A DNA stretch of 63,947 bases, filler included, from Octopus bimaculoides (GCF_001194135.2; 6 parts of 4 records of this genome joined end to end with filler, not necessarily neighbours in it), one strand, 5' to 3'; positions 1-63,947 are shown, counted from the whole stretch's first letter. Numbers and translations are program-made. The notes: generated by a model from the sequence alone, not told the origin.

Positions 1-565
1 CCTTCCTTTTTTGCAGTAAACTTTTAAAATAATTGTTTTTTTTCTTCTGTTAATAATAATTCTTCCGGTGGTTGAACTTTGACAACACCGTTTTCAATTT
101 TTAGCATGTCTTTGTATTTTAATATGTCGCTTTTGTTTGTCGACAGCTGGCGGGTTCCACCTCCAACCGCCGACGCAAAACTTCTTTTTTGTTTTTCTTC
201 TGTTTGTATGTTTTTCACATTTATGTTCCTCCTTGTAACGGTACAATTTGATAGCTCTGGAAACTCCTCTTCAGAAGAATCCGAAACTTCTCCCAACAAT
301 AAATTTTCTATATTTTTTCCTCCGGTTGACTCCTCTTCGCCAGGCGAAGATACATTTTTCGGCATCTTGCCAGCAATTACTGTTTCCCCCATAGGGGAAA
401 CACACGATAGTTTTCAAACGAAGACTATCACACAATAGTTATGACAAGAACACACAAAAACAGTTAATGGAAACTTGCACTTACTGTACAGACGCACTCA
501 AATAACTAGTAACAATTCAATCTCACGGAGTCGCTACACCGCTAAGCACCTCAACCGGTGTCACA
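1..565 (-). mobile_element. 5' end (UTR and ORF1 N-terminus) of a gag/ORF1-type non-LTR retroelement, related to the element at 42526-43954; runs off the window
   Basis: ORF 24..392(-) shares three ordered motifs with ORF 43299..43841(-): SDSSEEE/SDLSSSEEE, KRSFASAV/ERSFAEAV, KIENGVVKVQPP/KTEGNNVKVSPP. It abuts a truncated SINE at ~566. Confidence 0.6.
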
Positions 566-627
566 CAGACGAAATACCGCTAAGCATTTCGTCCGGCGTG
601 CTAACGATTCTGCTAGCTCACTGCCTT
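566..627 (-). mobile_element. tRNA-derived SINE (family B), 5' head only
   Basis: ACAGACGAAATACCGCTAAGCATTTCG..CCGGCGTGCTAACG matches the fuller copies at 6190-6392 and 44405-44620. Confidence 0.8.
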
Positions 628-628
628 A

Positions 629-643
629 ATGATAATAATAATA

Positions 644-683
<40 letters not shown>

Positions 684-870
684 TAATAATAATGTTGATG
701 GTGATGATGACGAGAAGCAAGAGTAGCAGTAGAAGGAGGAGGAGGAGGAGGAGGAGAGGAGAAGACGACGATAGCGGCAACAAAGAAGAAGAAGAAGAAG
801 AAGAAGAAGAAGAAGAAGAAGAAGAAGAAGAAGAAGAAGAAGAAGAAGAAGAAGAAGAAGAAGAAGATAG
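629..870. repeat. compound trinucleotide microsatellite (AAT)n/(GAG)n/(GAA)n
   Basis: Direct reading of the sequence. Confidence 0.95.
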
Positions 871-1284
871 CGAGTAATTTTGAATTAAACTTTTCAATTT
901 TACTATCAAAAGAAATTTCAGAATACCCAACAGCAAATATTGACAACTCTATTGATATTAATTAAACAGACAGACTTTCAAACATCTGGAATGTTCGGGA
1001 ATATAAAAGTGCGTCTGAAATCGAACGATTCTTTTTGTGAAAATGTACGAAGCTCTTAAATATTTATAGTTCATGTTGTATAAATAGAAAGTTGTTAACC
1101 TCCTATACAGACGATACAAGGTGATGGATCTACTTATTAATACCAGTACAGTAGCTTTTATTCTCCACGAAGGTACTTAACCTTCACTGCGTTGATTGAA
1201 TCTTTTCAGGTGATTATAACACGTTGATTATATGAAGACTAGTTCTCAAACTTTCCCTAATTGTCCAGTAAGAATACAACATCC

Positions 1285-1410
1285 CAAACATACAAGCTTC
1301 GGGGTTAGAGTAGAAGACACTTGCTCAAGGTACCGCGCAGTGGAAGGGAACTCTAAACCACATGGCTGCAAAGCAAGCTTATCAACCTAACAGTAGTAAT
1401 GCCTGTGTCT
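1285..1410 (-). mobile_element. tRNA-derived SINE (family A), degenerate 5' part
   Basis: GTAGAAGACACTTGCTCAAGGTACCGCGCAGTGG...AACCACATGG matches other family A copies. Confidence 0.7.
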
Positions 1411-2369
1411 TTTTTAATTTTGTTCTTTAAAACGTAGTTTCCTCTATCACTCCATACGAAGTGCGCTAGTAATCCTTTTTACTTAATCTCCAGTGCACCA
1501 CAAAATCAACCAGGCAGAGTATCACTATGATGATTCCTCCTTGATATGCAGTCGAGATTGTGAGTAGATTTACACGAACGTTTTGTTAGCTTGCCAGTCT
1601 TCTCTATGTCCGGGAATTATAGGTTTCGTGAATATGTATCAAGTTTAATGCGATATTGCTGTGTCCTTGCTTTTCTGTGGGACATTAACGGTACGAATTA
1701 AACGAATTGATTTCAACATGAATAGAAATCTGCTCATGCTTTTCATTCATTAACAATATTTATTTCCATTTTCTAGGGAACTCCCATGCTTTCCATAATA
1801 TATTGATCTATTTTGTATTTAGTACGAAAGCCTTGAATTTTTGTTATAACATTTGGAAAAATGAGCATTTCTCGCATTCATGTCATTCTCAGAAGCATTA
1901 AGGATGTAAATAGAGCACTTTAACTGCGTATCGCAAAAGGCTCGTAAACGTGACTTACTGGAAGCTTTTTATTTTAAGTTCTGTATACTACGTACCTAGC
2001 CATAGTTTTCCACCAGAGGATATTCATCCTACAGATGAGCTTAAAAGTTACAATATCCTATTTCATTTGAATCTGTTTCTTTAAATTAGATTGAAATACA
2101 AAAGTTCTGCGGCATTTCAAGACCGGAATGAAATAGATACTTTTTAATTTATATATTCAATCAAAATAATATTTTCCCTCATTATTTATAACATAATCCC
2201 ATCTATTTCCTCTATTTGGCAAATTGTTGATCCCATGGACATAAAATTCTTCAGATTTCGAAACAAAGAAACACTCTTATATTAGTTTTAACCTCTTCAC
2301 AATTTTAAAAACTATTTTCCCTCATCATAATGTTGCAATGATCTGAAAAGATAAGTCAGATGGAACAAA

Positions 2370-2790
2370 GTCACCTTCCACGTCATGGTGCCCTTTCCGA
2401 AATCATAAAGCATGGCCTTCATACTGCAGGTTTCTCTTTTCAGCTTGAGCCAGCGGGGCTAGACCAAGGGGGCAGTTAAAAGGCCTGACAGTATGACAGT
2501 TTTCCCATTCTGTGGTGACAAGGCCCTCATCTGGAATACTAGATGTTGTGACACCTTCTCCAGTAGCAACTTGGTATGTTTAGCTACCAGCCGAGGCTCC
2601 GCTTGAGAAAAGCAAACAGTCAAAGGTTTTTCGGCACCCAGATCATAACTTTGCTCACTGCTAACGGGGCGGCGATGGCTATTCGCAAGTGCGAGCCCCT
2701 TGAGTCAGAGTGGCTGTTCCAGCGCATCTTCATCTCCATCCACCGCGGCAACGCCTTTTTCCATTTTGTCTGCTGGGACCACTAGACGGT
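2370..2790 (+). mobile_element. CRE-clade non-LTR retrotransposon, 3' fragment with restriction-like endonuclease domain (frameshifted)
   Basis: Manual translation gives LPRHGALSEIIK..LEPAGLD, then after a frameshift KRPDSMTVFPF..KALIWNTRCCDT and LFQRIFISIHRGNA. This matches the CRE-type RH..LEP.GL..KRPD..WD.T..QR.S.A.QRGNA pattern. Confidence 0.75.
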
Positions 2791-3544
2791 CTGAATTACA
2801 AGAAACCGAGAGAATGTAAACGTTTCGTTGCTTATTACCCGTAGTTGGTCAGTCTACCATCCCATTTCCCTTCGACCAATTTATCGCTTTATTTTCTCTA
2901 AACGTTTTATTTATACTAACCATCTATACCGTAACTATTTTGTGCTCTTTTGATTTGGCTTTACTCAGTGAATTAGACAATATTTCCACCACCTAACAAA
3001 AAACCCGAGCTAAAGTGTGAGTGTCGTTACTTCTTGAAGCTCCGAGTTTAATTTCAAATGAGGTCGGATCGAAAAGACTTATGAACAAAATTATTCCATT
3101 TGTGAGTATCCAGCCGTTCATTCTTTGGACTAATTTCAACCATTGATCATTTTAATTATTGTACTCTGTCCTACTAAATGGAATACATTTTTATGGGAGG
3201 AAGGTAGGCATTCTAGAAAGTTGTTTATGAAAATGCGACTTAGCAAATTATAGCTTTCTTCTCCCACAATTATAATTTAATTATATTATATTTTTTTCTT
3301 ATTCCGCTGTTGAAATTAGCAACAATGTTTCGTTATTTGAACCAATTATAGCACAAATTTTTCTGACACTGCGCCTTCATTCTTTGGACTAATTTTCATC
3401 GATTCATGCTCCTCACTTCTTTGTTACCGTTCAGCTATTTTCGGCTGCTCTTTATTTAAAAATACTTGGATTAATAGATTTAAACAAAAAAACAGGTTCG
3501 AAGAAGTGATGTATGTGCTTGTGTGTGTGTATAAATAACTGAGG

Positions 3545-3545
3545 C

Positions 3546-3579
<34 letters not shown>

Positions 3580-3616
3580 ATGCGTATATTATGTACACAC
3601 ATATATACATCTATTG

Positions 3617-3648
<32 letters not shown>

Positions 3649-3927
3649 CACAGACACAGACACACCGAGACATGCACACACACACGCACACAAACGCACA
3701 CACGCACACACACGCACACACGCACACACACATATACATATGTGAGTGTATCTACGTACGTTTGTGTGTATGGGAAGTGTAAGTATCCATGTACGTAAGA
3801 GAGAATAAAGTAACAATTAGTAGTGGTTCTACGAGTTGGTCTTTTCTTAAATATCTTCAGAGATAAAAATAACATTCAAAAGACATTTATTGAATCGGTC
3901 TGGGTATCTTACACTTTTCCTTTGAAG

Positions 3928-4013
<86 letters not shown>

Positions 4014-4035
4014 ATACACACACACATATATATAT
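3545..4035. repeat. (TA)n/(CA)n/(TCTA)n microsatellite cluster
   Basis: Direct reading of the sequence. Confidence 0.9.
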
Positions 4036-4239
4036 ATAGATATATATACATACANNNNNNNNNNCTTCTTTGTAAAAAACATTTTCATTCTCCCTCTTCT
4101 TGATAATTTGCCATGCAATGAAAGCCGGTTAGAAATCTTTATTAAAATATGCTTCCAGTTTAGCATTCTGCCTTATTATTATTTTTCATTTTCCTATTAT
4201 TTCTCCACGTGCGGTTAACACAACCCCACTATTTACTGA

Positions 4240-4278
<39 letters not shown>

Positions 4279-5269
4279 TTATATATGAATATATATATAT
4301 GTATATGTATATGAGAGAGAGAGAGGGAGAGAGAGAGTTGAACAAATCCTCTGGCAACTTTATTAAAGATAGTGTAGAACAGCTAACCATGCGTAAACCC
4401 TATGTCACCTTGAAGGATCACAAAGAATACTTTTAGAAGACTCTAACTCTAGAATGATAAACCCTACACAATAATATGATGTCAACACATCCTTGCTCGA
4501 TTCAATAAATAGAAATTTTAATCATGCAACAAAGGTATCTCTGTAAAACAGCAAGTGGGTCGTAAATGTCACAGTTCGAAATTAAAACTAAGAGGATGAA
4601 ACTGAATGCTATAGTGTAGTAGTGTAGGATATAATGTGCGCTAATCCATTTTCTTGCAGCGAGGGATACCTGTTCTATTGTGATCTCTGTCAAGCTGGCC
4701 CACGGGACGGCGACAAAATCTAGCTAGTTTGGTAGAAGGAAAACACTTGATGAGAAAAAATATTTTCTTGCAATGGATCGAAGACGCAAATCTTGTGAGT
4801 TGAGCGCAGCCGAATTAGTTGATTGATACTTATTTTATCTATGACAGGCGATGACGACGACGACGACGACGACGACGATGATGATGATGATGATAAGGCT
4901 ATTGAAGAATAATAACAAACATCATGCATGTCTTGAAAAACGGCATACAATTCTACAGATACAAAAGGAGAGAAATGTATAAACAAATCTTATTCGTATT
5001 AGAAGAGGAATATTCCAAGACGAATTTTCCTTCCGATCTTTTTCAACACAGCTTTAAAAGCAACACGTCAGCTAGGCTGGAACTAGGAAAAACAACGAAC
5101 CACTTTTTTGTATACGGTCGAGCTTAAGTTGTATGCTCCAAATGATAAACAACTGGAAACACCATTTCATACAATACAAGGATTTACTTGAAGAACTAAT
5201 ATATAATTCCTGTTAGAAAGACGTACGGAGGCAGCCTAGAAGAGAAAAAAAATTATTATAACACCTATC

Positions 5270-6150
5270 GAGTTAGATGAAGAAGAATAGATTAGAGAAT
5301 TAGATGAAGCACAGACTTACAAATACTCAGAAATTATTGAATTAGACAGAGTATGACACACTGAAATGAAAGAAAAGATTATGAAAGAATATTATAGAAT
5401 CATTAGATTAATACTTAAAGCATAAATGACTGTAAAAAATACGCCTGTATGCATTAATATTCTAGCAGTCTCAGTCATAAGTTATTATAATATTCTCAAC
5501 TGGACATGAATTGAATTTGCGTGGTTAGTCAGGAAAAAAGAAAACTAACTGCTTATAGTATACGCCATACAAAATCTGACAGCAAAATATATTTATCAGG
5601 AATACAGGAAGGTAGAAAGCCATTAGAAATATCTACTATAGTGCCACTAGAAATCTATTACGAAATGTCTATAATACTTCAAAATTATCTGGTAAAAAAT
5701 ATCTAGTAATGAAATTTAATAGAGGTAGTTTTAAACAGGAAAGAAACAAAACGCAAATAGAAATAAGCAAAAGCAAACTATTTTCTGTATTCAAGAAAGT
5801 TTACGAATATACAACAGAGAATAAATTGAGAGATATTGTTAAAATAAAAACAAATAAAGAAGCTAAAGATAGGACTGCAGATTGTCAAATTAAGAGCTGG
5901 CAAGAAAAGCTTTAGCATGGTTGATATTTGAGAAAGATGATTAAGGAGGTGAAAGCAAAAAACATTTTTAGTCCGGTTGAGAAGTGTATGACTCAAAGTT
6001 GAAATAGGATTTTTAATAGACAGGATCAAAACTTGTTCATCAGTAATTATCAAATGAATCGGAATGAGTACAATACAGATAATCGTCAATCGTGTGAGAA
6101 TATGGCTCGATAACATGTATCATGCAACTAGCATTCTTATTGCCACAGCT
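5270..6150 (+). mobile_element. Dong/R4-clade LINE, decayed RT C-terminal region
   Basis: Translates to IRELDEAQTYKY..EMKEKIMKEYYRIIRLILK..KN..CINILAV.VISY..ILNWT, later SWQEKL*HG and QDQNL, with many stops. Confidence 0.7.
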
Positions 6151-6189
6151 TGACCATTTTTGTCGGCTATATTTATGTTTTTGATTTTT

Positions 6190-6392
6190 TTTTCTACTCT
6201 AGGCACAAAGCCTGAAATTTTTGGGGAGGTAGCCAGTCGATTAGTTCGATCCCAGTACGCAACTGGTACTTAATTTATCAACCCCAAAACGATGAAAGGC
6301 AAAGTCGACCTCGGCGGAATTTGAACTCAGAACGTAAAGACAGACGAAATACCGCTAAGCATTTCGCCCGACGTACTAACGTTTCTGTCAGC
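6190..6392 (-). mobile_element. tRNA-derived SINE (family B), near full length
   Basis: Minus strand has a B box (GAGTTCAAATTCC), the GTCGACTTTGCCTTTCATC body and a GGCTTTGTGCCTAGAGTAGAAAA tail. Confidence 0.9.
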
Positions 6393-7075
6393 ACATCCAT
6401 AAATGACATAATTTCCGGACGAATAGCGCAGTAAATTTGCTTTTAAGTGGTATATTTATATCAAGTATAATACGCAGATGGATGTTTAAATCTAATACTG
6501 TTTCTGTTGCATATATTGGATATCTCTTAAGCTGTGAGGCTAAGTGCAACATCAGTGATTGCTCAATCTTTATTTTCCAATCTCTGCAGCGATCGATTTT
6601 GTCCTAGCATACGGTTAGCAGTGAGTACATGCTGGTGTATAGATAATTTTCGCCTGCTACTGATATATTTTGTTTTAAAACACAGAACGTCCGTAAAAAG
6701 ATATTCTCTCCATACGAATACAGCAGTAAATTTGCTTTTTCGTGATGTTTTTACATTCAATATGATACAAAGAACACTTTCTTTCTCTCTCACTCGATAT
6801 ATATGTATGTATGTATATNNNNNNNNNNNNNNNNNNNNNNNNNNNNNNNNNNNNNNNNNNNNTTAATTAATTAANNNNNNNNNNNNNNNNNNNNNNNNNN
6901 NNNNNNNNNNNNNNNNNNGTATGTATGTATGTATGTATGTATATATATATATCTGGGACAATGACACGCAGTTCCTAATACGTAACGATAGAAATTCTGT
7001 AAACCTGAGAGCTTGTATTAAATTCTATGATCTGATATTGATTCCTTCGAAGACTGGCATACACACCCTCATGCG

Positions 7076-7137
<62 letters not shown>

Positions 7138-8739
7138 TATATATATACACACACACACGTACTTATGCACCCTTAAATAAATTGAAAATGAATGATTAAG
7201 AGAAATAGTGAATTTTTTATGAAGCTTTCAAAATTTTCAAAAATATTAGACTGATACGTTACATTGCTTACAAATAACCTCACTAAAGGAAAATATTCTC
7301 TATGAGAATACATAAACCATAGACCAGCATCTATGTATGCATTGTATATATATGTATATACATCCATACATGCATGCCTATATAAATATATACACACATA
7401 CATATATATATACATATATATGTATCCATATATGTATATATATACATATATANNNNNNNNNNNNNNNNNNNNNNNNNNNNNNNNNNNNNNNNNNNNNNNN
7501 NNNNNNNNNNNNNNNNNNNNNNNNNNNNNNNNNNNNNNNNNNNNNNNNNNNNNNNNNNNNNNNNNNNNNNNNNNNNNNNNNNNNNNNNNNNNNNNNNNNN
7601 NNNNNNNNNNNNNNTATATATGTATGTATGTATGTATGTATTACGTATGTATGTATAACTTGGAATATTTGAAGTCACACACATACATGTAAAAACATCT
7701 ATTTCCATGCAAATTACATTTCAAGTTGTGCACAGAATAAGAGGAGTTCTTGTATCAGCACTGACATTGCTTTCCATTCAACGACATGATGTTTATTTAA
7801 TATAACACACGATGTCTGCCATTCGTTTGGTACACTACCTTAGATAAATATTTTACGCTAAATATAGTTTATCTACAGTTTCTTTTTCAGAACAACGAGT
7901 CAATTAATCGTTTACAGTAAAGTGGGCTCTATCGTAGCTTATACAGTTAAACAAGACATGTAAATACAGTACAACAACACGTTGGGAGGAGAAAAAAAAA
8001 TATTATTCGACAAATGATTAGTTCCGGTCAAGAAAGATAGGGGGGACAATCCCTGAATTCAAATTAATTAAAACGACTCAGTGTTGCTTTGGGAAGGTGT
8101 TATCTTAGTAAGTACATTTCATCGCTTGTGTTCAACAGCATTACTCAGTGTTCGAAATATAATCTATGAAAAAAATTATAATAGACGAAGGTATGAAGTT
8201 ATAATTAATTATAGGGTATAAAGGTATAATTATTATAGGTCCACCAATGATCGATTATGACCATGTATCTGAGTACGTATGTGTAGGCTTGGATACGACT
8301 TTTGAGAAAGACTAGGACTTGTCTGTATATAACTGTTTGATTGAATATTCTTCTTTCTCTCTTTTTCTTTTCTTTTTTTCTGTCGTCATCCTTTTTCTAT
8401 TTTTTTTTCTTTCTTTCTGCCTGTTATAAAACTTAAAAACTGATGATGTCATTCCATCAACGTATGAACGCTGGTTACTCTCGTTCATAGTTTACGTTTA
8501 GTTTTCTGAAATTTTGAATTTTTAATCACCTTTAGTTTTGAACTTGACAAACACAGACGTACTGTTGAAATATTGTTCAACGAATAAAACATTTATAGAA
8601 TCGAATCGCGCTCTTCGTCTTGACTATTTACCTTCGTGAAGAGTTACGTCAATCCTTTAAAAAATATTATTATTATTATTATCATTATTATTATTATTAT
8701 TAATGTTATCATTATTATCGTCATATCTTCCACAAACAT

Positions 8740-9010
8740 TACTTTCTTTCCCATTCTACAACGTCAATACCAATCACACAAACTTTCATTCATCTCCCTC
8801 GATCTCTTGCTTAGCAACGACTACGCCATATCACACTTCTGATTTCATTGACTTCTTCAATAGTAGTTTGGGATATAAACGGCAGCACTCCTCTATATTT
8901 TCTGTCTCTGAAGAAAGCATAGTGTCCGAAACGTTCGTCGAATTTTCTTCCTAACGGCGTAAAATTCATTCGATTGTTTTATTTTACTCTTACTGTCTTC
9001 AAAGCGACAA
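8740..9010 (+). mobile_element. probable Penelope-like pLTR remnant with a degenerate hammerhead motif
   Basis: TATAAA followed by CTGAAGA(8908-8914)-aagcatagtgtcc-GAAAC-gttc-GTC(8937-8939). Stems I and II pair poorly. Confidence 0.45.
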
Positions 9011-10075
9011 ATGTGTTACCATTCATGCATTATATGTGGAAAAGAAATGACTGCCACGCGCAGAACATCGTTTAACATATGGGAAACCGATTAAAGCCGA
9101 ATTCTATTAAAAAAAAAAATCATCATCATCATTATTCCCACCATCATGATCATGATTATCATTATGACTTTTATGATCATAATCATCATCATCATCAACA
9201 TCATCATCATTATTATCATCGACATCATCATCATCATCATCATCATCGTCTTCGTCTTCGTCACTATCAGTATGATTATGATCATGATCATCATGATCCT
9301 CCTCCTCCTCCTTCTCCCCCTCCTCCTCCNNNNNNNNNNATCAACATCATCATCATTATTATCATCGACATCATCATCATCATCATCATCAACAACAACG
9401 AGAACAACCCACCAAAAAACAATCTACAGAGGAGAAATTAATTAAAATATGAAATCAATTAAAGCGGTGTTTATAATGTCTCTCTTGATAATTTTCCCGG
9501 GATTAATTCTAAATTTACAGAAATAATCCTGAATGCAGACTCCAGTTATATTTGAATGTGAAATTTGCTGTTATCAAATCTATGGGCTATATCAATAGCA
9601 TATTGTTTAATTAAAAGAGCATATTTGAAATTCTTTTCTGTCTTTAACGAATTACACACATCTTGAGACTGAACTTTTATTGCGTAAAGTCGCCGAAAAT
9701 ACTTTGTAACCTATTTAAAATATATTAATTATTTGGTTGCTACCATCCAGGGGATTCGATGAATATTTCCAAGGTAGTTATGGAATGTAGACGACGAAAT
9801 CAAGAATGTCTTGTGTTGACTGTTTATTATGCATGTCAACAACATCCTATATAGATTTTGATTCATAAGTCATAAGTCAAATTTAATTTTTCCAGACATT
9901 TTCAATCGATCAAATCGAAGCAGTAAATTAGTGTTTGTTTTATTAATCACTTCAATATTAAAATTACGAATAGCTTGTGGGCGAGCCATTTCAGCCATTT
10001 AAAAACGTACAAAAATTCCTATACAAACTTTTTGTTTATTTCTTAATTTACTATAAGAGTAACATTAATAAACAC

Positions 10076-10120
<45 letters not shown>

Positions 10121-11894
10121 NNNNNNNNNNNNNNNNNNNNNNNNNNNNNNNNNNNNNNNNNNNNNNNNNNNNNNNNNNNNNNNNNNNNNNNNNNNNNNNN
10201 NNNNNNNNNNNNNNNNNNNNNNNNNNNNNNNNNNNNNNNNNNNNNNNNNNNNNNNNNNNNNNNNNNNNNNNNNNNNNNNNNNNNNNNNNNNNNNNNNNNN
10301 NNNNNNNNNNNNNNNNNNNNNNNNNNNNNNNNNNNNNNNNNNNNNNNNNNNNNNNNNNNNNNNNNNNNNNNNNNNNNNNNNNNNNNNNNNNNNNNNNNNN
10401 NNNNNNNNNNNNNNNNNNNNNNNNNNNNNNNNNNNNNNNNNNNNNNNNNNNNNNNNNNNNNNNNNNNNNNNNNNNNNNNNNNNNNNTATATATATATATA
10501 TATACTTACACATATATATATATATACATATGCATATATATACATACATATATATATATATATATATGTAAATATATATATATGCATGTATATATATATT
10601 TATACTATCGTATACATACATATAGCATACACACATACATATAGTATACTCATGTATGTATATATATATATATAAATATGTGTGTGTGTGTGTGTATGTA
10701 TATATGCATATATATTAAATATATTTTTATTAGTGTTTATAATAGTTTATATACTTATTTTTATGCAATAAATATATACATACATATACATATATATATA
10801 TGTGTGTGTGTGTATATACACACATACATGCATATATGCCCATACGTACATATATGCATATATATAAGCATATACATGTAAACGTGTGTGTGTGCGTGTG
10901 TGTATTGAAACTTTATGCCATAAAAACAAGTATAGAAATTTAACGTTATGTATGTTTACTTATTTCATCGATCCCAACAATATCAGAAATAATAATCAGT
11001 TACATATTGGTAATTCTTTTCAATTTATGCTGAAGGGATGTTTTTACTGATGCAATGCATTTAAGTGCGATAATGTTGAAACTCAAACTCGTATAAGTGT
11101 TTTGAGATTTTAATTCCTGTTTATTTTATACGTTATACTCGATATTTTTGTTTCCTAGTCAGAAGAGAAGACAATATTCACGACCGTTTGCAGGGCCTCC
11201 AAGACTGGTGGGAAGGAGGGAGGAAAGATAATTTCAACTCAGAAACTTAGCTGAGGTGCTTACAACAAAATGGGTCCTGCTAAAGGGGCAACGTAAACTC
11301 GGTAGTATATAACAGATTATTTACATATGTATGTATTGCTTTTGATTCGGTGAACTGAATTGAATGATAATCGCCAAAAAGCACACATACAAAGACGACA
11401 TACTTTCGCACACACAAATATTCTTCAGTTTATAAGAAACATGTCGAAACTGAAATAAAGCTATATGACATCCAAGCGTTTGAGAAGCACTTAAGACAGG
11501 AGAGAGTGATGTGGAGATTCGTTTATTTCTGTCCTGGATTGACCAACTGGGAAATTAATAATTAAACGCGACGTTTCTGGTCTTGTCATTGGATTTGATA
11601 TCGTAACTTAAATAATGAAGATGGTCGAAACCAAATTCCAAAATCTTGTTCCCAAGGCAATTTTTTGTTTAAAATTTTATTCCACCCTAATACTTCATAA
11701 GTAGTGGTTTCTGCGCTTGGATACTCACAAAAACTTTACATCTCATGATGAGATAAGTCTGAGATGACCAGCAGCATAATTGAAATGATGTCACCCAAGA
11801 AACGAGACCTATAGCAAACCATATATATATATACTATAATATATATAAATATGTATACAATGCATTTATATCTATTTCTCTTCTATGTTAATGT

Positions 11895-12295
11895 TGCAGG
11901 TTGCGTAGTTAAATAGTTCAAATGTTTGCTTTACAACAGCTAGGTTTCCGGTTGAGTCCCGCTGCATGGCGAATATCTTCTAGTCCAGCCATTCTCCGCC
12001 TACCAAGTCCATTTGTGGGTGAATTAGGTGGACGGAAATTGCATAAAATACTGTTGTATGTATGTGTGTGCGTGTGTTTGTGTTTATCCCTGCACCAGTT
12101 GACAAATTGTATTGATATGTTTAAGTCGCAGCGTTTTGGCACTTTGGCGAATGAAACTAACTGAATAAATTCTAGACTTTCATAAAAGTATAAGTATTGA
12201 GGTTGGTTTCTTTGACTATATCGTACAATATGGTAACCTAGCATGGCCGCAGTTCAATGACTGAAAGAAGTAAAAGAATAAAAGAACATAAGTAA
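11895..12295 (+). mobile_element. tRNA-derived SINE (family A), diverged full length
   Basis: Degenerate head, internal (TG)n, and tail GCATGGCCGCAGTTCAATGACTGAAAGAAGTAAAAGAATAAAAG. Confidence 0.75.
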
Positions 12296-12890
12296 AAAGA
12301 AGGATTTATTCCGTACGTTACATGTAGTAAGCACCGATAATTTATTCTAATTGCTGACACTGGTCCGTTCACTTCAATTCACTTATTATAAGTGAATTGA
12401 TGTGAAGCGATTTAGTGAAGTAGGGACTAAAGCCAATTGACAGAACAACATTACTAGGGAAATTCAAATGCTGGATACTGCAATTTGGATAACGTTTCCA
12501 TTGCAAATGTAAGAAATAGCCTCGAGTAGAGTAGAAAGGATGGAACAAAGATGCAGTGTGTTTATCAGAAAAGCGTCGCTAGGTAAGGCTGGCTGACACT
12601 TAATCAGCGTTACTGCTTGATAAGTGGGCCAAGCGGGCGATCTCGTTCATTGCGTGCCCTCCTTCTGGTTCGAAGGCTTGTACCACCAGACAGCTAATTG
12701 CCTCTACCTAGAAAGTAGTGTCTGAACATGGTCACTATCCAAAGACTGAGCCCAGTAAAAAAATCGATTGGTATATGACCACCGCTTTTAAGTAGTTGTA
12801 AAAGACATATTGAATATCCCCTTGTCTATATTACTTTTCTTATTGATCATATGATTCGGCGTGTTTGATACACAAACACGCACGTGCGCT

Positions 12891-12936
<46 letters not shown>

Positions 12937-13193
12937 AATTTATATTCACATACGCACATATATATACACACATATATATATATGCATGTATATATGTATG
13001 CCTATACTGTATATATTTATGTATATCTAAGTATATATAAATACAAAAACGTATAGATATATATCAGAGCATACATATGTAGACGCATATATATGCATAT
13101 ATAATGTGTTTTGGTTTATATTAAGTATTGACAAATTTGAAATTTAGGTACATATATACACGCACATATACGTACATGTTGTATAGATATAAA

Positions 13194-13258
<65 letters not shown>

Positions 13259-13820
13259 ATAACCGAGGCTTCTTTCCGTTGCAAGTAAGTTTTCCATTTC
13301 CGTTTTTCAATCGAAAGCAGTCGCAGGAAATTCGTAGTAGCAGCGTAGTTTCCTACATTTCCTATTCAACATGGAGAAGTAAATGGAACCAATCTACCAG
13401 ACATATTAAATAGTTTTCCTTCATCTTTAATTTTTAAATCATGTTGAATTATATACCATTTTCATTACGGATCAGTACTTAGCTGCAACAGATCGAGTAA
13501 AGTTGAAACTCTAGGCATAAGTATCTTCGTTATAGATAAGACACATACACACATACTCACACACAGCTATGACATGTACATATGATACGCATATATATAT
13601 ATCTTATATAATACACACACACATACACGCATATATATATATATATATATATATCTTATATAATATATACACAAACACATGTATATACACACATATATAT
13701 ACATATATATATATATATANNNNNNNNNNNNNNNNNNNNNNNNNNNNNNNNNNNNNNNNNNNNTTAATTAATTAANNNNNNNNNNNNNNNNNNNNNNNNN
13801 NNNNNNNNNNNNNNNNNNNC

Positions 13821-14005
13821 AGGACTTACAAAAATATATAACATACAGAAAATTGCACTACTGGGCACTGCACACATCCTACGCAAAACACTTTCACTAC
13901 AGTAACCATAAGAGCACCACAGCAAACCACAGCACATACCCAAGACGCACAGAGCTGCGCTCGGTAGTGAAGTGAAAGCACGTTATAAAAATAAAACTAC
14001 TGAAC

Positions 14006-14072
<67 letters not shown>
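13821..14072 (+). mobile_element. Dong/R4-clade LINE 3' end with (AAT)n tail
   Basis: Translates GLTKIYNIQKIALLGTAHILRKTLSLQ*, the R4/Dong C-terminal Q..A.LGTA.ILRK pattern, then a 3' UTR running into (AAT)n. Confidence 0.85.
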
Positions 14073-14074
<2 letters not shown>

Positions 14075-14149
14075 CAATGATAATAATAAAGAATAAAAAG
14101 TTTTGAATGGTACAACAAAGCACTATAATACAAATTTTATTTAATTTGC

Positions 14150-14571
14150 TTTGCGGAAACGACTGTTTGAACGAAGACGCGTCTTGTCCCAAGCGATCGA
14201 AACGCGGAATAGATAAAACAGGGGACAACTGATAAAGGGGTATATTCTTTATGTTGCATGTCTCGTTTCTGTATTTGTTTCTTTCGTTGTTTGAAAAAAA
14301 AGTTCCTTTTCCATGTTTTTGTTTTTCTTGTTCTCGTTTTTCATGTTGCTCACGTTTTTTTCTTTTGGCGTCCTGTACTCATATATGCATGTGCATAGAC
14401 ATATATATGTAGATATGTACATATATGTATGTATATATGCATATATATTATTTAAGAGCGTAGGCTCGAAACGTTAAAGCCTTTTTCAGTTCCCGAGTGT
14501 TATACTAATACATCTGTTTGCTTTCTACACCACCTGACTTCGTCTTTTGTTTTTTGTATTGTGAATTCTCC

Positions 14572-14575
<4 letters not shown>
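14150..14575 (+). repeat. interspersed repeat, probably PLE-derived and non-autonomous
   Basis: GGGACAACTGAT(A/G)AGGGG...TTATGTTGCATGTCTCGTTTC recurs at ~62450. GAGCGTAGGCTCGAAAC...GTTATACTAATACATCT recurs at ~26895 and ~49260. Confidence 0.7.
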
Positions 14576-14608
<33 letters not shown>

Positions 14609-15522
14609 NNNNNNNNNNNNNNNNNNNNNNNNNNNNNNNNNNNNNNNNNNNNNNNNNNNNNNNNNNNNNNNNNNNNNNNNNNNNNNNNNNNNNNNNNNNN
14701 NNNNNNNNNNNNNNNNNNNNNNNNNNNNNNNNNNNNNNNNNNNNNNNNNNNNNNNNNNNNNNNNNNNNNNNNNNNNNNNNNNNNNNNNNNNNNNNNNNNN
14801 NNNNNNNNNNNNNNNNNNNNNNNNNNNNNNNNNNNNNNNNNNNNNNNNNNNNNNNNNNNNNNNNNNNNNNNNNNNNNNNNNNNNNNNNNNNNNNNNNNNN
14901 NNNNNNNNNNNNNNNNNNNNNNNNNNNNNNNNNNNNNNNNNNNNNNNNNNNNNNNNNNNNNNNNNNNNNNNNNNNNNNNNNNNNNNNNNNNNNNNNNNNN
15001 NNNNNNNNNNNNNNNNNNNNNNNNNNNNNNNNNNNNNNNNNNNNNNNNNNNNNNNNNNNNNNNNNNNNNNNNNNNNNNNNNNNNNNNNNNNNNNNNNNNN
15101 NNNNNNNNNNNNNNNNNNNNNNNNNNNNNNNNNNNNNNNNNNNNNNNNNNNNNNNNNNNNNNNNNNNNNNNNNNNNNNNNNNNNNNNNNNNNNNNNNNNN
15201 NNNNNNNNNNNNNNNNNNNNNNNNNNNNNNNNNNNNNNNNNNNNNNNNNNNNNNNNNNNNNNNNNNNNNNNNNNNNNNNNNNNNNNNNNNNNNNNNNNNN
15301 NNNNNNNNNNNNNNNNNNNNNNNNNNNNNNNNNNNNNNNNNNNNNNNNNNNNNNNNNNNNNNNNNNNNNNNNNNNNNNNNNNNNNNNNNNNNNNNNNNNN
15401 NNNNNNNNNNNNNNNNNNNNNNNNNNNNNNNNNNNNNNNNNNNNNNNNNNNNNNNNNNNNNNNNNNNNNNNNNNNNNNNNNNNNNNNNNNNNNNNNNNNN
15501 NNNNNNNNNNNNNNNNNNNNNN

Positions 15523-15601
15523 AGGAGGAGGAGGAGGAGGAGGGAGTGGATGATGTTGATGATGGTAGTGGTGGTGGTGGTGGTGGTATTGATGGTGATG
15601 C

Positions 15602-15634
<33 letters not shown>

Positions 15635-15638
15635 CGAC

Positions 15639-15685
<47 letters not shown>

Positions 15686-15790
15686 CGATGATGATGATGG
15701 AAAACAAAAGCAACAACAACAACAAAAACGAAAACAAAAAAGAAGAAGAAGAAGAAGAAGAAGAACAACAACAACAACAACAACGACAAG
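15523..15790. repeat. compound (GGA)/(GAT)/(CAA)/(GAA) microsatellite
   Basis: Direct reading of the sequence. Confidence 0.95.
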
Positions 15791-16114
15791 GATGCCGTGC
15801 ACGAGTTAACAGGATAGTGATTTAAAAGAATGTTGTTGGGGGTTTATGGAGAGTAGGAGGGGAAGATCTTCGAGGAGAGGGAAGGGGTCTTCGGGGAGGG
15901 GATGGGGGCGTTCTGTTTTGTTTTAGTTAATGAAGTAGTAAGATATTGATGAGGTGACGATGGGGGTCAAGGTCGGAGCGGTGAGACTAGAAGCTAAATA
16001 AATACAAAACGACCTTTTTACAAGAACACAAAAAACACACGCACACACACCATAAATATTTATACACACACACATATATGAATGCACACACTCACGCACA
16101 TATATATATGCATA

Positions 16115-16169
<55 letters not shown>

Positions 16170-16699
16170 TAGCATACCATCGTGTATAGAGAGATAGACA
16201 CACACACATATGTATGTATGTATATATACATATATATATATATATGTGTGTGTGTGTGTATGTGTGTGTGTGTGCAGGTGTGTGCATGTATACATAGATA
16301 CATATATACACACATACATACATACATACATATACATGTATTTGAGAGTCTACGTAAAGTCTTTCCTTCAACTCGAGGACCTGGCACTCTGCTGCATCAC
16401 CAAACGAACATTCTTTAAATACATGAAGCATGTGTCCTGTATGAACAGACGGGAAACGGAGTGAAGGGCGACAGATCTGAAAATGAGACTATGACATCAA
16501 GAACTGGAGTGGAAGGACCCTGACAGTTGTGCGACTGAAATATGAGACCCCTCAGCACACACTGCAGTCGCTGAACAACATCATGAACAACGGTTTTTCT
16601 GAGGTCCATGGTCCTCATGTAAAATACTCAATCGCATAGATTACAACTACATACACCAAGGTAAGACAAGGTAATTGGTTAGTTATCGCCGGACGCAGT

Positions 16700-17290
16700 A
16701 ATAATAATCGAGAGAGAAAGCTGGAAAAATATTGGAGGTTTATTTAGATATCAGCTATTGTTAAGTGCAAAATGATAGATAAACTTACGAACAAACAGTT
16801 TCGTACGCATGACAGATTGCCTAAGGTCTTCGTGGGCAGTCAACAAGCGACATTAACCAGGATGTTTATTATCCTTAAACACAAGCAGTCATTGTTATGT
16901 GAATAACTGCGTTATCGTAAGAATGTACTCGAACGTGTAACCATCAATAACTAGCTTGCATTATACCTACGATTCGTATACTGTTGCATAAAAATACAAA
17001 CTATAAAGGTCGCAAAAGTTCCATCCCCAGAATGATCTGAAATTATTTAGGGTGAGATGTGGAATTTAAACAAACAATGCAATTATGGTGTGATCTGCTT
17101 AAACTGACCCACGAACTGAGTACTGAACGAAGTTCTCTCCCAATACATGTTTCACCAGTGAAAATCTCTTTGTCGTTGTTGCAAAACTACCGAACGAAGA
17201 ATCACATGGAAAAGTTTTGATAGGCAGTTATCGGTACAGAAAAGTCACGTTTTATAGAAAATCCTTCATCAACCTTTTCAAAAGAGCAAT
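16700..17290 (-). mobile_element. possible Penelope-like endonuclease C-terminus and pLTR remnant
   Basis: Weak minus-strand similarity to the PLE C-terminal E..FI..F...LN pattern, plus a degenerate TTGATGA...GAAAC-AT-GTA motif. Confidence 0.3.
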
Positions 17291-17526
17291 GAATGCCGAA
17301 CTGAATAGGCTAAAAACAAGTGGCTAAAAAGATGAGAAACATGTGACCAAAAGCTACAGGCATGTAGTATGTTTCAATGTGATTTAATAAGTCGCACACA
17401 GGTTCTAGAAATGTATTTCTCCAGCGCAACTGCGAAACACAAAATGGTGATGATTGATGAGTTGATGAGCTGGTGGGAGAAAAGAAAGGAGTTTAGGGTT
17501 GTGTGAAGCAGGTCCCCATAGATAGA

Positions 17527-17570
<44 letters not shown>

Positions 17571-17627
17571 TAGATAGATAGATCGATAGACAGACAGACA
17601 GACAGACAGATAGACAGACAGACAGAC

Positions 17628-17680
<53 letters not shown>

Positions 17681-17879
17681 CAAACATACATACATAACTA
17701 AACACACACACATAAAATTTGCAAACAAACTTGCAGGTGCAAGAGTTACCAGTTGAAAGCTCCTCACACCGGACACTAACAGGTTTATGGGGTCATCAGG
17801 ATAGAATGTGCACTGATTGCGCAACGCCCCCCCCCACCATCCCTCACTGAAATGATGCCCCACTTGCTAGATCAACTGG

Positions 17880-18760
17880 TTACTAAGTTTCGCTCAATAT
17901 TCTTCTAGCCATTGCTCATCGTCTCTTTTTAACCAAATCCAGTGGTTCTCCTCCTCCTCCACTAGAGTTTGGCTATCTGTCATAATGATATTTGCTTTAC
18001 TATGAGTTAGGCCTTGCAATAACAACAACAATCGCTTCTCACTGTTTCCAATGATTTTTCTAAATCCAACTTGGATTGGATGGTGTTTTATTTTCCAAAA
18101 CATTATTATTTTCTCAAAGAATAATGTCATTTTTTGTTATACCTTCCTCAAGTGAAGAAATTTTAAAAGTCTTCACCACTCCTCTCCGAAGACCCTGTTC
18201 GAACCTTTGATTATCCAAACTGCTTCCAGCAACCAAAGTGGTGAAGGAAGATACCACTGTTTACACTATTCAATTTATTGATACTATCGTTTACAAATAT
18301 AATAATACAAAGCATATTTTTTTTAATTATATATTTTCGTCTATTTATCTCTCCGTAGATTATTCCAAGTATATTCTTAGTATTTTTGGAAAAGTTGGTT
18401 GTTTAGGTGAAAGAGTTGGCCATTTTACCGACATTAACCTCGTTATCAAAGTTGTTCAACTAATCTCTGCAATGGCTTGAAAAACAATAACGTTCTTCTG
18501 CTTGTTTTCAGTTGTTCAACATTAAACGCTAACTTTCGATATGTTTGCCAGGCTAACCCATCTCCGGATCACTTTAATCCATCGAAATAATTATCCCAAT
18601 AATCTCGGTTCTCTTACAAAAGCCCTTATATTTTCTCCCACCATAAGACTATCTGTTGTGGCATTACGGCAAATCTAACTTCTTAACGTCCATATAATTT
18701 ATCGTTTGCCGTATTTCGTATCTGAACTTTAAAGCATCATTAACACACCGAATAAACAAC
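17880..18760 (-). mobile_element. decayed non-LTR RT fragment (R2/Hero/NeSL-like, clade uncertain)
   Basis: ORF 17894..18130 has HPIQVGFRKIIGNSEKRLLLLLQGL, resembling the RT domain-2 P.Q.GF...G..E...LL..L pattern; SSLDNQR lies upstream. Confidence 0.45.
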
Positions 18761-18923
18761 TCTGAAGTAGCTTGCAACGAAGACACTTTGAAGTTAGCTT
18801 TGATAATAGCGGCCATAATAGTCTTTTACACAAACCTTTTTCTTCTACCTTTTTCCTCCTTTCTTTTCTTTATTTCTTTTCCTCTTCTTTTTTTTCTTAT
18901 TTCTTTCTTCTGCTACATATTTA

Positions 18924-18961
<38 letters not shown>

Positions 18962-19989
18962 TACCTTCTCTTTCAACCGTTTCTTTCTATATTTTCCTTT
19001 AATCTTTATTTTTTTCTTTTCTCCATTCATCTTTCTTTCCTTCTTTTCTTCTTGTCCGCCCCTTTACTTTCCCGATTTCATGTATTTGCTGTTGTTATTG
19101 TCGCTGTTGTTATTGTTATTGTAGTGTTTACTAAAAGTAGCAGTAGTAGTAATAGTTGTTGTTATTGTTGTTGTTCTTGTGGTGGTGGTGTTCTTGTTCT
19201 TGTTGTTCTTGCTGTTATCGTTTTTGTTGTTTCTCTTTTGGCAGTTTTTATTATTATGTACAATCACCGTGGAAATTACATTGAACGGAAAATCACAGAC
19301 AAGAAACACACAGATGAGGGGTGATGGCCATTTCTGGAATACCAAGCTGCCTTGAGAATTTCTAATCTGTTCGGCAACTTAAACTGTTTCAGACTTTTAT
19401 CGATGTTGCCTTTGATCTCTGATTGGATTTTTCCCCGCCATTTATTCTCTGGCTTGAAAATGTCTGTTTAGCGGCCGCCCTGATATTCTTCACACATTTC
19501 TCTACGAAAAGTGGTTTGTTTCGCGTCAACTTTATCTCTTAGGCAAATCTATCTAACTTCTGATAACCCCGAATTCTCCACTCAGAACAAATGGGTGAGT
19601 CACCCGTTCAAAAAGGACCCCAGGTTTAAGTGTTTGAGTTATCCTTTCATTACAGAATTAAATTCGAATATTGAGTCTTTCCCACGATACATACATACAT
19701 ACACATATGCATACATATATACATACATATATACATACTTACATACATACATATATCTGTAAATTTCAACTATATATATCTACATATGTATGTATGTATT
19801 TATATGTATATTCTTCGTATTGTGGTTATGGAGCACTATTTTAAAGAAAGAGGTACAGTCGGTTACAGGGGAACATTTAATAATTTGATAAAAGGTGTAC
19901 AGCTGATGAAAGGTGTATAGTTAATTAAAGGGGTGAAATCGCTTAAATAAACTCGGTATTTTTTGTGCACCCCGTAGGTCGATAATTTT

Positions 19990-20110
19990 TTTTTCCTACT
20001 CTAGGCACAAGACCCGAAATTTTTGGGGAGGGGGCCAGTCGATTAGATCGACCCNNNNNNNNNNTTCTACTCTAGGCACAAGGCCCGAAATTTTGCGGGA
20101 GGGAGCCAGT
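19990..20110 (-). mobile_element. SINE family B 3' tail, duplicated across a 10-N gap
   Basis: CTACTCTAGGCACAAG(A/G)CCCGAAATTTT occurs on both sides of the gap. Confidence 0.8.
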
Positions 20111-20299
20111 CGTAATGATAGACGATTCTGCTCGCTTGCCGCTTTGACGGTAAAAATATATGCCATTGACAGCAGATGGAAGATACTATTTTACATAGAG
20201 AGTTTAATTTACAATTATCATACGATATTCAAGGTACCGTTAATATACCGCATACCACATGCAAAATAACATTTTTATACAAAATATTTCTATACATAG

Positions 20300-20480
20300 G
20301 AGCAGGTGAGGCTGTGTGGTAATAAGACTGCGTCCCAAACACATGGCTCCGAGTTCAGTCGCACTGCGTGGCAACTTGAGCAAGTGTCTCCTGCTATAGC
20401 CTTGGCCCGTCTAAAGACTTATGAGTGAGTTTGGTAGACGTACACTACAAGAAGCCCATCGCGCGCGTGTGTATGCGTGC
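20300..20480 (+). mobile_element. SINE family A, 5' half
   Basis: GGCTGTGTGGTAATAAG...GAGTTCAGTCGCACTGCGTGGCAACTTGAGCAAGTGTC. Confidence 0.8.
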
Positions 20481-20486
20481 GTGTCT

Positions 20487-20531
<45 letters not shown>

Positions 20532-21177
20532 CAAATATGAAATCTTCACCACGTTAAATCGCAACCTAACGGCAAATACACGAAGCATAAACGTTACGTA
20601 TATGCGGTTGATAATATATGTATACATCTATTGTTCGGGGTCACNNNNNNNNNNNNNNNNNNNNNNNNNNNNNNNNNNNNNNNNNNNNNNNNNNNNNNNN
20701 NNNNNNNNNNNNNNNNNNNNNNNNNNNNNNNNNNNNNNNNNNNNNNNNNNNNNNNNNNNNNNNNNNNNNNNNNNNNNNNNNNNNNNNNNNNNNNNNNNNN
20801 NNNNNNNNNNNNNNNNNNNNNNNNNNNNNNNNNNNNNNNNNNNNNNNNNNNNNNNNNNNNNNNNNNNNNNNNNNNNNNNNNNNNNNNNNNNNNNNNNNNN
20901 NNNNNNNNNNNNNNNNNNNNNNNNNNNNNNNNNNNNNNNNNNNNNNNNNNNNNNNNNNNNNNNNNNNNNNNNNNNNNNNNNNNNNNNNTAGAGGATATAT
21001 TAACCTCGTGAAGGGATGGTTTCATCCAAGGAAATACTAGTATTTTAAGGAATGAATTTCCTTAAAAAAATAGGCATATATAAATCATATAGTTTATTTC
21101 CATTTAAAAGAAGAAAAGAAAATGAAGATTAGGAAGTTAATAATTGTTTATTATTAACAACAAATTGTTCATCTTCA

Positions 21178-21275
21178 CTTCTTACAGCCGTTTCAATTAA
21201 TACTCAATAATTTCATTACAAATTTGTACATTAAATTTACATTTATGTGACATGAGCATAATTTCATCAGAGGAA
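21178..21275 (-). ncRNA. type I hammerhead ribozyme motif (mirror copy)
   Basis: Reverse complement of CTGATGA at 21264-21270, GAAAC at 21190-21194 and GTA at 21183-21185. Confidence 0.75.
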
Positions 21276-21325
21276 AAAAAGATGTAGCTTTGGCTATTAC
21301 ATGTGGGCTTATCAATTCATTTTTT

Positions 21326-21411
21326 TTCCTCTGATGAAATTATACTCATGTCACATAAATGTAAATTTAATGTATAAATTATTGAGTATTAATTGAAACG
21401 GCTGTAAGAAG
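21326..21411 (+). ncRNA. type I hammerhead ribozyme motif
   Basis: CTGATGA 21331-21337; stem II AATTATACTCA/TGAGTATTAATT; GAAAC 21395-21399, loop GGCT, GTA 21404-21406; stem I TTCCT/AGAAG with one mismatch. Confidence 0.75.
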
Positions 21412-21639
21412 TGAAGACGAACAATTTGTTGTTAATAATAAGCAATTATTAACTTCCTAATCTTCATTTTCTTTTCTTCTTTTAAATGGATATATATGTA
21501 CAGAGAGAGAGAACGGGGGAGAGAGCGAGAAAGAGGGAGAGAGAGAGAGAGAGGTAATTACGTGGATAAACAAATTAAATATAACAGGTTGGATTTGACA
21601 TACACGCATACACACACGCACAAATAGGATCAAAGATCC

Positions 21640-21865
21640 TTCCGCTCTTAAGGCTCTTAAGGCTCTTAAGGCTGTTTTTTCGGATTCTTCCCTGGATGTG
21701 ACACCGATCCGTCGCAGGATTACTCCTTAGTACCAGCTGAGTGGACTGGCGCACCGTGAAAAGAGGTGTTTTGCTTAAGAACACAACGCATCACCCGGTC
21801 CGGAACCGAAACCACAATCTCACGATCATAAGCGCAACGCCCTAAATACTAAATCAGTGCCTCCG
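21640..21865 (-). mobile_element. tRNA-derived SINE (family D)
   Basis: Minus strand reads GGAGGCACTGATTTAGTATTTAGGGCG...GGTTTCGGTTCC then TTGTGTTCTTAAGCAAAACAC. Confidence 0.7.
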
Positions 21866-21886
21866 TGCACACATACGTATACACAC

Positions 21887-21944
<58 letters not shown>

Positions 21945-21999
21945 TTATTTTGCTGTGGTCATTGTTTGGGCATCTAAAAGAGTATCCCTGCAACTATTC

Positions 22000-22500
22000 C
22001 TTCCATAATCTAGGTCTAGAGCCGTGTGATTCATGATTAAGTTTAAATCTGAACATTACAGCTTTCGGCCCCGACACCATGGGTTCCGGGATACAGTTAT
22101 CTGCTCCTCCACTTGGCCATATATTAGGTACCTCTCTAAATTAGAATAAATGAGATTACTGAGGGGGTGCCATTCCGGAAGCTTATGTTATTAAGACTGA
22201 TCTTTCTGCAGCCAGACAACTAAATCTAAGTTGTTTATAACCCGACCAAAATCGAGTGACCTAAACCCTTCGGGGGTTTTGAAATATTTCCGGGTATTTA
22301 TTGAGTTGGTGGATGATTGGGACGGTTTGTAAGGGACACATGTTGGGATTTGGAGTGTAACACATCAGACATCGTAGTTCTTTTGTACCACGTCAGATCT
22401 TTTTAGGCAGGTCGATGATTAAAGACGTTCTCACAGTTATATAAGGAAGAAGGTTGAGATTTTAGAATGATCTAGTCATTATTTCTAGCTGTTCCAATGA
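22000..22500 (-). mobile_element. possible decayed Penelope-like RT fragment
   Basis: Weak motif PEWHPLSNLI, resembling PLE GP.CPT.RLSNL.D; heavily degraded. Confidence 0.3.
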
Positions 22501-22914
22501 GCGCGTAGAAATTCTTTCGTTGTTGTTGTTGTTGATATTGAGGATGATAGTGATGACAAACTCTTATCAAAATCCGATCAAATTATTTAAGATGAAAACG
22601 TTGAGATATTGTATGTTTCATTATATCAAGATATCTACTTAAGTTTTATATAAATATTGTTAGAAATATCAATTTAAGAAAGAAAAGACGAAATGCAGCA
22701 TTATCAGGAATCGAACTGCCACCTTACAGCTTTGCAGGTGACTGTTTATTCTACGAACTAAATGCCAGTGATTCCTGCTTCACAAATTCGATATTATAAA
22801 TCTTTATTTTTTTCTGCTATTTTATCTCCACAAATTGGTCGGTTACTTAATGCCAGGAGGACAGGTATTCCGCTATTACACATGACAGTGAGATGCTTAT
22901 AATTATCTTTTTTT

Positions 22915-23281
22915 TTTATGCGCCCTTTTAAAGCCTAGCCAGGCTCATGGGCCCGGTTTTCCTGTTTCTATAGCGTATGTGTTCCCCCCAGCTGGACAGG
23001 ACGCCAGTCCATCGCAGCGTTACTCAAGAAACAGGAAGAAAGCGTGAGGGAAAGTTGGGGCGAAAGAGTACAATAGGGGTCGCCACCACCCCCNNNNNNN
23101 NNNCGTGAGGGAAAGTTGGGGCGAAAGAGTACAATAGGGGTCGCCACCACCCCCTGCCGGAGCCTCGTGGTGCTTTTGGTGTTTTCGCTCAATAAACACA
23201 CACAACGCCCGGTCTGGGAATCGAAACCGCGATCCTCTGACCGCGAGTCCGCTGCCCTAACCACTGGGCCATTGCACCTCC
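22915..23281 (-). mobile_element. tRNA-derived SINE (family C) with V/mermaid-like central domain
   Basis: Head GGAGGTGCAATGGCCCAGTGGTTAGGGCAGCGGACTCGCGGTCAGAGGATCGCGGTTTCGATTCCC has A and B boxes; the core is GCTGCGATGGACTGGCGTCCTGTCCAG. Confidence 0.85.
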
Positions 23282-23754
23282 AGATGTTTATAATACAATC
23301 AACATAACAGAGAAAAAATAAAGGTTTACGAAGAGAGAATGCTTGGTAATCTGTAGTGTAACTGGTGGCGCCCTCACTCGGCAAACAAGAGACGCAGGAT
23401 TCAAATCCCGTCAGTGGGCATGTTGTACTTCTCATACTTCATTTGGTACTTACATTGACTATTATGTCTAATACTATTTACATTTAACTCAAACTACTAT
23501 TATAGAATGTGGGATTCTGCGATGTATTATTCTACAGCAAAATGTCATGTGAGAAACTGAAGAAAAATGTTCAAATTGGTTCCAGTATTTTCATTATTGA
23601 ATATAGCAGAAAATAGTTGACATTATTCCAATATTTCTCAATAATTGAATCTACATTTTATCTTTGCCACAGAATTAAACTCTTTCTCTTAGAACCCAGC
23701 GCAGCTCAGCAGAATGAGAGTTTCCTCTGTCGTTTGTACCGGAAACATTCTTTT

Positions 23755-23970
23755 ATTCTCTTATTCTTTTACTTGTTTTAGTCATTTGACTGCGGCCATG
23801 CTGGAGCACCGCCTTTTAGTCGAGCAAATCGACCTCAGGACTTATTCGTTGTAAGCCTAGTACTTATTCGATCGGTCTCTTTTGCCGAAACGCTAGGTTA
23901 CGGAGACGTAGACACACCAACATCGGTTGTGAAGCAATGGTAGTAGGGGGCAACACAGACACACAAATAC
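23755..23970 (-). mobile_element. SINE family A, 3' half
   Basis: GTCATTTGACTGCGGCCATGCTGGAGCACCGCCTTTTAGTCGAGCAAATCGAC. Confidence 0.9.
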
Positions 23971-23973
23971 ATT

Positions 23974-24013
<40 letters not shown>

Positions 24014-24321
24014 TAGTTATCGCCAAGCTAACATGGCACTCTAGGAAAAATAGGACGAATGCTGCCGTTGATTAGATCCAAGAGGCCATCGCCTCTAGCT
24101 AGCTATGTGACACACGAGACTGTGTCCATCCTCGAACAGAGGAGGTCATCCGCTTCCCCTTGCTGGTCTGGCATTTACAGACTAGTTTACCGCGAAACTA
24201 GTTATAATGGACACAGGCTCGTGTGTCACATAGCTAGCTAGAGGCGATGGCCTCTTGAAGCTAATCAACGGAAGCATTCGTTCTATTTTCCTGGACTGCC
24301 ATGTTAGCTTGGCGATAACTA
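24014..24321. mobile_element. MITE, 308 bp, ~105-bp imperfect TIRs, TTAA on both flanks
   Basis: TTAA|TAGTTATCGCCAAGCTAACATGGCA ... TGCCATGTTAGCTTGGCGATAACTA|TTAA; non-coding interior. Confidence 0.85.
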
Positions 24322-24394
24322 TTAATATCCAGTACCACTGCTGTAGTCTCCTTTAGAGAGACTTAGAAATGTTAATATTTATATATACACATAT

Positions 24395-24545
24395 ATGGCG
24401 GGCTTCTTTCAGTTTCCGTCTGCCAAGAAGTGTCTTCTATTATAGCCCAAGTCTACGGTAGAAGGCATTTGGCCAAGGTGCCATGCAACCCGGAACCATG
24501 TGGTTGGTAAGCAAGCTACTGACCACGCAAATCAATGCAATGGGA
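24395..24545 (-). mobile_element. SINE family A, 5' half with internal deletion
   Basis: GGCGGGCTTCTTTCAGTTTCCGTCTGCC...CCCGGAACCATGTGGTTGGTAAGCAAGCTAC. Confidence 0.8.
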
Positions 24546-25592
24546 TCCCTTAAGTACATAACCGAAGTGTACATACGGCCTTTTAGACCCCTAGGCCACC
24601 CGGGCATCTGCCCAGTGTCTCATGCTTTAAAAGGGCGTTGGTATATTCTTCCTTCATTGCTAATGATCATATATTTTCCAGTCTAATCTGGTAAGGAAAT
24701 AAGAACTGGAGACGTCTTCGCTGGTTTGTCGCTATTCCTTCGAGTCTGTCTGTAAAACTTCTTTCAATTCTAAGACAGGAATGGTGCTTGTATCAGAGAC
24801 ACACATACAGCATGCTCCAGAAGCAACAAAACTCAAGAAGCTTTAATCTCTTGATGTAAGGATTCAAATCGCATGTCTTCGACGTTGCCTTATAAAACTG
24901 AGAATATTCAATCTTTTGGCTTTTATACAAGAAAGAATGTAAAGACTGAAAGGATTGCAGAGTTTCACGACATCACTTTGTATTTTTGTTGTTTTATTGC
25001 AGACACGAGGATTTTAGAAATCATCCATGTTATTTTTGATAGACATGAACTGCTACATACGACATTTTGAGTTAAGAGTTTTGTTGTAAAACCCAGATCT
25101 CGAAAAACAAGTGAGAAAAATGTGGCGTTAACAAAAACGTTGGCGATGAATCTGTCATGGCCCTCATATAGATCATATAGATGAATGTTACAAGAATTTA
25201 GTGATCCAAAGAATCTTTCAAGCAAAATTACTGTTGTTGGTGGTGTTGGTGTTGTTAAATCTAAGGTCTGTTCTGATCCAACAGATCTCTGATCGAAGTT
25301 ATTCTGTAATCTGCTTTTCATTCAAACTGCATCATCCAATGTATTCTTTAATTAATTTTTTTTTTTACAAGGATTGAATTGTGTTTTGAGTGAGGCTTCG
25401 TTACCAATTCTGTGGACGTGCGACAGCAACGAGGCAGCATGGCTAGCTCAAATATACGTGGGGCTTCAAATTGGCGTGGCGTGGGTTGATATTACGGAAA
25501 CGTCTCACCAGAAAAACTTGTAATTATTGAACCATGTTGACAACAGTCGTCTAGCACCAGCCACTGAATTATATAGAATGTATATAATTCAG

Positions 25593-25645
<53 letters not shown>

Positions 25646-26619
25646 CCCACTTTTGCTGTCCTTTTCCATTTTCTTTCGGCTCATTTCATTTCCTATATGT
25701 ATGTGTGTGTGTGTCTGCATACGCGTGTGTATAATCTTTTATCCTTTATCACAGAAAGTAAAACAAGAGACCATTTTGGCTTATTACTCTCACCTGCCAT
25801 TTTCTGATATTCTTCGATAACTGCAAAACTTTTAGTGAACTTTACTTTTTACTTATCTCATCTTGCATCTTTTTTTTCTTTTTTTTCCTAGGCTAAAGAC
25901 AAAAGTCCAAAGCATTGAAATCATCCCTGCTTATTCCCTGTAGTGTAACATTAATTACTTCTTATTCCTGTGTATTTGTTCTTTGTTACTTTATTCCTGA
26001 ATTTTTTATAGATGTATTACTGCTTTGAAGGAGATTCTCAGCTCTGTATTTCAATGGAGTAGACTTAAGTTGCAAGCACAAACAACAGTTTACACATGAA
26101 CTATTGTATCTATATAGATTATAGTCCATGGACACATGTATCATACATAAATATATGTATTTTGTATAAATATAGATATCTGGAGCAGATTCTAACGTAT
26201 GGTTATGTTGCTTCCTTCACAATTACGTACTTCTTGTTCTAAGATTAATTCCATTGCAAATTGGGCGAATGGTTTCTCTCTTAACCTGTAGCCAACTATT
26301 ACTTTCTTGATAAACGTTTGTCGTCAAACAATTCCATGGAATCTCTCCAAATTAACTTGGGTCAGCAAATGGTGGTGTGTGTTGCAAGGTAGATATGAAA
26401 TTAAGAGTTTGCCACACTCCGTCCGCGTCACTGTATAATATGTTTCATTTTGTATGATGATACATAACTGTCACAGTCCACCTAAGTGCAAATAAAACCT
26501 TGTTCAATTATGCTAGTAACACAAAAAATTTTAAACTGCAAACGAAGGCAATATGGAATGATTTATACATGTTGATATTTTGATCTTGAAGTTCCACTGG
26601 TCTACATATGTTATGTGCC

Positions 26620-26656
<37 letters not shown>

Positions 26657-27469
26657 NNNNNNNNNNNNNNNNNNNNNNNNNNNNNNNNNNNNNNNNNNNN
26701 NNNNNNNNNNNNNNNNNNNNNNNNNNNNNNNNNNNNNNNNNNNNNNNNNNNNNNNNNNNNNNNNNNNNNNNNNNNNNNNNNNNNNNNNNNNNNNNNNNNN
26801 NNNNNNNNNNNNNNNNNNNNNNNNNNNNNNNNNNNNNNNNNNNNNNNNNNNNNNNNNNNNNNNNNNNNNNNNNNNNNNNNNNNNNTTTCTGTTGAAGAGC
26901 GTAGGCTCGAAACGTAAAAGACTTCCTCACTTTCCCGATGCATATATACATACATGCATTCTAAAACTTTAAAAAGCGTGACAATTTACAAAAGGTTTTG
27001 GGCACATCAGACATGTTCCATACGCCCGTTCACTGCTATTGTGTTCGACATGGTTTAATACCATCATAGTTCTAAATTGACTGGTGTATGGAATCCACAT
27101 CACTATATTGTAAAAGAAGCGCAGAAAACATAAACAGTATTTTTATGTATTGTATTGCATAATAGGGCCTTCCGGCGTACGTAATACCAGCCCTCGGCTT
27201 ATTGAAACACGTATACGTTATCATTGTATAAAGCAGAGAAATAGCGGTTATGCTTTCTGAGTTATCGTTCCCATATGTGTGTGTGTATGTGTGTATGTGT
27301 GCGTGTGCATGTGTGTGTGTGTGTGTGTGTGTGTGTACATGCATATATGTGTGTGTATATATATATTATATTAGAAGAAACAGGACAACAAATACCACGG
27401 CAGGACGCGTATGTCAAGTCATTTAGAATATTTGATTAAGGTAAGGTGAATTTGAAGTCTTACACTCAG

Positions 27470-27850
27470 TCGTGGCTGTATGGTAAGTAGCTTGCTTTCC
27501 AACCACATGGTCCCGGGTTCAGTCCCACTGTGTAGCACCTTGAACAAGTGTCTTCTACTATAACCTCTCGCCGACCAAAACCTTGTGAGTGGATTTGCTA
27601 AACGGAAATTGAAAGAAGCTCGTCATGTATATGTATATATTTGTGTGTTAGTTTGTCCATCCCCACCAACATAGCTTGACAACCGATGTTGGTGTGTTTA
27701 CGTCCCTATAACTTAATGGTTCAGCTAAAGAGACCAATAGAATAAGTACTAGGCTTACAAAGAATAAGTCCTGGGGTCAATGTTTTCGACTAAAGGCGCT
27801 GCTCCAGCATGGCCGCAGTCAAATCACTGAAACAGGTAAAAGAGTAAACG
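27470..27850 (+). mobile_element. SINE family A, full length
   Basis: GTGGCTGTATGGTAAGTAGCTTGC...GGGTTCAGTCCC head through to CCAGCATGGCCGCAGTCAAATCACTGAAAC tail. Confidence 0.92.
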
Positions 27851-27960
27851 AATATATATATATATGTTGTTTATGCATTGACTTTACAGGTCAGCTAGGG
27901 CTACCAGTAAGTAGCGCAGATGGTTCGGCTGGCTCCAGCATCAATGAATTTGGAAATCCT

Positions 27961-28240
27961 GTTAGCCCCTTGTGGAGCATAGGGCCGGTTTCCTGGTTTC
28001 CATGGCGTATGTGTTCCCCCCTAACTGACGGGACGCCAGTCCATCGTAGCGCTTTACTCAAGAAACATGAAAAAAGAATGAGAGAAAGTTGGGGCGAAAG
28101 AGTACAACAGGGGTCGCCTCGTGGAGCTTTTTAGGTATTTTCGCTCAATAAACACACACTACGCCCGCCCGGTCTGGGAATCGAAACCGCTATCCTCCGA
28201 CCGTGAGTCCGCTGCCCTAACCACTGGGCCATTGCACCTC
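27961..28240 (-). mobile_element. SINE family C
   Basis: Same head and core as 22915-23281, but a different 3' tail. Confidence 0.85.
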
Positions 28241-29493
28241 CATTCAATGAAATTTAATGTAACAATATTGGAAAACCTTCTTCTTCCGTCAAGTGTCTTA
28301 ACAGAATGAGTGTATGCGTCTATTTAAATCGTACGTCTGCGCCATCTGCATGTGTACTGTTTTATGGGTGCGTGTCTGTCTCCGGTGGTTGCGTTAACAT
28401 TGTGTAACTGTTTAATGTGAAAGTCGATGACATTAAATCAGTTCGGTGTTGCTAAGCCTCAGAGCAGTCCTTACAGAGAAAACTAACTTTCACATCTTAC
28501 TTTTAAACATAGTGTATCTAGGGCTACATTATCCAGTGTTCTATTCCGTCTGTTTTGAGCATCTGATGCTCACTCTTCGCGGTTAACAATTTGAAAATCT
28601 CTTAAGACTTTCAGGATCGAATCATAAGTGACATTTCATGGAAAACAATTTGAGAATATTGAAAACAGATAAACACACTAAAACAAGTGGAAACTCCAGT
28701 CAGAAATAAAACCTTTATTTCAAATATGGGAACACCAAGAACGTCCCTGTTTTCTTTTTTTTTCATTATTATTATTTTTCAACATAAAAAGGAAATGGGA
28801 TTTCGGAATCATGACAAAAAAGGTAACGTCCAATAATAGCAGTTAAAATATTCTAGTAATAAACAAAATACACGGATACCTTTGCAGCAAAAATGAAAGC
28901 CACAATCGATATTGTTCTTCAAGCAATTTTGAAGCAATTAGAAGTAAAACCAGTGAATAAGGAACCAGGAGTTCGAACCTGACTTATTTTTTTACTGGTA
29001 CTGATAACATAGAGGTGCAAAAAGAAAGGGAGACCTTTAGTTTTAATTTTTTTCGTTATTTTTTTTTTATTTTAATATTTTGGTGTGGTGTTGGATTGTG
29101 GCTAAACAATTCCTTCAGATAAAATAGTGCAAAGATTATGGTAAATATTCATCAATTATTTCATATACATGTATGTATATTTATATATATATNNNNNNNN
29201 NNNNNNNNNNNNNNNNNNNNNNNNNNNNNNNNNNNNTTAATTAATTAANNNNNNNNNNNNNNNNNNNNNNNNNNNNNNNNNNNNNNNNNNNNAGAGTTAC
29301 CTTCTTTTAGATGAACAGCTAAAGTGCTGAAAGGTATAATTTGCAGCTGGTCCGTTGGTGTACCTGCAAGTGACCTTCAGGAGGCAATTCCCTGACGTGC
29401 TAATTAGCTCATAGCTGAGCGCCGGATACACACGCAAACACAAGCACATACACACGCAAACGTCTACGCAGAGACACACGCGCGTACACACAC

Positions 29494-29533
<40 letters not shown>

Positions 29534-29539
29534 TTATTA

Positions 29540-30320
29540 AGTCATTTTTAAGTTATGTTTTGTGCCCATTCAAGTAGGGAATCGTTGTTGACCGAGATGT
29601 ATCCAGATATATGTGGCTTGTTTCAGATATTGTTGAGGGAGATGGGATCTTTTTCTTTGACTTGTTTTGGCGTAATGTTAAATAGAGCAAGGCCTGTTGA
29701 AGAAAAGGGATCGTATAACATTGTATTTATGTGTTGTAAGACTGAATTGGGCAGGGGACGGATGGCATGTAGTCCCAGTCTTGCATGAATTTGATGTTAA
29801 GATTTTTTGAGTAATGCTGCTGTCATATCTCCACGTTGTGCAAATGATGGAGCGCTCATGGCGGCGCTGGAGAGAATAAAGTTTCAGTGTTTTAAGGTGA
29901 TCCCAATAATCAAGATCAGTTAAGTATTATATCTTTTAGTGAATGCTTTCTGGAGTGATTCAATTCCCGTACTGTTTGTTTGGTGTGGGGAGACCACACA
30001 GTGAGCTGCTGTATTTTTGGTGTAGCCTTACAAAGAAGCAAGAAAGGTAATGATGGCATTTTGTTCTCCAGACCAGAAAGTTTTGAGGATCCAGGAGCTC
30101 ATCCTGCGAGCCATATTGACTTTATTATTGATGTGAGCACTTCAGCCAAGATTGTTGTCAGCAATTACTCCTAAGACTCTAATATTATTGGACATTGTGA
30201 GTAGTTTCCCTGAAGTTACCCTGAAGGAAGAGAATATGTTTAGCGCATTGTTTTAGCACATTCTCTTTTCCAAACCACATTAGTTAAATTTTCCCCTCGT
30301 TTAACAGCATGATTTTGTTC
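29540..30320 (-). mobile_element. CR1/L2-group LINE, 5'-truncated ORF2 C-terminus
   Basis: Minus-strand translation: NIRVLGVIADNNL..HINNKVNMARRMSSWILKTF..SPHQ..IESLQKAFTKR..GLALFNITPK..SGYISVNNDSLLEW. Confidence 0.8.
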
Positions 30321-30327
30321 GCCAATT

Positions 30328-30516
30328 GTTAAGGGTTCAAAGTTCGGAGTCGAGTAAAGTGCGTGTTATACTTGCAGGGAAGTCGGAAGGTGTCGGTTGG
30401 TTAGTTCACAAGGAATATTGATTGTTGCCTTGTAAAGAAAGTTACCAATTCGTTGCATTGTTTTTACTGTTGTCTGATTATCTTATTTATTGTGTGTAAC
30501 AAATTACGTTACAACA
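30328..30516 (+). repeat. 5' LTR (3' portion only)
   Basis: Aligns by eye with 34810-34995; both end TATCTTATTTATTGT..GTAACAAATTACGTTACAACA. Confidence 0.85.
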
Positions 30517-30576
30517 TCTGGCGACGAGGGTTTGGAAGCTCACGTAAGTTATTTAACAATTTGTTCGTGATACAAC

Positions 30577-33500
30577 TTGTTAAATAATGGACGATCTATT
30601 AGCTTCTATACTACAGTTTCAGAAGCAAGAACAAGAGCAGCAACAGGAGTTGCAGAACTATTACAGCATCAACTACAAAAACATCAATTATTGGGGCTAT
30701 ACTCAAAGAATTCCAAAAATGAGGTAAGTTCGTTTTCGCCAGACGGTGTTTCGAATTCGATTAATGAATTCAGTTATAACCCAGAGGAGGGTATAACTTT
30801 TGCATCGTACTGCAGAAGGTATGAGAAGATTTTTAAGCAAGATTGCAAATCATGGTCGTACGAACAAAGAGTGATATTATTATTGCGAAAATTTGCTCCG
30901 TTAGAACATGAACGTTACCGTAATTTCATATTGCCCCAAAATCCCAATGAAATTTATTTTAAAGAAACAATAGAATTACTGTCTAACAGATTCGGTGATA
31001 AAACTTCTCTATTTAATACTCGAATGGAGTGCTGGAATATAACGAAAAGAGAGAATGATGATTTTATCACATACGCAGGAACATTCAACAAATTTTAAAC
31101 TCAAAGAACTTACATCTGAGATGTTCAAGTGTCTTATTTTGGTACAAGGCCTTATAGCAAGCATAGATACAGAAATTCAGGCAAGAATTCTTTCTAAATT
31201 GGAGCAAGTGAACCATGATCTAACCTTACAGTCCGTGGCAGAAGAGTGGTAAAGGATGGTAAAATTGAAACATGATGCAGAAAAAATTCAAGAAAAGGAT
31301 TCCTCAAAAATACAGATATGCTGACCAGAAACGTACAACCAATAAAGAGCGCCACGTCCTAATCCATGTTATGGATGTAGAGGTATGCATTTCAGAAAAG
31401 ACTGTCCATTTAAAAATCAAAAATATTACAGTTGCAAAAGAATTGGTCACAAAAGTTCACACTGAAGAACAAAATTACATAGGTCAAACATTAAAATTCC
31501 TAGAGTGCTCTCAACAGAAACAAAAATCGACTCCCAATAAGAAAATTCGTGCATGTAAAATTAAATGGAATACATATTAAACTTCAATTGGATGCTGGAA
31601 GTGATATTTCAATTATAAATAGGGACACATAGAATAAAATAGGGAAACCTATGTTGAGAAAAACAGCGAAATCTGCTCGTAACGTGACGGGCGACAAATT
31701 ACATTTCATAGGTGAAATGTGGACTAATGTCACATTTCGAGGGAAAACATACAAGGCGAAAGTCTTCGTCGTTAAAAATACAACCGATCTGTTTGGTAGC
31801 GATTGGTTAGAATTATTCGATTCATGGAACCTCCCCATAAATCTCTATTGTAAATCGTAAATGGTTGTCCCTCTAAAACTAATTCGTCAGAAGAGTTAAA
31901 GAGAAAATTTGAAAAGATATTTTCGCAAATACTCTCGGACAAACTAGGTCTATGCACAAAGACTGAAGCGTGTTTTGAATAAGATGATAACGTTACACCT
32001 GTGTTCAATCCTAATAGGAAAGTGCCTTTTGCAGCAAGAAAGCAAGTGGACGATGAGTTGGGTAGATTGGGAAAAAAACTGAATCGCTGAAAAAGTGGAT
32101 TACGCGAAGTGGGCAGCTCCGACTGTATGTATAAAGAAGAAAAATAACAAAATTAGGTTGTGTGCCTATTTTCCGACCGGTTTAAATGACTGTTTAAAAA
32201 TGAACAATTATTCACCACCGACTCCAGAAGATATTTTTATAAAACTAAACGGAGGAAAAATATTTTCAAAACTCGATCTGTCGGACGCATATCTGCAAAT
32301 CAAAGTAGATAAAAACTGCTCAAAGCTGTTAATGGTCAACACACACAGAGGTCTATACAAATACAATAGACTGAAGGTAGCACCTTCAATGGACGTGAGG
32401 TTGGCAGACTGTCAATTTGCTATTCCTTACCTTGATGACGTGTTAATCAAAACCGAATCACGGAATGAGCATATCGAACATGCGAAGAGGGTCGTTAAAA
32501 AAATTAAGGACTATGGTTTCACACTCAGTGAAGAGAAATATGAATATTTTTTGCCTAAAATAAAATACCTAGGTCAAATAATAGATAAGAATGGAAGACG
32601 TCTTGACCCATCGAGGGCGGACGCAATCAAGAATATGCCTCATCCTACGAATATACCAACATTTACAAGCTTTCCCTGGCCTAGCAAATTACTATCAACA
32701 GTATATTCCTAATATACATAAATTGAGAGCACCATTAAACGATTTACTAAAAAAAAAAAAGAAAAGAGAATTGGTCAACAGAGTGCCAAAACGCATTTGA
32801 AGACAAAGTAAATACTAATTTCCGAGTTGTCACTCGCACATTTCAATCCTAGAATGGATATTGTTGTAGCGCCTGATGCTTCGGAGTATGGAATAGGAGC
32901 AGTCTTGCTACACATGTATAAAGATGGAAATATGAAGCCAGTAATTCATGCTTCACGTTCGCTAGTAGCAGCGGAGAAAAAAGTATAGTAAGATAGAGAA
33001 TGAACCTCTATCGATTAATTTCACAAACTTTTACATGGTAGAAGTTCTTTGTTACAAACCAACCATCGACGATTACTATCAATTGTTAGATTGAAGAAGG
33101 GATTGCCTAACCATACTGTGGGCTGACTACAACGCTGGGGTACAATATTTCTGAACTACAGTTTTAAGATGCAATATATTCTGTCGAAGAAAATTGGTCA
33201 TGCAGACTGCTTATCGAGGCTAATTCCCAAGAGCATGAAACTGCTACAAGAGATCGTGATAACATCATTGCAGTTAGAAAATGAAGTAAGAAGTATTGTG
33301 TGTAATATAATCCAAGAACTGCCGGTGACAGTGCAAAATATAAAAATGAAATCCGTAGAAGTTATTTTACATTACAAAAATAGAAGAAACATCGAAAAAT
33401 AAGCATAATAAAAATGCAAATTCAAATAATTTCTCACTATGCGACGATATCTTAATGTACGTGCAGAGAGTAGTAGTACCAAGTGCACAACAGAAACGAG

Positions 33501-34100
33501 TATTGCAACAATTCCACTGTGGGCACCCGGGAATGTCCAGAATTAAAGCTTTAATGAGGAGCTTTGTCTATTGGCTAACCATGGACAGGGGCAATTGGTG
33601 AAAGCATGTAGAGGCTGTTCGTTGGAAAGCAAAGGACCACCACTAAAATATCAATTGTGACCGGAGACTGAGAGCCCATGGTCCAGGATACATATCGACT
33701 ACGCTAGACCAGTGAACGGCGCATACTCTCTAATCGTTGTGGATAGTTACACAAAGTTGTCAGAGGCATGCACATTTAATAAACTCAGCAAAGACAACAA
33801 TAAAGTTCCTGCTCGAGTTATTTGCTCGATACAGTGTTCCAGAAACTTTAGTTTCAGATAATGGAACACAATTCACGGGATATGAATTAAGAAATTTCTG
33901 CAAAATATATGCCATTAAAGCACATCTTTACCCCGTACTACCACCCGAGATCAAATGGGCAGGTGGAAAGATTTGTCGACACGTTCAAACCAGCTCTAAG
34001 AAAAGCTAGGAACGAGCTAGATAATGACGAGGCACTAACGAAATTTTTGAGAGTATAAAGAATAACGTCAAATCCAAATACTAATTCAGGGAAGTCACCA
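30577..34100 (+). pseudogene. gypsy gag-pol pseudogene with many frameshifts and stops
   Basis: Gag EGITFASYCRRYEKIF; protease LDAGSDISII (~31590); RT YLDDVLI; RNase H DASEYGIGAVL (~32875); integrase zinc finger HCGHPGMSRIKALMRSFVYW and core PETLVSDNGTQFT. Confidence 0.9.
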
Positions 34101-34669
34101 GCAGAGTTAATGTTCGCGTGTAAAATAAAATTGATCTTCGATAAATTATTGCCAGGAAAATATACATATAATGGAAAAAAAAAACATTTGATGGAAATAC
34201 AAAAAGTATTATAAAACATTTCGAAGTAGGAGATAAAGTCCATCTTACAAACCACAAAAATTGTAAAGAAAGTTGGGAGGATGACTGTGTAATCAAAAGA
34301 TTAGGTAACATGATGTAGTTAATTAAAGGACAACTTTCGGAACATAAGAGACACCTTAACAAGTTAAAGATGAGACATACAGAAGAACGAAGGGTAATAC
34401 CAATGGAAGTCTTCTATGAGATGTTTGGAGTGCCAGCACCGAGAGATATTGAACTCCCTAGAACTAGTTTCAGAAAACGAAAACAGACTGAATATCAGGA
34501 TGTAACACCTAAACGAAAGGATATTAAATTTTCAAAGAAGAAAAAAAGAGTGCCAACAAGAATGCTTAGTACTACGAACAGAAAAAGTGCTGTGTGCAAC
34601 GAAAAATACTACCTTAAAATTCGGGCACCAATTAAGATACATCAGCTAAAGAAAACAAGAAAAAAGAGG

Positions 34670-34995
34670 TGTTGGAAATAAAAAAAAATTAAATAAAAGA
34701 AATTCCACATTTTCACAGTAGTTGAAATCTCAAAAGCGATGTTGTGATGAGAGTTAGGACGCTCCCTTGCGAGAGAGAGACTGGTACAAATAACAACAAT
34801 CCGAGTGAGTTGAAGGTTCAGAGTTCGGAGTCGACTGAAGTTCGTGTCAGGTCACAGTGAGTCGGAAGATGTCGGTTGTCTAGTTCACAAGAAATATTAA
34901 TTGTTGGTTCATAAAGAGAGTTGTTAGTTCGTTACATTGTCTTTATAGCTATCTGGTTATCTTATTTATTGTACGTAACAAATTACGTTACAACA
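34670..34995 (+). repeat. 3' LTR
   Basis: TG..CA termini, preceded by a polypurine tract. Confidence 0.8.
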
Positions 34996-36299
34996 ATATA
35001 TATGCCAAATGAACCGTAGTACTTATTTTTAAGTCTCATGTCTATACCATTGGCTTTTCTTGTGAAACTATTAAGTTAGAAACGGAAACAAACCAATACC
35101 GGCTGTCAATTGGCGAGACATTTATATAAACGGAAAGACACACTCACACAAACACACACACACACACGCACCCACACCTCTACACGCTACGGTCTTCCAA
35201 ACAGCTTCCGTCCCCAAATTCAGTCACCAAGTCAGTTATATTAGCTACAAGAGAAGACACTTTCCCAAGGTGCAGTGGAAATCTGCCAGAAACCATGTAC
35301 TTGCGAAAACAAACTTGTTAACCAGTTTCAGTGTGTGTGAGTGTGTGAGCGCGCGCACTTCTGTGTGCATAACCAACTTTTAGCTTACTATCAAAAACTA
35401 ATGTTTACATGTAAACCTACAAATACCTGTTTCCATTTATATATTGAATTCTCTCTCCATCTCTTGCTTCCCTCTCTCTATCCTGATGTGTGTGTGTGTA
35501 TGTGTGTGCATACTTGCTTCTGTTGATGTGAGTGCAGTTATTTCGCCTCTAGGTCAATTCATATTTGTATACATACACTTATTTTATATGAATAAAGAAA
35601 TAAAAATGCATAAGTACACTGACACTCAGACATATATTGATAAACACTGACGCATTCACCCATTGAAATAAACAAACTTATTAATAATAACATTAATCCT
35701 GACAGGCAAATATATGCACACATGCACAAAGTGAAACTGCCTAAATAAATACTCACTACGCGTAAATGTACAAGTTGTGAGAATAAAAATAACATTCTTC
35801 TCAGTCATTAATATTTAGGTACTTATAGATGAGGGACGTCTTGTCTATGAAGGCGAGATAGGCAGTTCTTTCTCAGATTGCAATCGTAAGTGTATATGAT
35901 CAAAAACAAAAGACTAAATGATCACCACTTCATCACGAAAATTTACTGTACTGAATTTAGAGTAAAATTCAAGGAATAGTTACTATTTTTATGTTAGGGA
36001 GGCAGAGAATACGCTAACTTTAAAGTTCGATGTAGGTATTAATGCATAACAAAGCTATCTCCTCGCTCCGCGAAGCAGAAGAATTTTTTTTACAGCTTGC
36101 TTTCGTAATATATGTATGTACACTTATGTGTGTATGTGTGTGTGTGTGTGTGTGGACAGCAATAAGATATATATATATAGCTGCCAAGTTACATTACATG
36201 TATGATATTATGGAATTTATTTGTTCCTGTAGGATCGTTAGCATGCGTATGTAGATAAAACCAACATTTTTTTATTCCTTTCGATACATGTAGCAAAGG

Positions 36300-36600
36300 A
36301 ATTCTTTTCGTACCTGGACATTTCGCGGGATTATGGTTTACCATTAGTCGGATTTCATATCCAACGACTCGACTCAGAAACTGGTGTGCGCCATGTCACT
36401 TGTATGATTCGGGAGCGCCAGCTCAGACTGTTTGGTCATGTTGCTCGATTTTCCTCTTCACTATGAATCCTACTGGAATGACAGCTCGTGTTGATCGACC
36501 ACATGTCACATGGTCACAGCAGATGAAGTATCTCACGGAAATGAGGACTGATCGGGACTAGGGTCTCTACACAACGAGTCACCCGCGAGGACCCAGGAAT
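36300..36600 (+). mobile_element. RTE-clade LINE 3' fragment
   Basis: Translates RLDSETGVRHVTCMIRERQLRLFGHVARF, the RTE RL...GHV.R motif. Confidence 0.75.
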
Positions 36601-36619
36601 ACACCGACAAATATTAAAT

Positions 36620-36780
36620 GCAGCAGTTTCTTTCAGTTACCGTCTGCCAAATCCACTCACAAGGCTTTGGTTGGTTCTAGGTTGTAGTAGAAGACACTTG
36701 CCTAAAGTGCCACGCAGTTGGACTAAACCAGAACCATGGGGTTGAGAAGCAAACTTATTACCACACAGTTATGCCTAATG
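36620..36780 (-). mobile_element. SINE family A, 5' half
   Basis: CTTTCAGTTACCGTCTGCCAAATCCACTCACAAGGCTTTGG. Confidence 0.85.
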
Positions 36781-37199
36781 TTATTTCGTAAAGTTTCTAA
36801 TTGAATACACATTGACAACCCTTTCAGAAATAAAAGTATTGTTATAAAAGTATTGTTATAAAAATAATCAACAGCATTACAAACATACAGACTGTGATAT
36901 ATGCAAATTTACGAAAAAGCTTAAGATATCCGCGTAAAATTCAAACTCGGGTAATATGGATAATTATCAACAGTTATCTATTTAGATGACTTTGCTGTTA
37001 TGAATGAATACGATGTGAAGATATTCTATTGTGCTCTTATGAAAAAGTATAGGGAATAAACTTTCGGTAATAGTTAATCTAACACCAGGGATATATCCCT
37101 ATTCTTTCTATACCTTGAGAAGTTTGTATGTAAATTGCTTTATACACGACCAGGGAAACACAATAGCAAATAAATTCAAACTGGCTGATTGAACTGAAC

Positions 37200-39680
37200 C
37201 TTTTAGACGAAAAAAAGCCAAAATTTAACTTGAAACACAACATAGAAAATGTTGGTGCTAATCCAACGATAAGACACGCATGTCCATACCAATTCCGTCT
37301 GGGTGGAATTAAAGATAAAATTATCCCTATAATTATAGAAAAAGTACAACATACTTCTTTGGATAATATAATGTCCTTCTATGGTATAAAAAGTTTGAAG
37401 ATAAAAAGAACATTTCTTTTATTCGATTTGACATTGGTACTAATGATCAATTTCTCCTACACAAATCTCACATATTCGCATTTAAACTCACTAATCTAAA
37501 CAAAGTTGATATCAATATCATCAAAACGACGAGAAAAAACGCATCTAATTTCAACGAATGTCTCAATAACGAATGTCTCAGTAACGAAAGAAAAGATTAC
37601 TTCGATTTGCTTACGAATGGGTTAATTGAACTTAGCTCAAGTTACGGACTGAGTCAAATTGTTTCTATAGTACACCAACAAAAAGATAATTTCTAATAAC
37701 TCGATAGAGGGCTATACAGAGATGATTGCTCTATTAACTAAAAATAACGGATACCTTCTGCCTTAGAAAGGCTTCGTAAATGACTAAATGGAATTCTGGG
37801 AAATTTTAATTTTTCTACTTCAGTGATGATACTAAAAAGTGAATGTTTTTAATGTTACTCTTGATCAAAGTAGTGATTTACAGTTTCCTTACAATAAACC
37901 AAATGAAAACTTTCACTACATACACAAACTATTTAATCATCCCAGATCTGTTATAGATAAAACAGAGAAAACTATTTTGCTTATAATATCTAAATCGTCA
38001 GCTAATGAACAAATATTTTACGATAATGCTGAACATTATTAGGCACCGCAAAGAAATGGATTCACTGATTAAAGTTGAATCATCCCCGCCGAAGTCCAAA
38101 GAAACTGTAGAAGAAAGATTAGTATTTTTCAAAAATAAGGAATATAAGAAATCTTAACGTCATTACATGTTAATTTCAATTAACATTACAAGTTAATTAA
38201 AGAATATAACATGTCAAATGCTAAATATCCAGCTAGGAATGATTTGGATAGCAATGGAAGTATGATAAATACACAAAAATGTAAAAATATTACATTTAGA
38301 AACCCGTTAATGATCAAGTGAAAAAGTTCATACAAGCATCAGAAGGAACAAATATAATAACAACAAATAGAGGGAACCCTAAGATTTATTGTCGAGAAAG
38401 ACTTGTACGTAATCACGTTTAACAGCAATGAATATATCCGAATTTGAAAATGGAAGACCACATCCAAACCTGTAACGATAATCTGAAATCTTAAATAGGC
38501 GACATTTTACCAACTTATTTCTAAAACCGCAACAAGGTCATTCCTAAATTCTTTGAACGCTGTAATATAGAAAATTCTCAATAGCAGATAACGTTCAGTA
38601 CAACTAATTATTAGAAAATCAAGAAAAAAATGTCTCTGAGGATACAATATACTAAACAAAAACTTGCATCATAGTCATAAATACTAAAGTATTTTCAATA
38701 AATATACAGTAAAATTCTCATTTTTAAAACAAATATTCTAGAAGACAACATTGACTACCTTAATATTTCAAAAATTAACAAATGCAAACGCACTCTATAT
38801 GTTTTGTAAAACCGTAAACCTGAATGTACTTAGATATCCCAGTATTTAAAATATGATTTTAAAAATCCTTAAAATGGTAGCCTTAGTAATGAAGATAACT
38901 CCTTAAATACCCAACTACAAGTAAAATGAAAACTAGTTATAACTTGGGTTATCATGACTCCAGCTTTTCTAAAGGCAGACAAACAGGTGTAATAAACTTT
39001 AGTAGTACAAAGCTCAAAATTGGAAAAAGCTAACACTGCACCTTTCTATAATGAAAGATTTCCTATTTAAAACAGCCCGAAAAGCAGCCATAAAATAGTA
39101 CTATAAGCATTAACTCCGGAAATAAGCATAGAAGTAGTAGAATTTAAAACAAACATTAAAGAACAAAATGATCAAATTAATAGCGGGAAAAATTCAAGTT
39201 AACAGGTGTCTCTAGAAATCTCAACGAATAAACTCATTGCTTGTCAGTGTAGAACATTGACCCTTAGAAGATAAATATTCCTTAAGCGATAATAGAAATC
39301 ATAGCACAAACTGACATTTGATATTTTACGTTGCACGTAAAACCCATTTAAGTGCAGCTATAATATACATAGGCATACGTTTGATAATAAAAGATATGTG
39401 AGACAAATTCAGAAGCCAAACATATAATGGATTAAAGTCTTAGGACAATAGTTTAAACTTCAGTGGAGCATCTTAGCCACTGCCTCACAGACACAGGTAA
39501 TGAAAGAGGTTGCAAGGCTTGTACAGTAGAAGTTCTTAAAATATTCTAGCTGATGATAAATGATTTAACTCAGGAAAGGAAAGCTTATATTCAAATAGAT
39601 AACGACACTTGACATTAAGTTCTAAAAGAATTCTTACCTCTTAACAGATAACTAAAATTCAACTAGATAACCAGGCATAG
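37200..39680 (+). mobile_element. decayed Penelope-like element (RT and GIY-YIG-associated C-terminus)
   Basis: PTIRHACP..LG; RGLYRDD; VNVFNVTLD..PYNKPN..YIHKLFNHPRSV..ISKSSANEQIF; later CQCR and WSIL..CKAC.VE, matching the PLE C-terminal Cys motifs. Confidence 0.7.
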
Positions 39681-40015
39681 TATTTTGCCAACAAAATAGA
39701 AACTTCTAGAGCATTTAAAAATTCATTCATCTGTATGTACGTCAGCATTTGTGTCTATACACAAATGTATGGGGAATAAATGATTTTTCCTTTATGAGGT
39801 TTTTTCACGCTAGCTATTTGATAAATTCTTGTAAAAGATTTTATCCTATATATATATATATATATATATATATTTCGTATGTGTATTTCGTGTGCAAGAT
39901 TCTTGATGTGGATACGTGTGTTGAAAGAAATACAATTAAACCTTGGGAGAGGCATTATGCCGGTAATAAACACACGCACTGGTTCAGTCCTTTATTAATT
40001 TGTATAGTTTTTAAA

Positions 40016-40147
40016 ATTATTTCATTGCACTCTTGCAATCTCTTCAGTAACTTGTCTCTCCACTTCCATTTATTTTGAATATATTCAAAATAAATGGAAG
40101 TGGAGAGACAAGTTACTGAAGAGATTGCAAGAGTGCAATGAAATAAT
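40016..40147. repeat. perfect 132-bp palindrome with no spacer
   Basis: Centre at 40081/40082; the arms are exact reverse complements. Confidence 0.95.
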
Positions 40148-41145
40148 TTAACAAAAAACTATATACGGANNNNNNNNNNNNNNNNNNNNNNNNNNNNNNN
40201 NNNNNNNNNNNNNNNNNNNNNNNNNNNNNNNNNNNNNNNNNNNNNNNNNNNNACAAGTATGTATGTGTGTGTGTATGCTTGTGTGTCTGTGTTTGTCCCT
40301 CACCATCGCTAGACACTCGATGCTGGTGTATTTACATCCCCGTAACTTAGCGGTTCGGCAATCCAGCATATGCCCCGTGCTTATACATTCTAATTTTTCA
40401 AATCTACCGTGCAAGCGCAACTCCTTGTCAGCAGTAAATAAAATTGCCGGCTTTTTCAATCGAAAATTTTCCATAAAAAATTATCAATAATTAATAATAT
40501 CAGGGTAATAAGAAATATTAGAAATTTCTACTACCAGTGGCCCAGCGTGGAAAAAAATTTAGTCAATAGACTATATATTATTCATATAAATACAGTGTAC
40601 ATTTAAACACATAAGAGGTATCCATCATAGGATTCCTTGCACACTAGAAGGAACAGCTAAAATCCAAACCACTGTTAGGGATAAACTTCGAAGGGAATGA
40701 AAGATAAAAACATTTACCATCTATCTCCTGGACCATGGTTTCAGACTTTTTTTAGCAAATAAAATAATTTGCCACGCGAAATCTTCGTCAGCAGGTACAC
40801 CTAGATTAAACATATAAGCACGAGACAATCCAGCATATGCCCCGTGCTTATACATTCAAAATTTTCAAGTCTACCATTAGACCACTGGTAGTAGAAATTT
40901 CTAATATTTCTTATTATCTTATGATATTTACTTTGTATTATATTATACTCATTTATTGTGCTTTTAATTATTAATTTTTCTATATGTGACAGTGGATTTT
41001 CATCGTTGAGTCCATGAACCTTGGTTCTTTTCCCTAAAACTATATATTTATATATATTTTACTCTGTGAAACTTAATTTAATTTTAATTTTTAATAAATT
41101 GATTTTAATTGAGTTTTTACCTGTAATTTTGGATTTTATCCCTAA

Positions 41146-41193
<48 letters not shown>

Positions 41194-41508
41194 NNNNNNN
41201 NNNNNNNNNNNNNNNNNNNNNNNNNNNNNNNNNNNNNNNNNNNNNNNNNNNNNNNNNNNNNNNNNNNNNNNNNNNNNNNNNNNNNNNNNNNNNNNNNNNN
41301 NNNNNNNNNNNNNNNNNNNNNNNNNNNNNNNNNNNNNNNNNNNNNNNNNNNNNNNNNNNNNNNNNNNNNNNNNNNNNNNNNNNNNNNNNNNNNNNNNNNT
41401 ATATATATGTTATATGTTATATATGTGTTATATATCAGGCTGAGTAAAAAGTAAGCAACGTTTTGAAACATGAAATTCATCACAATATATTTCAACAATG
41501 TGGAAAGT

Positions 41509-42507
41509 TTATTCATCAATGTAAGTGCCATTACAATCAACACATTTTTGCCAACGAGTTACAAGTTTGTTTATTCCGGTAACATAAAAATCTGGAGTTC
41601 TGGAGATGATGAACTCTTTGAATGCTCTTTCAGCATCGGTTTGATTTTTGAACTCCTGTCGCAGGAAACCATCAAAGTGCCTTAAAAAATGGTAGTCGGT
41701 AAGAGAAAGGTCAGGGGAATAAACTGGGTGGGGAAGAACTTCGTAGCCAATTTCCCTCAACTTCTGGAGTGAAATGTGTGGTCGAGAATTGTCATGAAGA
41801 ATAATTGGCTCTTCTGTTGACCAGTCTGGGATGGAGAAGTAGCAGCTTTTCGTCCATTTTGGCAATTTCATGGCAATCTGTTTCTGCAGTAATGGATTTC
41901 TCCAGGTTTTAAGAAGTTATAGTGGATGAGTCCAGCAGTACAACACCAAACAGTCACCACAACCTTCCTTTTGAAGACTTCGGGTTTAGGGAAGGTTTTC
42001 TGTGCTTAATTTTGGTCTAACCACTGCGAAGAAGGTTTTTTTTTATTATTATACAGAATCTACTTTTCATCGCGATTTACAGTACGGTCGAAAAATGGAT
42101 CGGTCTGATTACGGAGAAGCAACGAGCAAATTTCATATCTGCGCATTTTCTGATTTTCATTCAAATCATGTGATACCCATTTGTTGAGCTGCTTTGATTT
42201 TCCGATCACATGCAAATAATTGCAGGCAGTTTTCTGGCAAACTTGAAGTTCTTTTGCCAGTTCTCGGGTGATTTTACGTGGATCTTTCTCAATGACGGTC
42301 TTTAATTGACCGTCATCGATGACAGATGGGCGTCCACTACGCTCACGATCTTTAGGTCTCTACTATGAAATCGTTTAAACCATTTTCGAGCTGACCATTT
42401 CCTCACCAAACGTTTCGTTGATATCGCAAACAATTTCAGCTGCTTTACGTCCTTTTTTGAAGTTGAATAGCAAAATTGCTCGAATATCGCACTTTGACAG
42501 TTCTATC
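41509..42507 (-). pseudogene. mariner transposase pseudogene
   Basis: N-terminus (I)ELSKCDIRAILLFNFKKGRKAAE with the start codon apparently mutated ATG>ATA; RDEK*ILY; ILHDNSRPH and YSPDLSLTDYHF give D34D spacing. Confidence 0.9.
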
Positions 42508-42525
42508 TCAGATGATTGTTACAAC

Positions 42526-43954
42526 AATTTCTTTATTACCCACAAGGGGCTAAACACAGAGAGACAAATACAAACATATAAATGGGGACGTAAAAAGACA
42601 AACGAATGGGAAAAATGAAAAAAATGAATAATGAAATAGAACGAAGCCACTCGACCCCACATCCGAGCCACTTCATTTACACCTTTTTTAACAATTTTTT
42701 TTTTACAAACTTATACAACTTACTTGCGTTTGCTGTCATGCCTATGTCCAATGTTTCTGTCCCACAGTTCTCCATTAAACCAAAACACTTTTCTGGGGTA
42801 GGGGTTGGGAAGTTTTGGGCACCTGTCTGTTTGTGTTATTGTCTGTGTCAGGAGGGGCAGAGGGAGGGTTGGTGACTGCAGGGCGGGTGTGACAGCATGG
42901 GATCGGGTGGGAGTAGGCTGGGAATTCACATGTCTTCCTCAGACCTGTTTTAGTCTTCTTCCTTCCCGCTGTTCTTCCTTCTCAGGCTCCTCCTCGCTAA
43001 TAGACGACTTCGCCAGAGGTTGAGGTGCGACTTTTTCGTCTGGTTCCTTTGCACTGGGTGGAGGGCATTCTGCTTTAATGTGGCTTTTCCCCCACATTTA
43101 AAACACCTGTGCATCCTGCCCTCCACTATGACTCTCAACTTGATGTCGCCGTCGACCGTGATGGTCTTCTCCATCCTTTCTAGATCTCCGGGACGGCCTG
43201 CATCACCATTTCCAGGCCCTGCTCTTGCCAATTTCTTGTCGGCACTCTTTTTGCCTGAGGGACCACAACCTGGTCCTCCATACCAAGTAGGATGGCGGCT
43301 ACCAGCCTGGCAGCATCCCAGGTGGAATCTCATCTACCCTTACCCGAGAAGCACGTCTTCCCAGGTAAATGGGTAGAAGGACCACCTCTTCCGTCTTGAG
43401 GGGAGTAACAGCATGCTGCCTGGTCACTGCCTCGGACGCAAACAGCATCTCCACCATTGCGAACTTTCTCCCTCTAGTTAGGTAATCCACTTCTTTCCAA
43501 ATAGACCACAGAGCCCTTTCCACTTCAGCTCTCTTACCCACTTCTATCCGATGCAGTCTTATGTTGTATGTTCTGTACGATACTGTTCTTTTGGCAGCCC
43601 TTTCGGTAGTTACCCTGGGAGGGGATACCTTGACATTGTTCCCTTCCGTTTTCATCATTTCTTGGAATCTTTCAATTCCCTCCAAACACACATCTATAGA
43701 CTGCCGTCTCACGGCCTCTGCAAAACTCCTTTCTGTCTCTCTATCTATTTCGTCTAGACATCTCACCAGCTCCTCCTCAGACGACGACAGGTCTGAGTAA
43801 CTAATTTTCTCCATTTTAACAGCGCTTCCCTCTTCAAACAAGGGGGAACAGCGTTAACAAAATTGCCGTAAGGCAGCAAAAATAAGTGTCTTAAGACTCA
43901 ACAATTAATAACAAATACAACTTCGACTAACAAAATTCACGATGAACTCACTCA
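42526..43954 (-). mobile_element. ORF1-only (HAL1-like) non-autonomous non-LTR retroelement, 1.43 kb, 17-bp TSD
   Basis: TSD CAGATGATTGT(T/A)ACAAC at 42509-42525 and 43955-43971. A frameshifted ORF (~43841-42720) contains VIVEGR.. C-FK-C-GGKG-H-IKAE-C. The ~195-bp 3' UTR ends AATAAAGAAATT. No RT or EN. Confidence 0.8.
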
Positions 43955-44404
43955 CAGATGATTGTAACAACGGTGAAATAAATAACAATGTTAATTTATT
44001 GATGCATTTCGGCAAATCTATGTCTGTATTATCAGACATTTGCAAAAAAAAAAAAAGTTTAAAAAATTTCAAAACTCTGCAAAAATCCGGTACAAATTTT
44101 TCATGATTCAAAACGTTGCCTACTTTTTATTCAACCTGATTTAATACATATGTGTATATGTTTTATATAGCAATAAGAAAATGGAGGAGAATATGCGGTA
44201 TCCATCGAGTTGCAGACAGTGTATTCCATTGAATTAATTTGTTTATTTTGTAACTAAAATGACAAAAACCACAATATACAGATGCTTACGACATAACAAT
44301 TAAGGTTACAAATATAAAGTACATTTAGCAATTGGAGAATATATATATATATATATATATATANNNNNNNNNNCCTGTTGTTAAATATTATTAGATATTA
44401 ATAC

Positions 44405-44620
44405 TGGTTTCAAGTTTTGGCACAAGGCCAGCAATTTTGGGGACAGGGTAAGTTGATTACATCGACCCCAGTGCTCAACTAATACATATTTTAGCGAGCC
44501 CGAAAGGATGAAGGGCAAAATCAACCTCGGCGGAATTTGAACTCAGAGCGTAAAGACGGACGAAATGCCACTAGGAATTTGGCCGTGCATGCTAACGATT
44601 CTGCCTGGTCACCGCCTTAT
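44405..44620 (-). mobile_element. SINE family B
   Basis: GGCACAAGGCCAGCAATTTTGGGG...CTCGGCGGAATTTGAACTCAGAGCGTAAAGAC. Confidence 0.88.
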
Positions 44621-45184
44621 TATTAATAGATGTCAATTATAAATCAATTATTCTTCTGCTATTACTCTTCTAACAGCATTGTTACTGCTGCCGCTACCGG
44701 TGCCTGTGCTGGTGCTGCTGCTGCTGGTGTTGCTACATCGACGATATTGTTGTTATTGGTGTATTATGATTAAGAAGGTGACAGTCAGTAGTAGTGACAA
44801 TGTTGTCATAGCGCGCGCGTGTGTGCGTGTGTGTGCAAACGTCAATGATGATGGTGGTGATGCCGATAGTAGTAGTGTATGCATGTTTGTGTGTGTGTGT
44901 GTGTGTGTGTGTGCGTGCGAATGAATATGTGTGAATATGTTTGAGAATGGGACATAACGATGACTCGAGGAGAAAGAAAATGTAGTAGATATATGAGGTT
45001 GATGCAGATGCATCCAAAAATGACGGCAGCGATGAATTGACATAAAATGATGGAAGAGTTTAGCGAGGTGAAAAGCAGAAAGTGAAGACCATGTGTAGAA
45101 TCAATTAGCCTTGACAAGAAATGGAAGTGAACCTCTAAAATATGAAAACACATAAATACAAGTTTATTATAAAAACAGATGGAA

Positions 45185-45290
45185 TGAAATGATACATTAA
45201 AAAAATGATAGAAATATACATTAAAAAAATGATAGAAATATACATACAAAATGATAGAAATATACATACAAAATGAAAGAAACAAAATCT
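45185..45290. repeat. short minisatellite, ~22-24-bp unit AAAATGATAGAAATATACAT(T/A)
   Basis: About four tandem units are visible. Confidence 0.75.
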
Positions 45291-45839
45291 AAACAATATG
45301 GAAAGAAAATACAAAATCATAGAGAAATAAAATAAATGATACGAAAATGTATTACCATCCATTCCATATATAAGATCTAGAAATGTATGCACCATATGGA
45401 GTAATGGAGCAAAGGTCAGCGTGAAGAAAGCATATGGCGCTTACACGTAGGGTGCTTAACATACCTACCTACCTACTTACTTACCTACCTACCTACCTAC
45501 CTACCTACCGACCGACCGACCGACCGACCGACCGACCTACATACATACATACATAGACTCATATATTTATGTGTGTAATAAACACTCTCGATACACACAT
45601 ACTGTATGAGTTCGGAGATATATGTATACATATGTGTGTGTGTCTATCATATGTATATTTATGTGTATATATATATCACCTCCAAACCTTCCAATATATA
45701 TATATATGTGTGTGTGCGTGCCTGTATATTTAAGTATACACACATACACTCATATGTATATCATATTTAGATATATGCATGTGCACCCCCCCCCCCGCAC
45801 ACACACACACACACACACATATACATATATATACATTCA

Positions 45840-46618
45840 CGTGATATATCCATACATAAGACATTCATAAACATAGAGGAACTGCTCGTTTGAGTATATG
45901 TATGTACGTATGTAGGGGTGCGTATGTGTATGTACGCACACACTCACACACATATGCACACACACGTGTGTGTGTGTGAGTGTATGTGTGTGTGTGTGTG
46001 TGTGTGTGAATGTGTGCTGTGTGTGTATGTGTGTGTTTATGTGTGTAATATGATGTTCTTGGATCAAGAGGACGTTGTTAAGGGAGACACTTCCTTTCAT
46101 TTTAATGAAAATGAGCAACGAAAGCTATATGGTAAGAAGGTTGATTCCCGACCACATAGCTCGGGGTTCAGTCCCTTGCGTGGCACTTTGGGCAAGTGTC
46201 CTCTACTATAGCGTCGGGCCGACTAAAACCTTGTGAGTGGATTTGACAGACGGAAACTAATAGAAGCCCGTCGTATATGTGTGTTTTTACATCGTATATT
46301 TTGTTTGTATGTTTACGCCCTCGTAAATCAACCTTCTCACCATATAGCTTTCGTTGCTCATTTTCAATAAAATGAAAGGAAGTGTCTTCCTCAACAACGT
46401 CCTCTTGATTCAAGAACATCATATGACACACACAAACACACACATACACACACAACACACATGCTCACACACACACACACAAACACTCACACACACGTGT
46501 GTGCATATGTGTGTGAGTGTGTGCGTACATACACATACGCACCCCTACATACGTACATACATGTACTCAAACGAGCAGTTCCTATGTTTATGAGTGTCTT
46601 ATGTATGGAAATATCACG
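45840..46618. repeat. local inverted duplication (arms 45840-46146 and 46326-46618)
   Basis: Arms are reverse complements with scattered substitutions; the spacer is a piece of a family A SINE. Confidence 0.9.
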
Positions 46619-46624
46619 TGTGTG

Positions 46625-46657
<33 letters not shown>

Positions 46658-46785
46658 ATGTGTGTGCACATGGTTTGGCAAAAGCGACCGATAGAATAAG
46701 TACTAGACTTAAAATATAAGTCCCGGCGCTCTAGCATGGCCGCAGTTAAATGACAGAAACAAGTAAAAGAATAAAACCATATATA

Positions 46786-46852
<67 letters not shown>

Positions 46853-47014
46853 NNNNNNNNNNNNNNNNNNNNNNNNNNNNNNNNNNNNNNNNNNNNNNNN
46901 NNNNNNNNNNNNNNNNNNNNNNNNNNNNNNNNNNNNNNNNNNNNNNNNNNNNNNNNNNNNNNNNNNNNNNNNNNNNNNNNNNNNNNNNNNNNNNNNNNNN
47001 NNNNNNNNNNTATA

Positions 47015-47050
<36 letters not shown>

Positions 47051-47177
47051 TGTATGTATGTATGTATGCATGCATGCATGCATGTTTGTATGTATGTATG
47101 TATGTATGTATGTATGTATGTATGTATGTATGTATGCATGTATGTATATAGCTAGCTAGGTAGATAATGTATATATA

Positions 47178-48377
47178 TAGTGGGGAAGCAAAACTTGCAA
47201 AATTGCTGTAACATTTGAAAATCCCGTTGCGCAATGTTTAGTAATTCAAAAATAGGTTAGTAATGTTCACATATAATTACAAAATGAATAATTTATTGTA
47301 TGTGGCTTCTATTCTTTACTATTACGGCCTCCACACGGCCCCAGAAACCCACATAACTGTTTATCACGAAGTCACTGGACATCCTGGCTCACTCCTCATT
47401 GATGGCGGCCTTCAGAGAGTGGGTGATTTTGTTGGTGGCGTGCTCCGAAATGTCCTGCATAGCATAGTCCAGAAACTTGAGATCCAGAAACCAGCAAAGT
47501 TGGATTTGCAGAAATTCTGTAACTTCTTGGTGGTATGGCTGGGAGCACCATCGTGGGTCCACATATAGTTGCCCTCGGGGTAGTTGAACTTGAAGCATGG
47601 CAAGACAGGGTACCTCAACATCTTGTAGTAGGCATCAGCATCCACCTTTTTTGTGAGTTTGTAGAAGTAGATGGACATCTTTCTTTCGTCGGAGGCCACA
47701 ACAGCGAAGGCCATGACCTGGGCTGGATGTTTAGTTCTCAAGGTATCCCTGATGTCAACTGTTGACTCTGCACTGCACAGGTCGTTTCTGCGGTTGACAA
47801 CGACATCCACTGTGAGGGAAAATTTTCACAGTGGATGCGTTCTTTTTGAGGTATGTGAGAACCGTTTTGTACCTCTCAAGTTTCTTGGCCTTCATAGGTT
47901 CTGTCAACAGGTGTCTCAGTGTCCTTGTGTGGGAACTGAGGCTCAAGTCATCATTCACAGCTGTTCTGATAGCCTTGGGGTTCAGAAGCCAGTTTTCTCA
48001 TGGATGTGGCTAGGTCCGTTGAAATTTTGAACTTGAGGGTGTTGACGAAGTCTTGGTTTCGTTTCTTGTTGACCCCATTGCTGTCAGACTTACTCTGAAT
48101 GCCGTTGCCCATGTCCATTCTCTTCTTGACTTTATAAACTGTACGTAAGGATACTCCGACTATGCTTGAGATCCTCCTCTGATCAACTTGTGCACGGACC
48201 ATATCACATACTCCTTGGCCCAGTCATATTCTCCAATATTCATGTAAAACAAAAAAAGAGTTCATCATTAGCTGACAATGTATTCTTTGTTCTGCATTAG
48301 GTTTCATATCATTTGGTGTTGCGGCTGCTGTGAAATGTTAGTGAAACTTTCTATGCAAGTTTTACTTCCCTACTCTG
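47178..48377 (-). mobile_element. Tc1/mariner DD37D (maT/Bmmar1-like) transposon, decayed
   Basis: TIRs TAGTGGGGAAGCAAAACTTGCA / TGCAAGTTTTACTTCCCTACT(C)TG, TA flanks. Transposase pieces: HTH (ISSIVGVSLRTVYKV), VNRRND, KHPAQVM, HDGAPSH..FW..LDYA. Confidence 0.85.
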
Positions 48378-49059
48378 TATATATNNNNNNNNNNNNNNNN
48401 NNNNNNNNNNNNNNNNNNNNNNNNNNNNNNNNNNNNNNNNNNNNNNNNNNNNNNNNNNNNNNNNNNNNNNNNNNNNNNNNNNNNNNNNNNNNNNNNNNNN
48501 NNNNNNNNNNNNNNNNNNNNNNNNNNNNNNNNNNNNNNNNNNNNNNNNNNNNNNNNNNNNNNNNNNNNNNNNNNNNNNNNNNNNNNNNNNNNNNNNNNNN
48601 NNNNNNNNNNNNNNNNNNNNNNNNNNNNNNNNNNNNNNNNNNNNNNNNNNNNNNNNNNNNNNNNNNNNNNNNNNNNNNNNNNNNNNNNNNNNNNNNNNNN
48701 NNNNNNNNNNNNNNNNNNNNNNNNNNNNNNNNNNNNNNNNNNNNNNNNNNNNNNNNNNNNNNNNNNNNNNNNNNNNNNNNNNNNNNNNNNNNNNNNNNNN
48801 NNNNNNNNNNNNNNNNNNNNNNNNNNNNNNNNNNNNNNNNNNNNNNNNNNNNNNNNNNNNNNNNNNNNNNNNNNNNNNNNNNNNNNNNNNNNNNNNNNNN
48901 NNNNNNNNNNNNNNNNNNNNNNNNNNNNNNNNNNNNNNNNNNNNNNNNNNNNNNNNNNNNNNNACCACGCTACACCATACCACACAACACATCACATCAC
49001 AATACACCAGCGCTGACCAATTCCCATCCCCACATTTTCACACCTACATACACACATGC

Positions 49060-49490
49060 ATACGTTAAGATCACCAGCGTTTTCTTACACACACGCACCG
49101 TCGTTTTGGGATCACTACGACTTTGTTATCTTCCCTTCTTCTTAGCTCTCCTGTGTGACCCTTCTGTCCGGCATTCGCCATGATAGATCGCTGACCGCTG
49201 GACATATTTTTTCCTCTCCTTGTTTCTCTCCTTGTTTCTTTCTGTGTTCCTTTCTGTGGAAGAGCGTAGGCTCGAAACATTAAAGACTTTTTTCAATTCC
49301 CGAGCGTTATACTAATACATCTATTTGTTTTCTACACCACCTGTCTTCGTCTGTTGTTTTTTTTTGTGAATTCTCCCAATATATATATATATAGGGAGAA
49401 TTCACAAAAAAAAAACAAAAACAAAAGACGAAGACAGGGGTGCAGAAAACAAATAGATGTATTAGTATAACGCTCGGGAAGTGAAAAAGT
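49060..49490. repeat. interspersed repeat with terminal inverted duplication around (AT)n (~49287-49490)
   Basis: CGAGCGTTATACTAATACATCTATTTG...GTGAATTCTCCC-(AT)n-GGGAGAATTCAC...GATGTATTAGTATAACGCTCG; same family as 14455-14575. Confidence 0.8.
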
Positions 49491-49508
49491 CATATATATA
49501 AATAAAAG

Positions 49509-49543
<35 letters not shown>

Positions 49544-50932
49544 CGCACACACACATACACACGCACACACACACACACATATGTATATATAAATCATGTC
49601 CCTCTGTAAACATCTATCTATCTATCGATCGATCCATCCATCCATCCATCCATCCATCCATCCATTCATCAATATATATATGCATGCATGCATTCATTGA
49701 TATGTATACACATCATATGTAAACTCTTCCGTGTGTGATAAAGTGAGTTAAAAACTTCGAAAAAAACGAAAGTTTTCTATACGAGTGTGTAAATTCCTTA
49801 TAAAGAACTGGAAGATAAATCTATGTGAGATAACTCCAGGAACATCAGCTGACTGAAACTTTTAGAAAAAAGATAATTTAATCGGGTGTGACTTCGCTCT
49901 TTAAAGTCAATTTCTGAAAGTAAGGTATATGTTTCAGCTTTATTAAACCTCCTTAGCAATCAATAGAGATCAATATGTATTGAAGTTCTATAATCATTGG
50001 AGTTATACCCCTTTCTAATTATTGGAGTTGTTTCCCTTGTTCTCTTCTGCATTTCAAAACTACTAACGGATTGTGTTGTCTTGTAATTTCAAAGACAAAT
50101 TAATTCACCAAAATTCTTTATTTTACTATGTTAAATATGTAAGACTATAAAGCATTAGTGTATTGAATATATAGAACTCCAAACAAGTAAAATATCTATT
50201 TATCAATCTACTTACATATCAACTAAACCACCCCCACTTTTTACATTTTATGTGTGGGGTGTCTATATGTATGTGTATGTGTGTGTGTGTGTGTATTATC
50301 GTGTGTATACACAACACATACACATACAGATATACTTATATGAATACAAAAATAAATACATGCATACACACACACATGTGTATATATATATATATATACA
50401 TGTATATATATATATATATATATATNNNNNNNNNNNNNNNNNNNNNNNNNNNNNNNNNNNNNNNNNNNNTTAATTAATTAANNNNNNNNNNNNNNNNNNN
50501 NNNNNNNNNNNNNNNNNNNNNNNNNATATACATGTATGTATGTATGTATGTATGTATGTATATATACAGAGAGAGAGAGAGACATACATACATACATACA
50601 TGTATATGTACAGAGTAAGACAGAAGTACATAGACAGATGGATAGATATAGATATACACACTTTCATAGAAATATATATATATATTAGTGTGTGTATGTG
50701 TGTGTGTAAAGGTTGAATTATATTTCGTCCTTTAATTTGGAGGATTCCAAAAAAACGATTTCTATTAAAATTCTTCATATTCGGCTGGCAGATTACTGGC
50801 GTAAGTTTGCAAATATTAAAATAATACTTGTATACGGTGTGTTATGTGAATTTATGGAGAGTTATTCCATAAAAAAAAAAAATTGTTAAGAATAGAGACG
50901 AGAAAATGTTCAAATTTGAAAGAATTTTAATT

Positions 50933-51047
50933 CATGCATCCGATCGTTTCAAACAGCGATATTAAAAGCAGCAGATTCATGGTAGAATAATGAAATTAAT
51001 TTGATTGAATTAAATTAATTGTATATCACTGCTCTCATCAGCGGAAG
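50933..51047 (-). ncRNA. hammerhead motif, probably inactivated (cleavage triplet GGA)
   Basis: Reverse complement of CTGATGA at 51035-51041 and GAAAC-GATC at 50942-50950, followed by GGA instead of GTA. Confidence 0.55.
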
Positions 51048-51719
51048 AAGTATGAACACATAAGTATTATTACAGAGGTCTTAATAAAGGAAATAGCAGA
51101 GAATAATTTGGGATATCCATATTTATCCTTATGTAAATTACAAGCATCATAATAAAGAATGTGAGTCTACTTATGGATAAATTAAAACTAATTCAACTAA
51201 AGGTTATTCAAAAATATAAGTGAAAAAATTTTATGAGACGTTCCCTCTATAGATGAGTAAGTAGATAAGTAATTCAAACTCCAAATAAGTCATGTATTTA
51301 AGGAGGTTTTATAGAAATGTCCAATGGAAGAGCATAGTTATCTTTGAATTAGGAAATGACTTGAGAGTTATGTATGGTGTGTATTTATAAAAATTGTGCG
51401 TGAGAATGAAATTAAACTAGTTAATGTAGTATTTATGCGGTTGCTTTGATGCAAGGAAAGCAAGTATTAAGAACTAGAATTTCTTAAAGAGCTATGTAAA
51501 ATGGAGTTGTGTTAGTGTAAGAACCACATTCGACTGCTTGTATTAAATATAAGGTAAACAATTAAAAAAGGGATTAGTTGTAAATATTACAGATTTAGAT
51601 AGTAAATACTTGTGGCTATAAATATTTAAAAGAACGTTCAGAGGTTTACTGAGGTGTGTAGTAAACTGACAATAACAAAGTAGGGGGGATAATATAGCTA
51701 GGAAAGAAAGGTACTAGTT

Positions 51720-51920
51720 TAATTGTTTCAGTCATTTGACTGCGGCCATGCTGGAGCACTGCCTTTAGTCGAGCAAATTCACCCCAGGATTTTTTTTTGT
51801 AAGCCTAGCACTTATTCTATCGATCTCTTTTGCCGGACCGCTACATTACGGGGATATAAACACACCAACATCGGTTGTCAAGCGATGTTGGGTGGGGGAC
51901 AAACACAAACACACAAACAC

Positions 51921-51953
<33 letters not shown>

Positions 51954-52100
51954 CGACGGGCTTCTTTCAGTTTCCGTATACGAAATCCACTCACAAGGCT
52001 ATAGTAGAAGACACTTGCCCAAGATGCCACGCAGTGGGACTGAACCCGGAACCATATGGTTGGCAAGTAAGCTACTTACCGCACAGCCACTCCTGCGCCT
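51720..52100 (-). mobile_element. SINE family A, full length, in the spacer of the inverted repeat
   Basis: Head GGCGCAGGAGTGGCTGTGCGGTAAGTAGC on the minus strand through to the GTCAAATGACTGAAAC tail. Confidence 0.92.
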
Positions 52101-52828
52101 GAAAAAATTTTTAATTATAAGTATCAATATGGAATACATTAAATATGCATAGGTATAAATTATAAGTGTGAGTCAAGAAGCTAGCTTGGTATAAAGTGAG
52201 AAGGAAGTATATAGTAATAGTATACAAGTAATAAATATTCAATTAATAGCAGGTTATTGTGCATTACGAATATAAGTATAAAATTATGATTATATTTAAT
52301 ACATAGAAACCAATATTAGTTCTTAGACTAATAAAACACCATTTTACCTTTCTCTTTTCTACCTCTAATACGTATCTCTATTTCTACCCGTAATACTTGT
52401 TTTCGTTGCATCCAAGTAGCCACTTATATACTACTTTCACTAGTTTAATTACATTTTAACGCAACTTTTGTTTTTAAATACACACCATATCTAATATTTT
52501 TTATAACTCTCCAGTTATTTCCTAATTCAAACATAACTATGCTTTTCCATTAGACATTTCTATGAAACTTCTTTACATACATGACTTATTTGGAGTTTGA
52601 ATTACTTACCTACTTGCCCTTCTATAGAGGGAACATCTCAAAAAAACCTTTTTGACTTATGCATTTAAATAACAGTTAGCTGCATTAGTTTTAGTTTATA
52701 CGTAACTACACTCACATTCTTTATTATGATGCTCATAATTTTCACAAGGATAAATATGAATATCCTAAATTATTCTCTGCTATTTCCTCTATCAATTCAT
52801 CTGTAATAATATTATTTTGTTCATAATT

Positions 52829-52943
52829 CTTACACTGATGAGAACAGTGATATATAATTAATTGAATTTAATCAAATTAGTTTAATTATTCTACCATAAA
52901 TTTGCATGATATAATGACGCTGTTTGAAACGATCGTATGCAAG
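52829..52943 (+). ncRNA. type I hammerhead ribozyme motif
   Basis: Stem I CTTACA/TGCAAG; CTGATGA 52835-52841; stem II GAACAGTG/CGCTGTTT; GAAAC 52926-52930, loop GATC, GTA 52935-52937. Confidence 0.75.
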
Positions 52944-53001
52944 AGTGAAAATTCTTTCAAATTTTAACATCATCTATTTTCCATTTTTATGAGATACGTC
53001 T

Positions 53002-53063
<62 letters not shown>

Positions 53064-53147
53064 ATATATATATATACATTCAAACATTCACAGTCACATA
53101 TATATATGTGCGTGTGTGTGTGCGCATGCGTGCGTGAGTGTGTGAGT

Positions 53148-53189
<42 letters not shown>

Positions 53190-55520
53190 TCACAATCTCA
53201 CAGGTTCGTGTGTTCTCGTGTAAGTATAGGTGTTTTGTAACACTTTCTTTGCCGTATATAAATGTTATTTTCTACTCTTATATGAACTATTTCTATTTTC
53301 TGCTGTCCTGCTCAGATCAGTCTTATTGTAATGAGTATGTGAGCCGTAGAGGTTGTTCGTTTCATTACATTCTCACATTAAAATATATCCTTAATGTAGA
53401 GAATATGGATATAGATTATAACAAGTATTTCAGAACATCAAAAGTTTGAAAAGAATTCGACAACCCTAGAGCTATACTACTTATTCACTTATTTTATTCT
53501 ACAGAATTTTATCCAATACTCATGAACTTGATATTCTGATTGTACGAGCTACTATGATACTATTGTGAGATTAGTAGTATTGTTTCCGTTAACTACGATT
53601 TCAATCATATTTTGGCTTAACAATAAGTAAAATTACAATCAATCATAAACAAAAGACAGCAGATGAAATGAAGATAAAAAACAGGAAATAAAGCAGGCAA
53701 TGAGAAAGAATTAATAGATAGAGGATAAGAATAGATTTCATTCTAAGTACAATTTAATTTCTAAACTTTGGAGTACTTTTGTTACAAATAGCATTATCTA
53801 TAACAAAATTCCCTACAAAACCATGAACGAAAGCAAGGCAGTCAACGCATGAAGTTTCAGAACAACAGTTCCAACCAGGCATGTCGGATTGTATGGCAAA
53901 ATACCATATTCGTATAAATTCTTACAAATTATTGGTAATATTTATTTGTACATAAGCTTCCATTGTCAATCAATGAAGCACGAATAAATAATCTATACTA
54001 ATGCTGATTGCAAAGAAATTCTGACCCGTATCTTTGAACATGACTTACAACTGTCGATAATTTGTGTTTTTTTCTTTCAACCCATGAAGGGTATTACATT
54101 TTTAACATTTTGTTGGGAGTGTATTCAGTAAGTAATACAAAACTTTGAGACATCCAGATTCCAACTGTAGTTTCAGTGTGGACATTAATGGTGTGCTATT
54201 TTCATTTCATAATCATGGTAAAAACAGTTCGGTTACTTCCTTTCATATATGCGTAAATGTTTATCAATACTTGAAACAGATTTCTGCAGCATGTACTGCG
54301 ATAAAGAACTATAACATTTTGAAATATGTCCAGAATCCACCGAAGATACCTAAAAGTATTTTAGCAAGAAATAGCATAGAATCATGCCGTGTACCTAGAT
54401 TGATAACGTCTGACTTCACTACTAGGCAAGATGACGTGGGTAATTCGAAAGAGTTATAGAAATGTCACACAAGATCTACGCCAACAAGGTGAATCAGAAG
54501 TAGCCTAGAAGACGCCAAATGCTACCCTTTTAAAGTCAATTTCCAGGAGGGACAGGTCTTGTTGTCCAGAGAGTTGACTTTCTATCACAATACATTCCAA
54601 ACCTGAATATCTAACATGAAGATATCATTTTATTCCTAGGTTGCACTAATTTACTGTGAAGTAATATTAAAAAAAATGTGTTAATCTCTGAAAAAAACAA
54701 CGGTTTCGTGAAGCAGGGATTTTATACCTCCTACTTCTACACTATGAGGACATACGCTAAGATAACAGAGCTTGACTTAAACTTTAAAAATCAATTACAC
54801 GTTTTGCCAGGGATACATAAAGGCATTCTAAAACCATTCTCTTTATCCTGAACAGAGAATTTACAGAAAGAAGAACAGATACAAGTGGATACCAAAGCTT
54901 AGATAATTGACAGGTAACCTGTAGAAGGCTTTGCATGCACACATACACGCACACAATCGCATACACATACACTCACATACATATATATACATACATTCGC
55001 TCAAATATATATTCAACACATTCAGCGGTGACTATTCAGGTTTTCAATGTACTATATCGGCGTTCATTCTGTATGTAAATAGTTGAGCATTCCACCAACT
55101 TAAACACAGTAATATGTTATGTAATAGAAAGGTAATAGATAATCAGGCAACGTTTATAATTTTAACTCTGATGACACTGTTAGATTGAATGGAAATGCAT
55201 AGGTGTTGAAAATACAGTGATATGCGTTTGGCTGCTGATGATAGGCATGCAGGTTTGTCATGTTTGATTGTGAATTTCTTGTAACTTAGTCTCAGCTTCC
55301 AGAGTCATCTTTTATACTTGTAAATTTGGGGATCAGTATTTGTAGATTTTCTTTATAGGTAACCCTATTAGGTTCAGATAATGTTTTACTTGCGTCAGTC
55401 ATTTGACTATGGCCATGCTGGAGCACCTGGTGAATATTCTTGGAAGGTCGTGTAGGATATATGATGATGAGGAGTTCTCTCTATATTTATATGTGTGTGT
55501 ATGTGTGTGTGTGTTGGATA

Positions 55521-56371
55521 ATGGGAAATGAGCACGTCGTAAGAGGAAGGAATAAAGGCAAAAAGAGATCTGTTGGTCCTCGCGGTGAACACGGCAAATG
55601 CCTACATGTCAACAACAGACAAACTGAGAGTGGAAGATTTTGTAAGGCAAAATTTCTCAAGCTTGGTCAACGACCTCTTCCTAGATCATTGCTGCAACTG
55701 TTAGGTGAGTGTTACTTATAGTTCAAGAATATTGCAGTGTCACAAGGTGAAATAACGCATGGCAACTGACTACATTATTGTGGTAGTCCTTTCTGTTTTT
55801 CGCCATGGACACTGTGATGAAATCAGCAGACTGTAGACCAAATTCAGCCTGCACTAGTTCAGCAATAAGAGATTTCTCAGATGACCGGACTCTAGCATCA
55901 TCAGCAGTTCATGTTGCAAGACCGATCCTTCAAGGACTAATGCAACTCGTACCACAGGCTGGAAGAGAGCCCCTTCAGCATCTCATCAACAACGTCCCCA
56001 GACACTTAGCTGATGGATGTTACGTTGATACATTGAATACGTTCCTAAATCATTATGGAGTAATATTAACTGATACTCAGTGGAGCAAATACTACCTCAG
56101 TGATGAGGCCCTCATTTCGCGGAACATAAGACAATCAGTCAAAAATCAACATATGTGCTTAGTCCCCACAATCACAAGCAGACAGCTGCGTGTTGATCTC
56201 TCAGAATTGTTACAGTTCCCAAAGACCATCATTCCAACTGCACACCGCTCAGATATAATGTACGATCCAAATTCTATATACTTTGGCCTTCGAAGGACAA
56301 ATGATGGGGACTCATGGGAAGAAGCTTGCCAAACAGGAGGTACTGGTAAAGCAGTGCATGTATGTATATAG
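55521..56371 (+). CDS. unidentified candidate coding region, two putative exons (55521-55704 and 55830-56359/56371)
   Basis: 188-codon non-repetitive ORF 55805-56371. The TTAG|GTGAGT donor at 55704/5 joins in frame to the CAG|AC acceptor at 55829/30. Possible downstream donor CAT|GTATGT at 56359/60. No recognised domain. Confidence 0.4.
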
Positions 56372-56589
56372 TTTGTGCTTGCTGCAGTCATTCCACTGCG
56401 GCCATGCTGGGGCAGCTCTTTCAAAGGTTTTAGTCGAATAAAGTGACCTTAGGATTTGAAGTCTTTGAAGTCTAGTACTTATACAGTCACTCCCCACTCC
56501 ACCGAACCGCTAAGTTACGCAGATATAAACACAGCAACACTTGTAATAAAACAATAGTGGGGGACAAATACACAGACAGACACACATTT

Positions 56590-56886
56590 AAATATTCTTT
56601 TACTTGTTTCAGTTATTTGAGTCAGCCATGCTGGAGCAAAAGCCTTAAAGGGTTTCAATCGAAGAAATCGAACCTAGGACTTATTCTGTGTAAGCCTAGT
56701 ACTTATTCTATTGGTCTCTTTTGCTGAATCTCTAGATTTATTGAGACATAAACACACCAACATTGGTTGTCAAGCGTTATTGGGTAAAATACAATCACAC
56801 ATAAGTATACACATGCATACATACATACATACATACAAACATACATAATACATAAATACACACACACACACATACACACACACACG

Positions 56887-56963
<77 letters not shown>

Positions 56964-57085
56964 GTCTACCACATCCACTCACAAGTCTTTGATCGGCCTC
57001 AGGCTTTAGTAGAAGACGGTTGCTCAAGGTGCCACGCAGTGGGACTGAAACCAGGACCATGTAGATGGGAAGCAAGCTTCTTAGT
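56590..57085 (-). mobile_element. SINE family A, full length with expanded internal microsatellite
   Basis: GTGCCACGCAGTGGGACTGAAACC head region and GCCATGCTGGAGC tail; a second partial copy lies at 56370-56570. Confidence 0.85.
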
Positions 57086-57189
57086 ACACAATCACGATGT
57101 ATATATAATTTTCAATCTTCCATTGGCTTGACCATGTGGTTGAGGTTATGGCGAACCAGCTCATGTTATTTACTGTTTTTCTTTGATAG

Positions 57190-57510
57190 GTTTCCCTTCT
57201 GTACTGATGCTTGTGATGTAGAGAGTTCAATGGAGCTCCTCTTCTCTGTGTCATCATCCGCAATGATTGTTCATTTGGTGTCTGAAATAAATGTTTCTCC
57301 ACGCACTCCTTCAAGACCTCTCTATGTACACCTCACAAAACTGTGAGGCTGTTTGCCAGAATGTTGAACAGTTGTGAATCCTTGAAAGCTCAAGCTCATC
57401 TACTACTGAGGCCTTATTCTAGATACATAAGACGGGACCTTTGGTACTATGCAGTGCCATCCATTTCTATGGTTGGTATAGCTTTCATTTCAAAAGTTGA
57501 GATCTAGATA
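57190..57510 (-). mobile_element. CR1/L2-group LINE ORF2 C-terminal fragment
   Basis: Minus strand SLSFQG/QLFNILANSLTVL*GVHREVLKECVEKHLFQTPNEQ..TQRRGAPLNSLHH matches the CR1-group G.QLFN.LP..LR....FK..LD..L...PDEP....R.A..NSL.H pattern. Confidence 0.7.
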
Positions 57511-57774
57511 TTTCAGGGTCTTCGATATGTATATCACTACATATCTTTCCCGTCATCTCTTTTGTGAGTAGTGTTTCATTTCCTTTGGCTTCCTCCATAC
57601 AATGCATAATAATATTATATATGGTTATTTATATTCGCTTTTCTGTAGGTGTTTCTATGATTGTACAGGAAATCTTATTCTAAATGCTTAACGAAAATGC
57701 ACACACACACATACACACACACACATTCCTATTTCAAATAGTATCTTCTCTTTCTCTAGTTGCAGCGGTAGTAA

Positions 57775-57790
57775 CAGCAGCAGCAGCAAC

Positions 57791-57874
<84 letters not shown>

Positions 57875-57915
57875 TGCTCTTGTTGTTGCTGCTGTTGCTG
57901 TTGCTGTATCAGCAG
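57775..57915. repeat. (CAG)/(AGT)n/(GTT) microsatellite
   Basis: Direct reading of the sequence. Confidence 0.95.
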
Positions 57916-60737
57916 CAGCAAAGAAACATCTTTGACTGGATAATTAGTAAAGCGAAATTTGGCTAAACCTAATGGAAAATCGAACTGTCTCTACTTGTTA
58001 TTCATTGTCAAATACATTGATCTTATTTTTACTTTTTTCCTAGAAAATTATCAGAATCGTTTACTTCTATCCCCCGCGGATTTTTCTGCTTGTAATGGGA
58101 TTTCAGTGTGTTAGCCAAGTCTTATTGTAAGCAGCCAAAAACTTTTGGAAAACTTCCCGAGATTGTTTGATGTTAATGGCTAAGTTTTCTTTATACACAT
58201 ATGATATAATGTATATATTTTCATCACTGGTAACAACGCAGGGTTGTCCAATCAGTAATACATTATTATCTTTGTTTTTGAATCACTGGGAAATTGAAAG
58301 AGTAATTAAGGTGAAAGTATCGTTGTTACAGTTTCAATAGGCATGCAACATGTATTATCCTGCGTATAATTCAACTTCCCTAAACTTTAGATAAGGCTGT
58401 TAGAAAAAGAAATTCACTGTCCTACTTTGATAAAATGGCAGAACAGATATAATAATGGAAGACTTAATAATGAGTCATACATAAGAGAATCAAATATTTT
58501 CCTCGGCTCAATACCAACATGTTCTAACGTCACAAACTAAACTCGCCGTCCCAACCCCGGCTAATATTGGCATTTAATACTCTATAAATAGAAAACTCTA
58601 GAAACATCGAAAGTGATAGAAATGTAGCAGAGAATCTGATCTTGCCAGTCGGGGCGGTCGCCCCACAGTACCACACAGCTCCCAGTATGAAACAGGGGAA
58701 ATAGCAAATGTGTGTGCAGTTTAATCAATAGTAAGCTGCGTTTCAGTATTCATTGACACAAGTAAATGCTGTTCCATGCTTAGCATTGTAAATATTAATT
58801 CCGTCTGAGTAATTTCCTAACTGTTCTGGACTATCACAATATATTAGTACTACATATTGCATGAGATATAGATGTGTAAATGCTAATTTTCTCCCGCTAT
58901 TGTTCAAAGTTCATCTGAGTGAAAAAAGGATTTTAAATAACTTAATTCAATATAAATTCCTTTCAGGGATAGTCGCTATCCTCCCTCCGCTCCGCATGAA
59001 TTTGAACAATCATAATATTTTTTTGTGATCTACGGTACAACTTCGAACCCTAGAATCAAAATTCACTTAGCTATTCACAAATGGCTCACTTTTGCGTTGT
59101 TCGATATTCTGCTAAACAGAGTTATTTGGAGTATTTGTTAGACCTCTTTATAGTTCAATGTACACACATAAAACAGTGGGAAATAATAAGTTTTGTATCG
59201 GGAAACTAATTGATGATCATTTTGTTAAATTTCTATAGAAAGACTGAAACATCCGGTGAGACAACAATGGATGAACTACTGTTCAGATGTTTGTTCAAAA
59301 CAAAAGCGAAATGAAAATCAGAGTCACGTTGCAAAAGATCTAAAAGTACAAAAACCATAGCAAAAGAAACAAAATAACACTATATCAAATGATGGCAATT
59401 GTGAAATATATATCGAAATTCTTGTTAGAACAGAATAAAATAAGAACTAAAATCAACATTGTAATATTGCTTGGGAGCAAACATATTTGTTAAAACCATA
59501 AATATATCCTTAATTTAATAATAGTTACCAAAGTAACATTTCGATTGTGTCTTTATTAACTCATACTCAATAAATGAAATCAACTAAACATTATAACAAA
59601 ATATGCGTATTAAATATAAGCCACTTTTCTAAACTATTCTTACTGAGTTAAATGGAGACCATTAAGAATCGGTATTCGTGCAATATATTTAAGTTCGTAC
59701 GATTCGCAGAACATACGTGCCAAAGATGTTTAACATAGTATTCAACGTGAACTAACACTAGTGTTGTGATTTCATTGATTTCAGTTGTGAATTAATGCAC
59801 TAATGTTGTACCTATTGTCAGTGAGGTAAAACTGATGGAAACGCTGAGGACATAAAATTTAAAGTGGGCTGTGTATCAGAAAGTGCGAATACTATGGAAA
59901 ATTTCCAGCACAGAATCGATTTGACCATTTATCACTCACATCATTTGTCGAAAGAATTCCTGAAAATCAGATAATATTTTAAATGGGAAAGGAAAACGAG
60001 AGGACAGAATACAATTTAAACGAGACGGCTAAGAACTTAGTAATGAAAGACAGATAGGTAAGAATGAAATATCAAGAATCACAATATATAATACGATTTA
60101 GGTTTGTCGTCGTTAACGACCAAACTATGCTGCTTAATGAAAGAGGAATGTAAAAATAGTGTAGTTACAGAGAATTTGTATTGCTCCACATTTGCTTTCA
60201 TGGAATAATGTTTGGTTTCGAATTCAATATTTAAAATCATTATCATTCAAGTAAAACTATTTGGATGTAGGAAACAGACGTGATGTGCGTAAATTGTTTT
60301 CTTACGTTCACTCAACGGGTTTGAATTTGAAGACTTTCGAATGTTGATAATGCGAGTGAAATTACATATAGCTGATGCAATATGTAACTAACTTAATTAC
60401 AAAATTATAATATAATTTCATCAATTATATTACAATTTTAGCAGAATTAGTTATAGGATGAGTAACTATCAGCATGAAGTACATCTTTTCTATTTATTTT
60501 TAAATCGCTGTTGAATGAAAATAATCGTGGGTTATTAGTAGAAACAAACATGAATATTTATGAAGTATACTATTTTGAAGGAAAATATTGGATTTCACTT
60601 ACTGTCCTTCCTAAAATTACTGTCTTCATTTCAAGAAGTTAAAGAATTGTATATAGGAGAGTTGATTTCAGTAACATTAAGCATACTTCGTCTATAATGA
60701 CGAGAAGCCAAAACAAAATGATTAATGTAAGGTTCAG

Positions 60738-60957
60738 AAATATAAATGCTGTACTTTGACGTGTCGTATTGTTTTTCGTAATAATTATCTTACAATATAA
60801 AACTTCAAAACACACCAAGCTGATGTGAAGGATTCCCATGAAGTTTGCCGCAAAAGAACATACATACAGATGAAGGCAAATTGTAAATAGGGGAAGTGTC
60901 GGCAAAGCTGAAGGGGCAGAAGCGGGAGCAGCAACAGCAGCAGCAGTAGCAGAACAA

Positions 60958-60992
<35 letters not shown>

Positions 60993-61006
60993 AGAAGAAG
61001 AAGAAG

Positions 61007-61041
<35 letters not shown>

Positions 61042-61382
61042 CGGCAACAACAACAACAACACCAACAACAACACCAACAACAACAAGTGGCAGGGGCGGC
61101 GCTAGGAGCCCCAGGAGCAGCAACAGCAGTGGTAGTGGGTGTAGCAGCAGTGGAAGCAGTAGTGATACTAGTAAGTAAACTGTACACTCCGCTTTCCAAC
61201 GCGCTGCCACGCCATTGTATGCACTTCCCCTATTTACAATTTGCCTTCATCTGTATGTATCTTGTTTTGCGGCAAACTTCATGGGAATCCTTCACATCAG
61301 CCTGGTGTGTTTTGAAGTTTTATACTGTAAGATAATTATTACGAAAAACAATACGACACGTTAAATTACAGCATTTATATTT
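60738..61382. repeat. inverted repeat with 161-bp arms (60738-60898 and 61222-61382) around (GAA)n(CAA)n
   Basis: AAATATAAATGCTGTA..TAGGGGAAGTG versus CACTTCCCCTA..TACAGCATTTATATTT; high identity by eye. Confidence 0.9.
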
Positions 61383-61614
61383 GAGATCCTAAACTTCCTC
61401 CGCACTTTCGCGTTCGCGCACGAATGTTCACTGTCGCTCTCGCTCGCGTCCGCGGACGAAGCTGTCAGCTTGGTGGCTGTCACGGACCGGACTCCGCTTT
61501 CATGCGCCTGCTTGNNNNNNNNNNNNNNNNNNNNNNNNNNNNNNNNNNNNNNNNNNNNTTAATTAATTAANNNNNNNNNNNNNNNNNNNNNNNNNNNNNN
61601 NNNNNNNNNNNNNN

Positions 61615-62040
61615 CCTGACTGGCCTTCGTGCGGGTGACACGTAAAAGCACCCAGTACACTCTCGGAGTGGTTGGCGTTAGGAAGGGCATCCAGCTGTAG
61701 AAACTCTGCCAAATTTAGATTGGAGCCTGGTGCAGCCATCCGTTTCACCAGTCCTCAGTCAAATCGTCCAACCCATGCTAGCATGGAAAGCAGACGTTAA
61801 ACAATGATGATGATGATGATCATCATCATCATCGTTTCTAGGACTACAAGAGTTTCTACAGCTGGATGCTCTTCCTAACACCAACCACTCCCGGTAGTGT
61901 AGTGGGTGCTTTTACGTGTCACCAGCACGAGGGCCAATATATATGTATGTATGTATAAAAAGTACCTCGCTTGGCAACAGGTGGGGGTTGGCGTCAGGAA
62001 GGGCATCCGGCTGTAGAAAACTTGCCACACGAATAGCGCT
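61615..62040. mobile_element. cluster of three SINE pieces with RTE-type 3' tail (+, -, +)
   Basis: GTTGGCGTTAGGAAGGGCATCCAGCTGTAGAAAC and tail CCCATGCTAGCATGGAAAGCAGACGTTAAAC(GAT)n; inverted partial copy at ~61840-61930. Confidence 0.8.
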
Positions 62041-62069
62041 GCGCATATCTATATACACTTTTTTTGTAG

Positions 62070-62260
62070 GCGCGGGCATGGCTGTGTGGTTAGGAAGCTT
62101 GCTTCCCAGCTACATGGTTTCTGGTTCAGTCCCACTGCGTGGCACCTTGGGCAAGTGTCTTCTGCTATAACCCCAGGCCGACTGAAGCCTTGTGATTGAA
62201 TTTGGTAGGCAGAAGTTACTGCCGCATGTATATATGTCTGTGTATGTGCTTGTGCCTCTC
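62070..62260 (+). mobile_element. SINE family A, 5' half
   Basis: GGCATGGCTGTGTGGTTAGGAAGCTTGC...GGTTCAGTCCCACTGCGTGGCACCTTGGGCAAGTG. Confidence 0.88.
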
Positions 62261-62434
62261 CGAGAGAGAGAGAGGGATACATATACAGGTTGCAGTGAAT
62301 AAACTGTCCGTCTGAATTATGCAAAGACGAAAATAACACTGACATCTCCTTTTAACAAATATATTTACCAAAATTACATAAAAATATCTTGAAATGCTAA
62401 AGAGTAAATTTATTCAATAAAATTGCCATTAGCT

Positions 62435-62620
62435 TCAACCATAGATGGAACAGGGACAACTGACGAAGGGGTGTACTCTTTATGTTGCATGTCTCGTTTC
62501 TCTGTTTGTTTTTTTCGTTGCTCGAAGAAAGTTCGTTTTCTGTTTTCGTTTCTCATTGCGTTTAACGTGTTTTTGATGTCCTGTACCCATATATGCATGT
62601 ATGTGTACATATATATGGAG
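62435..62620 (+). repeat. second copy of the repeat at 14200-14420
   Basis: GGGACAACTGACGAAGGGGTGTACTCTTTATGTTGCATGTCTCGTTTC. Confidence 0.75.
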
Positions 62621-62678
62621 GTATGCACATATATGTATGGATATATGCATATATCTATATATTATTTATATTATATAT

Positions 62679-62711
<33 letters not shown>

Positions 62712-62757
62712 AGAATTTAAGGATTGGAGAAAACGCATGTTATAATTGCATACTTTA

Positions 62758-62841
62758 TTCCTACATATGTTTCAAAGGATTACAACCTGTGTGATCCATA
62801 GGGATCTTTGATATTAAAATTGTAACCTTCTCATCAGGGAA
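62758..62841 (-). ncRNA. type I hammerhead ribozyme motif (mirror copy), intact core
   Basis: Reverse complement of CTGATGA at 62831-62837 and of GTA at 62762-62764; same sequence as the plus-strand copy. Confidence 0.85.
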
Positions 62842-62896
62842 AGCATGGGAATCATCTTAAACGTAAGACATTATGACCGATTATGATTCCCATGCT

Positions 62897-62980
62897 TTCC
62901 CTGATGAGAAGGTTACAATTTTAATATCAAAGATCCCTATGGATCACACAGGTTGTAATCCTTTGAAACATATGTAGGAA
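62897..62980 (+). ncRNA. type I hammerhead ribozyme motif, intact core
   Basis: Stem I TTCC/GGAA; CTGATGA 62901-62907; stem II GAAGGTTACAA/TTGTAATCCTTT; GAAAC 62965-62969, loop ATAT, GTA 62974-62976. Confidence 0.85.
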
Positions 62981-63218
62981 TAAAGTATGCAATTATAACA
63001 TGCATTTTCTCCAATCCTTAAATTCTTAAATATACTCAAATACCCAAAATTTCAAGGAGTTCCTGCCTTAAAAACAGGAGCTAACCACAGTTATTTTGTG
63101 TTCTTTGCTACATTAGTTTCTATTAACCCATTTATTCTATCAGAAGAATTTTTATTCATTAAGATAGAAGAAATACACATAATTATATATATATATATGT
63201 ACCCCGTTGTTGTTTCAG

Positions 63219-63317
63219 ATATCATCAAGAAGCGGGTGAAGTGTCGCCAGAAGAAACAGAGGCAAGAGAGACTGAGGTCAAGACTAATTGAAGAGGAGAA
63301 CCGCAAGTATAGGCCAT
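63219..63317 (+). CDS. candidate 99-bp symmetric (phase 1-1) internal exon of an unidentified gene
   Basis: GTTGTTTCAG| acceptor, |GTACGT donor, open frame (D)IIKKRVKCRQKKQRQERLRSRLIEEENRKYRP, GC-richer than its flanks. Confidence 0.45.
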
Positions 63318-63619
63318 GTACGTATCGTAGTAGTGGGGGTGGTTGTGATGTGTTGTTGTAGAGGTGGTGGTATAGACAGAATGTGTTGTAGAAGTGGTAG
63401 TACAGATGATGTGTGTGTTATAGCAGTAGGTGGGGTAGTTGTGTTGTGTTGTAGTCGAGGTGGTGGTATAGACGATGTATATGTCATGGTGGTGATGGTG
63501 AAATACAAGTGATAGTATAGACTGTATGTGTTGTAGAAGTGATGGTATAGACAATGTATGGGCAGTGGTGTTGTAGTAGTAGTAGTTGTGGTGGTCATGT
63601 GTTGTTGTAGAGGTGGGCA

Positions 63620-63940
63620 AGTCTTCTACTATAGCCTCAGGCTGACCACAGCCTTGTGAGTGGATTTGGTAGATGGAAACTGAAAGAAGCCCATTGTGTG
63701 TGTGTATGTAAATATATATATATATATATATGTTTGTATTTGTGTGTCTGTGTTTGTTGACCCCCTCCCCCTCCCACCATCATCGCTTGACAACCGATGT
63801 TGGTATGTTTACGTCCCCCGTAACTTAGCAGTTTGGCAAAAGAGACCGGTAGAACAAAGAATAGGTCCTGGGGGGTGATTTCTTTGACTAAAAGTGGTGC
63901 TCCAGCATGATCACAGTTCAAATGACTGAAACAAGCAAGA
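63620..63940 (+). mobile_element. SINE family A, lacking the head
   Basis: GGGCAAGTCTTCTACTATAGCC...CCAGCATGATCACAGTTCAAATGACTGAAAC. Confidence 0.88.
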
Positions 63941-63947
63941 GAATATA

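Follow-up and report, generated by a model that had tools for sequence, protein, structure and literature searches.

Minimal hammerhead ribozymes are encoded in the pLTRs of metazoan Penelope-like elements (PLEs), and the parts of Cervera and De la Pena (2014; PMC4209133) that bear on them describe opposite-strand pairs, separated by 100-700 bp, in Schistosoma mansoni and in a PLE from Cotesia. The portions of Craig et al. (2021; PMC8557442) on such elements describe inverted 5'-truncated copies, a two-ended tail and (TA)n targeting in Hydra, Naiad and Neptune PLEs, as well as Penelope-13_HM, with a hammerhead on both strands, and they list Hydra and Naiad families in octopus. Dimeric PLE hammerheads are covered in the section of a review (PMC6765202) that deals with Lunse et al. 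2017, and the non-LTR retrozymes of animals, as outlined in excerpts of PMC7229834 and bioRxiv 10.64898/2026.07.22.740005, are arranged head to tail in tandem, each unit having its own ribozyme, and pass through circRNA intermediates. Self-folding repeats, lizard Penelope and frog Harbinger among them, are named as hyper-editing substrates in passages of Porath et al. (2017; PMC5625713), where octopus gives the strongest hyper-editing signal yet stays outside the repeat-level analysis.

We analyzed a window of 63,947 nucleotides, filler included, from Octopus bimaculoides (GCF_001194135.2; six parts of four records joined end to end with filler), for which an earlier note had reported six hammerhead motifs in three inverted repeats. 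All six are present at the reported positions, and every figure in that note is correct. Each repeat has a minus-strand motif on its left arm and a plus-strand motif on its right arm, with CUGAUGA cores at 21270- and 21331+ (repeat 1), 51041- and 52835+ (repeat 2), and 62837- and 62901+ (repeat 3). The three repeats are unrelated in sequence, as had been said of them (no mutual blastn similarity; E 0.05, word 7). The insert between CUGAUGA and GAAA, put at 57-84 nt in the note, measures 69 and 57, 84 and 84, and 57 and 57 nt in the same order. The triplet is GUA throughout except for GGA at 51041-, which matches the single mutated triplet noted before; the self-complementary, two-pair stem III is ACGGCUGU (self-complementary via two G-U pairs), ACGAUCGU and ACAUAUGU in repeats 1, 2 and 3, and the plus-strand cuts are predicted after 21406, 52937 and 62976, again as given earlier.

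In repeat 1 (21095-21494, inverted by blastn), the left arm (21095..21281, minus strand; core 21270-21264; GUA; predicted cut after 21183) is flanked on its left by a gap and has a 69-nt branched stem II that holds a 12-nt insertion relative to the right arm. The right arm (21320..21494, plus strand; core 21331-21337; 57-nt stem II) ends at a TA/GA microsatellite, 88 nt beyond the cut. Repeat 2 (50887-51552/52290-52989) has inverted arms that match at 79% by blastn. The left one (50887..51552, minus strand; core 51041-51035) carries a stem II of 84 nt whose basal helix is 12 bp long, and the right one (52290..52989, plus strand; core 52835-52841; 84-nt stem II) has about 545 nt of non-coding sequence 5' of the core and ends 52 nt past the cut, at (TA)n. 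Between these arms lie one or more dispersed SINE-like repeats (51712..52107), of which there are many copies in the window.

Repeat 3 (62704-62855/62883-63034, 99%) consists of a left, inverted copy (62704..62886, minus strand; core 62837-62831; predicted cut after 62762), whose 3' end adjoins (TA)n, and a right arm (62883..63034, plus strand; core 62901-62907; 57-nt branched stem II). The 27-nt spacer between the arms is the 5' part of the left copy, as its family-level read depth and loose ends at 62883 and 62886 indicate. A 3' extension of the family of about 150 nt (63035..63187, plus strand), delimited by DNA read depth, ends in (TA)n, and repeat 3 likely sits in an RNF10 intron directly upstream of a spliced exon (63219..63317, plus strand; approximately residues 568-600 of 780; spliced loose ends at 63218 and 63317). 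Absent from the earlier note are a fourth long-stem unit and a fourth head-to-head repeat. The former (40359..40928, minus strand; core 40791-40785; 42-nt stem II; stem III ACCAUGGU; GUC) contains a 50-nt direct repeat 467 nt apart, a partial tandem, with an inverted 47-nt piece on its 5' side. The latter (40003..40163; cores 40116+ and 40047-) has an identical head-to-head layout but lacks the long stem II: its 17-nt inserts give the ordinary short stems of minimal motifs, with an imperfect stem III.

The head-to-head layout is no novelty: it is already in print as an inverted 5'-truncated PLE copy with hammerheads on both strands (PMC4209133, PMC8557442). We consider it likely that the units are short non-coding copies, truncated PLE ends with a long-stem hammerhead near the 3' end, and that their pairing is a by-product of insertion with the ribozyme switched off. 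Support for this reading comes from the occurrence of the motif beyond chance with stems that lie outside the search filter, from the short-stem pair at 40003-40163 with the same layout, and from the unit at 40359-40928 with its partial tandem and inverted piece. Under this reading, a second, 5'-truncated copy would likely be joined in inverse orientation during insertion into (TA)n, giving the head-to-head pair, and a PLE reverse transcriptase/GIY-YIG protein would act by mobilisation in trans or by truncation.

The recurrence of the motif was evaluated against 1000 block-wise dinucleotide shuffles. A strict motif (the core plus GAAAC-N4-GU-H with a palindromic stem III, 30-100 nt apart, stems not tested) occurs at 6 sites in the window versus a mean of 0.009 per shuffle. 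These sites, which make up four independent units, are five of the six motifs reported earlier plus 40791-; the motif at 51041- is missing because its GGA triplet fails the filter by design. When stems I and II were tested, all six sites passed and none of the 1000 shuffles did. We regard it as extremely improbable that the motifs arose by chance in AT-rich DNA or that the palindromes are assembly artefacts. The whole-motif folding energies are unremarkable relative to shuffles (z 0.07 to -1.25), which counts in favor of chance; taken by itself, the insert is more stable than its shuffles in three of the six tested (z -2.3, -2.5 and -3.4) and near the shuffle level in the other three (z -0.5 to -0.9). 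The assembly is a gappy one from short reads, and no contig among those listed spans the whole repeat-3 stretch, which counts in favor of an artefact; against this, paired arms are not identical but carry substitutions and indels, with 17% divergence across the 663 aligned columns of repeat 2 and an indel of 12 nt between the arms of repeat 1, and the right arm of repeat 2 is present, with 0.84-0.91 of its words, in 10 runs from 4 studies. No RNA run was among the matches listed in that search, which is neutral either way.

The type I order of CUGANGA, GAAA and NUH is intact in six of the seven long motifs, the exception being 51041- (GGA), and stems I, II and III can all form around the core. 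Stem I is weak in repeats 1 and 2 (2 bp, a mismatch, then more), and the base of stem II is a stable helix of 8-14 bp across the four units. The conserved G10.1-C11.1 closing pair is absent from all four units, with A-U or G-U in its place, and complementarity between loops I and II is confined to AU-rich runs of 3-7 nt. Four different 8-nt palindromes serve as stem III; as a monomer this stem has only 2 bp and a computed energy of +2.4 to +3.1 kcal/mol, and a dimer helix is possible, at -7 to -11 kcal/mol for the intermolecular form. As in the minimal hammerheads set out in the relevant sections of PMC4209133, the motifs are of type I with a short stem I, a palindromic stem III suited to dimers and high sequence variety between families; the GUA/GUH triplets with palindromic stem III also agree with the motifs tabulated in PMC8557442. 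They differ in lacking the G10.1-C11.1 pair and, mostly, an extra base after A9, and above all in stem II. The descriptor given in PMC4209133 allows a stem II of 3-7 bp with a loop of 3-10 nt, with listed inserts of about 25 nt or less, whereas the inserts here are branched and 42-84 nt long. The observation that the long stem II is unlike the minimal form thus extends to all seven long motifs; the pair at 40003-40163 conforms to the descriptor. Hydra-1_Obim has an insert of 22 nt, and the only long inserts in the table seen from PMC8557442 are two spike-moss PLE-X motifs (about 45-55 nt), flagged there as deviating.

The search with Rfam hammerhead models suggested by the earlier note returned no match even at E 10 for the four motifs tested, and no hammerhead among the best 150 of 221 Rfam matches on the window. 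The novelty of these motifs is a branched stem II of 42-84 nt in four sequence-unrelated units, beyond published descriptors and missed by Rfam; their self-cleavage is a predicted activity. In searches of the open-access literature on type I hammerheads with long or extended stem II, on octopus hammerheads and on edited inverted PLEs, no account of the variant turned up, and Lunse et al. 2017 may contain long-stem variants. Because this size class is invisible to standard searches, genomic hammerhead counts, and claims of PLE groups without hammerheads, may be underestimates. Among the remaining Rfam matches, those to miRNAs are driven by microsatellites, and weak C/D snoRNA matches stem from the CUGAUGA word and score far below gathering.

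Dimer cleavage between the two arms is not available, because the arms are on opposite strands and each transcript has one sense ribozyme. The ribozyme may be relevant only in tandem masters, in which two same-strand motifs could pair via the palindromic stem III. Nor does the term retrozyme, taken strictly as tandem units with a ribozyme in each, apply to the three repeats, which are inverted and have a single sense motif on each strand; they share with the non-LTR retrozymes of the excerpts above a non-coding sequence, a type I hammerhead, PLE derivation, a length of hundreds of nucleotides and a high copy number. True non-autonomous retrozymes, in which short monomers from tandem masters are cut by the long-stem ribozyme and the resulting unit-length RNAs circularise and reinsert, with head-to-head copies as side products, are in our judgment unlikely, and would largely be a special case of the truncated-copy reading. 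The unit at 40359-40928 re-enters its own upstream sequence after 467 nt, within the size range of animal retrozymes; it is the one unit that shows a partial tandem, and it has one motif. The 700-nt arms are non-coding, a few DNA joints jump back from 63201 to 63048 or 63169, and the core is apparently conserved in the repeat-3 family, in which the three DNA variants listed for the motif fall at N7 (62905, 30-36%) and at the unpaired insert positions 62930 and 62949. On the other side, none of the window's units carries two motifs on the same strand, and the joints listed for the repeat-3 family include none from the 3' end back to the cut site. RNA ends at the predicted cuts, proposed as a check, were sought at one site, and none is listed at 62976/62977 in two runs of unstranded cDNA, a weak source for cleavage ends. 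A lizard PLE hammerhead is also reported to be without RNA ends (PMC11167929).

In the computed head-to-head hairpin, all 19 core and stem III positions are paired, and the energy needed to free the ribozyme from the left arm is 116 kcal/mol in repeat 1, 137 kcal/mol in repeat 3 and 64 kcal/mol in repeat 4. With read-through from a host promoter (here probably within RNF10 pre-mRNA), the antisense arm is predicted to be made first, whichever strand is transcribed. The sense motif would then be buried by the antisense arm, and the ribozyme would therefore be off and the long duplex an ADAR substrate; on this view the head-to-head pair is an insertion by-product and not a two-ribozyme device. 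The same order of synthesis bears on a long stem II that makes the ribozyme an active monomeric or protein-assisted one, cutting host pre-mRNA (the RNF10 intron) co-transcriptionally before the hairpin forms. Retention of core, stems and GUH in four unrelated units and the stable stem II base fit such a cutter, and a PLE hammerhead is protein-assisted in vitro (PMC11167929). We nevertheless find it very unlikely, given the early antisense arm, the full pairing in the hairpin, the instability of stem III in a monomer and the unconvincing loop-loop partner (AU-rich runs of 4-7 nt). RNA depth also shows no step across the cut at 62976 (268 to 264; 293 to 324).

The absence of a reverse transcriptase (RT) from the arms, noted before, is borne out by the 700-nt repeat 2, whose arms have stops in common in every one of the six frames and differ by mismatches spread evenly over codon positions (40/39/35), giving no coding signal. 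There is no relevant Pfam match for an RT or GIY-YIG remnant in 12 frames of the arms; a single match over 15 stop-masked frames is spurious, and an open frame in the repeat-3 3' extension has no homologue in a protein search, a weak negative. An ORF for a telomerase-like RT and GIY-YIG is thus missing in cis, as expected for truncated or non-autonomous copies. The Penelope-like origin that had been proposed is favored by architecture (inverted pairs without an ORF), and the part of it that concerns an RT-bearing parent or pLTR homology found no counterpart: no RT-encoding partner was found for the units, and none of the octopus Naiad and Hydra consensus sequences examined has these motifs. 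With no RNA ends seen at the one cut examined (62976) and no RT-bearing parent found, membership in the PLEs is argued from architecture and not from homology. The Naiad/Chlamys/Hydra consensus files gave no match for 18 stem III motifs and four longer ones, in a search where line breaks can hide matches. That the units are the missing Naiad hammerheads found no support in these motif searches or in the consensus ends of octopus Naiad elements; the 3' ends of Naiad_Obim and Naiad_Ovul in PMC8557442 are unlike these units. In a metagenome scan, a 22-nt family motif matched one contig, which otherwise shows no similarity to the window, so that the match is ascribed to chance. At 37 kb lies a PLE-like relic for which protein searches returned no match, also a weak negative.

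The inverted 5'-truncated copy at the 5' end, the two 3' ends and the (TA)n flanks resemble those of Hydra, Naiad and Neptune elements as covered in PMC8557442, and differ from them in the lack of an ORF and in the spacing of the 3' ends (about 150 nt versus 30-40 nt in the canonical PLE tail). The layout is seen in four pairs in the window, with the motif in sense 52-88 nt from the arm end in long-stem units, 11-14 nt in the short-stem pair and about 210 nt from the long 3' end in repeat 3. Reads were examined for one of the four units, the repeat-3 family (two DNA and two RNA runs). Loose ends in (TA)n beyond 63034 occur in all four runs, and DNA depth is about 1e6 up to 63182 and about 50 past 63216, which marks the second, longer of two discrete 3' ends. 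The inversion joint is variable, with at least 14 DNA joints tying 62855-62886 to points between 62909 and 63093. These observations make it highly improbable that the units are MITE-like or foldback DNA elements that captured a hammerhead in their arms, to which the near-perfect arms, TA flanks and high copy number would otherwise be congenial, as would the hammerhead-free inverted repeats that are also common in the window. The family runs 150 nt past one arm, so the arms do not delimit the element; copies differ in their inner junction, and the right arm of some begins downstream of the motif. Variable 5' truncation with fixed 3' ends is already indicated in this family, and four unrelated units each carry the motif at the distances from the arm end given above.

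Summed contig depth is 0.77-1.07e6 over the repeat-3 motif versus 47-61 on the exon, a rough ratio of 13,000-23,000 that is not itself a copy number; the family has roughly 10^4 copies. It is conceivable, if doubtful, that several non-autonomous families derived from Penelope, as yet undescribed and in one case of about 10^4 copies, reside in octopus genomes, that their active hammerheads are hidden from descriptors and Rfam by a 42-84-nt branched stem II, and that head-to-head insertion silences the ribozyme in transcripts of the host and accounts for a measurable part of the exceptional A-to-I hyper-editing in octopus. The layout and the PLE-hammerhead link were already known, and hammerhead activity here is predicted. 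What would be added is a simple explanation of how intronic ribozymes of this kind can leave host RNA uncut and, for the animal whose hyper-editing signal is strongest, a very abundant self-folding repeat as a named substrate of editing. ADAR editing of long dsRNA from repeats is also what the available passages of PMC5625713 describe, with lizard Penelope massively edited; the difference is that an octopus repeat family is the named candidate here.

The prediction that the arms form an ADAR substrate in a heavily edited lineage, the host being an octopus, is matched by an excess of A>G and T>C changes in RNA only in the repeat-3 family, at up to 42% per site versus at most 0.6% in DNA. These two types account for 53 of the 98 places that change in one RNA run and 57 of the 100 in the other, versus 4 of the 23 in either DNA run (Fisher p 0.001-0.002). 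Some A>G changes may be alleles of a few over-expressed copies, because the RNA and DNA samples differ and 9 of the 40 rows listed (75 further rows lie beyond these) are RNA-enriched changes of non-editing types. RNA joints to the "opposite strand" were dismissed as mapping effects of the palindrome. Editing is established for the family and not for this locus, since unique intron depth beside the element is 0-1.5 reads. The head-to-head duplex is likely edited by the cell. ADAR prefers sites without a 5' G, and of the 11 A>G rows among those listed, whose levels are 10-42% in RNA and do not exceed 0.21% in DNA, 10 are without a 5' G.

The six type I hammerhead motifs predicted in the earlier note, arranged in three inverted repeats, were all recovered where it had placed them by a sequence scan of the window. 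Repeat 1 (21095-21494) carries cores at 21331 on the plus strand and 21270 on the minus strand (inserts between CUGAUGA and GAAA of 57 and 69 nt, respectively), repeat 2 (50887-51552/52290-52989) at 52835 (+) and 51041 (−) (84 nt each, with GGA replacing GUA in the latter), and repeat 3 (62704-62886/62883-63034) at 62901 (+) and 62837 (−) (57 nt each). Pairwise comparison detects no sequence similarity among the three repeats, in agreement with their description as unrelated. A strict scan for the core, GAAAC-N4-GU-H and a self-complementary stem III, with stems I and II left out of the filter, found 6 sites in the window versus a mean of 0.009 over 1000 shuffles; stems I and II are present at all six sites and in 0 of the 1000 shuffles. 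With the seventh long-stem motif that the scan turned up (core 40791, minus strand, 42-nt insert, GUC), the six sites fall into four independent units. Predicted cut sites lie after 21406, 52937, 62976 and, on the minus strand, 40731. A looser earlier scan gave 6 sites versus 2 matches in 200 shuffles. A short-stem scan gave 4 sites versus a mean of 0.16, adding two solitary minimal motifs and, at 40003-40163, one more head-to-head repeat, the fourth. Folding energy by itself is unexceptional for the hammerhead motifs, and the evidence for hammerheads is the motif, not stability.

In all long motifs, CUGA(U/C)GA leads into stem II, whose basal helix has A-U or G-U as its closing pair and bears one or two side hairpins; GAAAC, four palindromic bases, GU, and then A or C come next. 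As a hairpin within the monomer, stem III has a computed energy of +2.4 to +3.1 kcal/mol, and in an intermolecular helix one of −7 to −11 kcal/mol; an unstable monomer and a stable intermolecular helix are a dimer signature. The long stem II does differ from the minimal form, as had been proposed: it spans 42 to 84 nt in the octopus motifs, whereas the published descriptor of Penelope-like element (PLE) hammerheads allows at most about 26 nt (PMC4209133), and the Rfam hammerhead models miss the long-stem motifs (4 motifs searched). Among the inserts examined, only two spike-moss motifs (PMC8557442) are comparably long. A branched stem II of 42 to 84 nt in animal PLE hammerheads was not found in the openly accessible papers searched. 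The long-stem hammerhead is a putative ribozyme variant that looks undescribed.

The head-to-head layout is a real feature and is already known. Opposite-strand hammerhead pairs 100 to 700 bp apart are described in Schistosoma and in a Cotesia PLE (PMC4209133), and Penelope-13_HM is listed with a hammerhead motif on each strand (PMC8557442). PLE insertions often carry an inverted 5′-truncated copy and terminate at either of two 3′ ends, and (TA)n is the target of Hydra, Naiad, and Neptune (PMC8557442). If neither copy is truncated so far as to lose the motif, a head-to-head pair would result, and in a transcript of either strand the antisense arm would come first and a single sense motif after it. 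The computed hairpins leave none of the 19 core and stem III positions unpaired, and releasing the ribozyme from them would cost 64 to 137 kcal/mol. The arms therefore cannot be dimer partners. The buried ribozyme is thus predicted to be off and the long duplex to be an ADAR substrate; dimer cleavage, if any, would need tandem masters. In the unit at 40359-40928 (−), its own upstream 50 nt recurs after 467 nt and an inverted 47-nt piece lies on the 5′ side, an arrangement that amounts to a partial tandem plus inversion.

The suggested PLE origin is favored by this architecture, the one ground on which we infer mobilization by a PLE protein, but a parent ORF was not found by Pfam, by a homologue search with the 3′ extension frame, or in octopus PLE consensus files. 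The repeat 2 arms (700 nt) are 83% identical over aligned columns, have 10 to 14 stop codons in common in every one of the six frames, and lack codon periodicity; Pfam found nothing relevant in the repeat arms.

Reads from 4 of 24 listed runs (two of DNA and two of RNA), originally found with repeat 2, were aligned to repeat 3 only (62826-63330). Summed contig depth is 0.77 to 1.07 million over the motif versus 47 to 61 on the neighboring exon, a ratio of 13,000 to 23,000 that is not a copy number and puts family abundance roughly on the order of 10^4. High depth includes the repeat 3 spacer and reaches about 63187, and therefore the element extends about 150 nt past the arm. Family copies run into (TA)n at one of two 3′ ends, 63034 or near 63190. 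On the 5′ side, loose ends at 62886 show that most of them reach beyond what is present at the repeat 3 locus. At least 14 DNA joints connect 62855-62886 to points at 62909-63093, and some of these points lie 3′ of the motif. The inversion junction is variable, which fits 5′-truncated insertions and not a MITE. Among the DNA variants listed (about 15 of 23 places), those in the motif affect N7 and two bases of the insert that are unpaired. A G-to-other change was counted at 63080 only, and the core G residues are therefore invariant at the 5% level. A 22-nt match of contig L001 (5001-5022) to the family was rejected as chance; that contig is unrelated and has an LTR-retrotransposon-like pol.

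A>G and T>C changes account for 53/98 and 57/100 of the changed places in RNA versus 4/23 in each DNA run (P = 0.001 to 0.002, places taken as independent). For at least 11 of the A>G changes, the share is 10 to 42% in RNA and no higher than 0.21% in DNA (at 62995, 41% and 42% versus 0.03% and 0), and at least three T>C changes reach 8 to 19% versus at most 0.6%. The RNA and DNA came from different samples, the RNA libraries were unstranded, and a likeness floor of 85% excluded the most heavily edited reads. RNA-enriched changes of other types (at least 9, among 40 rows listed and 75 not listed) indicate that a few loci are over-represented. Since unique intron depth beside repeat 3 is 0 to 1.5, the RNA reads stem from the family, and the editing evidence is at the family level: the expected double-stranded ADAR substrate is supported for the family rather than for the repeat 3 locus itself. 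Heavy editing is reported for a lizard Penelope and a palindromic frog repeat (PMC5625713). The RNA ends expected at the predicted cut site (after 62976) did not appear: two unstranded RNA runs have no listed pile-up and no depth step there, and therefore most sampled molecules are uncut. A lizard PLE hammerhead is likewise reported as mostly uncut (PMC11167929). In one run, 43 RNA reads join a common flank inside stem II at 62943 (a single expressed copy truncated there), and 21 and 44 RNA reads run past 63198 with partly shared sequence, possibly from a longer master copy.

Both RNA runs show splicing of an exon at 63219-63317, which aligns to Octopus sinensis RNF10 (92% over 38 residues). 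No other RNF10 exon, including the upstream junction partner, was found in the window (1-63218 upstream), and repeat 3 is therefore intronic; this absence implies either an intron longer than 63 kb or exons concealed by gaps. Unless exons hide there, the other hammerhead units are probably intronic too, so plus-strand motifs would be sense on the pre-mRNA. In each gap (6819-6918, 13720-13819, 29193-29292, 50426-50525, and 61515-61614), two runs of 44 N flank a 12-nt AT linker, an assembly convention that gives rise to false long-range inverted repeats in the repeat search.

A decayed retroelement at 36900-39650 (+) has fragments that resemble, by eye, Hydra-clade PLE proteins (RT and the C-terminal endonuclease end); neither Pfam nor word search nor phmmer produced a match, so the label is tentative, and no intact hammerhead lies downstream. 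By eye, the fragments at 30570-34680 (+), 41500-42360 (−), and 47245-48225 look like a pol of the gypsy type (RT with YLDD, integrase) and relics of two Tc1/mariner transposases. At the 3′ ends of Naiad_Obim and Naiad_Ovul (PMC8557442), GAAAC precedes CUGAUGA by about 25 nt in a type II-like order, with stems not convincing by eye. A 194-codon open frame at 55787-56371 (+) has an ordinary amino-acid composition. Scans also found single minimal hammerhead motifs or relics on the plus strand at 26889, 49254, 8908, and 62460; the first two are one family (13-nt insert, one core change each), and that at 49254 lies just upstream of an inverted repeat at 49289-49488. Further inverted repeats, in which these scans detected no hammerhead, are at 24007-24328, 45798-46660, 60730-61390, and 61621-61936. 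Local inverted repeats number about 9 in 64 kb, which fits reports that octopus has a high potential for dsRNA.
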